Below, piece by piece: positions 1 through 64,000 of a stretch of 64,000 nt of DNA. The notes under the pieces were generated by a model that made no database searches, was not told the DNA's origin, and was given only the letters and a program-made list of their open reading frames with translations. The position numbers and the translations under genes were made by a program. Each line of letters opens with the position of its first letter. Position 1 is the stretch's first letter. This DNA is from an uncultured delta proteobacterium (GTDB taxonomy: Bacteria; Desulfobacterota; Binatia; UBA9968). The stretch is from NCBI GenBank assembly GCA_963728565.1, contig CAVSLC010000002.1, positions 32,001 through 96,000 on the forward strand, in the 5' to 3' direction.

Positions 1-488
1 CGTTTCAGCTAAATTTGGTTGTCGGTGCACTCGCTAAGAGGTCAGAGAAGCGGCTTTTACGGCCAGGCTCTGAGAGCCTGCTGGATAATCAACCGGGGTG
101 AGTGTCCGGCGCGCCAAGCCTTCAGAATCGGGCTCAACGATGCGCCAGGATTCCTCCGCCTTCTAAAGCCCGTGACTGCCGAATCTCTACTTACGAATTT
201 TCTGGTTCATCATCTACGGTTCTGTCTAACGCGAAATTCCATGTTCACGCAAATTCGCACTGCTTTCCTGAAATTGAGTTCGCGGAAGGAGCAGTAGTAG
301 CCTGTCGTTTGACCAGGGACGGCGCCACGATGGTTGATTGCGCAGAGATTCTGAACCTATACTTATTCAGGAGAGGAGACGTCACGCCCAGAGCTTGCAA
401 TGATGTAGAACCGTGGCCGCTTCGAGTACCATCTGCCCACCGCAGCGTTTGCAATGTCCGTCTGAGGTGCTGCCTGCCTTATTCAGCG

Positions 489-700
489 ATGGTTCGACTC
501 GTCTGATTCTAATCCGGCACGGTCACATCGCAGCTAGTACCGGGGTCATGACACGCTCATGGCCGGATGGACCGACGTTCCGCTCAGCTCATGGGGGCGT
601 CTGGTAATTGAGCGACTCAAACGATATCTCGCACGCGGGCCACGCTTCGATGCCATTTATTCAAGTCCGCTTTCGCGCGCGAGTGAGACCGCGCCCGCTC
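489..700 (+). pseudogene. histidine phosphatase (PGM family) N-terminal fragment
   Basis: RLILIRHG motif in one frame, then GWTDVPLS...FDAIYSSPLSRASETA in the next; C-terminal half absent; boundaries approximate. Confidence 0.7.
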
Positions 701-1361
701 TGTCACTTGCGGTGGACCGTGAAATAGGACAGGTGCGTGAAGTACTCGAAACGCTTGCAGCCTCGCCGTACTTGGACTCGCAAGACTTTAAAGCTTTTTA
801 TGAGCTTAGTTCACGCGCAGCCAAAGAACACAACGATTCATCGATCGTTCTCTTGGATCGTTCGGGGCAACAAATCACGAATACATTGCGACCATTCGGA
901 GCCCCACTGCCGAGTGCAGTACAACATGCAAAAGAACCCCCCGCCGACGACATAGACCAGTTGCCTCAGGGCACACCAGAGACGGTGCAAAAAGTGATCG
1001 ACAGCGGCGAACCCGTTGTAACGGATCTCTTCATGGGAATCGTAATCAAGCGGCCGACCGTTTCAATCGCTGTTCCTGTAAAGTTTACCAGCGGTACCGA
1101 AGTGATATTGACGTCATCCTAATAGATCTTGGATTGCCCAAAGTTTCGGGTCTAGACGTGATTAGGACGATAAGAAAACTAAATGAAGATGTGAAGATCA
1201 TTGTTACGACTGGATATTTAGAACCAGAAGTGAAATCAAAACTCACCACAGCCGGAGTTAACGAATACATCCAAAAGCCTTACATCATACCCGATATTCT
1301 CGAACGTATATCGCATCATTTAAGCGTGAAGAATTCGTTTCCTGAACCAACCATTCACTAA
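700..1361 (+). pseudogene. remnant of a hybrid sensor kinase: Cache-like sensor fragment joined to a C-terminal receiver fragment
   Basis: LAVDREI..LETLAASPYL..IVLLDRSGQQITNTLRPFGAPLP..VTDLFMG..VSIAVPV, then from ~1080 in another frame VYQRYRSDIDVILIDLGLPKVSG..IVTTGY..YIQKPY; no kinase core between. Confidence 0.6.
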
Positions 1362-1754
1362 GAAATTAGGTGGCGGCGTTTTGATCCTGCTCTACGCAAA
1401 ATCTCTTTGGAGTTTCCGTGTGCCATTTTACTGAACCACGAAACTCCCGCGTTGTGTCAGTGAAGATTGCTCACTGCAGTGATGCAAGTCTCAAATGGCC
1501 AATCTTTTTGAGAAACGCGATTTTGGTTGGGGTGTTGATTCTTACGCTGCAGGGGTGGGCAGTTGGTTTCCGCGGACTCCACGACGCACGACAACTGGCA
1601 TTTTTTAATGCGCAGTGAAGCCATGGGTTGGATAAATCGCTTGTCAAAAACCGCGTAGCAACTTCTTTCCAGTTTTATCTCGCGGCTTATCTAGACTCAG
1701 TCTCATGCTTCCGTTACAGTCCAAGCAATTTCGCCATCTTGGAGGAGCAGAGTC

Positions 1755-4061
1755 ATGGAATTGGATGTGGTGGTTCTCTCAGGCTTTGTCGTTGCACTGA
1801 TTGCACCATGTCTTTATCGACTCGCACGCCAATCCACCGGCTGGCTATTGGCTCTTTTCCCTTCGATCCTGTTCGCTTATTTCCTGCAAAATCTCGAACT
1901 CGTCGCCCGAGGAGACGTGGTCCGTGTGTCGTATACTTGGGTAGGCAGCCTCGGCATGAATTTATCTTTTTATCTTGACGGGTTGAGTCTTCTCTTCGCG
2001 CTTCTCATAACCGGCATAGGTGCGCTTGTGCTGGTTTACGCCTGTGGCTACTTAAAAGACCATTCTCAACTGGGTAGATTCTACGGCTTCCTTTTGATGT
2101 TCATGGCGTCGATGCTCGGGGTAGTCCTCGCGGATAACACCCTCTGCTTATTTTTGTTTTGGGAGTTGACCAGCATCAGCTCGTTTCTCCTAATCGGTTT
2201 TGAGCACGAGAGTGAGACATCGCGCGCGTCGGCATTACAGGCCCTGCTGGTCACCAGCTTAGGCGGTCTGGCTCTACTGGGCGGCTTCCTCTTGCTTGGT
2301 GAAGCAGGCGGTAGCCGTGAGCTTTCGGTCTTAGCAGGACGGGGCGATGCGATTCGGGCGCACACTCTGTATGTGCCGATCCTTCTGCTAGTCCTCTTCG
2401 GCGCATTTACCAAGTCGGCACAATTCCCTTTTCATTTTTGGCTTCCCGCAGCGATGGAAGCGCCGACGCCCGTAAGCGCGTATTTGCACTCTGCGACCAT
2501 GGTCAAAGCCGGCGTTTACCTGCTCGCGCGAATGACTCCAGCGCTGGCGGAAACAACGCTTTGGACTGGCGCGGTGACTGCTGCCGGCGGTTTCACAATG
2601 CTGTTTGCCGCCGTTATCGCGTTTCGCCAGAGCGATCTGAAGCTCATCCTGGCTTATTCGACTATCAGCGCGCTCGGAATCATGATTCTGCTGGTCGGTC
2701 TTGGCACAGCCACAGCCATCGAAGCGATGATTGTATTCTTGTTGGGCCATGCGCTCTACAAAGGCGCATTATTCATGCTTGCCGGTGCCATTGATCATGA
2801 AACCGGCACTCGCGACGTTAACCGCCTGAGCGGTCTTCGCAGCGCCATGCCGGCAAGCGCGGCCGTAGGTCTTGTTGCCGCGTTATCAATGGCGGCTGTG
2901 CCGGCATTGTTCGGCTTTTATGGAAAAGAATTACTGTACGAAACTCTTGCCGGGCGAGAGAATGGGGCGGTGCTGCTGATTGCATCAGTGGTGACCAGCA
3001 TGATTTTTGTCGCTGTGGCGATCCTAGCGGGCATTAAACCGTTTGCCGGCCAGCAAGTCTCAACGCCCAGGCACGCTCATGAAGCGCCTAGCAGCCTTCT
3101 ACTTGGACCGCTGGTACTTGCCGGCACCAGTATTATTTTAGGGATCCTGCCGTCGATTATCGATGCGTCAGTTCTGCTGGCGGCAACACAGGCCGTCCTC
3201 AGAAAACCAGTTTCCCTGGAGCTGGCGCTCTGGCATGGTCTCAATCCAATCTTTCTCTTGAGCATGGGGACTTTGGCTTGCGGCACCGCCCTATTTGTTT
3301 TTCGAGATTGGCTGCTTCGAATCTTTACCCCCCTGGACGCGCTGCGCGACTGGGGGCCCAAGTATGGTTACAGCCTGGCGCTAGCGGGCCTGAATACCAT
3401 CGCCAAGACGCAAACGCGTTTCTTGCAAAGCGGTTATCTTCGCTACTACCTGCTGATCGTTATTCTTACAGCAACCATTCTGTCCAGCTACAAGCTGCTG
3501 CAGCACATCGGATCAGACACTCTGGGGCCCTCGATGGACGTTTCTTTCTACGAGGCGGCGCTGGCGGTGCTCATCCTGCTGGCTGCGTTCATGGCAACGC
3601 AGGCGGCATCACGGCTGGCGGCGATTGCGGCTCTCGGGGTGGTGGGCTTCAGCGTTGCCCTAGTATTTGTTGTGTTCAGCGCTCCCGATCTGGCGATGAC
3701 GCAGTTTTCGATCGAGACCTTGACGGTGATTGTCTTCGTTCTGGCGCTTTATCATCTACCGCGTTTTGCCCGCCTCTCCAGCGCCTGGACACGGGCGCGT
3801 GACGCCTCCTTTGCTTTGGTGGCCGGCGCACTCATCACAGTGATGATGCTAACCGCCAGCGGAGTACAGCTGCATCCGAAGATATCTACCTACTTTATCA
3901 ATAATAGCGTTCCTCTAGCCCATGGTCGCAACATCGTCAATGTCATTCTCGTAGACTTTCGCGGACTGGATACGCTTGGCGAGATTACCGTGTTGGCGAT
4001 CGCCGCGCTTGGGGTTTATGCGCTGCTAAAACTCCGCCTCGATAAGGACGAAAGCAAGTGA
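1755..4061 (+). CDS. mrpA: Mrp/Mnh Na+/H+ antiporter subunit A
   Basis: 768 aa NuoL-like; [49 protein letters not shown]-terminal [20 protein letters not shown]. Confidence 0.97.
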
Positions 4062-4471
4062 CGTCACTTATATTATCGACCGCGAGTCGTCTCCTGTTGC
4101 CGCTTTTTTTGACGTTTTCAATATTCATCCTTCTGCGCGGCCATAATGAGCCGGGAGGCGGATTTGTTGGCGGTCTGATCGCGGCAGCCGCCTTCGCGTT
4201 GCACGCCATAGCCTATGATGTCGAGAAAACCCGAACCCTGTTGGCTATCAATCCCCGCGGTCTCATCGTACTGGGTCTCTTCTTGGCGATGAGCAGCGGC
4301 ATGATTTCACTTTTCATCGGAGAACCTTTCCTTACCGGTCAGTGGGTGAAAATAAGCTTTGGGTCCATCGGTGAACTGGATCTCGGCACGCCGTTGTTCT
4401 TCGATATCGGTGTCTATCTCACGGTGATCGGCGTCACCCTGACTATCATTCTATCGCTAGCGGAGGAGTAG
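4058..4471 (+). CDS. mrpB: Mrp antiporter subunit B
   Basis: [15 protein letters not shown] and FDIGVYL motifs; GTGA overlap with mrpA. Confidence 0.96.
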
Positions 4472-4474
4472 GTT

Positions 4475-4810
4475 CTGGAGTTTTTACTGGCATTCGTGGT
4501 TGGCGGCTTATATGCCGCGGGTCTTTACATGATGCTGCGCAGAAGCATCGTAAAGCTCATCATTGGCCTGGCTCTATTCGGTCACGCGGCTAATCTCTTG
4601 ATCTTCACGGTGGCCGGATTGACTCGAGCGCAACCGCCGATCCTTTCGAATCCCGCTGCACCCGTTGCCGATCCGCTGCCGCAGGCGCTGATCCTCACTG
4701 CGATCGTCATAGGCTTCGGCGTGCAGGCCTTCGCCCTGGTATTGATTCACCGCGTCGTCCAAACCGTCGGCGCGGACGATCTCGATCGGATGAAAACGAC
4801 CGACACATGA
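4475..4810 (+). CDS. mrpC: Mrp antiporter subunit C
   Basis: [18 protein letters not shown] motif; start placed at CTG 4475 behind GGAGGAG (ORF track uses GTG 4496). Confidence 0.94.
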
Positions 4811-6318
4811 ATCTCCCTGTGATAATGCCGCTGCTGATTCCGCTCTCGACGGCGATCCTGTCCCTGCTGCCGTGGAAATCACCGAAAATCGGCCGCTTGT
4901 TGAGCATTGCCGGCGCGCTGTTGCTGCTCACGGACGCGGTCTGGCTGCTCGCGACCGTGTGGCGGGACGGCATTCAAGTCTCGGCTATAGGGAATTGGCC
5001 GGCGCCGGTCGGCATCGTCTTCGTCGCCGATCTCTTTAGCGCGATGATGATATTGATCACCGGTATCATGGGTTTTGCCGTGATCCTCTACTCTCTTGTC
5101 ACAATCGGGCCCGGGCGAGAATCCTTCGGTTATTATCCTTTGCTCCAGTTTTTGCTGCTGGGGGTCTGCGGCGCTTTTCTCACCGGAGATCTTTTCAATC
5201 TCTACGTCTGGTTTGAAGTCATGCTGATGGCATCCTTTGTCTTGCTCGCGCTTGGCGGTGAGCGGCCGCAGATGGAAGGCGCCATTAAATACGTAACTCT
5301 CAATCTGATTGCATCGGCAATCTTTCTTGCTGCGGTGGGTCTTTTGTACGGCGCCGTAGGAACATTGAACATGGCCGATCTGGCGCAAAAGCTCAGAGAA
5401 CCCGCAGCAGCAGACTTCATCACCACCATCGCCATGCTGTTCCTGGTGGCGTTCGGCATAAAGGCCGGCATTTTCCCACTGTTTTTTTGGCTGCCGGCGT
5501 CGTACCACACGCCGCCAGTGGCTGTCTCGGCGATTTTCGCCGCGCTGCTGACCAAGGTCGGCGTCTATGCGATGATTCGCGTCTTCACGTTGATCTTCGT
5601 CCATGACATTAACTACACGCATACGGTAATTCTCATTCTTGCCGGCTTGACCATGGTCACCGGAGTGTTAGGAGCGATAGCTCAGAACGAGGTTCGCCGT
5701 CTGCTTTCCTTTCACATCATCAGCCAGATCGGCTATATGATCATGGGGTTGGGGCTGTTTACGCCACTGGCGATTGCCGGCGCCATTTACTACATCATCC
5801 ACAATATTCTGGCTAAAACTAACTTGTTTCTCATCAGCGGCGTCGCCCATTTTTTACATGGCACGTATGAGTTGAAAAAACTCGGCGGGCTTTACCAAAG
5901 GACTCCGTTGCTGGCCGCGTTGTTTCTTATCTCGGCATTGTCCCTGGCAGGGGTGCCGCCTCTTTCCGGCTTCTTCGGCAAATTAACTCTGGCGCAAGCC
6001 GGCATCGAGAGCGAACAATACGCGATCGTCGCCGTTGCCTTAGCAGTAGGGTTGTTAACTTTGTTTTCGATGACAAAGATCTGGCTCGAAGCATTTTGGA
6101 AAGCGCCGCCGCCGTCCTGGTCAGAGGCCGCCGCAGCCAAAGCGTTCAGATCACCGACGACTTACTACCTGCTGCTGCTTCCGGTGGTTTTGCTGGCGCT
6201 GATGACTGTGCTTCTTGGATTGGGAGCGGAAGCCATGCTGGTCCTATCGCTACGGGCCGCCGAGCAGTTGATGGATCCAGGCCAGTATATTCAAGCCGTG
6301 CTAGGTAAAAGAACATAA
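4807..6318 (+). CDS. mrpD: Mrp antiporter subunit D
   Basis: 503 aa NuoM/N-like; [43 protein letters not shown]. Confidence 0.96.
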
Positions 6319-6320
6319 GC

Positions 6321-6509
6321 ATGTTCGTCTGTATCTTGATTTCGCTGGCGCGGCTGTGTTCACCGAGGAAGGGCAGGCACGCTGAGACTGACGACGTTCA
6401 GCGATCGGGGAACACGTATGCTCATTCGCTTTTTCGTCAGCGGCATCGCCTAGACCCGCCGCCGCTTCTACAAGGGCTGGATCGGCCGTACTGGAGGTTT
6501 TTGCGATGA
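6321..6509 (+). pseudogene. mrpE: eroded, internally deleted mrpE copy at the canonical position
   Basis: shares ATGTTCGTCTG start with the 7295 mrpE; YAHSLF vs YIHALY; end QGLDR..LEVLR* vs [12 protein letters not shown]; stop overlaps mrpF start (ATGA). Confidence 0.7.
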
Positions 6510-6784
6510 TTGTTTCTCCCTTCGAGTCCTGGGCCGGCAGCATCGCGCTTGTGTTATTGAGCAGCGCGCTTTTTCTCGGGTTCTATCGGCTGGCGCGGGG
6601 ACCTAGCCTTCCCGACCGGGTCGTCGCGCTCGACCTGATCGCGACGATCTCGGTCGGCTTTATCGGGGTGTACAGCATCATGACCAAGCAACCGGTGTTT
6701 ATGGATGTCGCTATCGTGCTGGCGTTGATCGCTTTTCTCGGCACTGTGGCCTTTGCCCGCTACTTGGAGAAAGGAGTCTCGTGA
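6506..6784 (+). CDS. mrpF: Mrp antiporter subunit F
   Basis: RLARGPSLPDRVVALD and AFLGTVAFARYLEKG. Confidence 0.95.
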   Translation: MIVSPFESWAGSIALVLLSSALFLGFYRLARGPSLPDRVVALDLIATISVGFIGVYSIMTKQPVFMDVAIVLALIAFLGTVAFARYLEKGVS

Positions 6785-7200
6785 TGAAAGAAACCATCAC
6801 TTCGTCATTGATGTTGACCGGCGCCATATTCGCGTTTCTCTCCGCCCTGGGTATTCTGCGCTTTCCGGATTTGTTCTCGCGCATGCAAGCGGCCACTAAA
6901 GGTTCGGCGTTCGGCGTGACCTGCCTCCTGCTGGCCGTTGCGGTTCACTTTGCCGAACTGGGCATCGCCACGCGCGCGATCGTGACGATCTTTTTTGTCC
7001 TCCTCACCGCGCCGGTGGCGGCGCATATGATCGGCCGCGCGGCCTACTTTGTCGGTGTTCCGCTCTGGTCGGGCACGATCACCGACGAGCTGAAAGGCCG
7101 CTACGACATGCGCACACATGCTCTAAGCAGTAGTGATCGGCCGCCTAGCGCCAACGCATCCGTTGACCAGCAGGAATCCGGGCCGAAACAGACCGATTAG
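6781..7200 (+). CDS. mrpG: Mrp antiporter subunit G
   Basis: GILRFPDLFSRMQAATK and LTAPVAAHMIGRAAY. Confidence 0.95.
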   Translation: MMKETITSSLMLTGAIFAFLSALGILRFPDLFSRMQAATKGSAFGVTCLLLAVAVHFAELGIATRAIVTIFFVLLTAPVAAHMIGRAAYFVGVPLWSGTITDELKGRYDMRTHALSSSDRPPSANASVDQQESGPKQTD

Positions 7201-7294
7201 ATAAACGTTTGGTCATGCGTACCTGATTAAAAAATAATCAGCTGATGCCGCATGCTTGTGAATACGGGACCACCGATACGAAGGACAACTCACC

Positions 7295-7762
7295 ATGTTC
7301 GTCTGGAATCTCTTGCTGGCGCTGGGGTGGGCGGCCACTAGCGGCGATTTTACCCTGGTGAATGTTTCGATCGGGTTCGTCGTTGGGTATGGCATACTTT
7401 ACCTGGCGCAACGCATTACCGGTCGCTCCAGATACAGTACCAAAGTCGCTCAGCTAATCGGCTTTATCGGTTATTATATTTGGCTGTTTATTCTGGCGAA
7501 TTTACGCATCGCTTACGACATTATCACGCCGAGATTCCAGATCAGACCCGGCGTTATTGCCATTCCCTTGGAGGCAAAGACCGACCTGGAAATCGTCATG
7601 CTGGCTAACTTGTTAACCCTTACACCGGGAACTATCAGCCTCGATGTTTCCACCGACCGACGGTTTCTTTATATTCATGCTCTTTACATTGACGAGGTGG
7701 AGAAGGTGCGCCGCGACATCAAACAAGGGTTGGAACGGCGCCTGCTCCAAGTCATGCGATAG
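7295..7762 (+). CDS. mrpE: Mrp antiporter subunit E
   Basis: [32 protein letters not shown]; GAAGGA SD upstream. Confidence 0.95.
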
Positions 7763-7972
7763 CAATAGAAGAACACCATTACGCGTAAGGCGCGAACGAA
7801 TAGAATCTGCCCGTGAATGCGTGCAGTTCGAGGGTGGTTTGCCGACTGCTCCCCATGAGGCACAGCAACGGTTACCACAGAGCTCGTTAGGCACGAGATT
7901 CTTTACGGCTGTAGCGCCAAACGTTGAAGTTGGCAGGAGTGTCCTGCAGATAGCCGAGCGGCCCTTTATTCA

Positions 7973-8667
7973 TCAGCCCTTTCCAGGTTCCGAATCATAA
8001 ACATAAAGCGTCTTTGGCAGCTCCGCTTCGGCTTCGCTGCGGCGCGGGTTGGGATAGCGTAACGCCTGCCAGCAGAGCCAGAGCAGCGGTAAAGCTCCGC
8101 CAACTATGAAAAGAGCGTCGCCCGGCAGGCGCGCCCATTCGAGAACATTCACCCAGCGCAGATTGAGAAAAGCGAGGCTGCGCGCGTACCAGTAGCCTAT
8201 GTCCACGGCATAATAGAGCTGGACAATGCCGAGCGGGAAGAGATTGACAAATGCCATCCATGCCAAGCCGATATGCAGGGACCAGAAGGATATTTTTGCG
8301 GCGCGATCGCTCCATCTGTCCGGATGGGTTAGATAACGCAAACAGAAGAGCAAGAGCCCGACCGCCAGTGATGAGGAACTCGGAAGTGTTGTGAAGGTAC
8401 TCCGCGGTGAAGTCCGGTCCCAGATAAGCGTCATGACCGTACGCCGAGCCGTACTCCATTACCCCGTAGCGCTGGAAAACGTTCATGCCGCCGACAATAT
8501 CATCGCGGGTAAACAGGACCTTGTTCTCCGCCAGGACTCTGGCGGGGATGGATGGTTGGTCACGATAGACGAGATAGGCGAGGAGCCCGAGCACGGTAAA
8601 ACCGAGGAGATAAGTCAGCACTGCTCCCTGAAACCAAAGAGACGAACGGCATCGATTCTCGCGGCAT
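7973..8667 (-). pseudogene. quinol-dependent nitric oxide reductase (qNor, NorZ/NorB large form), internally deleted
   Basis: N-terminal piece VYRDQPSIP..FTRDDIVGG..FQRYGVMEYGSAYGHDAYLGPDFTAEYLH joined near 8370 to C-terminal piece SFWSLHIGL..FPLGIVQL..GYWYARS..LEWARLPGD; catalytic core absent; frameshift near start. Confidence 0.85.
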
Positions 8668-8876
8668 AATCTGACACCTCTCTGTCTTGTCCTTATATGA
8701 TTTTCAATTTGCAGGACGCGGATCTGACTCTGCGCTTTCCAATATCTGGTACTTAAAAAATCCCAGACGCCGAGCCGTAGATCTCATCGCGACTGACTCT
8801 AGAATACAGCACAACGAGCCATGTAGAGTCCAATCATTGGATCGGCAGTTAGAGCAAGCTGGCAGCTCCATCTGTT

Positions 8877-9876
8877 TTAGACACCTTTAAACAGCAGAAA
8901 AGCGGTCAGACTGTAAAGAGCGACAATGGTCATGGCATCCCAGGACAGGAAGAACCGCTTTCTCGCTGACCTGAAAGTCAGCCCTATGATCGCTACCGCA
9001 GTCATCGCCATCGTGCCGATGACGCTGACGACGTGATTTCCGGAAACGTAATTCAGCAGTGGACCGTTGGTATAGAAAAAATCGTCTATGCGCTAGAATG
9101 TTTACATTGAAGAGGTTGCTGCCAAGGAGATTCCCCACAGCCATGTCGATGGCGCCGATCCGATAAGCGGCATAAGACACAGTCAGCTCAGGAAGCGTCG
9201 TCGCAATCGCGATAAAAATACTCCCGACAAACGACTCTCCAAGCCCGGTTTGCGCCGCGATTTTGTCACCGATCAGCGGCAGAAAGATAGCTGCCGCGAC
9301 AATCAGTGTGGCATGGATTGCGAACCATCCATAAGCCTGCATTCTCGAGATTTTTTCGTACCGGGCTTCTTCGAACTCTTTGACAAATTCCGCCACGCGC
9401 CTTTGCTCATAAGAAAAAAGCGCTTTCATGGATACTAAGTAAATCCCCAATAACACGAAACTGTATGTGCCGATCCAGGCAATTGCGCCGAATGCTTTAC
9501 CAGACGCCAAGCTCAAGCCGACTACTCCGAGCATCAATATTGAAAGTCCGGCGGACAAGACATGGCCCTGGTGCGCTCTTGCCGAAACCGGCGTTGAACC
9601 TCCGATCAGGTCGAGAAAGGCGATTGTCAGCATGTTGAGCATGCAGGCCCCAACCACGTTGCCGGCGGCAATATCGGGAACATCGAACAACAAAACAGAG
9701 CTGACACCGGTGAAGAGCTCGGGTAAAGAGGTGACCGTCGCCAGCAGGACTATGCCAATCCATGTTCTACCCAACCCAGTCTTCTCGGCGATAATGTCCC
9801 CGTAACGAGTCAGCCGGCTTCCGGCAAAAGTGATAACGGCTGCGCACAAAATAAATTGAAGCCAGGTAATCAGCAT
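8877..9876 (-). CDS. sodium:calcium antiporter (CaCA/YrbG family), one frameshift near 9090
   Basis: alpha repeats ATVTSLPEL and ATTLPEL, GNVVGA / GNLLGSNLFN; C-terminus IDDFFYTNGPLL...LLFKGV* continues in a shifted frame. Confidence 0.88.
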
Positions 9877-10168
9877 AATCTTACCCCGCAATCATAGAGA
9901 ACAATCGGACTTGTCCTCGGCCATTATCCAAACTCCCTGCCTAATTGCAGAGCTACACGGGAGGTCTGAAATGATTCGCTTCTCTCGCTAAACTTTTCGC
10001 GAGTTGTCTTGCTGCTAGTGAATGGATTTCATCAAAGCCGGGTTTCGATGCAGCTCGCGTAGATTTGATTCTCACCGCCGCCGCGCTCGCTTGCTGGCCG
10101 CGGGTAGAACTGACGATCGCGCTGCCGACTTCGCAACGCACTTTGCTTTAGAGGAAGCTCGCAACGCC

Positions 10169-10534
10169 TCATTCTTTGGATGATCGGTCTTCGGCATCAA
10201 ACGAATCGTTAGCGCGGCAGGGCCCCAGCACCGTCATCAGGATGATGGCGCGCCGCAGATCGCGACGGCTTCGGAAAAGTGATCTCTTGATGGATTGATT
10301 CCTCCTGGACAGTAAAGTCTGGGGAATTCTGGGAGGAGGCATTCGTTCGCTTGAAGAAGCGACGACTTCGGTGGGCGGCGCTTTGGCGAATGTTCGAGGT
10401 GCAGGTTGCGGAGGCAGTCTCCTCGGAGCCTGGCTCTCGAAACGGCGCTGCATTCGCTGCAGCAGCCAGTTGAGTAACGGAAACAAGATGAACGCGAGGA
10501 TGACCAGAATTTGTGTGAACGGGATATCCTGCAT
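10169..10534 (-). CDS. small membrane-anchored protein, third gene of nfeD-floA operon (YqfB-like position)
   Basis: N-terminal TM helix, Pro-rich linker, C-terminal RRDLRRAIILMTVLGPCRA; GGAGAGG SD. Confidence 0.7.
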   Translation of the reverse strand: MQDIPFTQILVILAFILFPLLNWLLQRMQRRFESQAPRRLPPQPAPRTFAKAPPTEVVASSSERMPPPRIPQTLLSRRNQSIKRSLFRSRRDLRRAIILMTVLGPCRANDSFDAEDRSSKE

Positions 10535-10544
10535 AACCTCTCCT

Positions 10545-11525
10545 CTATCTCCGTTGACCGCCTGGAGGTTCTTCTCCGGTTTCGGCGATCGAACCACGCA
10601 TGGCTGTATCGGCCTGAACATTCTTCATTTTGTAGTAGTCCATTATGCCGAGATTTCCCTGGCGAAACGCCTCGGCCATGGCGCGCGGCACCTCCGCCTC
10701 GGCTTCGACCACCCGGGCGCGCATCTCCTGCTCCAAGGCAACGGCCATAGCGCGACGCTCTTCCGCCTTGGCCTGGGCGATCTGCTTATCGGCGTCGGCC
10801 TGATCGATTTGCAGCTTCGCGCCGATGTTCTGACCGACGTCGACGTCGGCGATATCGATCGATAGGATCTCGTAGGCCGTTCCCGCATCCAGTCCCCTGC
10901 TCAGGATATTTTTGGAAATGTGATCGGGATTCTCCAGCACAGCCTTGTGCGATGCTGCCGAGCCGATGGTGCTCACCATGCCCTCGCCGACGCGCGCGAT
11001 GACCGTCTCCTCGCCGGCGCCGCCGACCAGCCGGTCGATGTTGGTGCGAACCGTCACGCGAGAGACCGCGATCAGCTGGATGCCGTCCTTGGCGACCGCG
11101 GCGATCTTCGGCGTCTCGATGACTTTCGGAATGACCGACATCTTGACCGCTTCGAGCACATCGCGCCCGGCCAGATCGATGGCGGCGGCGCGTTTGAACG
11201 GCAGCGGAATGTTCGCCTTATCCGCCGAGATCATGGCGTTGACCAGCCTGACGACATTGCCGCCCGCCAAAAAATGCGCCTCGAGATCGTTGAGCGGGAT
11301 ATTGAGGCCGGCTTTGACCGCGCTGATGCGCGCGGTAACGACGGTTCCCGGCGGCACCCGCCGAAGTCTCATGCCGATGAGAGTGAGAAGTCCGACGTAG
11401 GCGCCGGAAGCCCAGGCGGCAATCCAGAGCGGAATCGGAACCAGATACAACACAAAGACGATCGCCACCAACAGCGCCAAGAGGACGACGAATCCTCCCG
11501 CTATACCGGTTTCGGCTCCGAACAT
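10545..11525 (-). CDS. floA: flotillin-like protein FloA (YqfA/UPF0365)
   Basis: [60 protein letters not shown]. Confidence 0.95.
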
Positions 11526-11541
11526 TTTCCACCCCTTTCGG

Positions 11542-12912
11542 TTATGCGCGATGGCGCCGCACCACAATGCGGTTGCCATCGACGCGACTCACGACAATTT
11601 GTGCTCCCGCCTCGATGAATTCGCCGTCGGAGACGACATCCACTCGCTCGCCTTCGACATCGGCAATCCCGGAGGGACGCAGCGGCGAAACCGTTGTGCC
11701 GGTTTTCCCCAGCCACTTCCGATCGGTCTCGGGCGGCGAAGCGTAGCCCTCACCCGCGGCCAGCCCGGTCTGTAGGATCAGCCGCTTGCCGAACGGCAAT
11801 CGCGGTAGAAAGCGCAACAGCACCAGACTTCCAATCAAGGCGAGCAGCAGAGAAAAAATAACTCGACTTACGGCTTTGAGTATAAAATCCCACGTCGCGC
11901 CGCCGCCGATGAGACTCAGACTCAGGCCGGAAAGCAGCGCCGCTATGCCCAGGACTCCGGCCACACCGAAGCCGGGAATTATAAAGATCTCAGCTGCGAG
12001 CAGGACAACGCCGGAAACCACGAGCAGGATCTCCTCCCAGCCGGCGAGCTGGACCAGCCAGTGTCCCCAGAAAAAAAGCGCCAAGCTGCCAATACCGAGA
12101 ACTCCCGGCACGCCGAAGCCGGGCGTTCGAATTTCCAGGATAATTCCGAGCATACCGATGGTGATAAGAAGCGAGCTGACAATCGGATGGGTGAGAAAAC
12201 GAACAAAGTTCTCCGCCCAGTTGGGAGATGCTCGTCGCACCTCGGCCCCCGCAAGCCCCACCTGGCTCAGGACCTCCACCATCGTGTCGGCGCGAAACTC
12301 CGCAATCTTGTGCTTCAGCGCCTCGTCGGTAGTAAGCGTCAAGAGCTTTCCTTTTTCAATCAGATCGGGGATCTCCACGTCGGCGTCCACCATGGCTTCG
12401 GCGATCAGCGGCGGGCGCTTGCGCGCTTCTGCGGTGGCGCGAAACTCTTTTCTGACGTAGGAAACGGTTTTTTCCTCCACCGGCTGCGCCGGCGCGCCGG
12501 GTTGCCCCATTTGCACTGGAGTTGCCGCGCCAATGGTTCCTCCGTCGCCCATGACGATCTTCTCGGTCGCGAGCGCAATAAGCGCGCCGGCGGATATCGC
12601 TCTCTTATTGATGAACGCCACCGTTTGAACCCGGCTGTTGAGCAGCGCATCGCGTATGACAACCGCCGCATCCACCCTGCCGCCGAAAGTATTGATCTCG
12701 AGAATAACCGCTGCCGCGCCTGCATCGGTGGCCTCGCGCAGGACGCGGTCAACAAACGGCGCGAGCCCAAGATCTATCATGCCCTCGATGGGCGCAACGT
12801 AAACCACTGGGGTTTTCTGGGCGAACGCTGTCCCACCCGGGTTCAAAGAAATCAGCAGGCCGAAACAAACAAGCGCCCTTCTCCAGGCGCGTGTGGCTCT
12901 AGCGCTGCTCAT
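11542..12912 (-). CDS. nfeD: NfeD family membrane-bound serine protease (YqeZ-like)
   Basis: ClpP-like [26 protein letters not shown]; TM region; C-terminal OB domain [24 protein letters not shown]. Confidence 0.94.
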
Positions 12913-13269
12913 GATTTACTTCGGCCATCGTCATATAGAGTTCCGCTCTGTAAGGACAGGACCTGCACCAACCATGTCTAGTTCTTAGGCGCCGAGGGCC
13001 GTGTTGGAGAGCGGCTGCTCGCGCCATTTCAGTCCGAGAACACCATACCAGTCTTTTCACTAGGATTGCCATGTTCTTATGGTTTTCTGCACGTCAACGC
13101 CAGCTCTGGGAAGCATGCGGTATGGATTCCCCAACACTCAGGAGAACTCTTTATCAGGAAAAGAAAAACTTACCTCTACGAGACCGAGTCGATTGGACAG
13201 GGCAAAGGATAGAACTTCGCGGTGATAAACAAGCTGCGACTGCGCCGCTGGCGTTTGAGACGGGCAGGA

Positions 13270-13725
13270 AACTGGTCGCCTGAGCATCGCCTGAACGGCG
13301 GTGCCACGGTTGATTGCGCCACAGCCGTTGAAGCAAGTCGGTGCCGTCTTGCGGCATCGATCATAGCGGCGGTGCTCCATATTATTAACGGGAATGCGAC
13401 TGCTGCGCCGGTCGTTGCTTGGACTTTAGACACGGCTTTGGGTCACACCGAAGAAGAGCTTATAAAAGGAACCCTCAGCCGATATGCCGGTCAGGATCTT
13501 TACTATCATGCGCTGCGCACGCGGCAGGCGGGAGTGCGGTCGTTTATTTCCTTCCATGTGCTGGTGCCGGGAGAATGGACTGTTTCAGCAAGGGCATGAT
13601 CGGGTCGAACGACTGAGCGCGATATACGCGCCGCGATTCCGGAAGCCACCGTGTTTACTCACCTCGAGCCGATCAATGACCCGTCAGCTTGGCAGGACTT
13701 GACGCTTGATCGGAGAGTATGGCTA
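13270..13725 (+). pseudogene. cation diffusion facilitator (FieF-like) remnant
   Basis: fragments RLIAPQPLKQVG, GMRLLRRSLLGL-DTAL, YHALRTRQAG.RSFISFHVLVPGEWTV-GHD, VFTHLEPINDP spread over several frames; boundaries approximate. Confidence 0.8.
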
Positions 13726-13940
13726 AGCCAATTAATCCTGTTTGGCGCCGCAGACGGGGCAATGTGCAAACCATCGTCGAATGCGCGACCGACAGCGCCG
13801 ACAAATCGTGGTTCGCCCGCGCCTAACCAAAAGCACTGAGGTGATGACAAGGAGACCGGCAACTAAACTTCCGAACATCTTTTATCCAGCTGGAACCGGC
13901 AACTTCAAGAGTTCGTAGAGAATCATGATTTCTTCAGCAG

Positions 13941-14216
13941 TCAGCCTTTATGGCCGTCTAATAACCAAGCAAAAACTTTTTGATCACTTAAATTCCACGA
14001 ACTCGACTTGAAGGTCAGCATCACGAGGTAGTCATCTGGATCAATGTAGCGCTTGAGCTTCTGCCAGACGGCTTCGGGCGGATCGTCAGCGGTGATCGTC
14101 CAAATCGAGTCAGATAGCCTTGCCCAGCGATAGCTGGTGATGACTCTATAGAAACCATCATAGTCCGCGCGGGAAGTCTGTGGGTTATGTTTGTAGGTGA
14201 TGTGCAGGATGGCCAT
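13941..14216 (-). CDS. small hypothetical protein, possibly a ferredoxin-like (Cas2/VapD-like) fold
   Basis: 91 aa; ILHITY..DYDGFYRVITSY.WARLSDSIWTI..VWQKLKRYIDPDDYLVM pattern. Confidence 0.6.
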   Translation of the reverse strand: MAILHITYKHNPQTSRADYDGFYRVITSYRWARLSDSIWTITADDPPEAVWQKLKRYIDPDDYLVMLTFKSSSWNLSDQKVFAWLLDGHKG

Positions 14217-14444
14217 AGCGGCGCGTATTCTAGCACAAACAGTCGAGTGGTGGGGCGAAATAAAAGGAGGATCCTCGATACTCGCGCGCTGCTTTCATGA
14301 CGATCTCGCCGGAGCCTTGATCGACCCATGGTCATTGTGCTAATAACCGCGCCCTCGCTGCGCAGCGACAACCCTGCAAGCGACAACCCGTTTCCTTTGA
14401 CGAACTGTCGAAGGCGCTGCGTTGCGAGGCCCAAAGGGGCGATC

Positions 14445-14537
14445 ATGGGAGACATACGGGGCTGGCTTATATCGCTCGTCATCGGATTAGGTTTTTGGGG
14501 TTGTGTCTCTGCGTGCTTATCGCTGCTCATCCCGTAG
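14445..14537 (+). CDS. putative 30 aa single-TM peptide
   Basis: MGDIRGWLISLVIGLGFWGCVSACLSLLIP with AAAGGGG upstream. Confidence 0.35.
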   Translation: MGDIRGWLISLVIGLGFWGCVSACLSLLIP

Positions 14538-14566
14538 CGGCTGTGCGGCAGCGAGGAACTTTGGCT

Positions 14567-14815
14567 ATGGAGAGAAACATCGTGCCGGTTCTATTATTCA
14601 ATTTCCTCATTGCGGTCGCAGTGACGCTTGCAGCATCCGCAGTAATCGCTTTTATCGTTACTAACGTAGTTGTCGGGTGGATCAAAGGGAGCTTATACCA
14701 TGACGTCCTCCGCAACTTCTCGGGCAAAGATCGGAAAGACATCCTGATCGTTGCGTTGGGTGCTATGAGCGCTTTTCTTGTCGCCAAATACAAGCCGGCA
14801 GGGCTGGTGTTTTGA
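14567..14815 (+). CDS. hypothetical membrane protein
   Basis: 82 aa, two hydrophobic segments, GAGGA SD. Confidence 0.5.
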   Translation: MERNIVPVLLFNFLIAVAVTLAASAVIAFIVTNVVVGWIKGSLYHDVLRNFSGKDRKDILIVALGAMSAFLVAKYKPAGLVF

Positions 14816-14871
14816 AGCGCCCCAGGTCTGGATTCGTGGTCCGGCTGTAGACTAGCAGGAGACGCATGAAT

Positions 14872-15099
14872 CTAAGCTTTCCGCTCATCTTCAGAAATCC
14901 CATACGTCCGTAACGGATGCGAGAGCTTGTCGCGCCAACTACCATAAGCAACGTCCCTGGCTCCTAGCAGTATCAGCTTGCTTATTAGCGCAAGAACCGA
15001 GTCAGCATGATCATCTCGGCCCTCCAGTGGCTTATACCTTCTCCACAGTTCGCCGATATAGCTGTCCTGCAGCTCGGGCTTCTCGGGCTTGGGTGCCAT
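14872..15099 (-). CDS. hypothetical protein
   Basis: 75 aa ATG-start ORF with protein-like composition. Confidence 0.45.
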   Translation of the reverse strand: MAPKPEKPELQDSYIGELWRRYKPLEGRDDHADSVLALISKLILLGARDVAYGSWRDKLSHPLRTYGISEDERKA

Positions 15100-15286
15100 C
15101 GGGCGAACAGACGAACTTATTTTCAGTATGCAAGCGGCACATTTCGCGGCAGAGTATTCTATGTAGGTGGCCGTTTACTTCTCGCCAGAAACTGCCAGAT
15201 GTGCGGCAACTACTTTGGATAATAATGGCCAACCCAAACGGCAGGCGGCTATCCGCCCATCCACGGTCGCTGTGCCGAGGACACGG

Positions 15287-15649
15287 TTATCGAATCAAAG
15301 CTGTAATCTTTTTCAGGAGTTCGTCTGACGTAAACGGCTTGATGATGTAGTCGTCGCATCCGACATCAATCCAGTTTTTGAGATCGGATGGACGGAACAG
15401 TGCGGTGGACGCGAGGATCGGAATATCCTTAGTCTGAGGATCTGCCCGCAAGATGCGGGTCGCTTCCCAACCATCCATCTCTGGCATCATAGAGTTCATC
15501 AGAATCAAATCCGGTTTCTCCGCGACGGCTGTCTCCACTCCCTCCCTGCCGTTCTTAGCAGTGATGGCAGTGAAACCCATCGACTCCAGTTGATGGCCGA
15601 GGACATGCCGTAATTCGGTATGATCTTCGACCAGCAGAATTTTAACCAA
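15287..15649 (-). CDS. single-domain response regulator (DivK/CheY-like) with phosphoacceptor Asp replaced by Asn
   Basis: KILLVED..KPDLILMNSMMPEMDG..IPILASTA..YIIKPF; TTG start behind GGAGG. Confidence 0.88.
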   Translation of the reverse strand: MVKILLVEDHTELRHVLGHQLESMGFTAITAKNGREGVETAVAEKPDLILMNSMMPEMDGWEATRILRADPQTKDIPILASTALFRPSDLKNWIDVGCDDYIIKPFTSDELLKKITALIR

Positions 15650-15803
15650 ATGATCCTCCGCTTGGGTCAACTGGGTAGGTTCCTCGGATCACGGTTGTAC
15701 TAACTTAACATTTGCGTCGGCGATCCCCGTCCGCAGATCAGAACCTGGAAAGCACGATACGCAATAATTCACTCTGCAGCCCCGGCCCTTTTCTAGCAAG
15801 TTG

Positions 15804-16103
15804 CTATATTGATCTTGCGGCGTTTGCCTCATCCTCGGGAGCTAGCCGCGAATCGTTCTCGCGGCGGCGATCCGACTTATCTTGGCCCGCTAGTTTAACC
15901 AGCTTGTTGTACAGGCCGATGATCAGCCAGGTAGGCACCCATTGGGCGATGAAGTTTCCCCATTTCCCTCTGCCGGCCACTTGGCAAGCCAGTGAAAGCC
16001 CCATAGCACCTATGCCAACAGCGAGGTAAGCACTCGACGGTACAGCGACTGTGTAAGATTCAAACGTTTTTGTGAACTGGTCTTCAGTTGGCCGTGGTTC
16101 CAT
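15804..16103 (-). CDS. small membrane protein of unknown function
   Basis: AGGAGG SD; ESYT..VPSSAYL..GKWGNFIAQWVPTWLIIGLYNKLVK, two TM segments. Confidence 0.75.
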   Translation of the reverse strand: MEPRPTEDQFTKTFESYTVAVPSSAYLAVGIGAMGLSLACQVAGRGKWGNFIAQWVPTWLIIGLYNKLVKLAGQDKSDRRRENDSRLAPEDEANAARSI

Positions 16104-16333
16104 TTGACACCTCCTAACTTTCCCGCCGCAATAGTAAGGCCAGTCGTCAGTAACCTGACCGCGCAAGTATAGCTCCCTACGTGTGTACAAGATTTTGGAA
16201 GCGACGTTGCGGGTGTCCCGAATCTGACTCGGTGGCGGCCCCTCCTCAACACTCGAATAGACCCCGGCGGTTGGTAAGCTACTTAGTTGTGCTCAAGCTG
16301 ACCACAAAGAAATCAATCCTTTCACGAGAAAGG

Positions 16334-16645
16334 CTCCAGTTTGTCCAGCGCCGATGTATGCCCGAGCTGTGCAGCAGCTCCCAGAGGGAAAGGACTGGCT
16401 CGCGAGGGTCTGGGCGAAGTTGAAGCACCTGCAGAGTAGCAGTTGTCCTTTTTCTAACCTGCCTGAGAAGAAGCGTAATCGCGGGCGCTCACACGTGAAG
16501 AGATGAAGAACTCCGTCTGGCTCAAACCTGAGCTGGTTGGGCAGATCGAGTTTGCCGAGTGGACACCTTGATGGTCATTTGAGGTATTCAAAGTTCTGCG
16601 GGTTGAGAGATGACAAAGAGCCACGTGGAGTCTTTAGGGAGCGAG
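16334..16645 (+). pseudogene. LigD-type ATP-dependent DNA ligase remnant (internal deletion)
   Basis: PMYARAVQQLPEGKDWL fused directly to CPFSNLPEKK..EEMKNSVWLKPELVGQIEFAEWTP-DGHLRYSKFCGLRDDK; KxDG adenylation domain missing. Confidence 0.85.
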
Positions 16646-16666
16646 GCGAGCCAGAACGGCGTCCGC

Positions 16667-17029
16667 TTAGGGAATCAGAGCTTTGATTTTTCTTTGCAGT
16701 TCGTTTATCGGAAATGGTTTGACTATATAGTCGTTGCATCCTATATCGATGCAGCGTTGAAGCTCAAATCTACGGTATAACGCAGTCATGGCGAGGATCG
16801 GGATGTCCTTAGTGTTAGGACTCAGTCGCAAGATTCGCGTCGCTTCTCCACCATCCATGGCCGGCATCACGAAGTCCATTAAGATCAAGTCCGGTTTCTC
16901 CGCTAGAGATCTTTCAACAGCTTCCTTGCCATTAGCAGCGGTGATGGTCTCAAATCCCATCCAAGTGATTAGAACCTGAAGAGTTCGCCGTATGTCCGGG
17001 TTATCATCAACGAGCAGAATTTTAGTCAC
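16667..17029 (-). CDS. single-domain response regulator (DivK/CheY-like)
   Basis: KILLVDD..KPDLILMDFVMPAMDG..IPILAMTA..YIVKPF; all canonical residues present. Confidence 0.92.
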   Translation of the reverse strand: MTKILLVDDNPDIRRTLQVLITWMGFETITAANGKEAVERSLAEKPDLILMDFVMPAMDGGEATRILRLSPNTKDIPILAMTALYRRFELQRCIDIGCNDYIVKPFPINELQRKIKALIP

Positions 17030-17219
17030 GTCAGTTGCGGAGCTTCCCCGTGGTCCCTCGCATATATAGCCTAGTCCGAACGCCGGGATTTTTCATTTCG
17101 AGATTCAACGGGCCTTAGTTGATTGATCAGAAGCCCCTTGTTGCCCAGCACTGCAACGGCCATTTTTATCACCCTTGAAGTCGCTCGGTTGTAATGCTTC
17201 GCGGGAAGTTTTCGGGTGC

Positions 17220-18320
17220 TTATGCTTTGGAGGAGACTCTTTCACTAAAGGGTTTTTTCGCAAATCGCTCGCGAAAATCGGCCTTCAGCTTAGCATGAGA
17301 AATCTCATTGCTCAGAGATTCAAGGAGTTCTGCTAGCCGCTTCTGCGGAAATTCTTCCATGGATTCGCCGAGCGTCCGAACATGATCACGGACAATCAGG
17401 GATGCTATGTTCTCAATGACATTGGCGAACTTACTGAACTCAGCGACAATGCGCACAAAAGCTTCCGGCGATACGGTTTCGCTAGCCGACTCCGTTATAA
17501 TGGGTGCGACTCGCGCACTCTGAAATGTGCTCGATTTTTCTTCGACTGTTTTCCGTGGCTCGCCTGCGGCAAGTTTGGCCATAGCTTGCGTCTGAAGATT
17601 AGCGAAAGCTTGTGCGATGGCCTCCGTCCCATCGCATTGGGTTTGTAGGGGACCGTTTAGATCGATTGCCGGCGTATTGCATTCTTGCTCGAGCCCGTTG
17701 GTGGCCGAGTGGGTGCTGCCAACGATCTGCTCCGCCTCGCTAAGTTGAGCCTTCAGTGTTGCCTCTAGCACAACCATGTTTGCCCTGAGACCCTCAATCA
17801 CTCTCTCGGCTTCTTCGACCTTGGTCGCCGCCTCTCTTCGTGCCTTTCGGACCGCCAACTCCGCCTGGCTTATCTGCTCTGCCATGACATCTATTTTGGA
17901 CCTGAGATCGTTTACTTCGGATATTCGACTTTGGAGCGATTCTTCTTTCTCCTTCAATGCACGTTGTAAATCGTCGATCTCGGTCCTAAGACTTTCTTCC
18001 ATCTTTTGCCCGGCAACGTTTTGTTTATGAAGGTTGTCCTCCGTCTCTCTGACCCTAGCCTCTAATCCGGTGATGTTTGCTTTGAGACCCTCGATAACTT
18101 GCCCGGCATGTTTGGTCTTGGTTAGTGCCACAGCTCGATTGTCACTGACCGCCGCCTTTAACCTGCGGATTCCATCCGCAAATATTTTATCAAGGTCCTC
18201 TAGTGCCTCGCTTAAACTATCTTCGTTCCCTGTAGCTTGAGGAGAAACCGTAGGACCGGGTGTCGTTCGGTTTAAGGTTCCTTGCACTACTTCTCTGACT
18301 ATCTGATAGGCTTTCCCCAT
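17220..18320 (-). CDS. coiled-coil protein with small C-terminal helical domain
   Basis: 366 aa, long E/K/L/Q-rich heptad region, internal repeat VIEGLKANI / VIEGLRANM; GGGGGA SD. Confidence 0.75.
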   Translation of the reverse strand: MGKAYQIVREVVQGTLNRTTPGPTVSPQATGNEDSLSEALEDLDKIFADGIRRLKAAVSDNRAVALTKTKHAGQVIEGLKANITGLEARVRETEDNLHKQNVAGQKMEESLRTEIDDLQRALKEKEESLQSRISEVNDLRSKIDVMAEQISQAELAVRKARREAATKVEEAERVIEGLRANMVVLEATLKAQLSEAEQIVGSTHSATNGLEQECNTPAIDLNGPLQTQCDGTEAIAQAFANLQTQAMAKLAAGEPRKTVEEKSSTFQSARVAPIITESASETVSPEAFVRIVAEFSKFANVIENIASLIVRDHVRTLGESMEEFPQKRLAELLESLSNEISHAKLKADFRERFAKKPFSERVSSKA

Positions 18321-19379
18321 ATGTCCCCCGTCATTCTTCAGGTGTCCAATTTGTCAGATTGTCAAGATTGAAAATTGCTACGCCAAAATCGCTGAAATCG
18401 GACGCTGCAGCAAATCTCCAGCACTCTTGTCATGTGACGCAAATGTAACTCATATGAGAGTCGCCGGCTCAGTTAAGCACAATCGGCGAGATCATTTCAG
18501 TGCTGAGCCCGAAAATTGAAGGCTGACTTGATCAGCCCGTGATGTAAAAACTAAGGATGAAGCGGAATGATTGCTGACGTTCCTAGAGCGAGTGTAAACG
18601 ATTGTCAAGAAAAAAAGATCTTAGCAAAGAATTCTTTTCCCATGGGGCGATCAGTGTATAAAGAGCTCGGTCAATGCACGTCGAAGCTAAATAATATGAT
18701 CAGCAGCGTCTTGTCGCACGCAGTTGCAATGAGATCACGACAGGACGCGCACCACGCCGCGCCCACTGTCCCAATCTCTACCTGATGGTCCCGGAGTAAC
18801 TCTTGCCTCAGCGATCGATGGATGAAAACTCTTGCTTGCGCTCCATGGCCTCACTGCAACATCTAACTAAGCAGTCCGCAAAAGCGCTCGCCCGTTGACT
18901 TACCCATGACGTTCAATTGATTTTCAATACCGCTGACCATGACCGTGAACGTAGGCCATAGTTGACAAGCGGCCAAATCTCGTAACCGTATCGGTGACTC
19001 TGCACGCCATCTCACCCACCCACTCTGTGCAATATGTTTCTGCCCTCATGCAGACCTTCGCCCCGTCGGTCGCCATGATCATCTCTCTGTGCTCAGAGGC
19101 ATTCAGGCAGGCAGCACTGTCGATCCTTTTAGAGGATCACGATTCACAGTCATGGCTGTTGCACAGCGGCGGCATCAAGCAGCACTGCCAAGGCCGATGC
19201 TCAATCGCGCGTCAGTGAGCCGTAACGGCTAATCACGATAGCTCTGAGAGCTGTGCTGATAGATACCTCCGCCCGACTTCGCCAAAGATGCTAATTCAAA
19301 TTATCCTTGCAAAGAACAAAGCATATGATAAATTCCGTGTCCCCGTAGTCTAGGGATGTCGGCCAGGAGGTTAACTCCA

Positions 19380-19634
19380 ATGGTATGGGACGTGATGATT
19401 GCAGCGGCATTCGTTGTTGTATCTATAGCGATCCTTGCTTGCTTCTCTGTTAAGTCCCTTCTCACCTCGTTAAACAAGCCTCACCAAGTAGCTTCGCAAC
19501 ACAGTCTGTTATCTCATGACGCCACTGCGCCAAGGTCCAATACAAAACTCAACATTGCGGGGCCCCAAGTCGAAGGCAAGAAAACGGCTACGCGGTTCGG
19601 ATTAAGCGGAGGACGATATGACGCGGGAAGATAA
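19380..19634 (+). CDS. hypothetical protein with N-terminal TM helix
   Basis: AGGAGG SD at 19365-19370; hydrophobic N-terminus. Confidence 0.5.
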   Translation: MVWDVMIAAAFVVVSIAILACFSVKSLLTSLNKPHQVASQHSLLSHDATAPRSNTKLNIAGPQVEGKKTATRFGLSGGRYDAGR

Positions 19635-20069
19635 ACTTCGGCTGGTGGAACTGGGCAAGTTTGGAATCAGCATCGCGGATCGGGAATGGATTCTGGCTCC
19701 TATCGATCGGCAGACTGCGGAGATCGAAATTTGAAGGCAAGGGAACGCGGCTTGGCTTGCTATCGTTTGCGGCATAGTTGAGAGCCACCATGATTTCATT
19801 GACGTTGATACACGCAGTACCTTTCACTTTATCTGCCGGTCGCTCGTGGGTTGAGGGCAAACAACTTGTCGGTTACCTACATTCGTCGAGATCAGCGACA
19901 CGTTTACTCTATTCGCACGCGCTGTGATTCGGCCTCGCTTAGCGCAAGGCGAATCAGGGCTGGCATGAATGATAAAGGATATCCTCCAGAATAGAACCAT
20001 AGACAAGTGATAAGGAACAGCAGTAAAAGGCAGCCATAAGAAAACGGTCCTCCGGTTCTTGCTGCTGTT

Positions 20070-20273
20070 ATGTTCATTTGCCGCCAAGCCGCGGCTGCTC
20101 CGTTCGCGTTACAAGCATCGAAGATGCTGATCAATCGGAGCGAGGAATGGGATTTAGCCACGGGACTCGAATTTGAAGCGCGCACTTTCGCGGCTATCGC
20201 GCACACGCACGATCTGACTGAGGGAACGAAAGCCTTCTTGGAGAAGCGTAAAGCAAATTTTACCGGCAATTAG
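20070..20273 (+). pseudogene. enoyl-CoA hydratase C-terminal fragment
   Basis: APFALQASKMLIN..LATGLEFEA..DLTEGTKAFLEKRKANFTG is the crotonase tail; N-terminal part absent. Confidence 0.8.
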
Positions 20274-20276
20274 CAG

Positions 20277-21056
20277 ATGAAGGATCTCGCTGGAAAAATC
20301 GTCCTCGTCACCGGCGCGGCACGCGGCATCGGCAAAGCCATCGCCCTAGCGTTTGGCGCTGAGCAAAGCCGCGTGGTCCTCACTGGCAGAACCGCAGCCG
20401 CGCTTGAAGAAGTCGCGGCAATGCTACGCTCCACAGGCGCTGAAGTGTTGGCACGGCGATGCGATGTGAGTCAAAAGCCGCAGGTGGAAAGTCTTCGGCA
20501 GGAAATCGAAAAATGTTTTGGTGCAGTCGAAATTCTCGTGAACAATGCCGGGGTCGCGCCGGCGGCAGATTTCCTGGAGATGGCCGACGAGCTGTGGGGT
20601 GACGTCATGCGTGTCAATGTAAACGGGGCCTATAACTGCTGCAAAGCCTTTTTGGCGCCCATGATCGACGCCCGCTGGGGGCGCATCATCAACATCGCTT
20701 CGACCGTGGCCCGGATTGCTTATCCGGGAATCGCCGCATATGCGACATCCAAACACGCAAGCCTCGGCCTGACGCGCGCGTTGGCTGTGGAAACCGCTAG
20801 ATCGGGGGTCACGGTGAACGCGGTATGCCCGGGCTACGTCAATACCGAGTTGACCCGCGAAAACGCACGGCGACTGGCCGAAAAACGCGGCCAATCGCTG
20901 GAGCAGGCACTCGCGATGCTCGCGGCGAGCTGTCCGCAACGGCGTCTGATCGAGCCGGAAGAAGTTGCCTATGTGACATTGATGCTGGCATCGGATCGCG
21001 CCCGGGGCATCACCGGCCAGGCGATCCAAGTCGACGGCGGCGCCGTCATGGCTTGA
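20277..21056 (+). CDS. SDR oxidoreductase (3-hydroxyacyl-CoA/3-hydroxybutyrate dehydrogenase-like)
   Basis: TGAARGIG, NNAG, YATSK, VNAVCPG. Confidence 0.93.
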   Translation: MKDLAGKIVLVTGAARGIGKAIALAFGAEQSRVVLTGRTAAALEEVAAMLRSTGAEVLARRCDVSQKPQVESLRQEIEKCFGAVEILVNNAGVAPAADFLEMADELWGDVMRVNVNGAYNCCKAFLAPMIDARWGRIINIASTVARIAYPGIAAYATSKHASLGLTRALAVETARSGVTVNAVCPGYVNTELTRENARRLAEKRGQSLEQALAMLAASCPQRRLIEPEEVAYVTLMLASDRARGITGQAIQVDGGAVMA

Positions 21057-21087
21057 ACAGAAACGAGAACTGCAAGGAGATCCTCGG

Positions 21088-21882
21088 ATGAGTTATTCCG
21101 GTTTTGTTTTCGAGAACAACGACGGCGTCGCGACGATCCGGCTCAATGACCCGGACAAGCTCAATGCGCTAACTTTTCAGACTTACGCCGACCTGGAAAA
21201 AATCACCTCGGAATTCGCCCATGACCCTACCGTCAAGGTCGTTGTGCTCACGGGAACCGGCAAAGGTTTTTGTTCCGGTGGTCGAGTCGACGACATCATC
21301 GGGCCGCTGCTCAAAATGAAAGGCGACGAGCTTTATAAGTTCACCCGGATGACCTGCAATGTGGTCAAGAATATGCGCAGCTTGAAAAAGCCGATCATCG
21401 CCGCAGTCAACGGCATTGCCGCAGGCGCCGGCGCAATGCTCATGCTGGCGTCGGATCTGCGCCTCTTCTCAGACAAAGCGCGGGTGGCGTTTCTATTCGT
21501 AAAAGTCGGTTTATCGGGCGCCGATATGGGCGCGCTCTATTTGCTGCCGAGAATCGTCGGCCTGGGAAAAGCCACCGAGCTGGTCTACTTCGGCGACACC
21601 ATCGATGCCCACGAAGCGCAGCGCATCGGCTTGGCCAACCGCGTGGTGCCGGGTGACACTTTGATGGACGAAGCCTACAAATGGGCTAACCGGTTGAGGG
21701 ATGGGCCGCTCTATGCGCTCGGGGTTACCAAGGAGCTGCTCGAATACGAAGCAAACGTGGATTTAGCAACCGCACTGGAAATGGAAGCCATGGCGCAGGC
21801 GCGGTGTATGGAAAGACCGGATTTCATCGAGGGCTATAATGCGTTTACTGAAAAACGTCCGCTACGATTTAACCGCAGCTGA
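21088..21882 (+). CDS. enoyl-CoA hydratase family protein
   Basis: LNAL, FCSGG, KPIIAAVNGIAAGAG, FVKVGLSGADMGA. Confidence 0.93.
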   Translation: MSYSGFVFENNDGVATIRLNDPDKLNALTFQTYADLEKITSEFAHDPTVKVVVLTGTGKGFCSGGRVDDIIGPLLKMKGDELYKFTRMTCNVVKNMRSLKKPIIAAVNGIAAGAGAMLMLASDLRLFSDKARVAFLFVKVGLSGADMGALYLLPRIVGLGKATELVYFGDTIDAHEAQRIGLANRVVPGDTLMDEAYKWANRLRDGPLYALGVTKELLEYEANVDLATALEMEAMAQARCMERPDFIEGYNAFTEKRPLRFNRS

Positions 21883-22074
21883 CCCAGCGCTGGGCCGGGC
21901 TTGGAAGAAGAGATGGAAAGCAGACCTTATCGCAAAGGTCGCCGAGGGCATCACGAAACAAGGATGAGAAATCCATGTCGAAACCCTGCCGACCTTCTTT
22001 GTTCGCGGTGAGATAGATTTTCGGTGCGCCAAGTTAAGAGTTTCACCGGCATAAACACAGGGTTGGATGACGAT

Positions 22075-22520
22075 ATGAAAAAAGAGATTTACGTCAGAAA
22101 CCTGGAGAAGCGCGATCTACCTGCGATGGTTTAGCTGGAGGAGCGCCAGACCGGAATAGCGCGTCCCGCGTACCGGGAGAAGAGAAATTGATCTCCGGGG
22201 CCTTTCGGCGTCACTGGGACTCTTGGGTCGCCGAGGTCGACACCGCGTCGTCGGCTTTGTGTGGGGACACTCCAGTGAATCTGAGTTCGGATTACCCGGC
22301 ACCATCACGTGGATTGAAATAATCGGAGGTGGAGCCGGCGCATCGCGGGCAAGGGATCACCCAGAAACTCGTCGGACCGTTCGCCGAATCGGCTGAAGAC
22401 CATGGCATCAAAAGCCATCACTCTGGTGAGCAACAGCCGGACCGAGATGCAGCTTTTTTCAGCAGACTGGGTTTCGTTTACGGCAAGATGCTGCACTATC
22501 AAAAGGAGCTTTCCGTTTAA
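22075..22520 (+). pseudogene. GNAT acetyltransferase, disrupted
   Basis: MKKEIYVRNLEKRDL, in-frame TAG, then VVGFV, EFGLPGTITWIEIIG-VEPAHRGQGI, FFSRLGF..MLHYQKEL across several frameshifts. Confidence 0.75.
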
Positions 22521-22529
22521 ACCGCGATT

Positions 22530-23690
22530 ATGGAATTTCTAGACGATGACCAATCCCGGAGTCTGCGCCAAAAAGTCCATTCCTGGACGCGCAAGAATCC
22601 GCTTGATGTCGAGCCCAGTTCAGAAACGCTTGAACGCAACGCTTGCGAACTGGCCCAACGACTCGGCCGAGAGGGCTTAACGGCTTATGCGATTCCCGGT
22701 CGTTACGGGGGCATGCGCGATACCGTTCAGGCGCGCGATCTGTGTGTGATCCGCGAGGAATTGGCGTCCCATGCAGCTCTAGCCGACGTGATGTTCGGCG
22801 TCCAGGCTCTCGGCAGCTATCCTATTGTCATCGCCGGCACGGAAGAACAAAAGAAAAGATACTTGCCGGCTCTAGCGAGCGCAGAAAGTCTCATTGCCTT
22901 CGCCTTGAGCGAACCCGAAGCGGGATCGGATGCTGCGGCGATTAGCAGCGAGGCCCAAAGGGTCAGCGGCGGTTACCGCTTGCACGGAGTCAAGCGATTT
23001 ATCTCGAACGCGGGCATCGCTCAGATTTACGTCGTTTTCGCGTCGACCACACCGGCCGCCAAGGCCAAAGGCATCAGCGCCTTTATCGTGCCGGCCGATA
23101 CTCCCGGCTTCACCGTCAAGGAAAAAACCCGATTGCTTTCACCTCATCCGATCGGCGTCCTGGCCTTTGACGATTGTTTTGTGGCGCAACAGCAACGGCT
23201 CGGCAGCGAAGGCGATGGGCTCAATATCGCGTACCGCACTCTGGACACCTTGCGCTCGACCGTCGGCGCCGCTGCCGTGGGCTTTGCCCGCAGAGCGTTG
23301 GCTGAAGCGATCTCTTATAGCCAGCGGCGGCGACAATTCGGTCGAGCGATCGGCGAGTTTCAAGGGATTCAATTTAAGATCGCCGAGATGGCGGCAGATC
23401 TGGAGGCGGCGCGCCTGCTCGTCTATCAAGCCGCCTGGGCTCATGACATGCACGACCCGGAGTTGCGGCTCAAATCATCCATCGCCAAGCTCTTTGCCAC
23501 AGAAGCGGCGCAGAGAATCGTCGACCAGGGATTGCAGATTCACGGCGGTAACGGTGTGGTGGCGGGTCATATCATGGAACGGCTTTACCGCGACGTGCGC
23601 GCTCTGCGCATTTACGAAGGGTCCTCCGAGATACAAAAATTAGTGATCGCCAAAAACCTGATCCATAAGGAGCGTCCTCATGGACTTTGA
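22530..23690 (+). CDS. acyl-CoA dehydrogenase
   Basis: AFALSEPEAGSD, KRFISNAG, RRQFG, QIHGGNG, RALRIYEGSSEIQK. Confidence 0.95.
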   Translation: MEFLDDDQSRSLRQKVHSWTRKNPLDVEPSSETLERNACELAQRLGREGLTAYAIPGRYGGMRDTVQARDLCVIREELASHAALADVMFGVQALGSYPIVIAGTEEQKKRYLPALASAESLIAFALSEPEAGSDAAAISSEAQRVSGGYRLHGVKRFISNAGIAQIYVVFASTTPAAKAKGISAFIVPADTPGFTVKEKTRLLSPHPIGVLAFDDCFVAQQQRLGSEGDGLNIAYRTLDTLRSTVGAAAVGFARRALAEAISYSQRRRQFGRAIGEFQGIQFKIAEMAADLEAARLLVYQAAWAHDMHDPELRLKSSIAKLFATEAAQRIVDQGLQIHGGNGVVAGHIMERLYRDVRALRIYEGSSEIQKLVIAKNLIHKERPHGL

Positions 23691-23848
23691 GTAAATGCAA
23701 GAGCTCTCCGAGGTTCAAAAACTCGCCCACGATTTCGCCTAGAAGAAGTCGCGCCGAGCGTCGCGCTGCATGACCGAGATCGTAATCCCGGGCGGAGATT
23801 GTGAGACCGGAGTTGTACGAGTCATGCGCTATTCTCTGGCATGAATTT

Positions 23849-23986
23849 AAATCCGATATCTGAATATCGAACCGAAACAAGTTCAAAATTCAAATATTAA
23901 ATCAAAAAACGCTGATGGCGTGTTTGAAATTTGCGTATTTTATCATTTGCATTTGTTTCGAGCTGCGGGTTTAGTGCTTCGAATTT
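23849..23986. repeat. AT-rich imperfect inverted-repeat element
   Basis: left AAATCCGATATCTGAATATCGAACCGAAACAAGTTCAAA vs reverse complement of right AAATTCGAAGCACTAAACCCGCAGCTCGAAACAAATGCAAA; between convergent genes. Confidence 0.55.
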
Positions 23987-24049
23987 CCCCCCCGGGCGCT
24001 GGCGCCCTGAGGAACTCTCCTTTACAGGAATCTCAACGGCGCGCTGAGA

Positions 24050-26134
24050 TCATGAGATCGAGTGACGAGCGCTGCCGTCTCCGTCAGCGGGCAACATTCG
24101 GGTCTCCAGCGGCGGCGCTGGCGGGAGCCCCGTCACCTCGAGAATCTCCTGCTCGTTGAGAGTCTCACGCGCCAACAAGGCTTCGACGAGCGCATCCAGT
24201 TGCTTACGGTGCGCCATCAACAGACGCTTGGCCTGATCGTGGCTGTCGCCGATAATCTTGCGTACCTCGGCATCGATGGCTTCAGCGGTGTCTTCGCTGA
24301 AGGCCCGCGAACCTGCGTAATCGCCGGAGCTGTTCAAATAGGGGTTCTCTCGTGGCGCAAGCTGCACCAATCCAAGGCGGTCGCTCATTCCCCAGCGGGT
24401 CACCATGCGCCGGGCAATACCCGTAGCCTGTTCGATGTCGCTTTCGGCGCCAGTAGTCTTGGTGCCGTAGACAATCTCCTCGGCGGCGCGCCCGCCGAGC
24501 ATGCCGACGATGCGCGCGCGAAGATAGGCTTCCGGGTAATTGTAGCGGTCGCTGTCCGGCCGCTGATAGGTGACGCCGAGCGCCTGGCCACGCGGCACGA
24601 TCGTTACCCGGTTTACCGGGTCAGCGCCCGGCACCACCAAGCCGAGGATGGCATGTCCGCCTTCGTGGTAGGCGATACGTTCCTTGTCGGCGCGGCTGAG
24701 CAGCAGAGGGCGCTCGGGGCCGAGGACGATTTTCTCCAGCGCATCGAGGAAATCTTTGTAACGAACCTCGTTCTGCTCGCGGCGGGCTGCCAGCAGCGCC
24801 GCCTCATTGACTAGATTTTTCAAATCTGCCCCCGAGAACCCCGGCGTCGCGGCGGCAATCTCCTCTAAGTTTGCGTCGTTCGCCAGCGGCACGCCGCGGG
24901 TGTGGACTTTGAGGATCGCCTCGCGCCCGATTTTATCCGGCAGGTTAACCACCACCCGTCGGTCGAAGCGTCCGGGCCGCAGGAGCGCTTTGTCGAGCAC
25001 GTCGGGCTGATTGGTTGCGGCCAAAACGATGATGCCCTCCCGGCTCGAGAAGCCGTCCATTTCAGTGAGAATTTGATTGAGGGTCTGTTCCTGCTCGCTC
25101 GATCCGCCGATCGCTACCTGTCCCCGCGCCCGTCCGATAGCGTCCAATTCGTCAATGAAGACGATCGCGGGCGCGTTCTCTCTCGCCTGCTTGAACAGAT
25201 CCCGCACCCTCGCGGCGCCCACTCCGACGATCATCTCGACAAACTCCGCGGCGCTCATCGAGAAGAACGGCACGCCCGCTTCTCCGGCGACCGCCTTCGC
25301 CAGCAGCGTCTTGCCTGTGCCCGGCGCGCCGATCAGCAGCACGCCTTTCGGAGCGGCCCCGCCAAGACGGGTGTACTTCTTGGGATCCTTGAGGAAATCG
25401 ACGATCTCGACCAGTTCATTTTCGGCTTCGTCGATGCCAGCGACGTCGTTGAAAGTAACCTTGGTATCCTTCTCCTGATCATAACGGCGCGCCTTGCTCC
25501 TGCCGATCCCCATTAACCCGCCCATGCCGCCGCCCTGCTGCGCCGCACGCCGGAACATCCAGACGTAAAAGCCGATGAATAGCAGGGCCGGGCCAAATCC
25601 AAAGAGAAGCGTAGACAAGGGGCCGCCGCCTTCGTCGATCGGTTTAGCGCTGATCTCGACACCGTTGTCGATCAAGAATGACTCCAGCCCCGGATCGACA
25701 AAGGCCGGCAGTGTAGTCGTGAAGTTCGTCGCCGTTTTCGGCGCGGGGCGGGGAGTCGCGCCGCGCTCTCTCGGCTGTTTGCTTTCCTTGCTGGCGGCTT
25801 CGCTTTTTTCCTCCTTAGGCGGATAGGTGACGGCGGTCTTGAAGCGGCCGGTGATCGACTCACCCTGGCTGTAGATCGACTCGACATTGCCCTTGCCGAT
25901 TTCCTCTTTGAACAGAGTATAGGGGATCGTGACCGGCGCTTCTGGACTCGGAATGAGAAGTCTCATTACCAAATAGTTTGCGAGTAAAATGCCGACAAAC
26001 CAGAGCCAGGTTCTGCCGGGCGGCATCTTCCACTGCTGGGCGCTCTTCGCGTCTCCAGGCTTATTGTTGGACGACTGAAGACGGCTGGCCGGACCGGAGT
26101 CGCCGCGTCTTGTCTGCTGCCCCGTCGGACTCAT
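24050..26134 (-). CDS. ftsH: ATP-dependent zinc metalloprotease FtsH
   Basis: two TM helices, Walker A GAPGTGKT, Walker [25 protein letters not shown] zinc motif; AGGAGG SD. Confidence 0.97.
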
Positions 26135-26485
26135 GGAAACCTCCTACCAATACCGTTTTGCCTAACGACAGGCAAAATCCGTGCAATCATGATTGACGAC
26201 TATCATTCACATCCCATGACAACAAGAATAATTATGCTTTTGCTCGATCGATGCACGACGAGTTTTGCGGATGTCTGATAGTGGCGTGCGCATATGCTTC
26301 TTTCTTTGCTGGTCCAGGCTTGCGGGTAATCCCTAGCTCCCGCCCGGCTGCTGTCCGCAAGGAGCTGCGCCCGTAATGCTCACTGGCATGGCCCTCGTCT
26401 AAGATCCGCTCACTGCGCCCCATTGAGAGAAGCGACTTACCTTGATCGGTCCGCTCATAGTTGTAGGCTCAAATATGAGGACAGA

Positions 26486-26660
26486 CTGGAGCTAAACCAG
26501 CGTGTTCGAAATGCCGATGCGATTCTGATCGTGACAACGCCGCCGAGCGTTTCGGATGCGCCGGGTAACCTCACGGATGAGGCAGACGAAAGATCATACC
26601 CGCCGGCTGCTCCGGCATCTTCCGGAGTGGACCGGGCGAGTCGCGAATCCAAACAGCTAT
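26486..26660 (+). pseudogene. NADPH-dependent FMN reductase (ChrR/SsuE-like) remnant
   Basis: LNQRVRNADAILIVT joined directly to NAAERF-DAPGNLTDEA-TKDHTRRLLRHLPEWT; PEYN core deleted. Confidence 0.6.
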
Positions 26661-26871
26661 CTAAGCTGTGATTGCCGTCAAAGAGCGGGCGAATTTTCGA
26701 CATAGATCTAGTGATTCAAGCCGCAAGAGCGATTGAAAAAATGAATCAATCAGATGAAGCGCCGTGTATGCGGTTTGGTCTTTCTTCATATTTGCCGATG
26801 AACGAACATCCGGCTCCCGGCCTCAGAGGCGCGCGCAGCAAGCAGAAGTCAAGTTACGAAAGGTCGAACCT

Positions 26872-27318
26872 ATGTCTGATCCGCAATTGATTCGTTGTCC
26901 CTCCTGCGGCGCTACTAACCGAGTGCCGCTGGAAAAAATCGCTCAGCGGCTCAAACCCGTATGCGGCCGGTGCAAAACACCTTTATCCGCGGAGACGAAA
27001 CCGGTGACGATCACGGACGCCACGTTTGCGGCCGAAGTCGAGCGCTCCCCTGTGCCGGTGCTGCTCGATATGTGGGCGCCATGGTGCGGACCCTGCCGGA
27101 TGGTAGCGCCGGTGATTGAAGAGCTGGCCGTGGAAATGGCGGGCCGCGTGCGGGTGGCGAAACTCAACGTCGACGAAAATCCGGTGACTGCGGCGCGCTT
27201 CCATGTCCAGAGCATTCCTACTTTGCTCGTGCTCAGGGGAGGGCGCGAAGTGGACCGTATCGTTGGCGTGCAGCCCAAAGCGGCGATCGTTCGGCGGCTG
27301 GAAAGAGCCGCCGCCTAG
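26872..27318 (+). CDS. trxC: thioredoxin 2 with N-terminal zinc finger
   Basis: CPSC..CGRC zinc motifs and WAPWCGPC active site. Confidence 0.94.
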
Positions 27319-27570
27319 GACTCAGGAGTAGCGCCTCACCCTTCCTGGCCGTCGATTCTGTACCTAGCATCTTCTGAAATCCCGATAGACACATTCCGGT
27401 ACACCTGCGGCGCTCTGAGATGCGGTTCCTGAGGTTCTATACAACGGTACTTCGCTCCAGCGGTTAGGTTTTTTTCCGGACGTCAATGCGACCTTTAGGA
27501 ATTGGCTACTCGCCAGGTACACGAAAAAGAAACTACAGTCTATCGGACAGTTCGTCGAAGAGAGGAAGAA

Positions 27571-28791
27571 ATGTCACATAAAGAATTCCAAATGACATCA
27601 TCCGCCGTTCAGCGATGCCGAATGGCAAAGTTGATCGGCGCCATGTTCATCACCTGTTTTGCAAGCGTCGCGCCGCAGCTCGTTCAAGCCCAGGCGCCGC
27701 GCTCGCCCACGCCGGAGTCGGTCAAGGGAGTTGTTGACTTCCAGACGATTGCCAAAGGGATCGAGCACCCCTGGAGCCTGGCTTTCCTCCCGGATGGGCG
27801 GATGCTGGTTACCGAACGATCAGGTCGCTTGCGCGTTGTGAGTTCCGACGGGCGCGTCTCCGAGCCGGTCACAGGAGTCCCGCGGGTCTACGCGAGCGGT
27901 CAAGGCGGGCTCCTGGACGTGGCGCTGAGTCCGGGATTCGATAAAGATCGGTTGGTCTATTTATCTTTCGCCGAATCCGGCGAAGGCGGCGCCGGCACGG
28001 CCATTGCCCGGGGGCGACTCCGTGAAAGTGGGCTTGAGAACACGCAGGTGATCTGGCGACAGCAGCCCAAGGTGAGCGGCTCCAATCACTTCGGGTCGCG
28101 GATCGTGTTTCGCCGCGACGGCACTCTGTTCGTAACTTTGGGCGAACGCTTCAACTATTCCGACGCCGCGCAGGATTTATCCACGACCATAGGCAAGATC
28201 GTCCGCATCAACCCGGACGGCTCGGCGCCGAAGGATAATCCGTTCGTACGACGCGCCGGCGCGCGCCCGGAAATCTGGTCGTACGGTCACCGCAACGTGC
28301 AAGCCGCCGCACTCCATCCCGAGAGCGGGCAGCTCTGGACCGTGGAGCACGGTGCGCGCGGCGGCGACGAGTTGAATCATCCCGAGGCCGGCAAGAATTA
28401 CGGTTGGCCGGTGATCTCCTACGGCCGTCATTACTCTTTTCTTCCAATCGGCGAAGGGACAGCGAAGGAAGGCATGGAGCAACCGGTCTACTATTGGGAC
28501 CCAGTGATTGCGCCCTCGGGGATGGTCTTTTACACGGGTGAGCTGTTCGCGGCCTGGAAGGGTAACATCCTGGTGGGTTCGCTCACTCCCGGCGGATTGG
28601 TGCGGCTGATAATGAAAGACGGCAAAGTCGCGCAAGAAGAACGTTACCTGGGTGATTTAGGAGAGCGCATTCGCGATGTGCGCCAGGCATCGGACGGCTC
28701 GCTCTATCTTCTCACCGATGCGCGCAACGGCCGGATTTTGAGAATCAGGCCGGTGAAAGACGCCTCAGGGCAGGAGTCGCGCCGGCAGTGA
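27571..28791 (+). CDS. PQQ-dependent soluble aldose sugar dehydrogenase (YliI/GSDH family)
   Basis: signal peptide; HPWSLAFLPDG, GQGGLLDV, HFGSR, SYGHRNVQ, GKNYGWP, IAPSG, RIRDV. Confidence 0.93.
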   Translation: MSHKEFQMTSSAVQRCRMAKLIGAMFITCFASVAPQLVQAQAPRSPTPESVKGVVDFQTIAKGIEHPWSLAFLPDGRMLVTERSGRLRVVSSDGRVSEPVTGVPRVYASGQGGLLDVALSPGFDKDRLVYLSFAESGEGGAGTAIARGRLRESGLENTQVIWRQQPKVSGSNHFGSRIVFRRDGTLFVTLGERFNYSDAAQDLSTTIGKIVRINPDGSAPKDNPFVRRAGARPEIWSYGHRNVQAAALHPESGQLWTVEHGARGGDELNHPEAGKNYGWPVISYGRHYSFLPIGEGTAKEGMEQPVYYWDPVIAPSGMVFYTGELFAAWKGNILVGSLTPGGLVRLIMKDGKVAQEERYLGDLGERIRDVRQASDGSLYLLTDARNGRILRIRPVKDASGQESRRQ

Positions 28792-29003
28792 AGCCGCAGG
28801 CAAACCAGGCGGGTGCTCTCCGAGTTCCATGCTCTGAATGAGCATTTTGAAGAAGCGCTGCGAGCAACTTCGCTCGCTGCCGAAGACGGCGCGGCGACCG
28901 GCAAATTAAAGCTGCCGCAGAATCGAATCTTTGAACGAAAGCGAATTTTTCTTGCTCGATCTGTCGTAGAATGGGACCCTTCAATCGAGTCGTCAGGAGT
29001 CGT

Positions 29004-29200
29004 ATGACCGAGCCAATGCCGGCGATCTTTTTCGGTCTGGCAACCCCATCAACGCCGTGACGGGCAATCCTTATAGTGAAGGTGTGGCGCCGCATCGGCG
29101 AGCAGACGATTAAGCCAAACGCTATTCTGACAAGCTCCGCTAACTGGCTTGCCTCGGAAATTGCCGCGACTTTCAGCGCCGCTGGCACTCTCGTCTGTAG
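29004..29200 (+). pseudogene. 4,5-DOPA extradiol dioxygenase (YgiD/LigB family) N-terminal remnant
   Basis: AGGAG SD; MPAIFFG-GNPINAV..YSEG-WRRIGEQ..KPNAIL..SANW with frameshifts; truncated. Confidence 0.7.
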
Positions 29201-29349
29201 CGGAGCGCGGTTACTGCGCAATTCCTAAACAAAACCGGCGGGGCATTTTGAGGGCGTCGAACATCGGGCTGGGTAAAAGCTGCTTGCTTGCGCCGAGAGA
29301 TTGATCCGGGCGGACAAAAGATCGGTCCGTGATTCCACGGCCACGATCA

Positions 29350-30807
29350 TCACAGCAATGGCGAGAGGAGCCGCGCAACCGAATCTCTGAAGCGCATCAC
29401 GGCGCTGCGCTTGTGATATTCCTCGGGGTCAAATTCCTTGCAATAAGTCAGGTCGCGCGCGAAATCCGCTTCCAGTCGCTTGGCGACTTGCTCGCTGTAG
29501 AATACTGCATTGAGCTCGTAGTTGATGCTGAAGCTGCGGATGTCGATGTTCGCCGAACCGATGGAGCAGATTTCCGAGTCGATGGTGATTGTCTTTGCGT
29601 GCAAGTAGCCCTTCTCGTAGAGAAACACTCGGACCCCCGCTGTGACGATCTCCTCGATAAAGGTGTTCCCTGCCCACTCCGGCAGCCTGTTGCCAGATGG
29701 CCGGGCGCTCACCATCACCTTGACGTCGATCCCCGATAAGGCCGCCGTCGTCAGAGCTTCGGCGAGAGTGGCGTCGGGAAGAAAGAAGGGTGATTGAAGG
29801 TAGACGTGTTGCCGAGCCGAAGCGACCATTAGAGCGTATAGCTGTCTGATCGCCGCCCACTGCGAATCCGGACCAGAGGTCAGGATCTGCACCGGGATGT
29901 TGCTTTCTACCGGCTCTGTCGCGTCAGTGGGAAAGTGCCTGGCTTGGAACAGATTCTCTCCCACCGCATTAAACCAGTCCACCATGAACGCTGCCTGCAG
30001 AATCGCTACGCTTTCTCCCACCAGCCGCACCTGAGTGTCACGCCAGCTGTCAAATCCTTCTCCGCCGTCGAGGTGCTCCTGGCCCATATTCATGCCGCCG
30101 GTATAGCCGATCACCCCGTCGATGACAGTGATCTTGCGGTGATTTCGATAACTGATCGTATGCAGATGATAGAGCGGCGATGTCGCAGCCATTCGAATGC
30201 CGCGCGCCCGCATGTCTCTGACATAGCGATGGCCCACATGTGACTGAGAGCCTTGCGGATCGTAAAGCAGCCGCACTTCGACACCGGCGCTCGCCTTCTC
30301 AATCAAAATTTGCTTCACCCGGTCGGTGAATGGGTCCACGCCCCAGATGAAATATTGGAGATGAATCGAGTGGCGCGCGGCCTTCAAATCTTCGATGAGT
30401 CTGGGGTAAAACGTCGCCGCATCCTGCTGGATCTCGACACGGTTGCGAGTTGTCAGCGCCGAACGAGAGTTCCGTCGCACCATCATTGACAGCTTTTTAC
30501 CAGCAGGAGTCGCGTTCGAAAGCCGCGCCAGCTCGCTGTCCTGCCGGGACAGAATAGGCGATAACAGCGGCCGCGCGTTGGCCTCGAGATCTTGCATCAG
30601 CAGCTTGCTGCGTTTGCTGAAGGCCTTGTTGTCTCTGCCGAAAAAAAGATAGATGAGCAGCCCGATCCCGGGAGTGAAAAAAAGCACGAGCATCCAGGCC
30701 AGAGTCGATTGCGGCCTGCGGTTTTCGGTGATCACTAAAATGCTCATTACCAGCGCATAAAGAGCTAGCAACATCGTCAGGATGGTGAAAAGATTTTCCA
30801 TGAGCAT
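29350..30807 (-). CDS. cls: cardiolipin synthase
   Basis: N-terminal PLDc_N (RPQSTLAW) and two HKD motifs [11 protein letters not shown] and LHAKTITID. Confidence 0.95.
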
Positions 30808-32728
30808 GGCTGCTCGCCAGGCGCAGTATCGCGGTTGCGCGCGCTAATCTATGAACGCCGTGCTCGTTGAGGCCACGCCATCGTTCTCTGCCCGACTGCG
30901 AATTTGCAGCGCGCCAAAGCAGCGCGGTTCCTAGCCCACCCGCGACCAAAGAGGCAAGAAAAATTCCAACCTTTGCTGCGGCGAAATCCGATTCATCGGG
31001 AAATGCCTTGTGGGCAATGTAGAGCGACATGGTGAAGCCGATCCCGGCAAGCGCCCCGGCGCCGATCATCTGAACCCACGAATACTCCTGCGGCTTTACG
31101 GCGATACCGAGGCGTACGGCAAGCGCCGCGCCAAGCGCCATTCCGATGGGCTTGCCCAGGACCAGTCCGAGCACGATGGCGGAGACGAGCCGCTCGTGTC
31201 CTTGCAGGACCACGGCGGACCAGGCGAGGCCCGAGTTTGCGAGAGCAAACAGCGGCAGCACAAAATAACTCGACCACGGCTCCACGGAGCGCAGCAGCTT
31301 GGAAGCCGGGGATTCGATCCGATCGTGAATCGCATCCAGCGCGCGCAATGTTGGTTCGGAAGGGCCATGCCGCAAGACTCCTTCTTCAGCGCGGCGCAGC
31401 TCGTGGCCGATCACAGTCTCAGCCTGTGCCATCAACGCCCGGAGGTTTCCCGGCGGGCGCGTCGGCGTCAGGGCGGCGACGATGACCCCGGCCAGCGTAG
31501 GGTGCAGACCGGCACCGTGCAGGCAGCCCCACAAAACGATTCCGAGCAAAGCGTACGGCAGCGGCGCGTAGATACCGCCGCGATTGAACATGACCATCAC
31601 TGCTGTCGTGGCGATAGAGGCGGCCGTATATTGCAGACTGATGCCAGCGGAGTAAAACAACGCGAGAATCGCGATTGCGACGAGATCATCAACGACAACC
31701 GCGGCGGTAAGGAAAATCCGCAACTCCACCGGCACGCGCGGGCCTAACAGCGCAATCAGCGCGATTGCGAAGGCTGTATCGGTGGTCGTTGGAATGGCCC
31801 ATCCCGCGGCCAACGGACCTGACGGCACTACCAGCAGGTATAGAGATGCGGGAAGCAGCATGCCGCCAGCGGCGGCCGCCAACGGCAACGCAGCCACCCG
31901 GGCTTTGGACAAACGCCCGACGGTCAGCTCGCGCTTTATTTCCAGTCCGACAACCAGAAAAAAAATCGTCAGCAAGCCGTCATTGAACCAGTCTCTTAGC
32001 GGCAGCTGAAAAGCCGCGCCGCCGGCAATCCATCCAACCGGCATTTCCCAAAGCGCTTCGAATGCCGGGCCCGCGGGCGAGTTGGTCAATAGGAGCGCTG
32101 CAATGATCATGGTTAGCAGCAGCAAACCAGTGGATGGCGCCCATCGAGCGAAATCGAGCGCCGCCGTCTGCACCCGGTGACCGAGGGAGCCAAGCAGGGC
32201 TTCCGTCAGCGCGCTCTCGTCCCAGGGCCCTTCATAGCGGCGATTGTTGATGAAAAACGTCGGCGACACCCGCGCGCCGCTGCGCCAGACGCTGTCGATG
32301 TCCTCCTGGACCCTAGCCTGCGCGCGGCGCCACGACTCTCGATGTGGGCCATCGGTGGGCGGAAGGCCGAGCTCAGCTGTCACTTCATCAAAATCTTCGG
32401 GCCGAAGCGTCGGCCCACGCTTCATCAGCGCGGCGTGCGCCGGCCAGTACTCGCCGGTGGTCTCATAGGCATATTGCGCCAGCTCGGCGGCGCGCCGCGC
32501 CGTCGCGTCGCCGCTAATCGGTCGATGGCGGAAGACGTAGCGCAGCCGGTCGCCGAAGCGATCACGCAAATCGGCAATGATTTCGTCGGCCGCGCGGCAA
32601 GACGGGCAGTTATAGCTGCCGTATTCGACGAGCGTAATGGGGGCGCTGGGGTCGCCTAGAGTGTGATCGGGACGGCCATTTACGGGGGGATCGAGTCTGT
32701 TGTTGCGAGACTCGCTGGCGGCGCTCAT
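30497..32728 (-). CDS. nhaA: Na+/H+ antiporter NhaA with N-terminal DsbA/thioredoxin domain
   Basis: [29 protein letters not shown], then [37 protein letters not shown]; recognisable protein ends near 30900, the remainder is probably read-through. Confidence 0.9.
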
Positions 32729-33067
32729 GGTTGTACGATTCCATCAGTCGCTAGTGCTTGGCCAGTGTGTTTTTCTGTCTTCGATAGTCTGTTCGGAGCC
32801 GTCGTCTCATCTTGTGCAGGCATCCACATATCGAAATCATAGTAGCCGTTAAAAGTCTAATATCTTTGGTCGGTATCTGATTACACGGATAGAAATAGCG
32901 GATACCGTGAATGATATAATTTATGGAGCGCCCGATTGCGGGGCTAGTTGCCCCGTTTTGTCCGACAATCGATGCAACTCGTGACATTCGGTATGAGCCT
33001 GCTTACTTCCGCCGGCCGTTTCTGTGTATGCTAACTAAGACTTTGAAGCAGGAACAGGAGATCCATC

Positions 33068-33496
33068 ATGCCATTCAAGCGAATATTGGTTGCCGTCGAT
33101 TTCTCGGCCAACTCACTCGAGGCGTTTCGCGTCGCCGCTGACATGGCTTCTGTCCATTCGGCGTCCTTGCATCTGCTTCATGTGATTGAAGCCTGGCCGG
33201 CGGCGCCGGGGGAAGCGGCCGTGGAGTTCGTTCAAAAGGCGAACGCAGCGATTGAACAGCTAGTCGCGTCCTCGCAGTCCGCTCTCGAAAAGGTGACACT
33301 CACTAGCGAGGTTGCCAGCGGGCGCGCCTTCGATGAGATCGTCAATCGCGCGCGTGATTGGCGCGCCGATCTCATCGTGTTGGGAACCAAAGGAACTACC
33401 TCGCTGGAACAAATCTTTCTAGGCGGCACCGCCGAGCACGTTATCAAGGAAGCGCCTTGTTCGGCTTTAATCGTGCGACCGGAAGGTAGAGCGTAG
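33068..33496 (+). CDS. universal stress protein (UspA family)
   Basis: KRILVAVDFS, LLHV, ADLIVLGTKG, LGGTAEHVIKEAPCSALIV; AGGAG SD. Confidence 0.94.
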   Translation: MPFKRILVAVDFSANSLEAFRVAADMASVHSASLHLLHVIEAWPAAPGEAAVEFVQKANAAIEQLVASSQSALEKVTLTSEVASGRAFDEIVNRARDWRADLIVLGTKGTTSLEQIFLGGTAEHVIKEAPCSALIVRPEGRA

Positions 33497-33620
33497 ACCA
33501 GACAGATACGGCTGCTGTCGTGTCAACGCTCATGGGAAATATATTTGATTGGTCCGATCGCTTCCTCGCGCTGTGGCTTCAAGCGGCGCATGAAACGAAT
33601 TCGAAGCAAGAGGTAATCCA

Positions 33621-34217
33621 CTGGCAATCCACAATATCAATAGAGACAACCAGCAGGTCTTTCTCATCCGGCATGGCGAAACCGAGTGGAGCCTCACCGG
33701 GCAGCACACCGGAATCACCGATCTTCCGCTGACCGAAAATGGCCGGATACTGGCCAAGCGGCTGGAGCCATTTTTGGTCAAGCAGAGGTTTGTCATGGTC
33801 CTAACCAGCCCGCTTAAGCGCGCCAGGGAGACCTGTGAACTTAGCGGGCTGGGGGCTGCCGCGGAGATCGACAACGATCTGATCGAGTGGAATTACGGCG
33901 AATACGAAGGATTGACCTCGCGTGAGATTCGCCAAAAGGTCCCAGGCTGGTTGCTCTTTGAGCACGGCTCCCCGGGCGGCGAGACACCTGAGCAGGTGGG
34001 TGACCGTGCTGATCGCATCATCGCCAGAGCGCGTCGCCAGCAAGGAAACGTTGCGCTCTTCGCCCACGGGCACTTGCTGCGGGTGGTTGCGGCGCGCTGG
34101 TTGGGATTCGCGGCGGGTGTCGGCCGTCATTTTCTTCTTGATACCGGGACTCTGAGCATTCTCAGTTATTATCAAGGGATCCCGGCGATCAAGGAATGGA
34201 ATCGCGCGGTCGAATAG
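33621..34217 (+). CDS. histidine phosphatase family protein
   Basis: VFLIRHGETEWS..HTGITDLPLT lies in frame upstream of the tracked ORF; TSPLKRARET, EWNYGEYEG, FAHGH; start inferred at CTG 33621. Confidence 0.9.
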   Translation: MAIHNINRDNQQVFLIRHGETEWSLTGQHTGITDLPLTENGRILAKRLEPFLVKQRFVMVLTSPLKRARETCELSGLGAAAEIDNDLIEWNYGEYEGLTSREIRQKVPGWLLFEHGSPGGETPEQVGDRADRIIARARRQQGNVALFAHGHLLRVVAARWLGFAAGVGRHFLLDTGTLSILSYYQGIPAIKEWNRAVE

Positions 34218-34358
34218 TCGAAGCTGTGCGCTGTCCGGCCGTTTTCGAGGACGATGTTGCAATTCAATTTAGATAAGTTGTGCCACTGATGCGCGGCGCG
34301 ACACTCGCAATGCGCTTTCGTTCGATGAAGCCGCATGTTATTTAGCCCAGGAAGGAAC

Positions 34359-34745
34359 ATGGGCACGACAGTTTTTCGAACATCGATTAAAGATATCGTC
34401 GACTTCCAGTTAGTTGAAGATAGCATCAATCGTTTATCCTGGCGCGACTTCGGCAATGGCCTGTCAATGGCGCGATTGGCGAAGGAAGGCAAACGGGAAC
34501 TGGTGCTTTATCGAATCGCCAACGATGCCGCTCCGGACGCTTTCGTCAAGCATGAGCATCTGGGCGGAGAGTTTTATCTCGTGTTGAAGGGTAGGATCGA
34601 GGATGAAACCGGCCGATTTGAGAAAGGCGATGTCGTGTACCTGGACGCTCATTCGGTTCACACGCCGCGCGCTATCGGTGATACTCTAGTTTTGGTGTTG
34701 TGGCCCGAAGGTGTGCGACTCATGACTGAAGAGAAGGCGCAGTGA
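34359..34745 (+). CDS. cupin domain protein (ChrR-like cupin)
   Basis: HEHLGGEFYLVLKG..GDVVY..SVHTP metal-binding motifs. Confidence 0.85.
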   Translation: MGTTVFRTSIKDIVDFQLVEDSINRLSWRDFGNGLSMARLAKEGKRELVLYRIANDAAPDAFVKHEHLGGEFYLVLKGRIEDETGRFEKGDVVYLDAHSVHTPRAIGDTLVLVLWPEGVRLMTEEKAQ

Positions 34746-34764
34746 ATTTGCGGTGGGAGGTAAA

Positions 34765-35654
34765 ATGAAAACTCTAGGCTTTATCGGAACCGGCGGCATG
34801 GGCAGTGGTATGGCTGCCAATCTGATCAAGGCAGGACACCGTTTGGTGATTCATGATTTACGCCGAGAGCAATGTAGCAGCTTGGAGAGCCAGGGAGCGG
34901 TGTTTAAGAGTCACCCAGCGCGGTTGCCGAATCCTGCGACATCGTTATGTCTATGCTGCCATACAACGAAGCGGTGCAGGCGGTTGGTCTAGGCAGCGGC
35001 GGTCTGCATCAGGCAGTCGGGGGGGCCAAGCTCTGGATCGACTTCAGCAGCATCGACAAAAAAACCATTGTTGATGTCGCTAATCAGCTGGCCCAAAAGG
35101 GTTGGACGATTCTCGATGGCTCGGCGGGCGGCGTCGAAGAAGCGGCGGCCGCAGGAACTCTCTCGTTGTGGATTTCCGGTTCTAAAGAGTTGTTTGACGA
35201 ACATCAGCCGGTATTTAACGCCATGGGTAACAAAGTCATCTACGTCGGCGATCTCGGCAATGCCAAACTGGTGAAAAATGCCATGGCCATGTTTGCCGCA
35301 GTGCAGCACTTGAGTCTGGTGGAAATTGCCGCCTGGCTAAAAAAGGGGGGACTTTCCGAAGAAACTTTTCGCACCGTGCTCAAAAATTCGCAGCAAAACT
35401 CCGTCGCTATCGATCGCATTTGCGAGATCGTTGTCAACCGAAAATTCAAACCGCGCAAATCCTGGATGCCCAAAGACGTCGGATTCGGATTGGACATGGC
35501 GCGTCAGATGGAAGTCCCCATGCCATTTGTTGCCTTGGCCTATCAGATGTTTTCAATTGCTCAAGCTACGGGAACGGATGGCTACGAAGCCACTGGAATC
35601 GCCTGCAACGTCTACGATCTTATCACCGGGAGGAAGTCTGAATTAGAGTCATAG
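34765..35654 (+). CDS. NAD(P)-dependent oxidoreductase, 3-hydroxyisobutyrate dehydrogenase family, frameshift near 34915
   Basis: GFIGTGGMGSGMAANL, then IDFSSI, SAGGVEEAAAGTL, KLVKN, KDVGFGL in the next frame; GGGAGG SD. Confidence 0.88.
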
Positions 35655-35839
35655 AACCGCGGCATTTCACCGAGTATTTCAGGCAGTGGGTCTCTCGCTA
35701 GTCGAGCCCGAGCTGGCGCCCCGGCGCGCACCGCAATCTCAGGTTCTGGAGCATTGTTCTGGAACACTGATCGAGCATTCTTCAAGGTAGCTGCGGCTTG
35801 ATGCGAGTCTAACGGGAGCGCAGCCGTCAGGAGGTCTTC

Positions 35840-36326
35840 ATGTATTTGCGCACGCTGATGATATTGGCGGTCTTGGGCCTGATAGCGGTTTTTTCGGCGC
35901 TAAATTGGAGCGCTTTTATAGCGCCGACGGCGCTTTCTCTAGGATTTACATCAGTTGAAGCGCCTCTTGGATTGATTTTATTGGCGATCGTAGCGATGTC
36001 TAACTCTTCTCTTTCTCGTGTACATCACCTATTTGCAATCAACCGTTCTCTTCGAGACACGCCGCCATGCACGCGAACTGCAGTCGCAGCGTGACTTGGC
36101 CGAGCAAGCCGAAACCTCCCGTTTCAATCAACTGCGAACCTCAATGGAGACTGAGCTAGAGAAGTTGGCCGGTGAGATGGAGCAATCAAAATCTCTGATG
36201 TTAACCAGATTGGATCAGCTCGAGCGCGACCTGCGAGGAGCTTTAGAACACACCGGAAATAGCTTGGCGGCTTACATTGGAGAACTTGAGGACAGGTTCG
36301 ACAGTTCTGCAGGTAAATCGACATAG
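35840..36326 (+). CDS. LapA-like membrane protein with coiled-coil tail, frameshift near 36000
   Basis: FSALNW..LSLGF..EAPLGLILL continues as LLFLVYITYLQS..ETRRHARELQSQR; AGGAGG SD. Confidence 0.75.
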
Positions 36327-36361
36327 ATTAAGCGCTGCTTTTGGACGATCCGGCGCATTGA

Positions 36362-36391
36362 CCTAACTTGCCGGCGCTCCGGTTAGTTAGG
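36362..36391. terminator. hairpin, possible terminator
   Basis: CCTAACT..CCGG-CGCT-CCGG..AGTTAGG stem downstream of the LapA-like gene; weak U tract. Confidence 0.35.
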
Positions 36392-36398
36392 GTTGACG

Positions 36399-36444
36399 TT
36401 GACTTGAAACCCGATAAACCGTTATAAATGATCGTTATAACGGT
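36399..36444 (+). promoter_or_regulatory. candidate sigma70 promoter for argS overlapped by a perfect 10 bp inverted repeat
   Basis: TTGACT (36399)-18 nt-TATAAA (36423); ACCGTTATAA-N7-TTATAACGGT (36418-36444). Confidence 0.45.
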
Positions 36445-36542
36445 GTTTTTCAACCGCTTTCCTCGTATAATCGAGCCGTACTAACTCATCATCTGCGGCG
36501 TGTCACCGCCTGAGCGGAAGAAAATCAATCCATAAGCCACCC

Positions 36543-38231
36543 ATGCGAAATCACCTTGCGGGTTTGTTGACCAGAGCCATCGAGAAGACATCGAAGGCGG
36601 GAGATCTGAGCTTGACAGAAATCCCCCCTTTGGTTTTTGAGCTGCCAAAACAGCGGGAGTTTGGCGATTTGGCGACCAACATTGCGATGCACTGGGCAAG
36701 GAAAGCGAAGAAACCGCCGAGACTCATTGCCGACGCTATCGTCAAGAATATCGAAGACCCGGAAGGAATTCTTCAGCGCATCGACATTGCCGGCCCGGGT
36801 TTTTTAAACTTTACCTTTTCGAAGAAATTTTATTACCAGCGTTTGCGCGATCTCGTGGCTGGTAAGGATGCACAGCTGGATCTTGGACATGGGAAGAAGG
36901 TTCAGATCGAATTTGCCAGCGTGAACCCGACGGGCCCCTTACATGTGGGTCATGGAAGAGTCGCGGTGATCGGCGATGTGCTGGCTCGGTTGCATGAAGC
37001 CACCGGCTTCAATGTCGAGCGGGAGTATTACGTCAACGACGCCGGCAATCAAATGGAGAATCTCGGGCTGTCCGTGTATGCGCGATATCGCGAACTATTT
37101 GGCGATACATTGGAACTTCCCGAAGGCGGTTACCCTGGAGAGTATGTCAAAGACATTGCCGCGGAAATCAAGAATCAACACGGCGATAAGTTTCTCAGCC
37201 GGAGCCGAGAAGCTGCAGTAGAATTGTTTCGCCGCTATGGCGGCGATTCTCTGCTCCATACGATCCGGCAGCAGTTGAGCGCTTTTGATATTCGCTTCGA
37301 CTCTTTCTTCAGTGAAAAAGCCATGCGAGAGCGAGGCGAGATCGAGGAGTCAATCAGGTTGTTGCGCGAGCGGGGCTTGGTTTACTCCAACGATGGCGCT
37401 GAATGGTTTCAGTCCACCGCTTTTGGCGACGATAAGGACCGGACGGTGATCAAGAGCGATGGCGAGCTCACCTATTTTGCCGCGGATATCGCCTACCACC
37501 GCAATAAGCTCGAACGCGGCTTTGGCAAACTCATCAACGTCTGGGGCGCCGACCACCATGGCTATGTGCCGCGGCTGAAGGCGTCTTTGCGCGGACTAGG
37601 TTACGATGCCAGCATCTTGCGCGTTGTTCTCGTGCAAATGGTTCAACTCACCAGAGCCGGCGAACCCATTCGCATGGGTAAACGCACCGGAGAATTCGTC
37701 GCTCTGCAGGAGGTTCTGGACGAAGTAGGACGAGATGCGGCGCGCTTCTTCTTTCTAATGCGCAAGGCCGATAGCCACCTCGATTTCGACTTGGACCTCG
37801 CCAAGCAGCAGTCGAGCGAGAATCCGGTATTTTATGTACAGTACGCTCATGCCCGCGTCGCGAGTATTTTCGAGCAGGCGCACAGGAGCGGAATAGTCTG
37901 GAATCCGGCAGATCTTGGGACAATCGCGGTGGAGCCGCTGCAGCTGGCTGAGGAGATCGAGCTCATCCGCCGAATGGCTCAATTTAACGATGTTCTGGAA
38001 GAGAGCGTCCGAGAGCTCGAACCGCACCGCATGGTTTTTTTTCTGTTGGATTTAGCTGGAGAATTCCATCGCTACTACAATCGGACCCGCATCCTCTCCG
38101 AAGATCGGGAGTTGACCCGGGCGCGCATGTTGTTGGCGCACATGGTCCAATTGACCATTCGCCGCGGCCTGACCTTGCTGGGCATCGATGCTCCGATGAA
38201 GATGAATGCGCGATCTGGCCTCGAACGGTGA
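36543..38231 (+). CDS. argS: arginine--tRNA ligase
   Basis: SVNPTGPLHVGHGR, EYYVNDAG, WGADHHGY, MGKRTG, NPVFYVQYAHAR. Confidence 0.98.
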   Translation: MRNHLAGLLTRAIEKTSKAGDLSLTEIPPLVFELPKQREFGDLATNIAMHWARKAKKPPRLIADAIVKNIEDPEGILQRIDIAGPGFLNFTFSKKFYYQRLRDLVAGKDAQLDLGHGKKVQIEFASVNPTGPLHVGHGRVAVIGDVLARLHEATGFNVEREYYVNDAGNQMENLGLSVYARYRELFGDTLELPEGGYPGEYVKDIAAEIKNQHGDKFLSRSREAAVELFRRYGGDSLLHTIRQQLSAFDIRFDSFFSEKAMRERGEIEESIRLLRERGLVYSNDGAEWFQSTAFGDDKDRTVIKSDGELTYFAADIAYHRNKLERGFGKLINVWGADHHGYVPRLKASLRGLGYDASILRVVLVQMVQLTRAGEPIRMGKRTGEFVALQEVLDEVGRDAARFFFLMRKADSHLDFDLDLAKQQSSENPVFYVQYAHARVASIFEQAHRSGIVWNPADLGTIAVEPLQLAEEIELIRRMAQFNDVLEESVRELEPHRMVFFLLDLAGEFHRYYNRTRILSEDRELTRARMLLAHMVQLTIRRGLTLLGIDAPMKMNARSGLER

Positions 38232-38265
38232 CGATCGCCACCTTAACACTAAAGGAACGGCATCT

Positions 38266-38956
38266 ATGGCAGAGAATCGCAAGGGAAAGGATAAACGCTT
38301 CTATTTCAGTCGCGGCCAGTTCCTCCTGTTGGGTTGCGGCTTTAGCGTTGCTTCCATGATCGTTTTCCTCCTGGGAATGTTGGTGGGACAGGGGATGGAA
38401 GAACGGAAAATTGTCAAACCGGCCGAGCCGGCGATGAGAGTTCCCGTCAGGCCGGCGCAAGGGGCCAACTCAGGGACTGCTTGCTTCGAAGGAGGAAATT
38501 ACTTTCTATGACACTTTGACTAGGCCGGCTCCGGCGCAAGCCCGGTCCGAAGAAGAAACGCGAGAAGCCAAAAAAGCCGAGAAAAACTCTAAAGCTGATT
38601 CCAGAGAAATTAGATTGTCGGCCAAGCAAGAGGTGGCATCAGTGGCCAAACGGGCTGAGGACAAGCCCGCGCCGGCCGCCAGCAAACCTCGGCCTGCTGA
38701 AGCTGATGCGAAGGAATCTCGCAAGCCCTGGACTGTTCAAGTCAACGCATTTCCGGATGAAAAGTCCGCCAAAACCTGGGTTGATAGGCTCAGGGACAAA
38801 GGCTACAACGCCTACTTATCTGAGTCACGCAGTCAGGGAAGAGTCTGGTATCGAGTTCGAGTGGGCCGTTTTGAGTCACGTGACGAGGCCGAGAAAACAC
38901 AAGAGGCTTTGAAAAGAAAGGAACACTTGGCCAAAGCGTTTGCCACGAGCAGATGA
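38266..38956 (+). CDS. SPOR domain protein (FtsN/DedD-like), frameshift near 38480
   Basis: TM helix VFLLGMLVG, EEITFYDTL, C-terminal WTVQVNAF..WYRVRVGRF; usual position after argS. Confidence 0.88.
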
Positions 38957-39104
38957 CTAACAGGCTGCTGAAAAACTCATATGCTTCGTTGCGACCAATC
39001 GACTCGCGTACTGAATAAGACGCCTCTGCTCGTCGATTTTTCGCGCGCCTTGTCTTGAGGCTTTTTTGAACAGCCTGTATCAGAGTTATTCAGCAATTTG
39101 CTAG
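38957..39104. mobile_element. MITE/REP-like non-autonomous element
   Basis: terminal IR CTAACAGGCTGCTGAAAAACTC / GAGTTATTCAGCAATTTGCTAG plus an inner copy TTTTTTGAACAGCCTGT (39062-39078); no coding capacity. Confidence 0.65.
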
Positions 39105-39118
39105 AGATTCAGGCGATT

Positions 39119-40135
39119 ATGAATATCCGAGAAGCGATCGAGAGAGTGGTCAAGCGCAATGACCTTTCTGAAGAGGAAACCGTCCATGTCATAAATCAGA
39201 TTATGACAGGTGAGGCGACACCTTTGCAGGTGGCATCCTTTCTCACCGCGCTCCGTATGAAAGGGGAGACCGTAGAAGAAATTACCGGCGCGGCGCGCGT
39301 GATGCGCGAAAAGGCCCAACGTGTTCAAGTCGGTTCTAAAGTGGTGTTGGATACCTGTGGCACTGGCGGTGATCAAAAAGGCACTTTCAATATATCGACA
39401 GCCTCGGCCTTTGTCGCGGCGGGAGCTGGGGTCGATGTTGCCAAACATGGCAACCGTTCGGTGTCGAGCCACTCGGGAAGCGCCGATGTGCTCGCCGAAT
39501 TGGGGGTTAAAGTCGATGCTCCCAAAGAATGCGTTGAAAGCTGTATCCAAAAGATCGGCATTGGATTCTTGTTCGCCCCGTTGCTCCATGAAGCGATGAA
39601 ATATGCCGTGCAACCGCGCCGCGATATCGGTATACGAACGATCTTTAATTTGCTCGGGCCGCTCACCAACCCGGCGATGGCAAACCACCAATTGATCGGC
39701 GTTTACGACGGTGAGCTGGTTTCGGTGATCGCCCACGTGTTAAAAAATCTGGGCAGCGCGCGCGCTATGGTGGTTCACGGCATGGAGGGGTTGGATGAGA
39801 TATCGCTGTGCGGTCCGACAAAAATTGCCGAGTTGCGCCACGGCGAAGTCAAAGAGTATACGCTCGAACCGGAGAAGCTAAATTTTAAGATCTATCCTCT
39901 GGAGGCTCTCCAGGCCGGCAGCGCCGCCGAGAGCGCCGCGATAATCAAGCGCATTTTCCAAGGTGAGAAGGGTCCGGCGCGGGATGTGGTGCTACTCAAC
40001 AGTGGCGCAGCATTGTACGTCAGCGGGAAAGCCGAGAGTTTCGAACACGGCATCCGGGTTGCGGCAGATTCCATCGATTCGGGAAAAGCGCGGCAAAAGC
40101 TCGAACACTTGGCGCAACTGACCAACGCCGCATAA
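39119..40135 (+). CDS. trpD: anthranilate phosphoribosyltransferase
   Basis: DTCGTGGD, FNIST, AKHGNRSVSS, GSADVL, GLDE. Confidence 0.98.
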   Translation: MNIREAIERVVKRNDLSEEETVHVINQIMTGEATPLQVASFLTALRMKGETVEEITGAARVMREKAQRVQVGSKVVLDTCGTGGDQKGTFNISTASAFVAAGAGVDVAKHGNRSVSSHSGSADVLAELGVKVDAPKECVESCIQKIGIGFLFAPLLHEAMKYAVQPRRDIGIRTIFNLLGPLTNPAMANHQLIGVYDGELVSVIAHVLKNLGSARAMVVHGMEGLDEISLCGPTKIAELRHGEVKEYTLEPEKLNFKIYPLEALQAGSAAESAAIIKRIFQGEKGPARDVVLLNSGAALYVSGKAESFEHGIRVAADSIDSGKARQKLEHLAQLTNAA

Positions 40136-40140
40136 GGCTT

Positions 40141-40920
40141 ATGGCTGACTTCCTCGCCAACATTGTCGAGCATGTGCGCGCTGTAGTTGAAATTCGGCAA
40201 AGGCAGAATCCGCTGGCGGCGTTGCATGATCGGCCATTGTATCATCAACCGACCAGGGGCTTTGCCCGGAGCCTGAATGGCCGTGCCCGGCGCATCATCG
40301 CAGAGATTAAACGATCCTCACCCTCGAAAGGTTTGATTCGGGCCGATTTCAGTCCGGTGGGTATTGCCAGAGATTATGCCGATCATGGCGCCAGCGCGAT
40401 TTCGGTGCTCACCGAGGAGCATTTTTTTCAGGGTAGTTTGACATACCTGGAAGAGATTAAAGCCGCGGTTAAGGTGCCCCTTTTGCGAAAAGATTTCATC
40501 ATCGACCGCTACCAGGTGACCGAGGCACGAAGTTATGGCGCCGACGCAGTCTTGCTGATTGCCGCGTTGCTGGAGCCATCACTTCTGCGCGAACTGCGGG
40601 AAACAGCGGCTGCTTTATCGCTCGACAGCCTGGTCGAAGTTCACAATGAGGAGGAGTTGGAGCAAGCGCTGCAGGCGGACGCGGAGATAATCGGCATCAA
40701 CAACCGCGATCTCAGGACCTTTGAAGTCAGCTTGGCAACTACGGAGAAGCTGGCATCGCGAGTTCCCGCCGGTACTCTGACTGTTTGTGAGAGCGGTATC
40801 GACGGCGCTGAACAAATCAGGCAAGTTGAACGGTGGGGCATCCATACCTTTCTGATCGGCGAATCTCTCATGCGCGCTCCCAGTCCGGGTGAGAAGCTTC
40901 AAGAGTTGCTGCGATCCTAG
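40141..40920 (+). CDS. trpC: indole-3-glycerol phosphate synthase
   Basis: IIAEIKRSSPSKG, SVLTE, LLRKDFI, GINNRDL, ESGI. Confidence 0.98.
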   Translation: MADFLANIVEHVRAVVEIRQRQNPLAALHDRPLYHQPTRGFARSLNGRARRIIAEIKRSSPSKGLIRADFSPVGIARDYADHGASAISVLTEEHFFQGSLTYLEEIKAAVKVPLLRKDFIIDRYQVTEARSYGADAVLLIAALLEPSLLRELRETAAALSLDSLVEVHNEEELEQALQADAEIIGINNRDLRTFEVSLATTEKLASRVPAGTLTVCESGIDGAEQIRQVERWGIHTFLIGESLMRAPSPGEKLQELLRS

Positions 40921-40975
40921 ATTCGTAAGAAGGCAGCCCGCAATCTGCTATTTGTTATGAGATCGGCCATCATCA

Positions 40976-41605
40976 ATGGTTAAGGTAAAAGTCTGCGGTA
41001 TTACAAATCTGGCGGATGCCGAGAAGGCGTTGGAATATGGCGCCGACGCGCTGGGTTTTAATTTCTATCCGCCAAGCCCGCGCTATCTTGCCCCGGATGA
41101 GGCTCGCGCCATCGTGCGCCAATTGCCGGCGAGGTCATGTACTATCGCATTGTTCGTCAACGAGGCCAAAGAGCGGATCAGGCAAATTTTAGCTGCCGCC
41201 GCGCTGCCTGAGGGGCAAGTTGGGTATCAAGGTGTCCAATTCCACGGCGAAGAGAGCCCCGATGATTGCCGTGGCTGGGGCATCCAAGTGATCAAGGCTT
41301 TTCGGCTCAAAGATAAACATTCTTTGGAGATGATTCACGGCTTCCCTGCGGATTACTACCTTCTCGACTCATGGTCGGCCGGATACGGCGGCTCCGGCAC
41401 GTCCTTTCCGTGGGAATGGTTGGAAGGATTCGATACTGGAAAAATTATTCTGTCGGGCGGGCTAACTCTCGACAACGTCGCCGACGCTATTCGGCGGCTT
41501 CACCCCTACGCGGTTGACGTGTGCAGCGGCGTAGAGGTTCGGCCCGGTGTTAAGGATCATGAAAAAATCAAACACTTCATCCGCGCAGCTAAAGAAGCTG
41601 CCTGA
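40976..41605 (+). CDS. trpF: phosphoribosylanthranilate isomerase
   Basis: [31 protein letters not shown]. Confidence 0.97.
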
Positions 41606-42782
41606 CCAACGCGGCCATTTTGGCCCATATGGTGGGCGCTACGTCGCCGAAACACTGATGCCGGCTCTCGTGGAGCTGGAAGCGGCTTACGGCAAGGCGC
41701 GTCGTGACTCCGCCTTTCGAAAAATGTTTCATCTTCACCTGCGGGAGTATGCCGGTCGGGAAACTCCGCTCTACTTTGCTGAACGGCTCACCGAGAAATT
41801 GGGTGGCGCCAAGGTATATCTAAAACGGGAAGATCTTTGTCACACTGGCGCCCATAAGATCAACAATACCATCGGCCAGATTCTGCTGGCCCGGCGAATG
41901 AAAAAGGCCCGGATCATCGCGGAAACCGGCGCGGGGCAGCACGGCGTCGCCACCGCAACCGTAGCCGCGCGATTCGGCATGCAATGCGAAATTTTCATGG
42001 GAAAGGAAGACGTCGCTCGACAGTCGCTCAACGTTTTTCGGATGAAGCTTCTTGGCGCGAAGGTGCGCGTCGTCGAATCGGGCAGCAAGACCTTGAAAGA
42101 CGCGATGAACGAAGCATTACGCGATTGGGTGACAAATGTTTTCGACACGTACTATTTGATCGGTTCCGTGGCCGGCCCTCATCCGTACCCGATGATGGTG
42201 CGCGATTTTCAGTCGGTGATCGGGCAAGAAGCGCGCCGGCAGATATTGAAACAGGAAGGCAGACTCCCTGATTGCCTGGTTGCATGCGTCGGCGGCGGCA
42301 GCAACTCCATGGGATTATTTTACCCCTTCGTCAACGATCGAAATGTGCGGATGGTCGGTGTCGAGGCAGCCGGACGCGGGCTGAGCAGCGGCAAGCACGC
42401 GGCCTCGGTCCTTGGCGGCGAGGTGGGTGTGTTGCATGGCAGCAAGAGCTATATCTTGCAAGATGATGCCGGACAGATCCGCGAGACCCATTCGATCGCT
42501 GCCGGATTGGACTATCCGGGCGTCGGACCCGAGCTGAGCTATTTAAAGGATCTGGGTCGAGTGGAGTTTGCGTCGGCGACCGATCGCGCGGCGATGGAGG
42601 CGATCCAGTTTCTCGCTCAGGTCGAGGGAATCATCCCCGCGCTGGAAAGCGCTCATGCCATCGCCGCCGTGATGCAGCTCGCGCCGCGATTAGGGAAACG
42701 TAAGACAATCTTGGTTAATTTATCCGGCAGGGGTGATAAAGATATGGGCACCGTGGGAGATTACCTGGGAGTGAAGTTGTAG
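41559..42782 (+). CDS. trpB: tryptophan synthase beta chain
   Basis: [48 protein letters not shown]. Confidence 0.98.
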
Positions 42783-42870
42783 GCACCGTGGATCGTGCTT
42801 GCCACAGCTCTTAGCGCCGCAGAATCGCCCCCAGTAAGCTTTCCGCTCAACCTAGCAAACTTTATTCAGG

Positions 42871-43692
42871 ATGAGTCGAATACAAAAAAAATTCTCGCAG
42901 CTTAAAAAGGCCGACGAAGCGGCGCTCATTCCGTTTATCACGGCCGGAGATCCGGATCTCCAGACCACACTTGCAATAATGCGCGCCCTTGAAGCGGGTG
43001 GCGCCGATTGCATCGAGCTGGGAATTCCTTTCTCCGATCCAACTGCGGACGGCCCGACGATCCAACGCGCGTCCGAACGTGCGTTGAAAAATCAGCTTAC
43101 TCTCACCCAGATTCTGCAAATGCTTCGGCGATTCCGCTCCACTTCCGAGATTCCGGTAATTCTCTTTGGTTATTTCAATCCATTTTTTAGATTCGGCTTA
43201 GAAGAGTTTTCCCGCCAGTCGGCGCGAGCCGGAGCCGACGGTGTTCTCTGTGTCGACCTGCCGCCGGAAGAGGGCGAGGAGTTGAAGCGTTGGACTGATG
43301 CAGACGGAATCGACTTGATTTTTCTCTTGTCTCCGGCCAGCGGCAAGGCGCGATTAGAACTTGTGGCTCGAAAGGCCCGCGGTTTTATTTATTACGTATC
43401 CGTGACCGGAGTCACTGGAGCGCGGCGATCCCTGGATGAGCAGCTGCGTTCTCAGATAGCCCAAGTGCGACGGATGACGGCGATTCCAGTCGGTGTTGGA
43501 TTCGGCATTTCCACTCCGCAGCAAGCCGCATGGATCGTTGAATTCGCCGATGCGGTGGTTATTGGCAGCGCGCTGGTTGAAACTATCGAGCGCGCCAGCG
43601 GGAGCTTGGCCAAGGCCCAAGCCGCCGGAGATTTTGTCTCGAAGATCAAACGCGCGATGAAAAGATCCCGCAGTAACGGTCGAAAACGCTAG
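42871..43692 (+). CDS. trpA: tryptophan synthase alpha chain
   Basis: ELGIPFSDPTADGPTIQ, YVSVTGVTG, VGFGIS. Confidence 0.98.
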   Translation: MSRIQKKFSQLKKADEAALIPFITAGDPDLQTTLAIMRALEAGGADCIELGIPFSDPTADGPTIQRASERALKNQLTLTQILQMLRRFRSTSEIPVILFGYFNPFFRFGLEEFSRQSARAGADGVLCVDLPPEEGEELKRWTDADGIDLIFLLSPASGKARLELVARKARGFIYYVSVTGVTGARRSLDEQLRSQIAQVRRMTAIPVGVGFGISTPQQAAWIVEFADAVVIGSALVETIERASGSLAKAQAAGDFVSKIKRAMKRSRSNGRKR

Positions 43693-43742
43693 AGTCCCGG
43701 TTCCGACCGGCGCCCCCCTCTCCCAGGTGAGTATCAAACCCT

Positions 43743-45047
43743 ATGGATGCCTACCTAGAAACTCTGAATCGAATTTATAACCTGCGCGGCGGCATTATCG
43801 ATTTGCGCCTGGAGCGGATGGAACGGGCGCTGGCGCTGTTTGATCATCCGGAGAAAACATTTCCTTCAGTTCACATTGCCGGCACCAACGGTAAAGGATC
43901 GACTGCCGCGATGCTGCATCGAATCCTCTGCTGCGCCGGTTATCGCACCGCGCTCTATACCTCTCCGCATTTGGTCTCCTTCACCGAACGCATGCGCATC
44001 GGCGACGAAGAGATTACGCCGGATGAAGTTGTCGCGCTCGCCAACGAAATTTGGCGCCGAACAGAGCCGGCTAATATTCTCTTGACGTTTTTTGAAATCG
44101 TAACGGTCATGGCATTGGTATTTTTTGCCCGCCGGCAGGTTGAGCTGGCAGTGATCGAAGTCGGGCTTGGCGGTCGATTCGATGCCACTAATCTAGTTCG
44201 CTCAATCGTATCCGTGATCACGACGATTTCTAAAGACCATGAAGCGTTTCTCGGCTCTGACATAGCTTCCATCGCGCGGGAGAAGGCCGGCATCATCAAG
44301 AAAGGGGTTCCGGTCGTCTGTGGCACTCTGCCGCGGGAAGCTACGGAGGTAATCGAGGAGATAGCTCGTAAGAACCGAGCTGCAAGCTACCGATTGGGAC
44401 AAAACTTCAGTTTAAAGTTGAAAAGTAACGGCGCTTTCGACTATAAGAGTGCGAAATGGAATTTGCCGGATCTCGCAGTGGCGCTGCGCGGCGCGCATCA
44501 AATTCGTAATGCCGGTGTTGCCACGGCGGCGCTGGAGGTCATTGACGATCGATTCCCCGCCAGCGAGGTAGCAATACGTTCTGGTTTGCAAAGTGTATCA
44601 TGGCCTGGACGGATGGAAGTGATCTTAACGGATCCGACCGTGATCATTGATGGCGCGCATAATAGGGAAGGCATTGACGTTTTAATCGATGAACTTCGCC
44701 AGTTGCGGGGCGGCCGACGAATAAAAATGTTGTTTGCCGTGATGGAGGATAAGGACTGGCGATTCATGCTGGACACTCTGGCAGGGGTCGTGGATGAGAT
44801 CGTTTTTACTCGAGTCAGTCAACTGGAAAGGAGCGCTGACCCGGCTCAGTTGCAACAGCAAGTGGCTGGCAAACTGCAGTCTCAGGTTATTCCGGATCCC
44901 CGTTTAGCTGTCGAATCTCTCGTCCAAAGCGCCGCACCCAACGACGTGATCGTCATCACAGGATCGCTTTACCTGCTTGGCGAAGTACGCCCTCTGCTCA
45001 CAACCATGGCACAGACAAGACAATCTGGGCACAGTAACCGCAACTGA
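43743..45047 (+). CDS. folC: folylpolyglutamate synthase/dihydrofolate synthase
   Basis: HIAGTNGKGS, YTSPHL, EVGLGGRFDATN, WPGR, DGAHN, GSLYL. Confidence 0.97.
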   Translation: MDAYLETLNRIYNLRGGIIDLRLERMERALALFDHPEKTFPSVHIAGTNGKGSTAAMLHRILCCAGYRTALYTSPHLVSFTERMRIGDEEITPDEVVALANEIWRRTEPANILLTFFEIVTVMALVFFARRQVELAVIEVGLGGRFDATNLVRSIVSVITTISKDHEAFLGSDIASIAREKAGIIKKGVPVVCGTLPREATEVIEEIARKNRAASYRLGQNFSLKLKSNGAFDYKSAKWNLPDLAVALRGAHQIRNAGVATAALEVIDDRFPASEVAIRSGLQSVSWPGRMEVILTDPTVIIDGAHNREGIDVLIDELRQLRGGRRIKMLFAVMEDKDWRFMLDTLAGVVDEIVFTRVSQLERSADPAQLQQQVAGKLQSQVIPDPRLAVESLVQSAAPNDVIVITGSLYLLGEVRPLLTTMAQTRQSGHSNRN

Positions 45048-45066
45048 GTTCTCCCGGCCGTAGAAA

Positions 45067-47388
45067 ATGAAGCCAAGAAGGGTTCTTCTCATCAATATTT
45101 TCGCGCTGTGGTGTTTGTCCGCAGGCGCAGGTTATGGGCAGGCACAAACAACCCGGCGAGATAGCGGCTCGGACGATCAAATAAACGTGACCGCTGACAA
45201 GTTGACGGTCAGCGAAAGCGGCGCTCAGATCGAAGCCAGCGGCAACGTCGAGATCGAGCGCCAAGGAACCACACTCAAGGCCGAGCAAATTAATGTAAAC
45301 CGGACCACTCAAGACATCGAGGCGACAGGAAATATTTCGCTGGACGATCCCGAATGGAAAATAAATTCGGCAGAGTCCATACGGCTAAACCTGGGAAACG
45401 AAACCGGCGAAATTACCAACGCCGATCTATTTATTGAACAAGGGCACATCAGCATAAGCGGGCGCCGATTTCAGAAGTTGGGCGGCCAGACCTATCACGT
45501 TGATGAAGGCTTTTTTACCACCTGCCTGTGCGAATCGGGCCCGGCGCCGTGGAAGTTTTCAGCTGAACAACTCGATCTGACAGCGGGTGGCCTGGGGACG
45601 GTCAGAAACGGCTATTTCTATATTTATGACATCCCGGTTTTTTATCTCCCTTACGGGTTTTTCCCGTTGAAGACCGAGCGGCAAACCGGTTTCCTGTTCC
45701 CAAAACTCGGCACTTCGACGGAAGAAGGTTTCCGTTTTCAGCAGCCTTTCTTCTGGGCTCTCTCCAAAAGCACCGATACCACATTGGCGTTCGATTATCA
45801 GAGCGAGGCGCGCTACGGTTTTTTGAACGAATTCCGCACGCTCTTTGATCGTGACTCCGATTTCCTCTTACAAACCAGTTATTTCAACGAACGATGGCGC
45901 AACCAGCGGTCCATTGCCGATCCGACTATCGCGGACCCGGAGATTCCCATTGATCGCTGGGGAGTCAGGGGAACGCATCGTTATGACTTCGCTTCAAACT
46001 GGCTGACCTATAGCGACATCGCTGCTTACGGAGACGATCTATTTACAAGAGAGTTGGTGGAACGCTTCGACCTTTCGCCGACCGTGCAAGGCGACATTCG
46101 AAGCAGCCGTTATGCCACTTCTAGATTCGGGGTTTTCAGGAGCTGGGGAGACACTCATCTACAAGGCGAATGGAATTTTTATCAGGATTTCGTCCAGCCG
46201 GATGCGATGACTTTGCATCGAACGCCGCAAATATCATTTTGGGGAAGAAAAGGCTTGGAGGATTTTCCGTTGGAAATGCGCTGGCGCGCGGAAGGGGTGA
46301 ACTATATCCGGAGACAAGGCGGCGATGGCATGCGTTTGGATCTTCGGCCGGAACTTCTGCTGCCGCTGCGCACGTCATCTTATTTATTCGGCTCGTTGTC
46401 GATCGCGCCGCGCCAGACGCTCTACCACCTCTATGAGACGGTCCAGTCCTCCGACCACAATGTTTCCCGTGAGCTTGTTGAAATCCGTGGCAATATCGGC
46501 ACATCGCTGGGTCGGGTATTTCGATGGAGCGGCTTAGGACTCAGCAGAATCAAGCATGTGGTTGAGCCCGAGTTGAGCTATCTGTTTGTCCCCGGTACCG
46601 ATCAGAGTCGAATTCCAATGATGGACGGCATCGATCGAGTTCGCCGCAGGAACGTTGTTACCTTCGGCGTAACGAATCGCTTCTTAGGCAAACCTATCAG
46701 TCCCCTAACAGTTCTCGACGCTGATCAACGGGTCGAACCCCTCAATGTCGGTCTCGGCGGCGATGTGCGCTATATGGGATCTTTGAGATTTGCGTTAACC
46801 TACGACATCGACAAAGAACGAAAAGGCGGCGATGCCCTCTCCGACTTGGATATCAACTTGCTTTTTACCCCGACAAATTATCTCAGCTTTAATTTTGATG
46901 GCGGATTTGACCCCGGACCCTGGGACGTAACTCAAGCGCGGGCGAATGTGACGCTTAGCGATCCTCGACCACCGACACGTCTCTATTTGGACGCAGACTT
47001 TAACCGGCCTAACTCAATCAGCATCGGTTACCATTACCTGAGCAGGGGTGTTAATGGCTTCTTGGCCGAGAATGCCAATGTCGACTGTATCGACAACCCG
47101 ACGGATCCGGCTTGCCCATCGGTTGTGAACAAGACCACCGTTGGCAATCTGGTTTTGGGAGGTCTCTATCATCTCACGGATCACCTGTTAACGAACGTCA
47201 ATACGACATACGATGCGCGAGAAAACCGCTTCTTAAACGTTCGAGCCGCCGCTAAACTTCTATCCCGCTGCGAGTGTTGGACTTTAACGTTGGGGATACA
47301 CCGCGACATCAACCCTGCCAAAACTACCTTCAATTTCGCGGTGAGCTTGCTCGGCCTAGGTGGGTCTGAGCAGAGTTCACTGCGATGA
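45067..47388 (+). CDS. lptD: LPS-assembly protein LptD
   Basis: signal peptide, OstA-like N-domain, FTTC..PW, PVFYLPY..RQTGFLFP, C-terminal CW..L.GLG barrel end. Confidence 0.92.
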   Translation: MKPRRVLLINIFALWCLSAGAGYGQAQTTRRDSGSDDQINVTADKLTVSESGAQIEASGNVEIERQGTTLKAEQINVNRTTQDIEATGNISLDDPEWKINSAESIRLNLGNETGEITNADLFIEQGHISISGRRFQKLGGQTYHVDEGFFTTCLCESGPAPWKFSAEQLDLTAGGLGTVRNGYFYIYDIPVFYLPYGFFPLKTERQTGFLFPKLGTSTEEGFRFQQPFFWALSKSTDTTLAFDYQSEARYGFLNEFRTLFDRDSDFLLQTSYFNERWRNQRSIADPTIADPEIPIDRWGVRGTHRYDFASNWLTYSDIAAYGDDLFTRELVERFDLSPTVQGDIRSSRYATSRFGVFRSWGDTHLQGEWNFYQDFVQPDAMTLHRTPQISFWGRKGLEDFPLEMRWRAEGVNYIRRQGGDGMRLDLRPELLLPLRTSSYLFGSLSIAPRQTLYHLYETVQSSDHNVSRELVEIRGNIGTSLGRVFRWSGLGLSRIKHVVEPELSYLFVPGTDQSRIPMMDGIDRVRRRNVVTFGVTNRFLGKPISPLTVLDADQRVEPLNVGLGGDVRYMGSLRFALTYDIDKERKGGDALSDLDINLLFTPTNYLSFNFDGGFDPGPWDVTQARANVTLSDPRPPTRLYLDADFNRPNSISIGYHYLSRGVNGFLAENANVDCIDNPTDPACPSVVNKTTVGNLVLGGLYHLTDHLLTNVNTTYDARENRFLNVRAAAKLLSRCECWTLTLGIHRDINPAKTTFNFAVSLLGLGGSEQSSLR

Positions 47389-47596
47389 CCTGTAAAGCAC
47401 TGACTGTTGTTGAAAGCTTCTGTGCTTCGATATTGCCTTGTTTAGAGGAGTTCGCTCTGTGAAACGACGGCGCTGCAGTAGAGAGGATAGTTCCTCGTAC
47501 ATAAAAACCTTTCTTCAGTTACAATCTCTCATTTGAATATGGTATGGAAATGAGGCAGCACAATCCTCACAAAATCAAAGGACCATCCAAGCACTA

Positions 47597-48535
47597 ATGC
47601 CAACTCATGTCGTCATCACCGGCGCCGCCGGCTATTTGGGATCGGTTTTGTGCGAGCATTTGCTCGCGGCTGGATATCGAGTGACCGCAGCGGATGGGCT
47701 CATTTATCGCCAAAGAAGCTTGTTTCATCTCTGCGCCAGTCCTCAGTTTGATTTCATCGTCGGAGATGCGCGCGATGAGCAGTTGATGCGCCGGCTGGTT
47801 AAAGATGCGGACGTGCTTATTCCTCTGGCGGCGATCGTCGGCGCGCCGGCATGCGATCGCGATCCATGGCTGGCTCGTTCGGTCAACCTTGAAGCCATTC
47901 GACTGCTTGCGCGTTTGCGCAGCAACGATCAGTTGATCGTCTATCCAACCACCAACAGCGGCTATGGCACCAAATCGGGAGATGTCTTTTGTACCGAGGA
48001 CACTCCACTCGAGCCGATTTCGCTTTATGGACAAACCAAAACCGATGCCGAAGCGGAGATCCTGGAAAGGACCAATACGGTCACGCTCCGCCTTGCAACG
48101 GTTTTCGGCATGTCGCCTCGCATGCGTCTTGATCTGCTGGTCAATCACTTTGTCTATGCCGCCGTCACGGACGGTTATATTGTGATCTTCGAAAAAGATT
48201 TCAAGCGAAATTACATCCATATACGCGACGTCGCGGATTGTTTTATTCATTGCATCGAAAACAGCAAGAAAATGGCGGGCCGGCCGTATAACGCCGGGCT
48301 CGATAGCGCCAATCTTTCAAAAGAAGCGCTGGCTTTAAAGATTAAAGAATACGTGCCTAACTTTTACATCCACTTCGGTCAGGTGGGAACCGATCCCGAT
48401 AAGCGCAATTACATCGTCTCGAACCAACGCCTGCGGGATGCGGGCTTCGAGGCCAAGCGCTCATTAGACTCAGGTATCCAGGAGTTACTGAAGGGGTATC
48501 GCATGATGGGCCGCGCTGAGTTCGCTAATATTTAG
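47597..48535 (+). CDS. NAD-dependent nucleotide-sugar epimerase/dehydratase/reductase (extended SDR)
   Basis: TGAAGYLG, LAAIVGAPAC, YGQTK, RLATVFG.SPRMRLDL. Confidence 0.92.
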   Translation: MPTHVVITGAAGYLGSVLCEHLLAAGYRVTAADGLIYRQRSLFHLCASPQFDFIVGDARDEQLMRRLVKDADVLIPLAAIVGAPACDRDPWLARSVNLEAIRLLARLRSNDQLIVYPTTNSGYGTKSGDVFCTEDTPLEPISLYGQTKTDAEAEILERTNTVTLRLATVFGMSPRMRLDLLVNHFVYAAVTDGYIVIFEKDFKRNYIHIRDVADCFIHCIENSKKMAGRPYNAGLDSANLSKEALALKIKEYVPNFYIHFGQVGTDPDKRNYIVSNQRLRDAGFEAKRSLDSGIQELLKGYRMMGRAEFANI

Positions 48536-48566
48536 ATTTTGGTTTAAGGGCTGACGAGAAATCGTA

Positions 48567-49319
48567 GTGGTGCAGGAAGTCAGCGCTTTTTCAGATCTCA
48601 GCGTGGCAGTGCTCGCAGGTGGATTAGGAACACGGTTGCGTCCGGTGGTCTCGGATCGGCCAAAAGCACTGGCGGAGATTCATGGACGCCCTTTTTTGCA
48701 ATATTTGTTGGACCAGTTATCAAACGCAGGATCTTCTCGAGTTGTGTTATGTACCGGACATCTGGGAGAACAGATCGAGCAAACATTTGGCAAAAGATAT
48801 CGAAAATTGCAGATTTCATATTCCCGGGAAACGCGGCCTCTAGGCACGGGCGGCGCTCTGCGATTGGCTTTGCCGTATCTTCTGTCCGATCCTGTTCTGG
48901 TCATGAACGGAGACTCGTTCTGCGCCACGGATTTGAGGAGCTTGTGGGCTTGGCATTGTAACCGCGGTTCCCAAGCGACGATGTTGTTGGCCGAGGTGCC
49001 GAACACAGAGCGTTACGGCTCGGTAAAGATTGATTCTGACGGCGCGGTGACCCAATTTGTCGAAAAAAAACAAGGCGGTTCAGGGTCGATTAACGCCGGC
49101 GTGTATTTGCTTAGCCGTCAGGTTATCCGCTCGATCGCCGAAGGTACAGTTGTTTCACTGGAACATGACGTTTTCCCCAGCCTGATGAACCACGGGCTTT
49201 ATGGTTATCAGGAGCGGGGACGTTTTCTCGATATCGGCACGCCGGAGGATTTTGCTGCCGCCGAACAATTTTTTGCGGCGATCAATGAACGTGAAACGGC
49301 GGTTTGTAGTACTCGATAG
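48567..49319 (+). CDS. sugar-1-phosphate nucleotidyltransferase, HddC-like (heptose-1-P guanylyltransferase)
   Basis: LAGGLGTRLR..PK, LGTGGA, NGDS, FVEK, INAGVY, FLDIGTPED; adjacent to HddA and GmhB. Confidence 0.88.
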   Translation: MVQEVSAFSDLSVAVLAGGLGTRLRPVVSDRPKALAEIHGRPFLQYLLDQLSNAGSSRVVLCTGHLGEQIEQTFGKRYRKLQISYSRETRPLGTGGALRLALPYLLSDPVLVMNGDSFCATDLRSLWAWHCNRGSQATMLLAEVPNTERYGSVKIDSDGAVTQFVEKKQGGSGSINAGVYLLSRQVIRSIAEGTVVSLEHDVFPSLMNHGLYGYQERGRFLDIGTPEDFAAAEQFFAAINERETAVCSTR

Positions 49320-49849
49320 GGATGGCACAATCATCGAAGAGGTGTCTTACCTGTCGGATCCGAAACAGATTGCGCTGATTCCCGGGGCGGGCAAGGCGCT
49401 CCGGGATCTCGTGTGCCATGGGCTTCGGGCTGGTTGTCATTACCAATCAATCGGCGGTCGGACGGGGATATTTTGATGAAGCGCAGTTGACGCGGATTCA
49501 TGACAGGTTTTTAGAGATGCTGCGTGCTGAAGAGATAACTCTCGATGGTCTCTATTTTTGCCCGCATACTCCTCAAGACCAATGTTTCTGCCGTAAACCG
49601 CGCACTGGATTAATCCAAAAGGCATCGGAAGATTTGAACTTTGATTTGTCAGGCAGCATTGTTATTGGTGACAAGTTGAGCGATATCGAGATGGGTTGCC
49701 GGGTTGGAGCTTTGACGATGCTGGTACGCACGGGCTATGGGGCTCAAGTAGCTTCTGAGCAGAAGGTTGCGGCGGATTACATCGTCGACGATTTGCCCGC
49801 AGCCGTGGAAGTCATCGACAGGATCTTTAGAAAGGTGCGTGATCAATGA
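49285..49849 (+). CDS. gmhB: heptose-1,7-bisphosphate phosphatase (HAD IIIA), frameshift near 49412
   Basis: LDRDGTI, then VITNQS, CPH..CFCRKP, IGDKLSD in the next frame. Confidence 0.88.
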
Positions 49850-50919
49850 TCATTAGCAGGACGCCATTTCGTATTTCTTTCTTTGGTGGTGGCACCGATT
49901 ACCCTGCATGGTACCGCGACCACGGCGGCACGGTGCTGGGCGCAACCATCGACAAATACTGCTATCTCACCTGCCGTTATCTTCCGCCGTTTTTTAAACA
50001 TAGGATTCGCGTTGTCTATTCGCAGATTGAAAATTGCCAGATGGTCGATGAAATCGCTCATCCCGCCGTGCGTGAAGTGCTGCGTTACTTGCAAATTGAT
50101 CGAGGCGTGGAGATTCACCACGATGGTGACCTTCCGGCTCGGAGCGGCATGGGCTCGAGTTCTGCCTTCACGGTGGGTTTGTTGCACGCCCTGTACGCTC
50201 TCAAGGGACAGATGCCGACCAAGCGACAACTGGCGGCGGAAAGCATTCAGATCGAACAGGAGATGATCAAGGAAACCGTCGGTTCGCAGGATCAGGTTTT
50301 GGCGGCATTTGGCGGATTCAATCATGTGGTTTTTTCCCAAGACGGTGAAATCACCGTCAAACCGATTACGTTATCAGGGGATCGCCTGCGCGAGTTAAGC
50401 TCTCATCTAATGCTTTTCTATACAGGAATAGAGCGCACCGCCTCGGATGTTGCCGGCAGTTATGTTGCCGATGTCGACGGAAAAAGAAGCCAATTGCGCA
50501 TCATGAAAGGTCTGGTCGAAGAAAGCCTCGCAGTCCTAAATAATGGGCGGGATATAACTGCTTTTGGCACTCTCCTGGACGAGGGATGGCAAGCCAAGCG
50601 CAGCCTGAGCGCGAGAGTTTCAAACAGCTACGTCGATGAGCTCTATGCGCACGCGATCGCGAACGGCGCTCTCGGGGGAAAGCTGCTGGGCGCCGGTGGC
50701 GGAGGTTTCATGCTCCTGTTTGTGCCTCCGGGCAAGCAGAATCAAGTCAAAGAGGCGCTCAAGAAGCTTATATCGGTCCCGTTTCATTTTGATTTCTCTG
50801 GGAGTCAAATCATTTTCTACGATCACGAAAAGGATTACTCGGCCGAAGAAAAAATTCGCGATTCACGGGAATACGATTTCATCGGCGAACTGAATGACCG
50901 ATTGGACAGAGATTTGTAG
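49846..50919 (+). CDS. hddA: GHMP kinase, D-glycero-alpha-D-manno-heptose-7-phosphate kinase-like
   Basis: SRTPFRISFFGGGTD, PARSGMGSS, GSQDQ, GKLLGAGGGG. Confidence 0.85.
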   Translation: MIISRTPFRISFFGGGTDYPAWYRDHGGTVLGATIDKYCYLTCRYLPPFFKHRIRVVYSQIENCQMVDEIAHPAVREVLRYLQIDRGVEIHHDGDLPARSGMGSSSAFTVGLLHALYALKGQMPTKRQLAAESIQIEQEMIKETVGSQDQVLAAFGGFNHVVFSQDGEITVKPITLSGDRLRELSSHLMLFYTGIERTASDVAGSYVADVDGKRSQLRIMKGLVEESLAVLNNGRDITAFGTLLDEGWQAKRSLSARVSNSYVDELYAHAIANGALGGKLLGAGGGGFMLLFVPPGKQNQVKEALKKLISVPFHFDFSGSQIIFYDHEKDYSAEEKIRDSREYDFIGELNDRLDRDL

Positions 50920-50967
50920 ACGGAACGAGCGACAGGCTTGGCTCCCGCGATTTCTATTCGTTAATAA

Positions 50968-51904
50968 ATGGAGAAGGACGCGAGAATCTTTGTTGCGGAC
51001 GATCATGGACTCGATCGGAGAGGCCATCAGAATACGGTTGAGAGCGGACGGCTATGAGAATCTTCTCGGCGATCCTGGAAGACCTTCGTTAATCGATGCC
51101 CGAGAGGTCGAAGCTTTTTTCTCACGGACTATGCCCGAATACGTTTTCGTCGTGGGCGGCAAGTCGGGCGGCATCGGCGCTAATCAAAAGCTCCCGGCGG
51201 ATCTGATGCTGAATAACCTGCTTGTGGATTGCCATGTCCTAGATAATGCGTACCGTTGCGGCGCCAAAAAATTGCTTTATATGGGCAGCTCCTGCTGCTA
51301 CCCGCGAGCTTGCTTGCAACCGATGCAAGTTTCGTCTTTGATGACGGGAGTTCTGGAGCCTACTAACGAGGCTTATGCGACCGCCAAGCTTGCCGGGATT
51401 AAATTGAGTCAAGCATATCGGCAGCAACATGGCATCGATATGATCAGCGCCATTCCCGCCAATGTCTTTGGACCCGGCGATGACTTCGGCGTCGAGGACT
51501 CGCATGTGATTGCCGCCTTGATGGTGAAAATGCATCAGGCAAAGCTTTCCCAAGCGGATAATGTCGAAGTCTGGGGATCGGGTTCGCCGCGCCGGGAATT
51601 TATTTATGTCGCCGACGTCGCTGATGCAGCCATTTTCTTGATGCACCATTATAGCAGCTCAGTGCCGATCAATCTGGGAAGCGGCTCAGACGCGTCAATC
51701 AGGGAGATTGCCGAGCTGATTAAAGAAGTAGTCGGGTACTCCGGAGAGCTACGCTTTGACCCGAAGAAGCCAGACGGTATGCCGTTGAAGTCGCTGGACT
51801 CCAGCGAGCTTTTCGCTCTTGGGTGGCAGCCAAAGATATCTCTGCGTTTAGGTCTGGAAAAAACCTACCGGTGGTACCTCGAGACCTGTCACAGGAATAT
51901 ATAA
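50968..51904 (+). CDS. GDP-L-fucose synthase/ColC-like epimerase-reductase, frameshift near 51014
   Basis: true N-terminus MEKDARIFVA at 50968; GGIGAN, GSSCCYP, LEPTNEAYATAK, NVFGPGD, WGSGSPRREF, KPDG. Confidence 0.88.
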
Positions 51905-51908
51905 CCTC

Positions 51909-52847
51909 ATGAACGAACGTATTTTTAGATCTCTATATCGGATCCGCCGTGTGGAGGAAGAAATTGCCCGGATTTATCCCACCGATAAGATCAAGAGTCC
52001 CGTGCACCTCTCAATCGGTCAGGAGTGGATAGCCGTGGGTGTGTGCGAGGCTTTGCGGCCCGACGACATCGTCTTTGGCAGTTATCGAAGTCACGCGTAC
52101 TATTTGGCTAAAGGCGGCGACTTAAAGAAAATGTTCGCTGAGCTTTACGGCAAGGCTACAGGGTGCGCGAAAGGAAAGGGTGGGTCGATGCACCTCGTTG
52201 ATGTCGCTCACGGCGTCATGGGAGCCTCGGCAGTCGTCGGAACGACTATTCCAAATGCTGTGGGCTATGCGTACGCCATGAAACTACAGAAGAGAAACAA
52301 TGTCGTCGTGAGTTTTTTTGGCGATGGAGCGACCGAGGAGGGGGTTTTTTACGAGAGCCTTAATTTCGCCGCTCTGAAGGAGCTCCCGGTGATTTTTGTC
52401 TGCGAGAATAATTTTTATGCTATCCATACTCATATATCGCTTCGTCAGAAAACCCCGAATCCGTGCGATAAAGCCAAAGCCCAAGGCATCGTAGCCGAGC
52501 AGATCGGCGATGGCGATACGCGGCGGCTCTATGACCGGATTAATGCCGCGGCGGACCTCATGCGCGCCGGCCGGAGTGGGCCGTGTTTTTTTGAATGTCT
52601 TACATATCGCTGGAAGGAACACGTCGGGCCGAACGAAGATTTCGATTTGGGTTACCGGAGCCGGCAAGAAGCGAGCCCGTGGCTCGAACGAGACGCGTTG
52701 CCGCGGATTGAATGTCTTCTGTCAGCGGAAGCTTGTAGCCGCTTGAAAACCGAAGTGGAAGAGGAAATCAGTGCGGCCATCCGCTTTGCGGAGGAAAGCC
52801 CGTATCCACAACCGGAGGAGTTATATATGGATGTGATCGGGGACTAA
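51909..52847 (+). CDS. TPP-dependent dehydrogenase E1 alpha-like subunit
   Basis: HLSIGQE, GKGGSMH, TPP motif GDGA..ENN, TYRWKEHVG. Confidence 0.94.
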   Translation: MNERIFRSLYRIRRVEEEIARIYPTDKIKSPVHLSIGQEWIAVGVCEALRPDDIVFGSYRSHAYYLAKGGDLKKMFAELYGKATGCAKGKGGSMHLVDVAHGVMGASAVVGTTIPNAVGYAYAMKLQKRNNVVVSFFGDGATEEGVFYESLNFAALKELPVIFVCENNFYAIHTHISLRQKTPNPCDKAKAQGIVAEQIGDGDTRRLYDRINAAADLMRAGRSGPCFFECLTYRWKEHVGPNEDFDLGYRSRQEASPWLERDALPRIECLLSAEACSRLKTEVEEEISAAIRFAEESPYPQPEELYMDVIGD

Positions 52848-53894
52848 ATGGAACGCACTCTGTCGTATATCGATGCGATTCGCGAGGCCACGGATCAGGA
52901 GATGGCGCGAGACGGATCCGTGGTGATTTTTGGTCTCGATGTTGACGATCCCAAGGCAATTCAAGGAACCACGCGCGGGCTGCTTGAAAAGTATGGCCCG
53001 CAGCGTGTCTTCGGAACTCCACTGTCCGAGGACGCCATGACCGGAGTCGCCATTGGAATGGCTTTAGCGGGACTGCGGCCGATTCACGTTCACATCCGCA
53101 TGGATTTCATGCTGCTGGCGATGAATCAATTGGTCAACATTGCGGCCAAGAGTCGCTACATGTACGGCGGTCAAGTTCATGTGCCGATGGTTGTTCGTTG
53201 CATGATCGGCAAGAGTTGGGGGCAGGGCGCTCAGCACTCCCAGGGATTACACTCGCTCTTCATGCACATTCCCGGTCTGAAAGTGGTTGCGCCGGCCAAT
53301 CCTTATGACGCGAAGGGATGCTTGATCCAGGCGATCCGCGATGGTGATCCGGTCATCTATGTTGAGCATCGGATTCTCCATTTCCAAAAAGGCGTGGTTC
53401 CTGAATCCGAATACGCGGTTGCAGCTGGCAAAGCCCGCGTTTTAGCGCAAGGCCAAGATATTACACTCGTCGGAATTTCGTACATGGTATTGGAATGTCT
53501 GAGAGCGCGTGATTACCTTGCATCGACCGGCATCGATGCGGAAGTGATCGATCCCGTCTGGTTGAGCCCGCTTGACATCGACACCATCGTAAAATCCGCG
53601 CGAAAAACCGGCCGGCTGTGTGTCGTCGACAACGGCTGGACAGTCTGCGGTGCGGGCGCGGAAATAGTCAGCCAGGTAATCGAAAGACTGCAACACGACA
53701 GGCATGTGGCTGTCCAACGCTTGGGCTATGCTCCGGTGACCTGCCCGCCGACTCCGGTCCTGGAGGAGCTCTATTATCCAAACGCACGCACCATCGCATC
53801 CACGGCCTATGATCTGGTCAAAGGAGGCAAAAACGCTTGGTTGCCGCAGGAACGAAAAGACCTTGTCGAGTTCGAATTTCGCGGACCATTTTAA
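52848..53894 (+). CDS. TPP-dependent dehydrogenase E1 beta-like subunit
   Basis: TPLSED, GLRP, GAQHSQ, PGLKVV, transketolase C-terminal domain. Confidence 0.94.
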   Translation: MERTLSYIDAIREATDQEMARDGSVVIFGLDVDDPKAIQGTTRGLLEKYGPQRVFGTPLSEDAMTGVAIGMALAGLRPIHVHIRMDFMLLAMNQLVNIAAKSRYMYGGQVHVPMVVRCMIGKSWGQGAQHSQGLHSLFMHIPGLKVVAPANPYDAKGCLIQAIRDGDPVIYVEHRILHFQKGVVPESEYAVAAGKARVLAQGQDITLVGISYMVLECLRARDYLASTGIDAEVIDPVWLSPLDIDTIVKSARKTGRLCVVDNGWTVCGAGAEIVSQVIERLQHDRHVAVQRLGYAPVTCPPTPVLEELYYPNARTIASTAYDLVKGGKNAWLPQERKDLVEFEFRGPF

Positions 53895-53901
53895 TCCAAT
53901 C

Positions 53902-55113
53902 ATGAATACTATCCAAAATCTCGCTTGGCCACTAATGAAGAATAATCTCGCCAAGGAGGATTTCGCCAAGGTTGTCGAGCTGCTGCATCAGCAGGACCCG
54001 ATCTTGACGCAATCGGATCACGTCAAGGAGTTTGAAAAAGAATGGTCGGCTTGGCTGGGTGTCAAACACAGCGTCTTTGTAAATTCCGGTTCCTCGGCAA
54101 ATCTCTTGACCATGTGCGCGCTTAAAGAGCGCTATGGCTCGGGAGAAATCATCGTGCCGCCGTTGACTTGGGTGTCCGATATTGCTTCGGTGATCCAGTC
54201 CGGGTTTAAACCGGTATTCGTCGACATCGATCGCCGCACGCTTGGAATGGACAACCAACAAATCCGCGAAAAAATTTCGCCCGATACCAAAGCCGTATTC
54301 ATGACTCACGTGTTAGGGTTCAACGCCTTGCAAAAGTCGCTTCTGGCCGAGCTTGAAGACCGTGGTATTCCGCTTGTGGAAGACGTTTGTGAATCACATG
54401 GAGCGACGTGCGAGGGGAAAAAACTGGGAACTTTCGGGCTGATGTCCAACTTCTCCTTCTACTATGCGCATCATATGAGCACCATCGAGGGTGGTATGAT
54501 TTGCACCAACAACTCCGATCTGTATGAAATCCTGCGCATGCTTCGTTCCCATGGTATGGTACGAGAGTCGACTTCGTCCGAGCTTAAGGAGAGTTTCTAT
54601 CGCAACTACCCGGATCTGAACCCCGACTTCATATTTGCATTCCCGGCATACAATGTTCGAAGCACGGAAATAAACGCTGTCATCGGCCGTTCTCAGCTCA
54701 AGCGGCTCGATGCCAACAACAGAATAAGATCGGAGAATTTAAACTTGTTTCTCGACCATCTAGACTCTGAGAAGTACCAGACCGATTTTGTCACGGCGGG
54801 AAGCTGCAATTATGCGTTCACGTTGGTGCTCAATCGCGCTGATCCGGTATTATGTGAAAACGTGATGCAAATGCTGCGGCGCTACAACGTAGAATTCCGC
54901 CGCGGCACCTCGGGCGGCGGAAATCAATTGCGGCAGCCTTATCTAAGAAGAATAATGGGCGAGCGCGAGTTTGAAAAGTATCCAAACGTCGATCATGTTC
55001 ATTTCTACGGCTTCTACATAGGTAATTATCCGGATCTCGAGCGAGAAAAGATCCTTCAGTTATGTTCTCTCTTGAACAGCGTCTCCGGTGAGGAAGCACG
55101 TTATGTCTCGTAA
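53902..55113 (+). CDS. DegT/DnrJ-fold PLP enzyme, ColD-like nucleotide-sugar 3-dehydratase
   Basis: VNSGSSANL, EDVCESHGA, SFYYAHHMSTIEGG (His at the usual Schiff-base Lys position), LRSHG. Confidence 0.85.
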   Translation: MNTIQNLAWPLMKNNLAKEDFAKVVELLHQQDPILTQSDHVKEFEKEWSAWLGVKHSVFVNSGSSANLLTMCALKERYGSGEIIVPPLTWVSDIASVIQSGFKPVFVDIDRRTLGMDNQQIREKISPDTKAVFMTHVLGFNALQKSLLAELEDRGIPLVEDVCESHGATCEGKKLGTFGLMSNFSFYYAHHMSTIEGGMICTNNSDLYEILRMLRSHGMVRESTSSELKESFYRNYPDLNPDFIFAFPAYNVRSTEINAVIGRSQLKRLDANNRIRSENLNLFLDHLDSEKYQTDFVTAGSCNYAFTLVLNRADPVLCENVMQMLRRYNVEFRRGTSGGGNQLRQPYLRRIMGEREFEKYPNVDHVHFYGFYIGNYPDLEREKILQLCSLLNSVSGEEARYVS

Positions 55114-56617
55114 TGGCCAGTTGGACCTGGTATTGGTTCACCCCGGAACCCGGATGCAGGTTTATCAATCCTTGGGATCGAAGCTGGCAGCGATCGAGCC
55201 TCCGGTATGGGCAAGCTTGTTGGCGACGTTTGTTCGTAAACACGGTTTTTCGGTTCAAATCGTCGATGCGGAAGCGGAGAATCTAACACCCGAAGAGACC
55301 GCAACGCGGATCGAAGAGATGGATCCTCGATTGGCGGTGATTGTCGTTTACGGCCATCAACCATCGGCCTCTACTCAAAACATGACGGTCTCAGGCTTGA
55401 TCTGCACTGCGCTTAAAGAACTCAACCCGAATCGCAAATTAGCGCTGGTGGGCGGGCATGTCGCGGCGCTTCCGGAACGTACGTTACGGGAGGAAGCGGC
55501 GGATTTCGTATGCACCGGAGAAGGACCCTATACTCTCGTCGATTTGTTGCAGGCGGCAAACTCTACATCACCGGATTATTCGAAGGTGCGGGGAATCTGC
55601 TACTGGAAAGACGGCCTTGTCGCGTCCACACCCGCAGCTCCACTGGTCAAAAATCTAGATGAAGAAATCCCGGAACTCGCATGGGATCTTTTGCCTATGG
55701 ACAAGTACCGAGCGCACAACTGGCACTGCTTCGGAGATCTTCAACGAGAGCCCTATGCATCGTTTTACACAACCTTCGGCTGTCCTTTTCATTGCAGCTT
55801 CTGCTGTATTCAAGCGCCGTTTAAGACCGGAGAAAAGGAAGCGGGATGGAAGGAAAGCGTCAATAGTTATCGCTTCTGGAGCGCTCAAGCGGTAATCGCG
55901 CAAATCGATAAGCTGGTCAACCAGTATGGCATTCGCAACATAAAAATAGCCGACGAGATGTTCGTTCTGAATTCGCGTCACATACTTGGGATATGCGATG
56001 CGATTATCGAACGCGGCTACGACCTGAATATCTGGGCTTACGCGCGTGTCGACACGGTCAAGGACGGCATGCTGGAAAAGCTTAAACGCGCAGGCTTCAA
56101 CTGGCTGGCGTTTGGCATCGAGGCGGCTAGCGATCGGGTGCGTGATGATGTAGATAAAGGGTTTGATCAAGAGGTGATCTTTCGCACTTTGGAGAACGTG
56201 AGAGCAGCCGATGTTAACGTGATCGCCAACTATATTTTTGGTCTTCCGGAAGATGATCTGGAGAGCATGGAATCGACGCTTGATTTGGCTCTCGAACTCA
56301 ACTGTGAATTCGCGAACTTCTATTCCGCCATGGCCTATCCTGGATCCCAGTTATACAACCTGGCGATGAGAGAAGGTTGGCCGCTCCCAGAGAAGTGGTC
56401 CGGCTATTCGCAGCATGCCATCGACACCTTGCCCTTGCCCACGAAGTACCTGTCAGGCGCGGAGGTGCTGAAATTTCGTGATGAGGCTTTTCACCGTTAT
56501 TTCAGCAGTCCACAGTATTTGCGCATGATAGAGGGCAAATACGGTTCGCTTACGGCTGAGCACATCCGCGAAATGGCGTCACAACGGTTAGTCAGAAGAG
56601 TCCTGGCTGCAGCCTGA
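55103..56617 (+). CDS. cobalamin-binding radical SAM protein
   Basis: N-terminal B12-binding domain (EPP, VGGH, GEG), CPFHCSFC, ADEMF, YARVD, FGIE, YIFGLP, YPGS. Confidence 0.93.
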   Translation: MSRNGQLDLVLVHPGTRMQVYQSLGSKLAAIEPPVWASLLATFVRKHGFSVQIVDAEAENLTPEETATRIEEMDPRLAVIVVYGHQPSASTQNMTVSGLICTALKELNPNRKLALVGGHVAALPERTLREEAADFVCTGEGPYTLVDLLQAANSTSPDYSKVRGICYWKDGLVASTPAAPLVKNLDEEIPELAWDLLPMDKYRAHNWHCFGDLQREPYASFYTTFGCPFHCSFCCIQAPFKTGEKEAGWKESVNSYRFWSAQAVIAQIDKLVNQYGIRNIKIADEMFVLNSRHILGICDAIIERGYDLNIWAYARVDTVKDGMLEKLKRAGFNWLAFGIEAASDRVRDDVDKGFDQEVIFRTLENVRAADVNVIANYIFGLPEDDLESMESTLDLALELNCEFANFYSAMAYPGSQLYNLAMREGWPLPEKWSGYSQHAIDTLPLPTKYLSGAEVLKFRDEAFHRYFSSPQYLRMIEGKYGSLTAEHIREMASQRLVRRVLAAA

Positions 56618-56628
56618 ACGCTTGGTGC

Positions 56629-57264
56629 GTGCGACGCGATTCTGTGCGAAAGCGACGATCTGCTGATCCGACGGGTGCGAAATCTCAGCAGCCGGAGCAA
56701 AAAAAGCGAAAACTTGTCTGCGAGAACAGCCAGTTCAATATCTTCTTTGACGAACTGACTTCCCAAGGCCGCACGACCATCACAGATTATCTGGTGGTTG
56801 CGCCAAAACGTGTCGCCTCTAATCTTGTCACCGGAGTGGCGATTCTGCCGATCGTTGACGGCAAAATCGGCCTAATTCGCATTTACCGTCATCCCATTGG
56901 GCAATACTCATGGGAGATTCCGCGAGGTTTTATCGATCGGCAAGAGGTGTCTGCGAGCGCAGCGGGTCGAGAACTAAAGGAAGAGACGGGACTCGATTGC
57001 AAGCCCGAAGCGATTCGATCGTTGGGCTTTATTACTCCGGATGGGGGAATTTTGGCGGCCAGAGTGCAGCTGTTTGCGGCGATGAATTGTGTAAAGGAAC
57101 GGGAGTATGCACCCGCGGAAATCGGTCATCGAGAGCTCCGATTCTTCGATATTCAACAAGTGGAAGAAATGATTTTTCGTGCTGAGGTGCAGGATCCGTC
57201 AACAGTCATAGCATTCTTTATGTACCGTCGATTTGAGAAACAGGTTCTGGACGGCCCAGTGTGA
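56629..57264 (+). CDS. Nudix hydrolase (ADP-ribose/NDP-sugar pyrophosphatase-like)
   Basis: complete Nudix box GFIDRQEVSASAAGRELKEETGL. Confidence 0.92.
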   Translation: MRRDSVRKRRSADPTGAKSQQPEQKKRKLVCENSQFNIFFDELTSQGRTTITDYLVVAPKRVASNLVTGVAILPIVDGKIGLIRIYRHPIGQYSWEIPRGFIDRQEVSASAAGRELKEETGLDCKPEAIRSLGFITPDGGILAARVQLFAAMNCVKEREYAPAEIGHRELRFFDIQQVEEMIFRAEVQDPSTVIAFFMYRRFEKQVLDGPV

Positions 57265-57962
57265 AAGTGACTCTGCTAGTTCTGGCGCTGAATGAAATCG
57301 ACGGTATGAAGGCGATCATGCCGCGGGTAAAAAGAGAGTGGTATGACCAGATCATCATTTTAGACGGCGGCTCCACCGATGGAACCATCGAGTATGCTAA
57401 AGAACAGGGATATTTCGTCTACGTCCAGAAAAGGCGCGGATTTCGCCACGCCTATACCGAAGTACTGCCATATATTGAAGGGGAGGTGATCGTGACCTTC
57501 AGCCCCGACGGCAACTCGGTTCCGGAGCGTATTCCTGCATTGATCGAGAAAATGAAAGAAGGATACGACATGGTGATTGGCTCCCGTTACCTGGACGGGG
57601 CCAAGAGTGATGATGATGACGTGATTACGGCTTTCGGCAATTGGCTGTTTACCAAAACGATCAACGTCCTGCATGGCGGATGCTATACCGATTCGATGGT
57701 GATCTTCCGCGCTTACAAAACTCAATTGATCTACGATCTGGAACTCCACACCGATGAGCCCTACGCCACCGCTGAGAAGCTTTTCCATACGACGATCAGT
57801 TGGGAGCCATTACTGTCAGTCAGGGCGGCTAAGAGAAATCTAAAGATAGCCGAAATCCCGGCCGACGAGCCACCACGCGTAGGTGGAACGAGGAAGCTCC
57901 AGGTGCTGAGATGGGGTGGAGCGTATTATTATCAGTTCATTCGAGAAAAGTTTTATTGGTAG
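57261..57962 (+). CDS. glycosyltransferase family 2, Dpm1-like
   Basis: ALNE, DGGSTDGT, SPDG, DMVIGSRY, YTD; no TM segments. Confidence 0.92.
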   Translation: MKVTLLVLALNEIDGMKAIMPRVKREWYDQIIILDGGSTDGTIEYAKEQGYFVYVQKRRGFRHAYTEVLPYIEGEVIVTFSPDGNSVPERIPALIEKMKEGYDMVIGSRYLDGAKSDDDDVITAFGNWLFTKTINVLHGGCYTDSMVIFRAYKTQLIYDLELHTDEPYATAEKLFHTTISWEPLLSVRAAKRNLKIAEIPADEPPRVGGTRKLQVLRWGGAYYYQFIREKFYW

Positions 57963-58058
57963 TAAGAAATATGAGCGCAACCAGCTAAGGCAGCTTCAGG
58001 GTGGCACGGTAACTTCACTTAGAGAAAAGACCCATTCATATAACGTACAGGTGTGCCA

Positions 58059-59057
58059 ATGACGATTTCGAGAGTTTTGATTACCGGTATAGCCGGATCA
58101 GCTGGGAGTTATTTAGCTGAGTATATCGGCGAGCATCAACCACAAGTTGAGATTCACGGCCTAGCAGGTTTTCGAACTCCGAGAGAAAATCTAGAAGGGG
58201 TAAAGGATAAAGTCTGTGTTCACGATGGAGACCTTATGGAGTTTCCTTCGCTTGTTGCGATCTTAGAAAAAGTGAAGCCCGACGGGATATTCCATCTCGC
58301 AGCTTACGCGAACGTTCGCGCATCTTTTACCGCGCCTTCAACTATCTTACGGAACAACATTCTCGGTACCTGCAACCTTTTTGAAGCAATTAAAATGTCG
58401 AGGCAAAACCCACTGATCCAGCTATGCAGCACATCGGAAGTCTACGGACAGGTGGAGGCGAAAGACATTCCCATCAAAGAAGATGCCCCGTTTCGGCCTG
58501 CAAGTCCGTACGCCGTCTCCAAGGTCGCTCAGGATATGTTGGGATGGACGTACTTCTCTGCTTATAAGATGCAGATCGTTCGTACCCGAATGTTTGCCTA
58601 TATCAATCCTCGCCGTCCTGACCTTTTTGCTACATCATTCGCAAAACAAATCGCCTGGATCGAACGGGGGCTCCAAACTGAGTTGCTGCACGGCAATCTT
58701 GATTCGGTTCGCACATTTCTGGATGTGAAAGATGCGATGCGCGCCTATTGGTTAGCTTTGGTTCACTGTGATCCTGGTGAGGTTTATAACATCGGCAGCA
58801 CGAATGTTTCGACCGTGGGGGAGGTCCTGGAACGGCTGATCGAGCTGAGCACAGTCCCTATACCCAGGCGATTGCTGCCGGAACTTCTCCGGCCCGCAGA
58901 TGTAACTTTACAAGTTCCCTGCATCGAAAAATTTGTTGCTGCGACTGGTTGGAAATCCGAATATGACTTCGATGAAAGCTTGCGGCACCTTATGGCTTAT
59001 TGGCGGAAACAAGCAGCGAAGACTGTCATGTCGTACTCTGAATCGATAGAATCGTAA
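58059..59057 (+). CDS. GDP-sugar 4,6-dehydratase (Gmd/DmhA-like)
   Basis: ITGIAGSAGSYLAE, FHLAA, STSEVYG, SPYAVSK, GNLDSVR, RPAD. Confidence 0.88.
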   Translation: MTISRVLITGIAGSAGSYLAEYIGEHQPQVEIHGLAGFRTPRENLEGVKDKVCVHDGDLMEFPSLVAILEKVKPDGIFHLAAYANVRASFTAPSTILRNNILGTCNLFEAIKMSRQNPLIQLCSTSEVYGQVEAKDIPIKEDAPFRPASPYAVSKVAQDMLGWTYFSAYKMQIVRTRMFAYINPRRPDLFATSFAKQIAWIERGLQTELLHGNLDSVRTFLDVKDAMRAYWLALVHCDPGEVYNIGSTNVSTVGEVLERLIELSTVPIPRRLLPELLRPADVTLQVPCIEKFVAATGWKSEYDFDESLRHLMAYWRKQAAKTVMSYSESIES

Positions 59058-59272
59058 GCTCCTTTGACAAAAGCGGAATTCTGCCAGCCCCACGCTACTT
59101 CATATCTTTTCGGATCAATCCTGCCTTAGATTTTGACCTATTCACGGGTTGCGATAACGATCATCGCAAATGTTTGCGCCAGAGCGAACTTCGATCAACT
59201 CCATTGCGATCGTTATATGATTCAAATGGATCCGGATGAACCTGAGCAGTTGAAAGACCAAAACCGGAAGGT

Positions 59273-61645
59273 ATGGACTTTATGAGTTTTGGCTTGCGTC
59301 AATCTATGATTTTACTGTCCGTTTGGATCGCGGTCAGTACTGGCTTTTTCTTTTGGCGTTTACCGGTCGCGTTGATCTGGTGCGATACTGTAGTAGTCAG
59401 TAACAACTTGTACGAGGAACCAAATCCAATAATGTGGCGAAATCCAGGTACACTTACATGGATCCTTCACCACTCTTTTTACGACGTCGGATCGGACGGA
59501 TACCGACCATTGAGTAGGGTTATTTTTTGGGCTGGTACAGCATTTTTTAGCGACTTAGACAGCAATTCTACTCTGTACTTTGCGATCGTGGGTATGCTGT
59601 TTGGTACACTAGCTGTATGTTTTTTCTTGGTCGCTCGTCGTTTTCTGCTTTCCGAAACAGCGGCACTGTTCGCTGTGCTCCTTTTCTTGTTCTCTACTCC
59701 TATCGTCACCGGTGCGTGGAACGTCATTTGTGGAATACAGGCGCTTGTTCCGCTGATGATATGCTTAGGACTGTTGTGTTATTGGAGGGTTGCAGAGTCG
59801 TCGAACTACAAAAGCCGGTACATGGCAGGACTTTGCGCAATCTTGTTTATAGGGCCATGGTTCCGTGAATTCATCGGACTTCTCCCATTGCTCATCATCT
59901 TTCTTGAAGCGCAAAGAGTACGGCGGCCAACAATTATCACGATTGTCGCCGGTTTGTTTTTTATCCACTCTATCTTTCCAGCTGCCATCGTAAAGTTGAC
60001 GGTCTATCCAGATCTGCCAGTTTACCCGGTATTTGCCATGGGTCATTTGGGTCACCAAGTCGCCGCTAGTATAGCTGATGACAGGGTGTTTTCAATTTCG
60101 CGAGTTTTTTCGGAGTTAAAATGGGAAACCGTTTATCATTTTTTGACTCTCTATCCATCCTTACTATTTATCCTCTCATTGATCGCCTTTTTACTTCCGA
60201 CTATGCGGCTAGTGCCTACTCTGATTTCCTTCTGGGTACACATTTCTACCGGACATCGCAGGTTCATTTCCTTTTCGTCAGTAATAGGAATGCTCCCATC
60301 GCTCCTGTTCCTTCTGGCCGGCATCTGCGGTTACTTTGTGACCGTTAGCCAGGAGTGGCTTCTTCTTTGGATTTTCGCCGGATTTGCGTCTTTCGCTGTC
60401 TACCGAAACGTTTTTGTCGCTTTTTGGTTTTTGTTGTTTCTGATGCCTTTTCTCAGAATCTTCACCGAGCAGGTGCACTTGGCCTACGCACTATTACCAG
60501 CCTCAATCATCATCGCCGCTGCTGTCGAAGAATTGTGGCGGTCTGTTCAATATCGTGGGTTTTGGTTCACAACCGCTCGCTACATGCTGTGTTCAGTAGT
60601 GGCGCTGGCCACCGCCGATCATTTGCTCAATCCGTATAATAGTTACCGCGTCGTACAGTCGATCAATAATGGAATCGTGGAAATGGCGGGTTGGTTTAGA
60701 TCAAAAGTACCCGCTGGATCGATTGTGATTACTAATGTTTTACATGGCGAAGACATTCGATTCTTCTCCAACAACCACATAAAAGTGTTTTGGACGGTCC
60801 GTGCGGGCATTCCTCGTGATAAAGATGCAGTGGATGAACCGAGCACGTTGGAACAGCTGCTCCAAGAGAATTACGCTAAGACGGAGGTCTATTTTCTAGA
60901 CGTCGACTTCGACTATGCTTTAGAAAAGGTCGATTATCATTCCCATAAATATGTGCGAAATCGGAGTGTAGACATGAGTGAAATTGGTCGCGTTCATACA
61001 ACGCAGGTTCGTTATCCCTTCATTGATCCTCTAAAAAATTGGGTTCCTAGAGCCTATGTCGCTTTCTTGGGTGCTCCCGATTTGGAGAATGATTTTTATC
61101 GGGGACCCGCCCAAAATGGTGCTCGTTTCATGCGCGAGGTCTATGCGGAATACTACCTCTATAAAGTGTCCAGCACTAACGTTTACACGTTGAACCCCAC
61201 CGGAACGCCTCGACTCCTTCAAGAAGATTATCGTGGATTCAATATTCTTGGTCTGAATGGCCGGTTCTTTGCGATTCCGAAGTCCGAAGGTGCTTTTGAG
61301 CTGCAAAAAATAGAGGACAAATTTTACTCCAAGAGTTTTGTGGCAGACAAATACGACGAGATTCTCCGCCACATCGACGCCACTCTGCCTGGGGAGGGCG
61401 AGCCGATGCGCTTTGATGTATGCGCTTCCTCATCCCTGCGCCAGATCAAAGCGGCTACTCTGATCGAAGAGGGATACCGCCGGTACAACATAGTTGGATA
61501 CGAAGGCCGGCTTTATGCAATTCCTCAGGGCGAAGGTAGTTTTGAGATAGCGCGAATTCGAACAGGCGATTACAGCCGCTGGTTTACTGGGTGTTCACTA
61601 GAATCTGTGAAACAACAGCTGGACCAATCTCTGAATCGTAAGTGA
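59273..61645 (+). CDS. multi-TM membrane protein, GT-C-like, with two C-terminal 57 aa repeats
   Basis: 790 aa; N-terminal TM then loop with YRPL, many TM helices, soluble C-terminal region with tandem repeat. Confidence 0.7.
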   Translation: MDFMSFGLRQSMILLSVWIAVSTGFFFWRLPVALIWCDTVVVSNNLYEEPNPIMWRNPGTLTWILHHSFYDVGSDGYRPLSRVIFWAGTAFFSDLDSNSTLYFAIVGMLFGTLAVCFFLVARRFLLSETAALFAVLLFLFSTPIVTGAWNVICGIQALVPLMICLGLLCYWRVAESSNYKSRYMAGLCAILFIGPWFREFIGLLPLLIIFLEAQRVRRPTIITIVAGLFFIHSIFPAAIVKLTVYPDLPVYPVFAMGHLGHQVAASIADDRVFSISRVFSELKWETVYHFLTLYPSLLFILSLIAFLLPTMRLVPTLISFWVHISTGHRRFISFSSVIGMLPSLLFLLAGICGYFVTVSQEWLLLWIFAGFASFAVYRNVFVAFWFLLFLMPFLRIFTEQVHLAYALLPASIIIAAAVEELWRSVQYRGFWFTTARYMLCSVVALATADHLLNPYNSYRVVQSINNGIVEMAGWFRSKVPAGSIVITNVLHGEDIRFFSNNHIKVFWTVRAGIPRDKDAVDEPSTLEQLLQENYAKTEVYFLDVDFDYALEKVDYHSHKYVRNRSVDMSEIGRVHTTQVRYPFIDPLKNWVPRAYVAFLGAPDLENDFYRGPAQNGARFMREVYAEYYLYKVSSTNVYTLNPTGTPRLLQEDYRGFNILGLNGRFFAIPKSEGAFELQKIEDKFYSKSFVADKYDEILRHIDATLPGEGEPMRFDVCASSSLRQIKAATLIEEGYRRYNIVGYEGRLYAIPQGEGSFEIARIRTGDYSRWFTGCSLESVKQQLDQSLNRK

Positions 61646-63662
61646 GCGATCAGGTGGTCACAAGTCTGCCGTCAGGTTTTGAGATGCCTTATAAGCCCAA
61701 TGAAAACTCTTTAAACATGAAAGACGTATTCGTCATCTGCGCGCTGATTCTTTACTTCGCCTGTTTGCTAACTTTCTCGAGCTTCTTCTACCTTGCCACT
61801 GAAGATTATGAAGCGATAGCTGCCGTGGATTTTATCATGCAGGGCCGTCTTATTGGGGAGCCTACCGGCTGGCCCTATACTCCGCTCGCAGGCTACTTAT
61901 TTTATTTACACTCCATCGCTTTCGGCGAAAGTTTGTTGGGGTTTCGACTGCTAACAGGTTTTTTGCTTCTGACATCCGTGGTTCCTCTTTACCTTACCAT
62001 TCGCGCTTTGGCTGATCCCTCTATGGCTTTGGCGTTAACACTTTTGTCATTTTCGCTAAGCACTTTCCCGCATCCGCGGCTCGAGTATTTCATCGAAGGA
62101 GCTATCGCCTCGTTTGCGATCTATTTGGGCGTAAAGCACGTACAAACGAACCGAAAAGTATATGTTTACGGATGTGCTGTTTTCGCGGTTGTCGCTTTTG
62201 CATCAAGAGGGTCATCCCAATAGTTCAGCGCTGCTTCTCCTTTTGCCGATCGGCTTGGTCTCCGTACCTTGGATTATCGAGGGCAAACAGTCCTGGAAAG
62301 CAGCAATTACCCGGCTGGCGAGTCGAGGCCGCTTCTGGGTGACACAGATGCGGTCGAACATCTACGCCTCTATTTGCATGGGCCTTTTGACGATCGCGAG
62401 CTTCGTATGGATTTCACAATTTCTCAGAGAAATCGTGTACAGGCGTTTGTTCGTTGAGTACACTGATTTGAACGATCTAAGTTCCACCTGGATGAAATCG
62501 AATAGCGGTGGCTGGTCATGGACACTGCTACTTCTCCTGGCAAGCATTTATGTTGCAATTCGTTGGAAGGGCAAAATAAAACAATCTGTGGTGTTGGTCT
62601 TACGCAGATCGGTAAGGACATTCGTTCCGTTTTTTATCGTTGGCGGCTTCGATTCTCATCATTGCGATTTGGGCCGGTTACTCTTTCACTGATCTGATGT
62701 TTTTTATTTTTCCCACAGACATTATCGCAGACCATAAAGCGGTGGGAAGAATTGGCGCCCGAGCAAGAGGCGTGCTTCCGGTATTTTTAATTGTTACTGC
62801 AGCGACATTGTATTGTTACCTCAACGATCGAATGCGGGCGGACAAAGCCACGATCAGTCTGTTTCTTCTGTTATTAGTTCCGGCGACTTTCGCCCGATTC
62901 TTTCCGACTTATAACATGCTCTACCTCGGGGTATTTCCTGTGGCGGTGTTCCTAGCTTGTGTATTGCCGTGCGTTCTAGCACAGAACCAGACATTTTGTC
63001 GGCGCCTCAACGCGACGATGATAGTTTTCTTTATTATTTACTCTTTAGCGTCGAACTATCTTCTCTTCATAAGAACACAAGTCGCAGACCTCAATGATGA
63101 CCGTTTAATAAGGCTCGAAACCGGGCCTTTAGCGGGCATTTTCGTCGAAAGAGACGTATTTAAGCTCTTCGAGGACGTTCGAGCACGCTTGAATTTGCAC
63201 GGGGATGCTAAGCACGAAACATATGCTTTTCTCTCCTCCCGTTACGTTAAGTTTATTCCATTAGTGTATGGATGGAGGGATCCACTGGCCGGTCAGAATT
63301 TGATGATTCAATTAGGAAAAATATGGTCCTACGATGATTTGATCAAAATCAAGGGGGTGGAATCAGACAACATTTTCGATTGGGCGGGTTTAATTTATCG
63401 CTGGCGCGAAACGGCTGTGGTTCGCTTGGAGGAGTCGCAAGTAAGGCTAATTGTAATGAGCCTATATGACGAAACCGTTCTTGAAGAAGTGTTGGAACCT
63501 TCAGCGGATCCATTGAGGGAATACCTGCGGTTAAATTTTAGCATCAGCGACGCCATCGAACCGACGATGACTGCCTACAGGCGGTCGAGTTTTCCAGAGG
63601 GAGCGGTCATTCTAATACGCAACACTCACCAGCCAGATCTTCCTACGGATCGGGCGCAATAA
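61642..63662 (+). CDS. multi-TM membrane protein, GT-C (ArnT/PMT)-like, split by two frameshifts (~62213, ~62635)
   Basis: TM1 followed by ATEDY acidic loop, YTPLAGY..FGESLLGFRLL; three consecutive overlapping ORFs read as one protein. Confidence 0.65.
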
Positions 63663-63680
63663 GCGCCCGGTTGCTTGTAC

Positions 63681-64000
63681 ATGGAAGTGAAAAGAGTTTT
63701 CTTCGCTGGTCATCTCCGGCCATTCAAGCACGTTGGGCGACATCCTCAATTTGAGCATATTCACAATCCGCCGCCCGGTTATGAATTTGTTACCAGCGGC
63801 CAGACCAGCTCTGCAAAATACCGCACTATTAAATCGCTATCAGGTCTTTGCCGTGACGCTCTTGCAAACGGATCGACAGTTAAGGATTTATCGAGATTCA
63901 TTCGGTCCCGTTCGCTCCGAGCGCAGCTCTCTTTCCCCAATTCCGCTTTGGCATTCCTTCCGAGTACGCCTTTTATTCTTGGGCAAGCACCGTGGGTGAT
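63681..64000 (+). CDS. start of a further gene, possibly a glycosyltransferase; truncated by window end
   Basis: ATG 63681 open to the end: MEVKRVFFAGH..HNPPPGYEFV..FLPSTPFILGQAPWV; not in the ORF track. Confidence 0.55.
   Translation, partial: MEVKRVFFAGHLRPFKHVGRHPQFEHIHNPPPGYEFVTSGQTSSAKYRTIKSLSGLCRDALANGSTVKDLSRFIRSRSLRAQLSFPNSALAFLPSTPFILGQAPWV

Follow-up and report, generated by a model that had tools for sequence, protein, structure and literature searches.

The window analyzed here (the whole 64,000-nt stretch of DNA) contains about 15 genes that form a single run on the + strand, from position 47597 to position 64000 and beyond (Table 1). All 14 co-oriented genes named in the original prediction were found in place in the ORF list and by family and structure searches. 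Their tight coupling was confirmed by the ORF coordinates, with intergenic distances from -35 to +215 nt, mostly at most 12 nt. Families were assigned by Pfam and NCBIfam searches of the run's proteins, and all Pfam assignments score above the cut-off. The run extends past 64000 with a GT4 gene (414 aa) downstream of the 14 named genes. According to Pfam, LptD lies upstream of the cluster, and genes for GT4, peptidase, dockerin, and T2SS proteins follow on its downstream side.

Table 1. Genes of the run, in window coordinates, with the basis of each assignment.
Feature	Position	Strand	Basis or remark
SDR, probable GDP-heptose C4-dehydrogenase (Cj1427-like)	47597-48535	+	PF01370
Sugar-1-phosphate guanylyltransferase-like (HddC/ManC-like)	48567-49319	+	PF00483 (NTP_transferase)
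GmhB-like HAD-IIIA heptose bisphosphate phosphatase	49285-49849	+	NF006506; frame-broken in this assembly
GHMP kinase, HddA-like	49846-50919	+	PF00288 + PF08544
Fcl-like GDP-4-keto-sugar epimerase/reductase	50968-51904	+	GDP-L-fucose synthase model; frame-broken near 51013
TPP-dependent E1 alpha-like subunit	51909-52847	+	PF00676, 199 bits
E1 beta-like subunit	52848-53894	+	PF02779 + PF02780
ColD-like PMP-dependent sugar 3-dehydratase, His type	53809-55113 (start perhaps 53899)	+	PF01041
B12-binding radical SAM enzyme	55088-56617	+	PF02310 + PF04055, both above cut-off
Nudix hydrolase, NDP-sugar pyrophosphatase type	56629-57264	+	PF00293
Soluble GT2, probable polyprenyl-phosphate sugar synthase	57261-57962	+	PF00535
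Gmd/Rmd-like SDR (GDP-heptose 4,6-dehydratase-like or 4-reductase)	58053-59057	+	PF16363, 209 bits
GT-C fold glycosyltransferase, 790 aa	59273-61645	+	AF2 model + Foldseek; unannotated family
Second GT-C fold protein	61642-63662	+	Homologue model; three frames in this assembly
GT4 glycosyltransferase, 5' part	63675-64000, continues 919 nt to equivalent of 64919	+	L001:1675-2919, PF13692 + PF00534

None of the proteins of the heptose module (HddA, HddC, and the GmhB part) reached an NCBIfam equivalog cut-off. The nucleotidyltransferase scores 189.4 bits against mannose-1-phosphate guanylyltransferase and 148.4 bits against HddC (cut-off 300), both sub-cut-off, and the kinase scores 146.9 bits against HddA (cut-off 600). 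The C-terminal part of GmhB scores 140.1 bits against NF006506 (cut-off 178); the N-terminal part, which carries the DxDGT motif, is read in a different frame. A GmhA-like SIS gene was found in 15 of the 80 related loci, its representative scoring 189.5 bits against gmhA (cut-off 209). In the window's own genome, a MAG that is 80.55% complete, GmhA was found neither with the TIGR00441 profile nor by tblastn with the cluster SIS proteins.

As judged from its sequence, the leading SDR is probably a GDP-heptose C4-dehydrogenase, not a generic SDR. It matches PDB 6vo6/6vo8 over residues 3-311 of 312 (E 1.7e-105, 355.9 bits) and has YxxxK at position 144. The 6vo6 entry is titled only 'putative sugar-nucleotide epimerase/dehydratease' in the PDB; we take it to be Campylobacter jejuni Cj1427, a GDP-heptose C4-dehydrogenase. 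With an SDR this close to 6vo6, the conserved route to a 4-keto sugar would retain the 6-OH and hence lead to a 3-deoxy sugar, in place of the 3,6-dideoxy sugar originally predicted. Conversion of 2-oxoglutarate to L-2-hydroxyglutarate by C. jejuni Cj1427 is described in the accessible text of PMC10680097. A gene for L-2-hydroxyglutarate oxidase was found in 8 of the 80 genome loci and 8 of the 48 viral loci, as well as in the S. magneticus RS-1 cluster and elsewhere in the window's own genome; a related-locus protein was bona fide by profile search (532 bits, cut-off 299).

The DegT protein matches ColD (PDB 2gms, E 4.7e-53) and is of the His type, as expected: a His is aligned with the catalytic His of ColD, and it was found at this position in 64 of the 68 aligned homologues. 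The length of homologues, about 404 aa, suggests a start near 53899. The Fcl-like protein scores 362.8 bits against the GDP-L-fucose synthase model (cut-off 500), matches PDB 1e6u (E 1.3e-76), and retains SSC and SHV stretches, which presumably hold the epimerase Cys and His. Comparison with relatives places the true start of its gene at ATG 50968. In three related loci (L019, L020, and L028), the place of this gene is occupied by an Rmd/Gmd-like SDR. The window's own Gmd-like SDR matches both a GDP-heptose 4,6-dehydratase (PDB 7us5, E 8.3e-54) and Rmd (PDB 2pk3, E 1.3e-50). For four enzymes (the leading SDR and the ColD-like, Fcl-like, and Gmd-like proteins), the nearest characterized relatives act on GDP-sugars.

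The E1 alpha-like subunit scores 281.7 bits against the PDH E1 alpha model, under the NCBIfam cut-off of 393.85, and carries a GDG-x26-NN motif at position 138. In several related loci, the E1 position is filled by a split transketolase. AviB1/B2, Pau11/12, and YerE are precedents for the proposed C4 branching by the E1 alpha/beta pair. E1-like two-carbon branching of 4-keto sugars is described in PMC4425429, and the YerE/YerF branching scheme is given in PMC9306805; in the accessible parts of PMC4425429, both described mechanisms placing two-carbon units on sugars target the 4-keto carbon. From this precedent, we infer a putative two-carbon branch at C4. However, the resemblance to true Fcl and the Rmd/Gmd-like substitutes suggest a 4-keto group that lasts to the end, in conflict with such a branch, and the presence of these reductases puts C4 as its position in question.

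The radical SAM enzyme has CxxxCxxC at position 232. Its best curated NCBIfam models are HpnJ (166.8 bits) and BchE (149.7 bits), both far under their cut-offs, and its best PDB match is AprD4 (E 3.4e-14, 55.6 bits). These three are not methylases, and AprD4 is a diol-dehydratase. None of them is close. The extra C-methyl group of the original prediction is no more than a first assumption for any B12-dependent radical SAM protein. C-methylation is conceivable but somewhat short of probable, and another reaction, e.g., diol dehydration, is given equal weight; C-C ring closure is rather unlikely. PDB matches of the adjacent Nudix protein are ADP-ribose and ADP-sugar pyrophosphatases. Among the 80 related loci, 13 have a Nudix-box ORF, as do the clusters of RS-1 and A. 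lipoferum.

The best NCBIfam models for the GT2 (AglJ, dolichyl-P hexose transferase) are under the cut-off, and all four PDB matches are Dol-P-Man synthase or ArnC; no TM segment was found in this protein. The two membrane proteins had no Pfam or NCBIfam match even at E <= 1, so their GT-C-like nature is supported by modeled fold and not by sequence. The 790-aa protein has about 12 TM helices followed by a C-terminal soluble domain and invariant residues D38, Y77-R78-P79, and R198-E199. Its AF2 model (pLDDT 86.2) matched only GT-C enzymes in Foldseek at E <= 0.001 (21 of 21, among them STT3, ALG9, ALG12, PglB, DPY19, AftA, and AglB). The second GT-C protein is encoded by a single open frame (662-721 aa) in G005, G007, and G014. 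For the G005 homologue (AF2 pLDDT 75), the top Foldseek matches were STT3, AglB, DPY19, ArnT, and PglB. Only 17 representatives of this protein were found among 1.84 billion proteins.

Four frame breaks, each a private 1-nt insertion, were found in the run: one in GmhB, one in the Fcl-like gene, and two in the second GT-C gene. They could mark a decaying, non-functional locus, which we consider highly improbable, as all four extra bases are missing from relatives and from the near-identical contigs that an independent DNA run (X1) yielded, those in GmhB and the Fcl-like gene are also missing from contigs of two RNA-library runs, and the remaining genes are open and highly conserved. The GmhB insertion (near 49410-49413) is missing from contigs of runs X1, X15, and X16, and L092 and L018 have an unbroken GmhB gene of 188 aa; the Fcl-like insertion (near 51013) is absent from relatives and runs X1, X4, X15, and X16; and the X1 contig lacks both GT-C insertions (near 62208 and 62644). 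The breaks are probably assembly errors.

The predicted conservation of these genes together was borne out: most of the 80 related loci have the same genes next to that for the radical SAM enzyme, an arrangement far beyond chance. Forty loci with at least 8 kb on each side of the radical SAM gene make up a full-flank set. In this set, DegT was found in 39 loci, E1 beta or a split transketolase in 38 (E1 beta in 36), E1 alpha in 35, the kinase in 34, the Fcl-like gene in 32, the C4-dehydrogenase in 30, and the nucleotidyltransferase in 26. The core includes nine genes, for the C4-dehydrogenase, nucleotidyltransferase, GmhB, kinase, Fcl-like protein, E1 alpha, E1 beta, ColD-like protein, and B12 radical SAM enzyme. 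Its loci are spread over about 13 phyla, plasmids of two cultured strains, and 48 IMG/VR contigs. The order C4DH-NTP-GmhB-SIS-kinase-Fcl-E1a-E1b-DegT-rSAM is common to MAGs of Binatia, cyanobacteria, Chloroflexota, and Nitrospirae. In A. lipoferum 4B, every core family is present on one plasmid, where the genes form two blocks separated by about 20 kb. T4-like phage contigs carry the cluster as well; in the IMG/VR contigs, the radical SAM gene is accompanied by the C4-dehydrogenase in 28-30 of 48 and by a short TPP-binding protein in 32 of 48, and Fcl and DegT were mostly not detected. Present in 10 of the 40 full-flank loci, the Gmd-like gene ranks as accessory. The GT2 was found in 12 of these loci and the window's GT-C in 2, which makes the lipid-carrier part lineage-specific and outside the conserved core; delivery on a lipid carrier thus stands for the window, with its GT2 and two GT-C proteins, and not as a general feature. 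A phospholipid carrier-dependent glycosyltransferase is annotated in the RS-1 cluster.

On balance, we favor the run as one operon-like pathway tailoring a GDP-heptose. In this pathway, heptose 7-phosphate would come from a GmhA encoded elsewhere or missing from this MAG (step 1). The Cj1427-like SDR would oxidize C4 of GDP-D-glycero-D-manno-heptose, with 2-oxoglutarate re-oxidizing the bound NADH (step 2), and the ColD-like PMP enzyme would take off the 3-OH (step 3). Homology shows these three predicted steps, along with every enzyme's fold and family. The E1 alpha/beta pair would then decarboxylate a 2-oxo acid (by default pyruvate) and attach the resulting two-carbon unit at the 4-keto carbon (step 4), the radical SAM enzyme may alter an unactivated carbon in the branch or the C6-C7 side chain (step 5), and the Fcl-like SDR, or an Rmd-like SDR in its place, would finish by epimerization and/or reduction (step 6). 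In the window only, the GT2 would load the product on polyprenyl phosphate and, after flipping, the two GT-C proteins would transfer it to a periplasmic acceptor (step 7). This sequence of C4 oxidation, C3 deoxygenation, two-carbon branching, radical SAM tailoring, and reduction, followed here by GT2 and GT-C, is by a small measure the likelier account. Of the converging pathway originally predicted, a co-conserved route to a GDP-linked, heptose-derived, deoxy, and probably C-branched sugar is retained; the 3,6-dideoxy pattern gives way to a 3-deoxy one, the C-methyl is one candidate among several, and the lipid-carrier part is specific to certain lineages.

Taken together, the C4-dehydrogenase, the ColD-like enzyme, and the Fcl-like (or Rmd-like) enzyme make up a complete three-step path parallel to Gmd/ColD/ColC for colitose. 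The core could thus follow a colitose-type route to a GDP-3-deoxy-heptose, with the radical SAM and TPP enzymes acting on the C6-C7 diol to lengthen the chain; for example, an AprD4-like radical dehydration would yield a new carbonyl as the site for two-carbon addition by the E1-like enzyme. The closeness to true Fcl with both stretches kept, the Rmd/Gmd-like substitutes, and AprD4 as the best solved radical SAM relative fit this route. We know of no precedent for side-chain extension of a sugar by an E1-like enzyme, AprD4 is a weak match, and the viral contigs keep the triad of C4-dehydrogenase, radical SAM, and TPP proteins with Fcl and DegT mostly undetected. According to the accessible text of PMC10680097, a C. 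jejuni C3-dehydratase and C4-reductases convert the Cj1427 product to GDP-3-deoxy-heptoses in vitro, which favors the route; the 4-keto target of both described two-carbon mechanisms (PMC4425429) speaks against it, and overall we regard it as unlikely.

It is much less likely that the genes are unrelated neighbors, namely one module for GDP-heptose, a pair for GDP-fucose or 6-deoxyheptose, and a third, independent module of TPP, PLP, and radical SAM enzymes. Precedents exist for each of these on its own, the genes for the Gmd-like, Nudix, GT2, and GT-C proteins differ from locus to locus, and the A. lipoferum 4B genes are split; however, the nine core genes occur together in varying orders over about 13 phyla and plasmids, and all core families share one plasmid even in the split copy. 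Still less credible is a deoxysugar sub-cluster of an antibiotic or other secondary-metabolite pathway, as for avilamycin and paulomycin. The E1-like sugar-branching enzymes described in the accessible text of PMC4425429 all stem from such clusters, but scaffold genes are absent from the window cluster and the annotated RS-1 and A. lipoferum regions, and T4-like phage contigs also hold the cluster. The GT-C enzymes and the polyprenyl-phosphate GT2 point instead to envelope glycans.

As predicted, no characterized locus with the full combination was found in a literature search, nor was a published account of the gene combination or its product, and the searchable literature ties a sugar of the proposed structure to no carrier organism. 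The co-conserved pathway probably makes a GDP-linked, deoxy, C-branched, heptose-derived sugar. The proposed product would be a cell-surface sugar, deoxygenated and carbon-branched, made from an activated seven-carbon sugar.

All large ORFs from position 47597 to the end of the window lie on the plus strand (ORF list, Pfam, NCBIfam), in agreement with the original prediction of a co-oriented run of 14 genes. The first seven encode an SDR, a sugar-1-phosphate nucleotidyltransferase, a HAD-IIIA/GmhB protein, a GHMP kinase, an Fcl-like SDR, and an E1 alpha and an E1 beta subunit. They are followed by genes for a DegT protein, a B12-binding radical SAM enzyme, a Nudix protein, a GT2 glycosyltransferase, a Gmd-like SDR, and two large membrane proteins without a family match. 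The next gene, for a GT4 protein, begins at 63675 and continues for 919 nt past the window, so the true end of the run lies just outside it. Genes for a peptidase, dockerin/FG-GAP proteins, and type II secretion were found downstream of the GT4 gene. On the continuation of the contig (L001:3750-7704), genes for a metallopeptidase of the M10 type and for two repeat proteins (dockerin/FG-GAP) come first, then a GT2-TPR gene and an operon for type II secretion; the repeat proteins carry weak Pfam TcdB_toxin_midN labels, with no matched stretch passing alone. Upstream of the cluster, genes for LptD, a Mur-ligase-family protein, and TrpA were found (Pfam). The lptD gene (45067-47388) is directly adjacent to the cluster, as in three related MAG loci (L013, L015, and L017). 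This position is a hint, and a positional one only, that the cluster product ends in the outer membrane or LPS. The closest public relatives of the window are Candidatus Binatia, and none of the cluster enzymes attains a curated equivalog score (NCBIfam).

The MAG consists of 28 contigs and is 80.55% complete and 5.84% contaminated. Four single extra bases, each breaking a reading frame, were found in the genes for GmhB (49410-49413), the Fcl-like protein (near 51013), and the second membrane protein (near 62208 and 62644). The insertion near 51013 masks the real start of the Fcl-like gene, the ATG at 50968. All four insertions are absent from the relatives and from the contigs of an independent soil DNA sequencing run (X1), including a contig of 3,488 nt that covers 59202-62691 and differs from the window in 34 letters. 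The GmhB and Fcl-like insertions are also absent from contigs of two RNA libraries (X15 and X16), which reach no part of 59071-64000; a further run, X4, has gaps there too. Because the relatives and the independent contigs lack the extra bases, the four breaks are taken as assembly indels, and the genes are treated as probably intact in the population. This suggests that the MAG carries indel errors, possibly in other genes too. Both RNA libraries are soil metatranscriptomes from a single study. Their contigs are 92-99% alike to the window and extend over most of the core (47570-57874); one of them, 2,883 nt long, covers five genes. This is a weak hint of expression of the core in soil, as these contigs may come from relatives or from DNA carry-over.

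A scan of species-representative genomes gave at least 534 stretches, of 599 candidates, that code for relatives of the radical SAM enzyme. The best 80 of these (60-97% identical) were analyzed as loci, a set biased to close relatives of the query and containing many short contigs. By title, these loci fall into about 13 phyla: Binatia, other Desulfobacterota, Cyanobacteria, Acidobacteriota, Omnitrophota, Poribacteria, Chloroflexota, Nitrospirae, Bacteroidota, Planctomycetota, Elusimicrobia, Verrucomicrobiota, and Myxococcales. Genes were counted by tblastn with the window proteins (E < 1e-10, at least half of the query aligned) and not by ORF calls, which include some antisense shadow ORFs in high-GC loci. 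Among the best 80 loci, DegT was found in 69, E1 beta in 63, E1 alpha in 58, the kinase in 53, the Fcl-like protein in 48, the C4-dehydrogenase in 46, and the nucleotidyltransferase in 36. Other genes were counted less often: GT2 in 23 loci, GmhB in 17, the Gmd-like protein in 15, Nudix in 5, and GT-C in 3. Co-occurrence in other genomes was borne out for the core families by synteny at the 40 loci flanked by 8 kb or more on each side. DegT is present at 39 of these loci and E1 beta at 36, or 38 if a split transketolase is accepted in its place, with E1 alpha at 35, the kinase at 34, the Fcl-like protein at 32, the C4-dehydrogenase at 30, and the nucleotidyltransferase at 26. The remaining counts at full-flank loci are 13 for SIS, 12 each for GmhB and GT2, 10 for the Gmd-like protein, 2 for GT-C, and 0 for Nudix. 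A motif scan recovered Nudix-box ORFs from 13 of the 80 loci, so the tblastn count for this family is too low. Ten of the 41 relatives' genomes have a close full or partial copy, and one (G008) has two fragments; this tally, like that of the second GT-C frames, includes the unpublished genome G012, on which none of the conclusions depends.

The HddA, GmhB, and HddC models are the best or near-best matches of the putative activation enzymes, yet the window proteins are divergent and score below the equivalog cut-offs (NCBIfam). Thus, the kinase reaches 146.9 of 600 against HddA, the nucleotidyltransferase 148.4 of 300 against HddC, and GmhB, in its C-terminal part only, 140.1 of 178. These genes resemble a GDP-heptose activation module and may work like one, short of proven membership. 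No gmhA gene was found in the 80.55% complete genome of the window, either as a match to TIGR00441 or by tblastn with the SIS proteins of the cluster. A GmhA-like SIS gene is present inside 15 of the 80 related loci (ORF clustering) and in the cluster of Solidesulfovibrio magneticus RS-1; the SIS representative scores 189.5 bits against the gmhA model (cut-off 209). Homology is regarded as showing that the sugar probably starts from heptose, because of the kinase/GmhB/guanylyltransferase set, the presence of GmhA in related loci, and the likeness of two SDRs to PDB entries 6vo6 and 7us5. By the same standard, the sugar is probably GDP-linked, since four enzymes have GDP-sugar enzymes as their nearest characterized relatives.

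The leading SDR matches PDB entries 6vo6/6vo8 over residues 3-311 of 312 (E 1.7e-105), and the next solved protein follows at 5.8e-19. We take 6vo6 to be Cj1427, the GDP-heptose C4-dehydrogenase of Campylobacter jejuni; the PDB title does not carry that name. Tightly bound NADH of Cj1427 is recycled with 2-oxoglutarate, yielding L-2-hydroxyglutarate (PMC10680097, accessible part). Genes for L-2-hydroxyglutarate oxidase (LhgO) were found in 8 of the 80 genome loci by tblastn (7 by ORF clustering) and in 8 of 48 viral loci, with a score of 532 bits for the LhgO representative (cut-off 299). These co-located genes fit the removal of L-2-hydroxyglutarate from a Cj1427-type dehydrogenase and appear to mirror the recycling known in C. 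jejuni. The C4 of GDP-heptose would be oxidized by the Cj1427-like SDR, a step regarded as shown by homology, probably with 2-oxoglutarate recycling, for which the LhgO genes give independent, if indirect, support.

Locations of genes for L-2-hydroxyglutarate oxidase
Location	Sequence	Coordinates
Beside the cluster	L100 (S. magneticus RS-1 pDMC1)	27459-28661
Beside the cluster	L083	1176-2396
Beside the cluster	L110 (IMG/VR contig)	5967-7058
Elsewhere in the window's own genome	G000:C20 (another contig of the MAG)	137691-138872

The best match of the DegT protein is ColD (2gms, E 4.7e-53). This protein had been predicted to be of the His type, and the alignment bears this out: FYYAHHMST in the query stands against FYSHHIAT in 2gms, with His at the catalytic position. 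In the mutant entry 3b8x, the first His of the aligned pair is Asn; the catalytic residue of ColD is presumably His188. The ColD-type His was found in 64 of 68 aligned DegT rows, the window and all in-cluster homologues included, and Lys in four extra genes located off the core. The 3-hydroxyl group would be removed by this ColD-like PMP enzyme, an assignment for which homology is again regarded as sufficient. The Fcl-like protein is nearest to true GDP-fucose synthases (1e6u, E 1.3e-76) and less near to 7m13 (1.6e-47), which we assume to be among the C4-reductase entries of C. jejuni. The nearest relatives of the Gmd-like SDR are the GDP-D-glycero-D-manno-heptose 4,6-dehydratase 7us5 (8.3e-54) and the reductase Rmd 2pk3 (1.3e-50). 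In three loci (L019, L020, and L028), a homologue of this Gmd/Rmd-like SDR, 64-67% identical, sits at the place that the Fcl-like gene holds elsewhere. Possibly the two SDRs serve as alternatives for the final reduction and yield different stereoisomers.

Two known systems share parts of this predicted route. The colitose pathway (Gmd, ColD, and ColC) likewise uses a His-type PMP 3-dehydratase on a GDP-4-keto sugar, followed by an epimerase/reductase of the Fcl family. In contrast to colitose, the substrate of the cluster is probably a heptose, its 4-keto group would come from a dehydrogenase so that the 6-hydroxyl is kept, and two further enzymes, TPP-dependent and radical SAM, are attached. 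The capsular heptose pathways of C. jejuni (GmhA/HddA/GmhB/HddC, Cj1427, 4,6-dehydratase, PLP C3-dehydratase, and C4-reductases) share the GDP-heptose logic: activation, oxidation at C4, deoxygenation at C3, and reduction at C4 fall to the same enzyme families in both. For three window proteins, the closest solved structures bear names related to heptose or GDP-sugars. The C3-dehydratase of C. jejuni accepts the product of Cj1427 in vitro (PMC10680097, accessible part); natural 3-deoxygenation in this organism comes after the 4,6-dehydratase. The pairing of a Cj1427-type enzyme with a C3-dehydratase, made only in vitro for C. jejuni, is the conserved one in the cluster. The heptose modification enzymes of C. 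jejuni, as listed in the abstract of the same source, include neither a TPP nor a radical SAM enzyme, and the cluster has both.

The E1 alpha/beta pair matches PF00676, PF02779, and PF02780 and contains the TPP motif GDG-x26-NN. No lipoyl or E3 family was found among the cluster genes with Pfam and NCBIfam. Only two mechanisms for the formation of two-carbon sugar branches had been described to the knowledge of the authors of PMC4425429 (accessible part): the pyruvate dehydrogenase (PDH)-like pair AviB1/AviB2, with its homologues Pau11/Pau12, and the TPP flavoprotein YerE. The YerE/YerF scheme has been presented in generalized form (PMC9306805, accessible part). AviB1/AviB2 (avilamycin) and Pau11/Pau12 (paulomycin) are PDH-E1-like alpha/beta proteins without E2/E3, encoded beside enzymes making (3-deoxy-)4-keto nucleotide sugars, as in the cluster; the likeness of the E1 pair to them is drawn from their descriptions. 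The pathway for yersiniose A (YerE/YerF) also joins 3-deoxygenation, C4 branching, and reduction (PMC9306805, PMC4425429, accessible parts). From this precedent we infer that the E1-like pair would add a two-carbon unit to the 4-keto carbon. The AviB, Pau, and YerE enzymes take dTDP- or CDP-hexoses, or sugars in already attached form, as substrates and serve Streptomyces antibiotics or the Yersinia O-antigen, whereas the cluster combines a probable GDP-heptose with a B12 radical SAM partner and is carried by environmental Gram-negative phyla and phages. A split transketolase was found in six loci, in several of them at the position held elsewhere by the E1 pair. This replacement by position speaks for C2 transfer with TPP as the function that is conserved.

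The radical SAM protein matches PF02310 with 61.8 bits (cut-off 32.1) and PF04055 with 63.9 bits (cut-off 29.5), and its CxxxCxxC motif is CPFHCSFC at residue 232. By sequence, it has the cobalamin-dependent (class B) architecture, with an N-terminal B12-binding domain and the core. This architecture and the cluster motif are shared with HpnJ, BchE, AprD4, and class B methylases. The best curated models remain far below their cut-offs: HpnJ (TIGR03471) gives 166.8 of 577.6, on which HpnJ membership was rejected, and BchE 149.7 of 481. The best solved relative is the diol dehydratase AprD4, at an E value of only 3.4e-14. Since it lies far below every curated cut-off, the protein belongs to a separate, very large, and unnamed subfamily. 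At least 7,916 database clusters, among 8,000 candidates scored, match the radical SAM protein of Azospirillum lipoferum at E <= 1e-100, and the best 120 clusters for the window protein are 71-94% identical to it. Matches in the ESM Atlas were limited to generic radical SAM clusters, of which two are mostly viral.

B12 radical SAM enzymes most often act as methylases, and BchE is a cyclase. HpnJ was inferred genetically to form a cyclopentitol (PMC9092360, accessible part). A ring-closing role is conceivable, if quite improbable: a C7 radical would join the acetyl carbonyl carbon of a 4-C-acetyl-3-deoxy-heptose, and the resulting C7-C8 bond would give a carbocyclic nonose of the caryose type. 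Several points fit, namely the carbon count of 7 + 2, the 3-deoxy step, the triad of C4-dehydrogenase, TPP, and radical SAM enzymes, and the nearest curated families, HpnJ and BchE, being carbocycle formers. Caryose is a 4,8-cyclo-3,9-dideoxy-nonose with a biosynthesis stated to be unknown (PMC9092360, accessible part). Caryose and caryophyllose, from the LPS of Burkholderia caryophylli, are 3-deoxy, C4-substituted higher sugars that a heptose plus C2 would fit; they are compared here as a candidate product class only. Published work interprets caryophyllose as a hexose whose C6 acyl branch is introduced by a YerE-type enzyme (PMC9306805, accessible part). Burkholderia is absent from the best 120 matches of a protein search seeded with the A. 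lipoferum radical SAM protein. If the ring-closing role were true, the cluster would supply the route, so far missing, by which carbocyclic higher sugars are made; these sugars, now known from the LPS of one plant pathogen, would be widespread among soil and aquatic bacteria from many phyla, with T4-like phages as further producers.

The main rival concerns the site at which the TPP and radical SAM enzymes act. Here, a colitose-type route would lead to a 3-deoxy-heptose, and both enzymes would modify the C6-C7 side chain. The Fcl-like protein looks like a real 4-keto epimerase/reductase and is replaced by the Rmd/Gmd-like SDR in three loci, and an enzyme of the Fcl/Rmd type is easier to explain if a 4-keto group persists until the pathway ends. 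Set against the precedent for branching at a 4-keto carbon, this route is judged unlikely. Addition of the two-carbon unit at the 4-keto carbon is the reading preferred here, with moderate confidence.

The GT2 protein (PF00535) scores 90.3 of 325 against AglJ and 68.2 of 375 against the dolichyl-P hexose transferase model (NCBIfam), and all four of its PDB matches are Dol-P-Man synthase (DPMS) or ArnC (best E 4.4e-09). Neither of the two membrane proteins has a Pfam or NCBIfam match even at E <= 1, so their folds were predicted instead. The model of the 790-aa protein, built with 36 homologues, has a pLDDT of 86.2. Foldseek gives 21 matches at E <= 0.001, every one a GT-C enzyme, and D38 does not vary across 37 sequences. 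The second protein is split into three frames in the window and forms one frame of 662-721 aa in three relatives' genomes (G005, G007, and G014); the model of the G005 homologue has a pLDDT of 75, and its 14 matches at E <= 0.001 are likewise all GT-C enzymes. For both proteins, the predicted structures thus support the GT-C-like assignment made from the sequence, with modest TM-scores of 0.3-0.53. The second gene (window 61642-63662; L096:1483-3456) has 17 representatives in 1.84 billion proteins and lacks a profile model. It was rejected as a paralogue of the first, since the blastx match is confined to the tail of the first gene.

The predicted arrangement, in which GT-C fold transferases act after a soluble or peripheral GT2, resembles that of the DPMS/PMT, ArnC/ArnT, and GtrB/GtrC routes. 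In contrast to these, both GT-C proteins lack a Pfam model and the transfer leg is not conserved with the core. The suggested delivery through a lipid carrier is supported for the window (GT2, two GT-C, and GT4) and is lineage-specific beyond it, with GT2 at 12 and GT-C at 2 of the 40 full-flank loci. The G+C content is 0.47-0.48 over 58-64 kb (Gmd-like, GT-C, and GT4 genes), compared with 0.51-0.54 in the core and up to 0.615 further upstream; lower values are expected for a variable glycan-transfer part. The close relative G005 no longer resembles the window at the nucleotide level beyond about 57366. A recent exchange of the transfer leg seems likely.

The cluster is also present on plasmids of cultured bacteria. 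On pDMC1 of S. magneticus RS-1, genes for GT2, GT2, radical SAM, Nudix, kinase, E1 alpha, E1 beta, Fcl, and DegT are followed by those for SDR, nucleotidyltransferase, a hypothetical protein, a phospholipid carrier-dependent glycosyltransferase, two hypothetical proteins, LhgO, and SIS; the proteins are 30-66% identical to those of the window, and the cluster covers about 22.5-39.7 kb of the plasmid record. AZO_p6 of A. lipoferum 4B has two blocks about 20 kb apart (about 20-24 kb and 43-48 kb), one with Fcl, radical SAM, kinase, and Nudix and the other with SDR, E1 alpha, E1 beta, and DegT. Plasmid p5 of A. argentinense Az39 carries a split transketolase, radical SAM, SDR, and kinase. Between the halves on AZO_p6 (L104:3745-6010; 40744-43009 of the record), mtnA, encoding S-methyl-5-thioribose-1-phosphate isomerase, and a methylthioadenosine phosphorylase gene are annotated. 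These two enzymes may salvage 5'-deoxyadenosine from the radical SAM enzyme.

Relatives of the radical SAM enzyme, 38-54% identical, were found on 48 IMG/VR contigs (L105-L152). The C4-dehydrogenase was found on 28 of these with the window query and on 30 with a viral query, a short TPP-binding protein on 32, DegT on 19, the Gmd-like protein on 12, and LhgO on 8. A reduced viral module, for example L110:5967-11253, comprises LhgO, C4-dehydrogenase, B12 radical SAM, the short TPP-binding protein, and glycosyltransferases. A T4-type portal was found on one of five contigs searched, a contig of 147 kb. Because of this co-occurrence on the IMG/VR contigs, the C4-dehydrogenase, the TPP enzyme, and the radical SAM enzyme would form the invariant kernel of the system. 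Heptose tailoring carried by phages may alter the host surface or the virion.

Literature searches for GDP-heptose together with radical SAM and thiamine, or with broader terms, gave nothing relevant in a scope that leaves out most subscription journals and supplements; within this scope, the full combination matches no characterized locus, as had been anticipated. Bradyrhizose was dropped as a relative; its proposed 11-gene cluster is centered on a dTDP-glucose 4,6-dehydratase. None of the closest systems (C. jejuni heptose, colitose, AviB/Pau, YerE, and DPMS/ArnC) joins a heptose C4-dehydrogenase with ColD-type, E1-like, and B12 radical SAM enzymes.

Tailoring of nucleotide sugars is known; what the searched literature does not describe is the combination, on a probable heptose, of a 2-oxoglutarate-coupled C4-dehydrogenase with a PDH-E1-like carboligase and a cobalamin radical SAM enzyme. 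The cluster is not limited to one genome, as it extends over many phyla and plasmids of cultured Azospirillum and Solidesulfovibrio and, in reduced form, over phage contigs. The cultured carriers make the model testable now. If it is true, a higher-carbon branched (or carbocyclic) sugar would be a common but unseen part of the envelopes of environmental bacteria. A substrate class would become known for a very large, unnamed radical SAM subfamily, and a donor for two GT-C families that lack a profile model.
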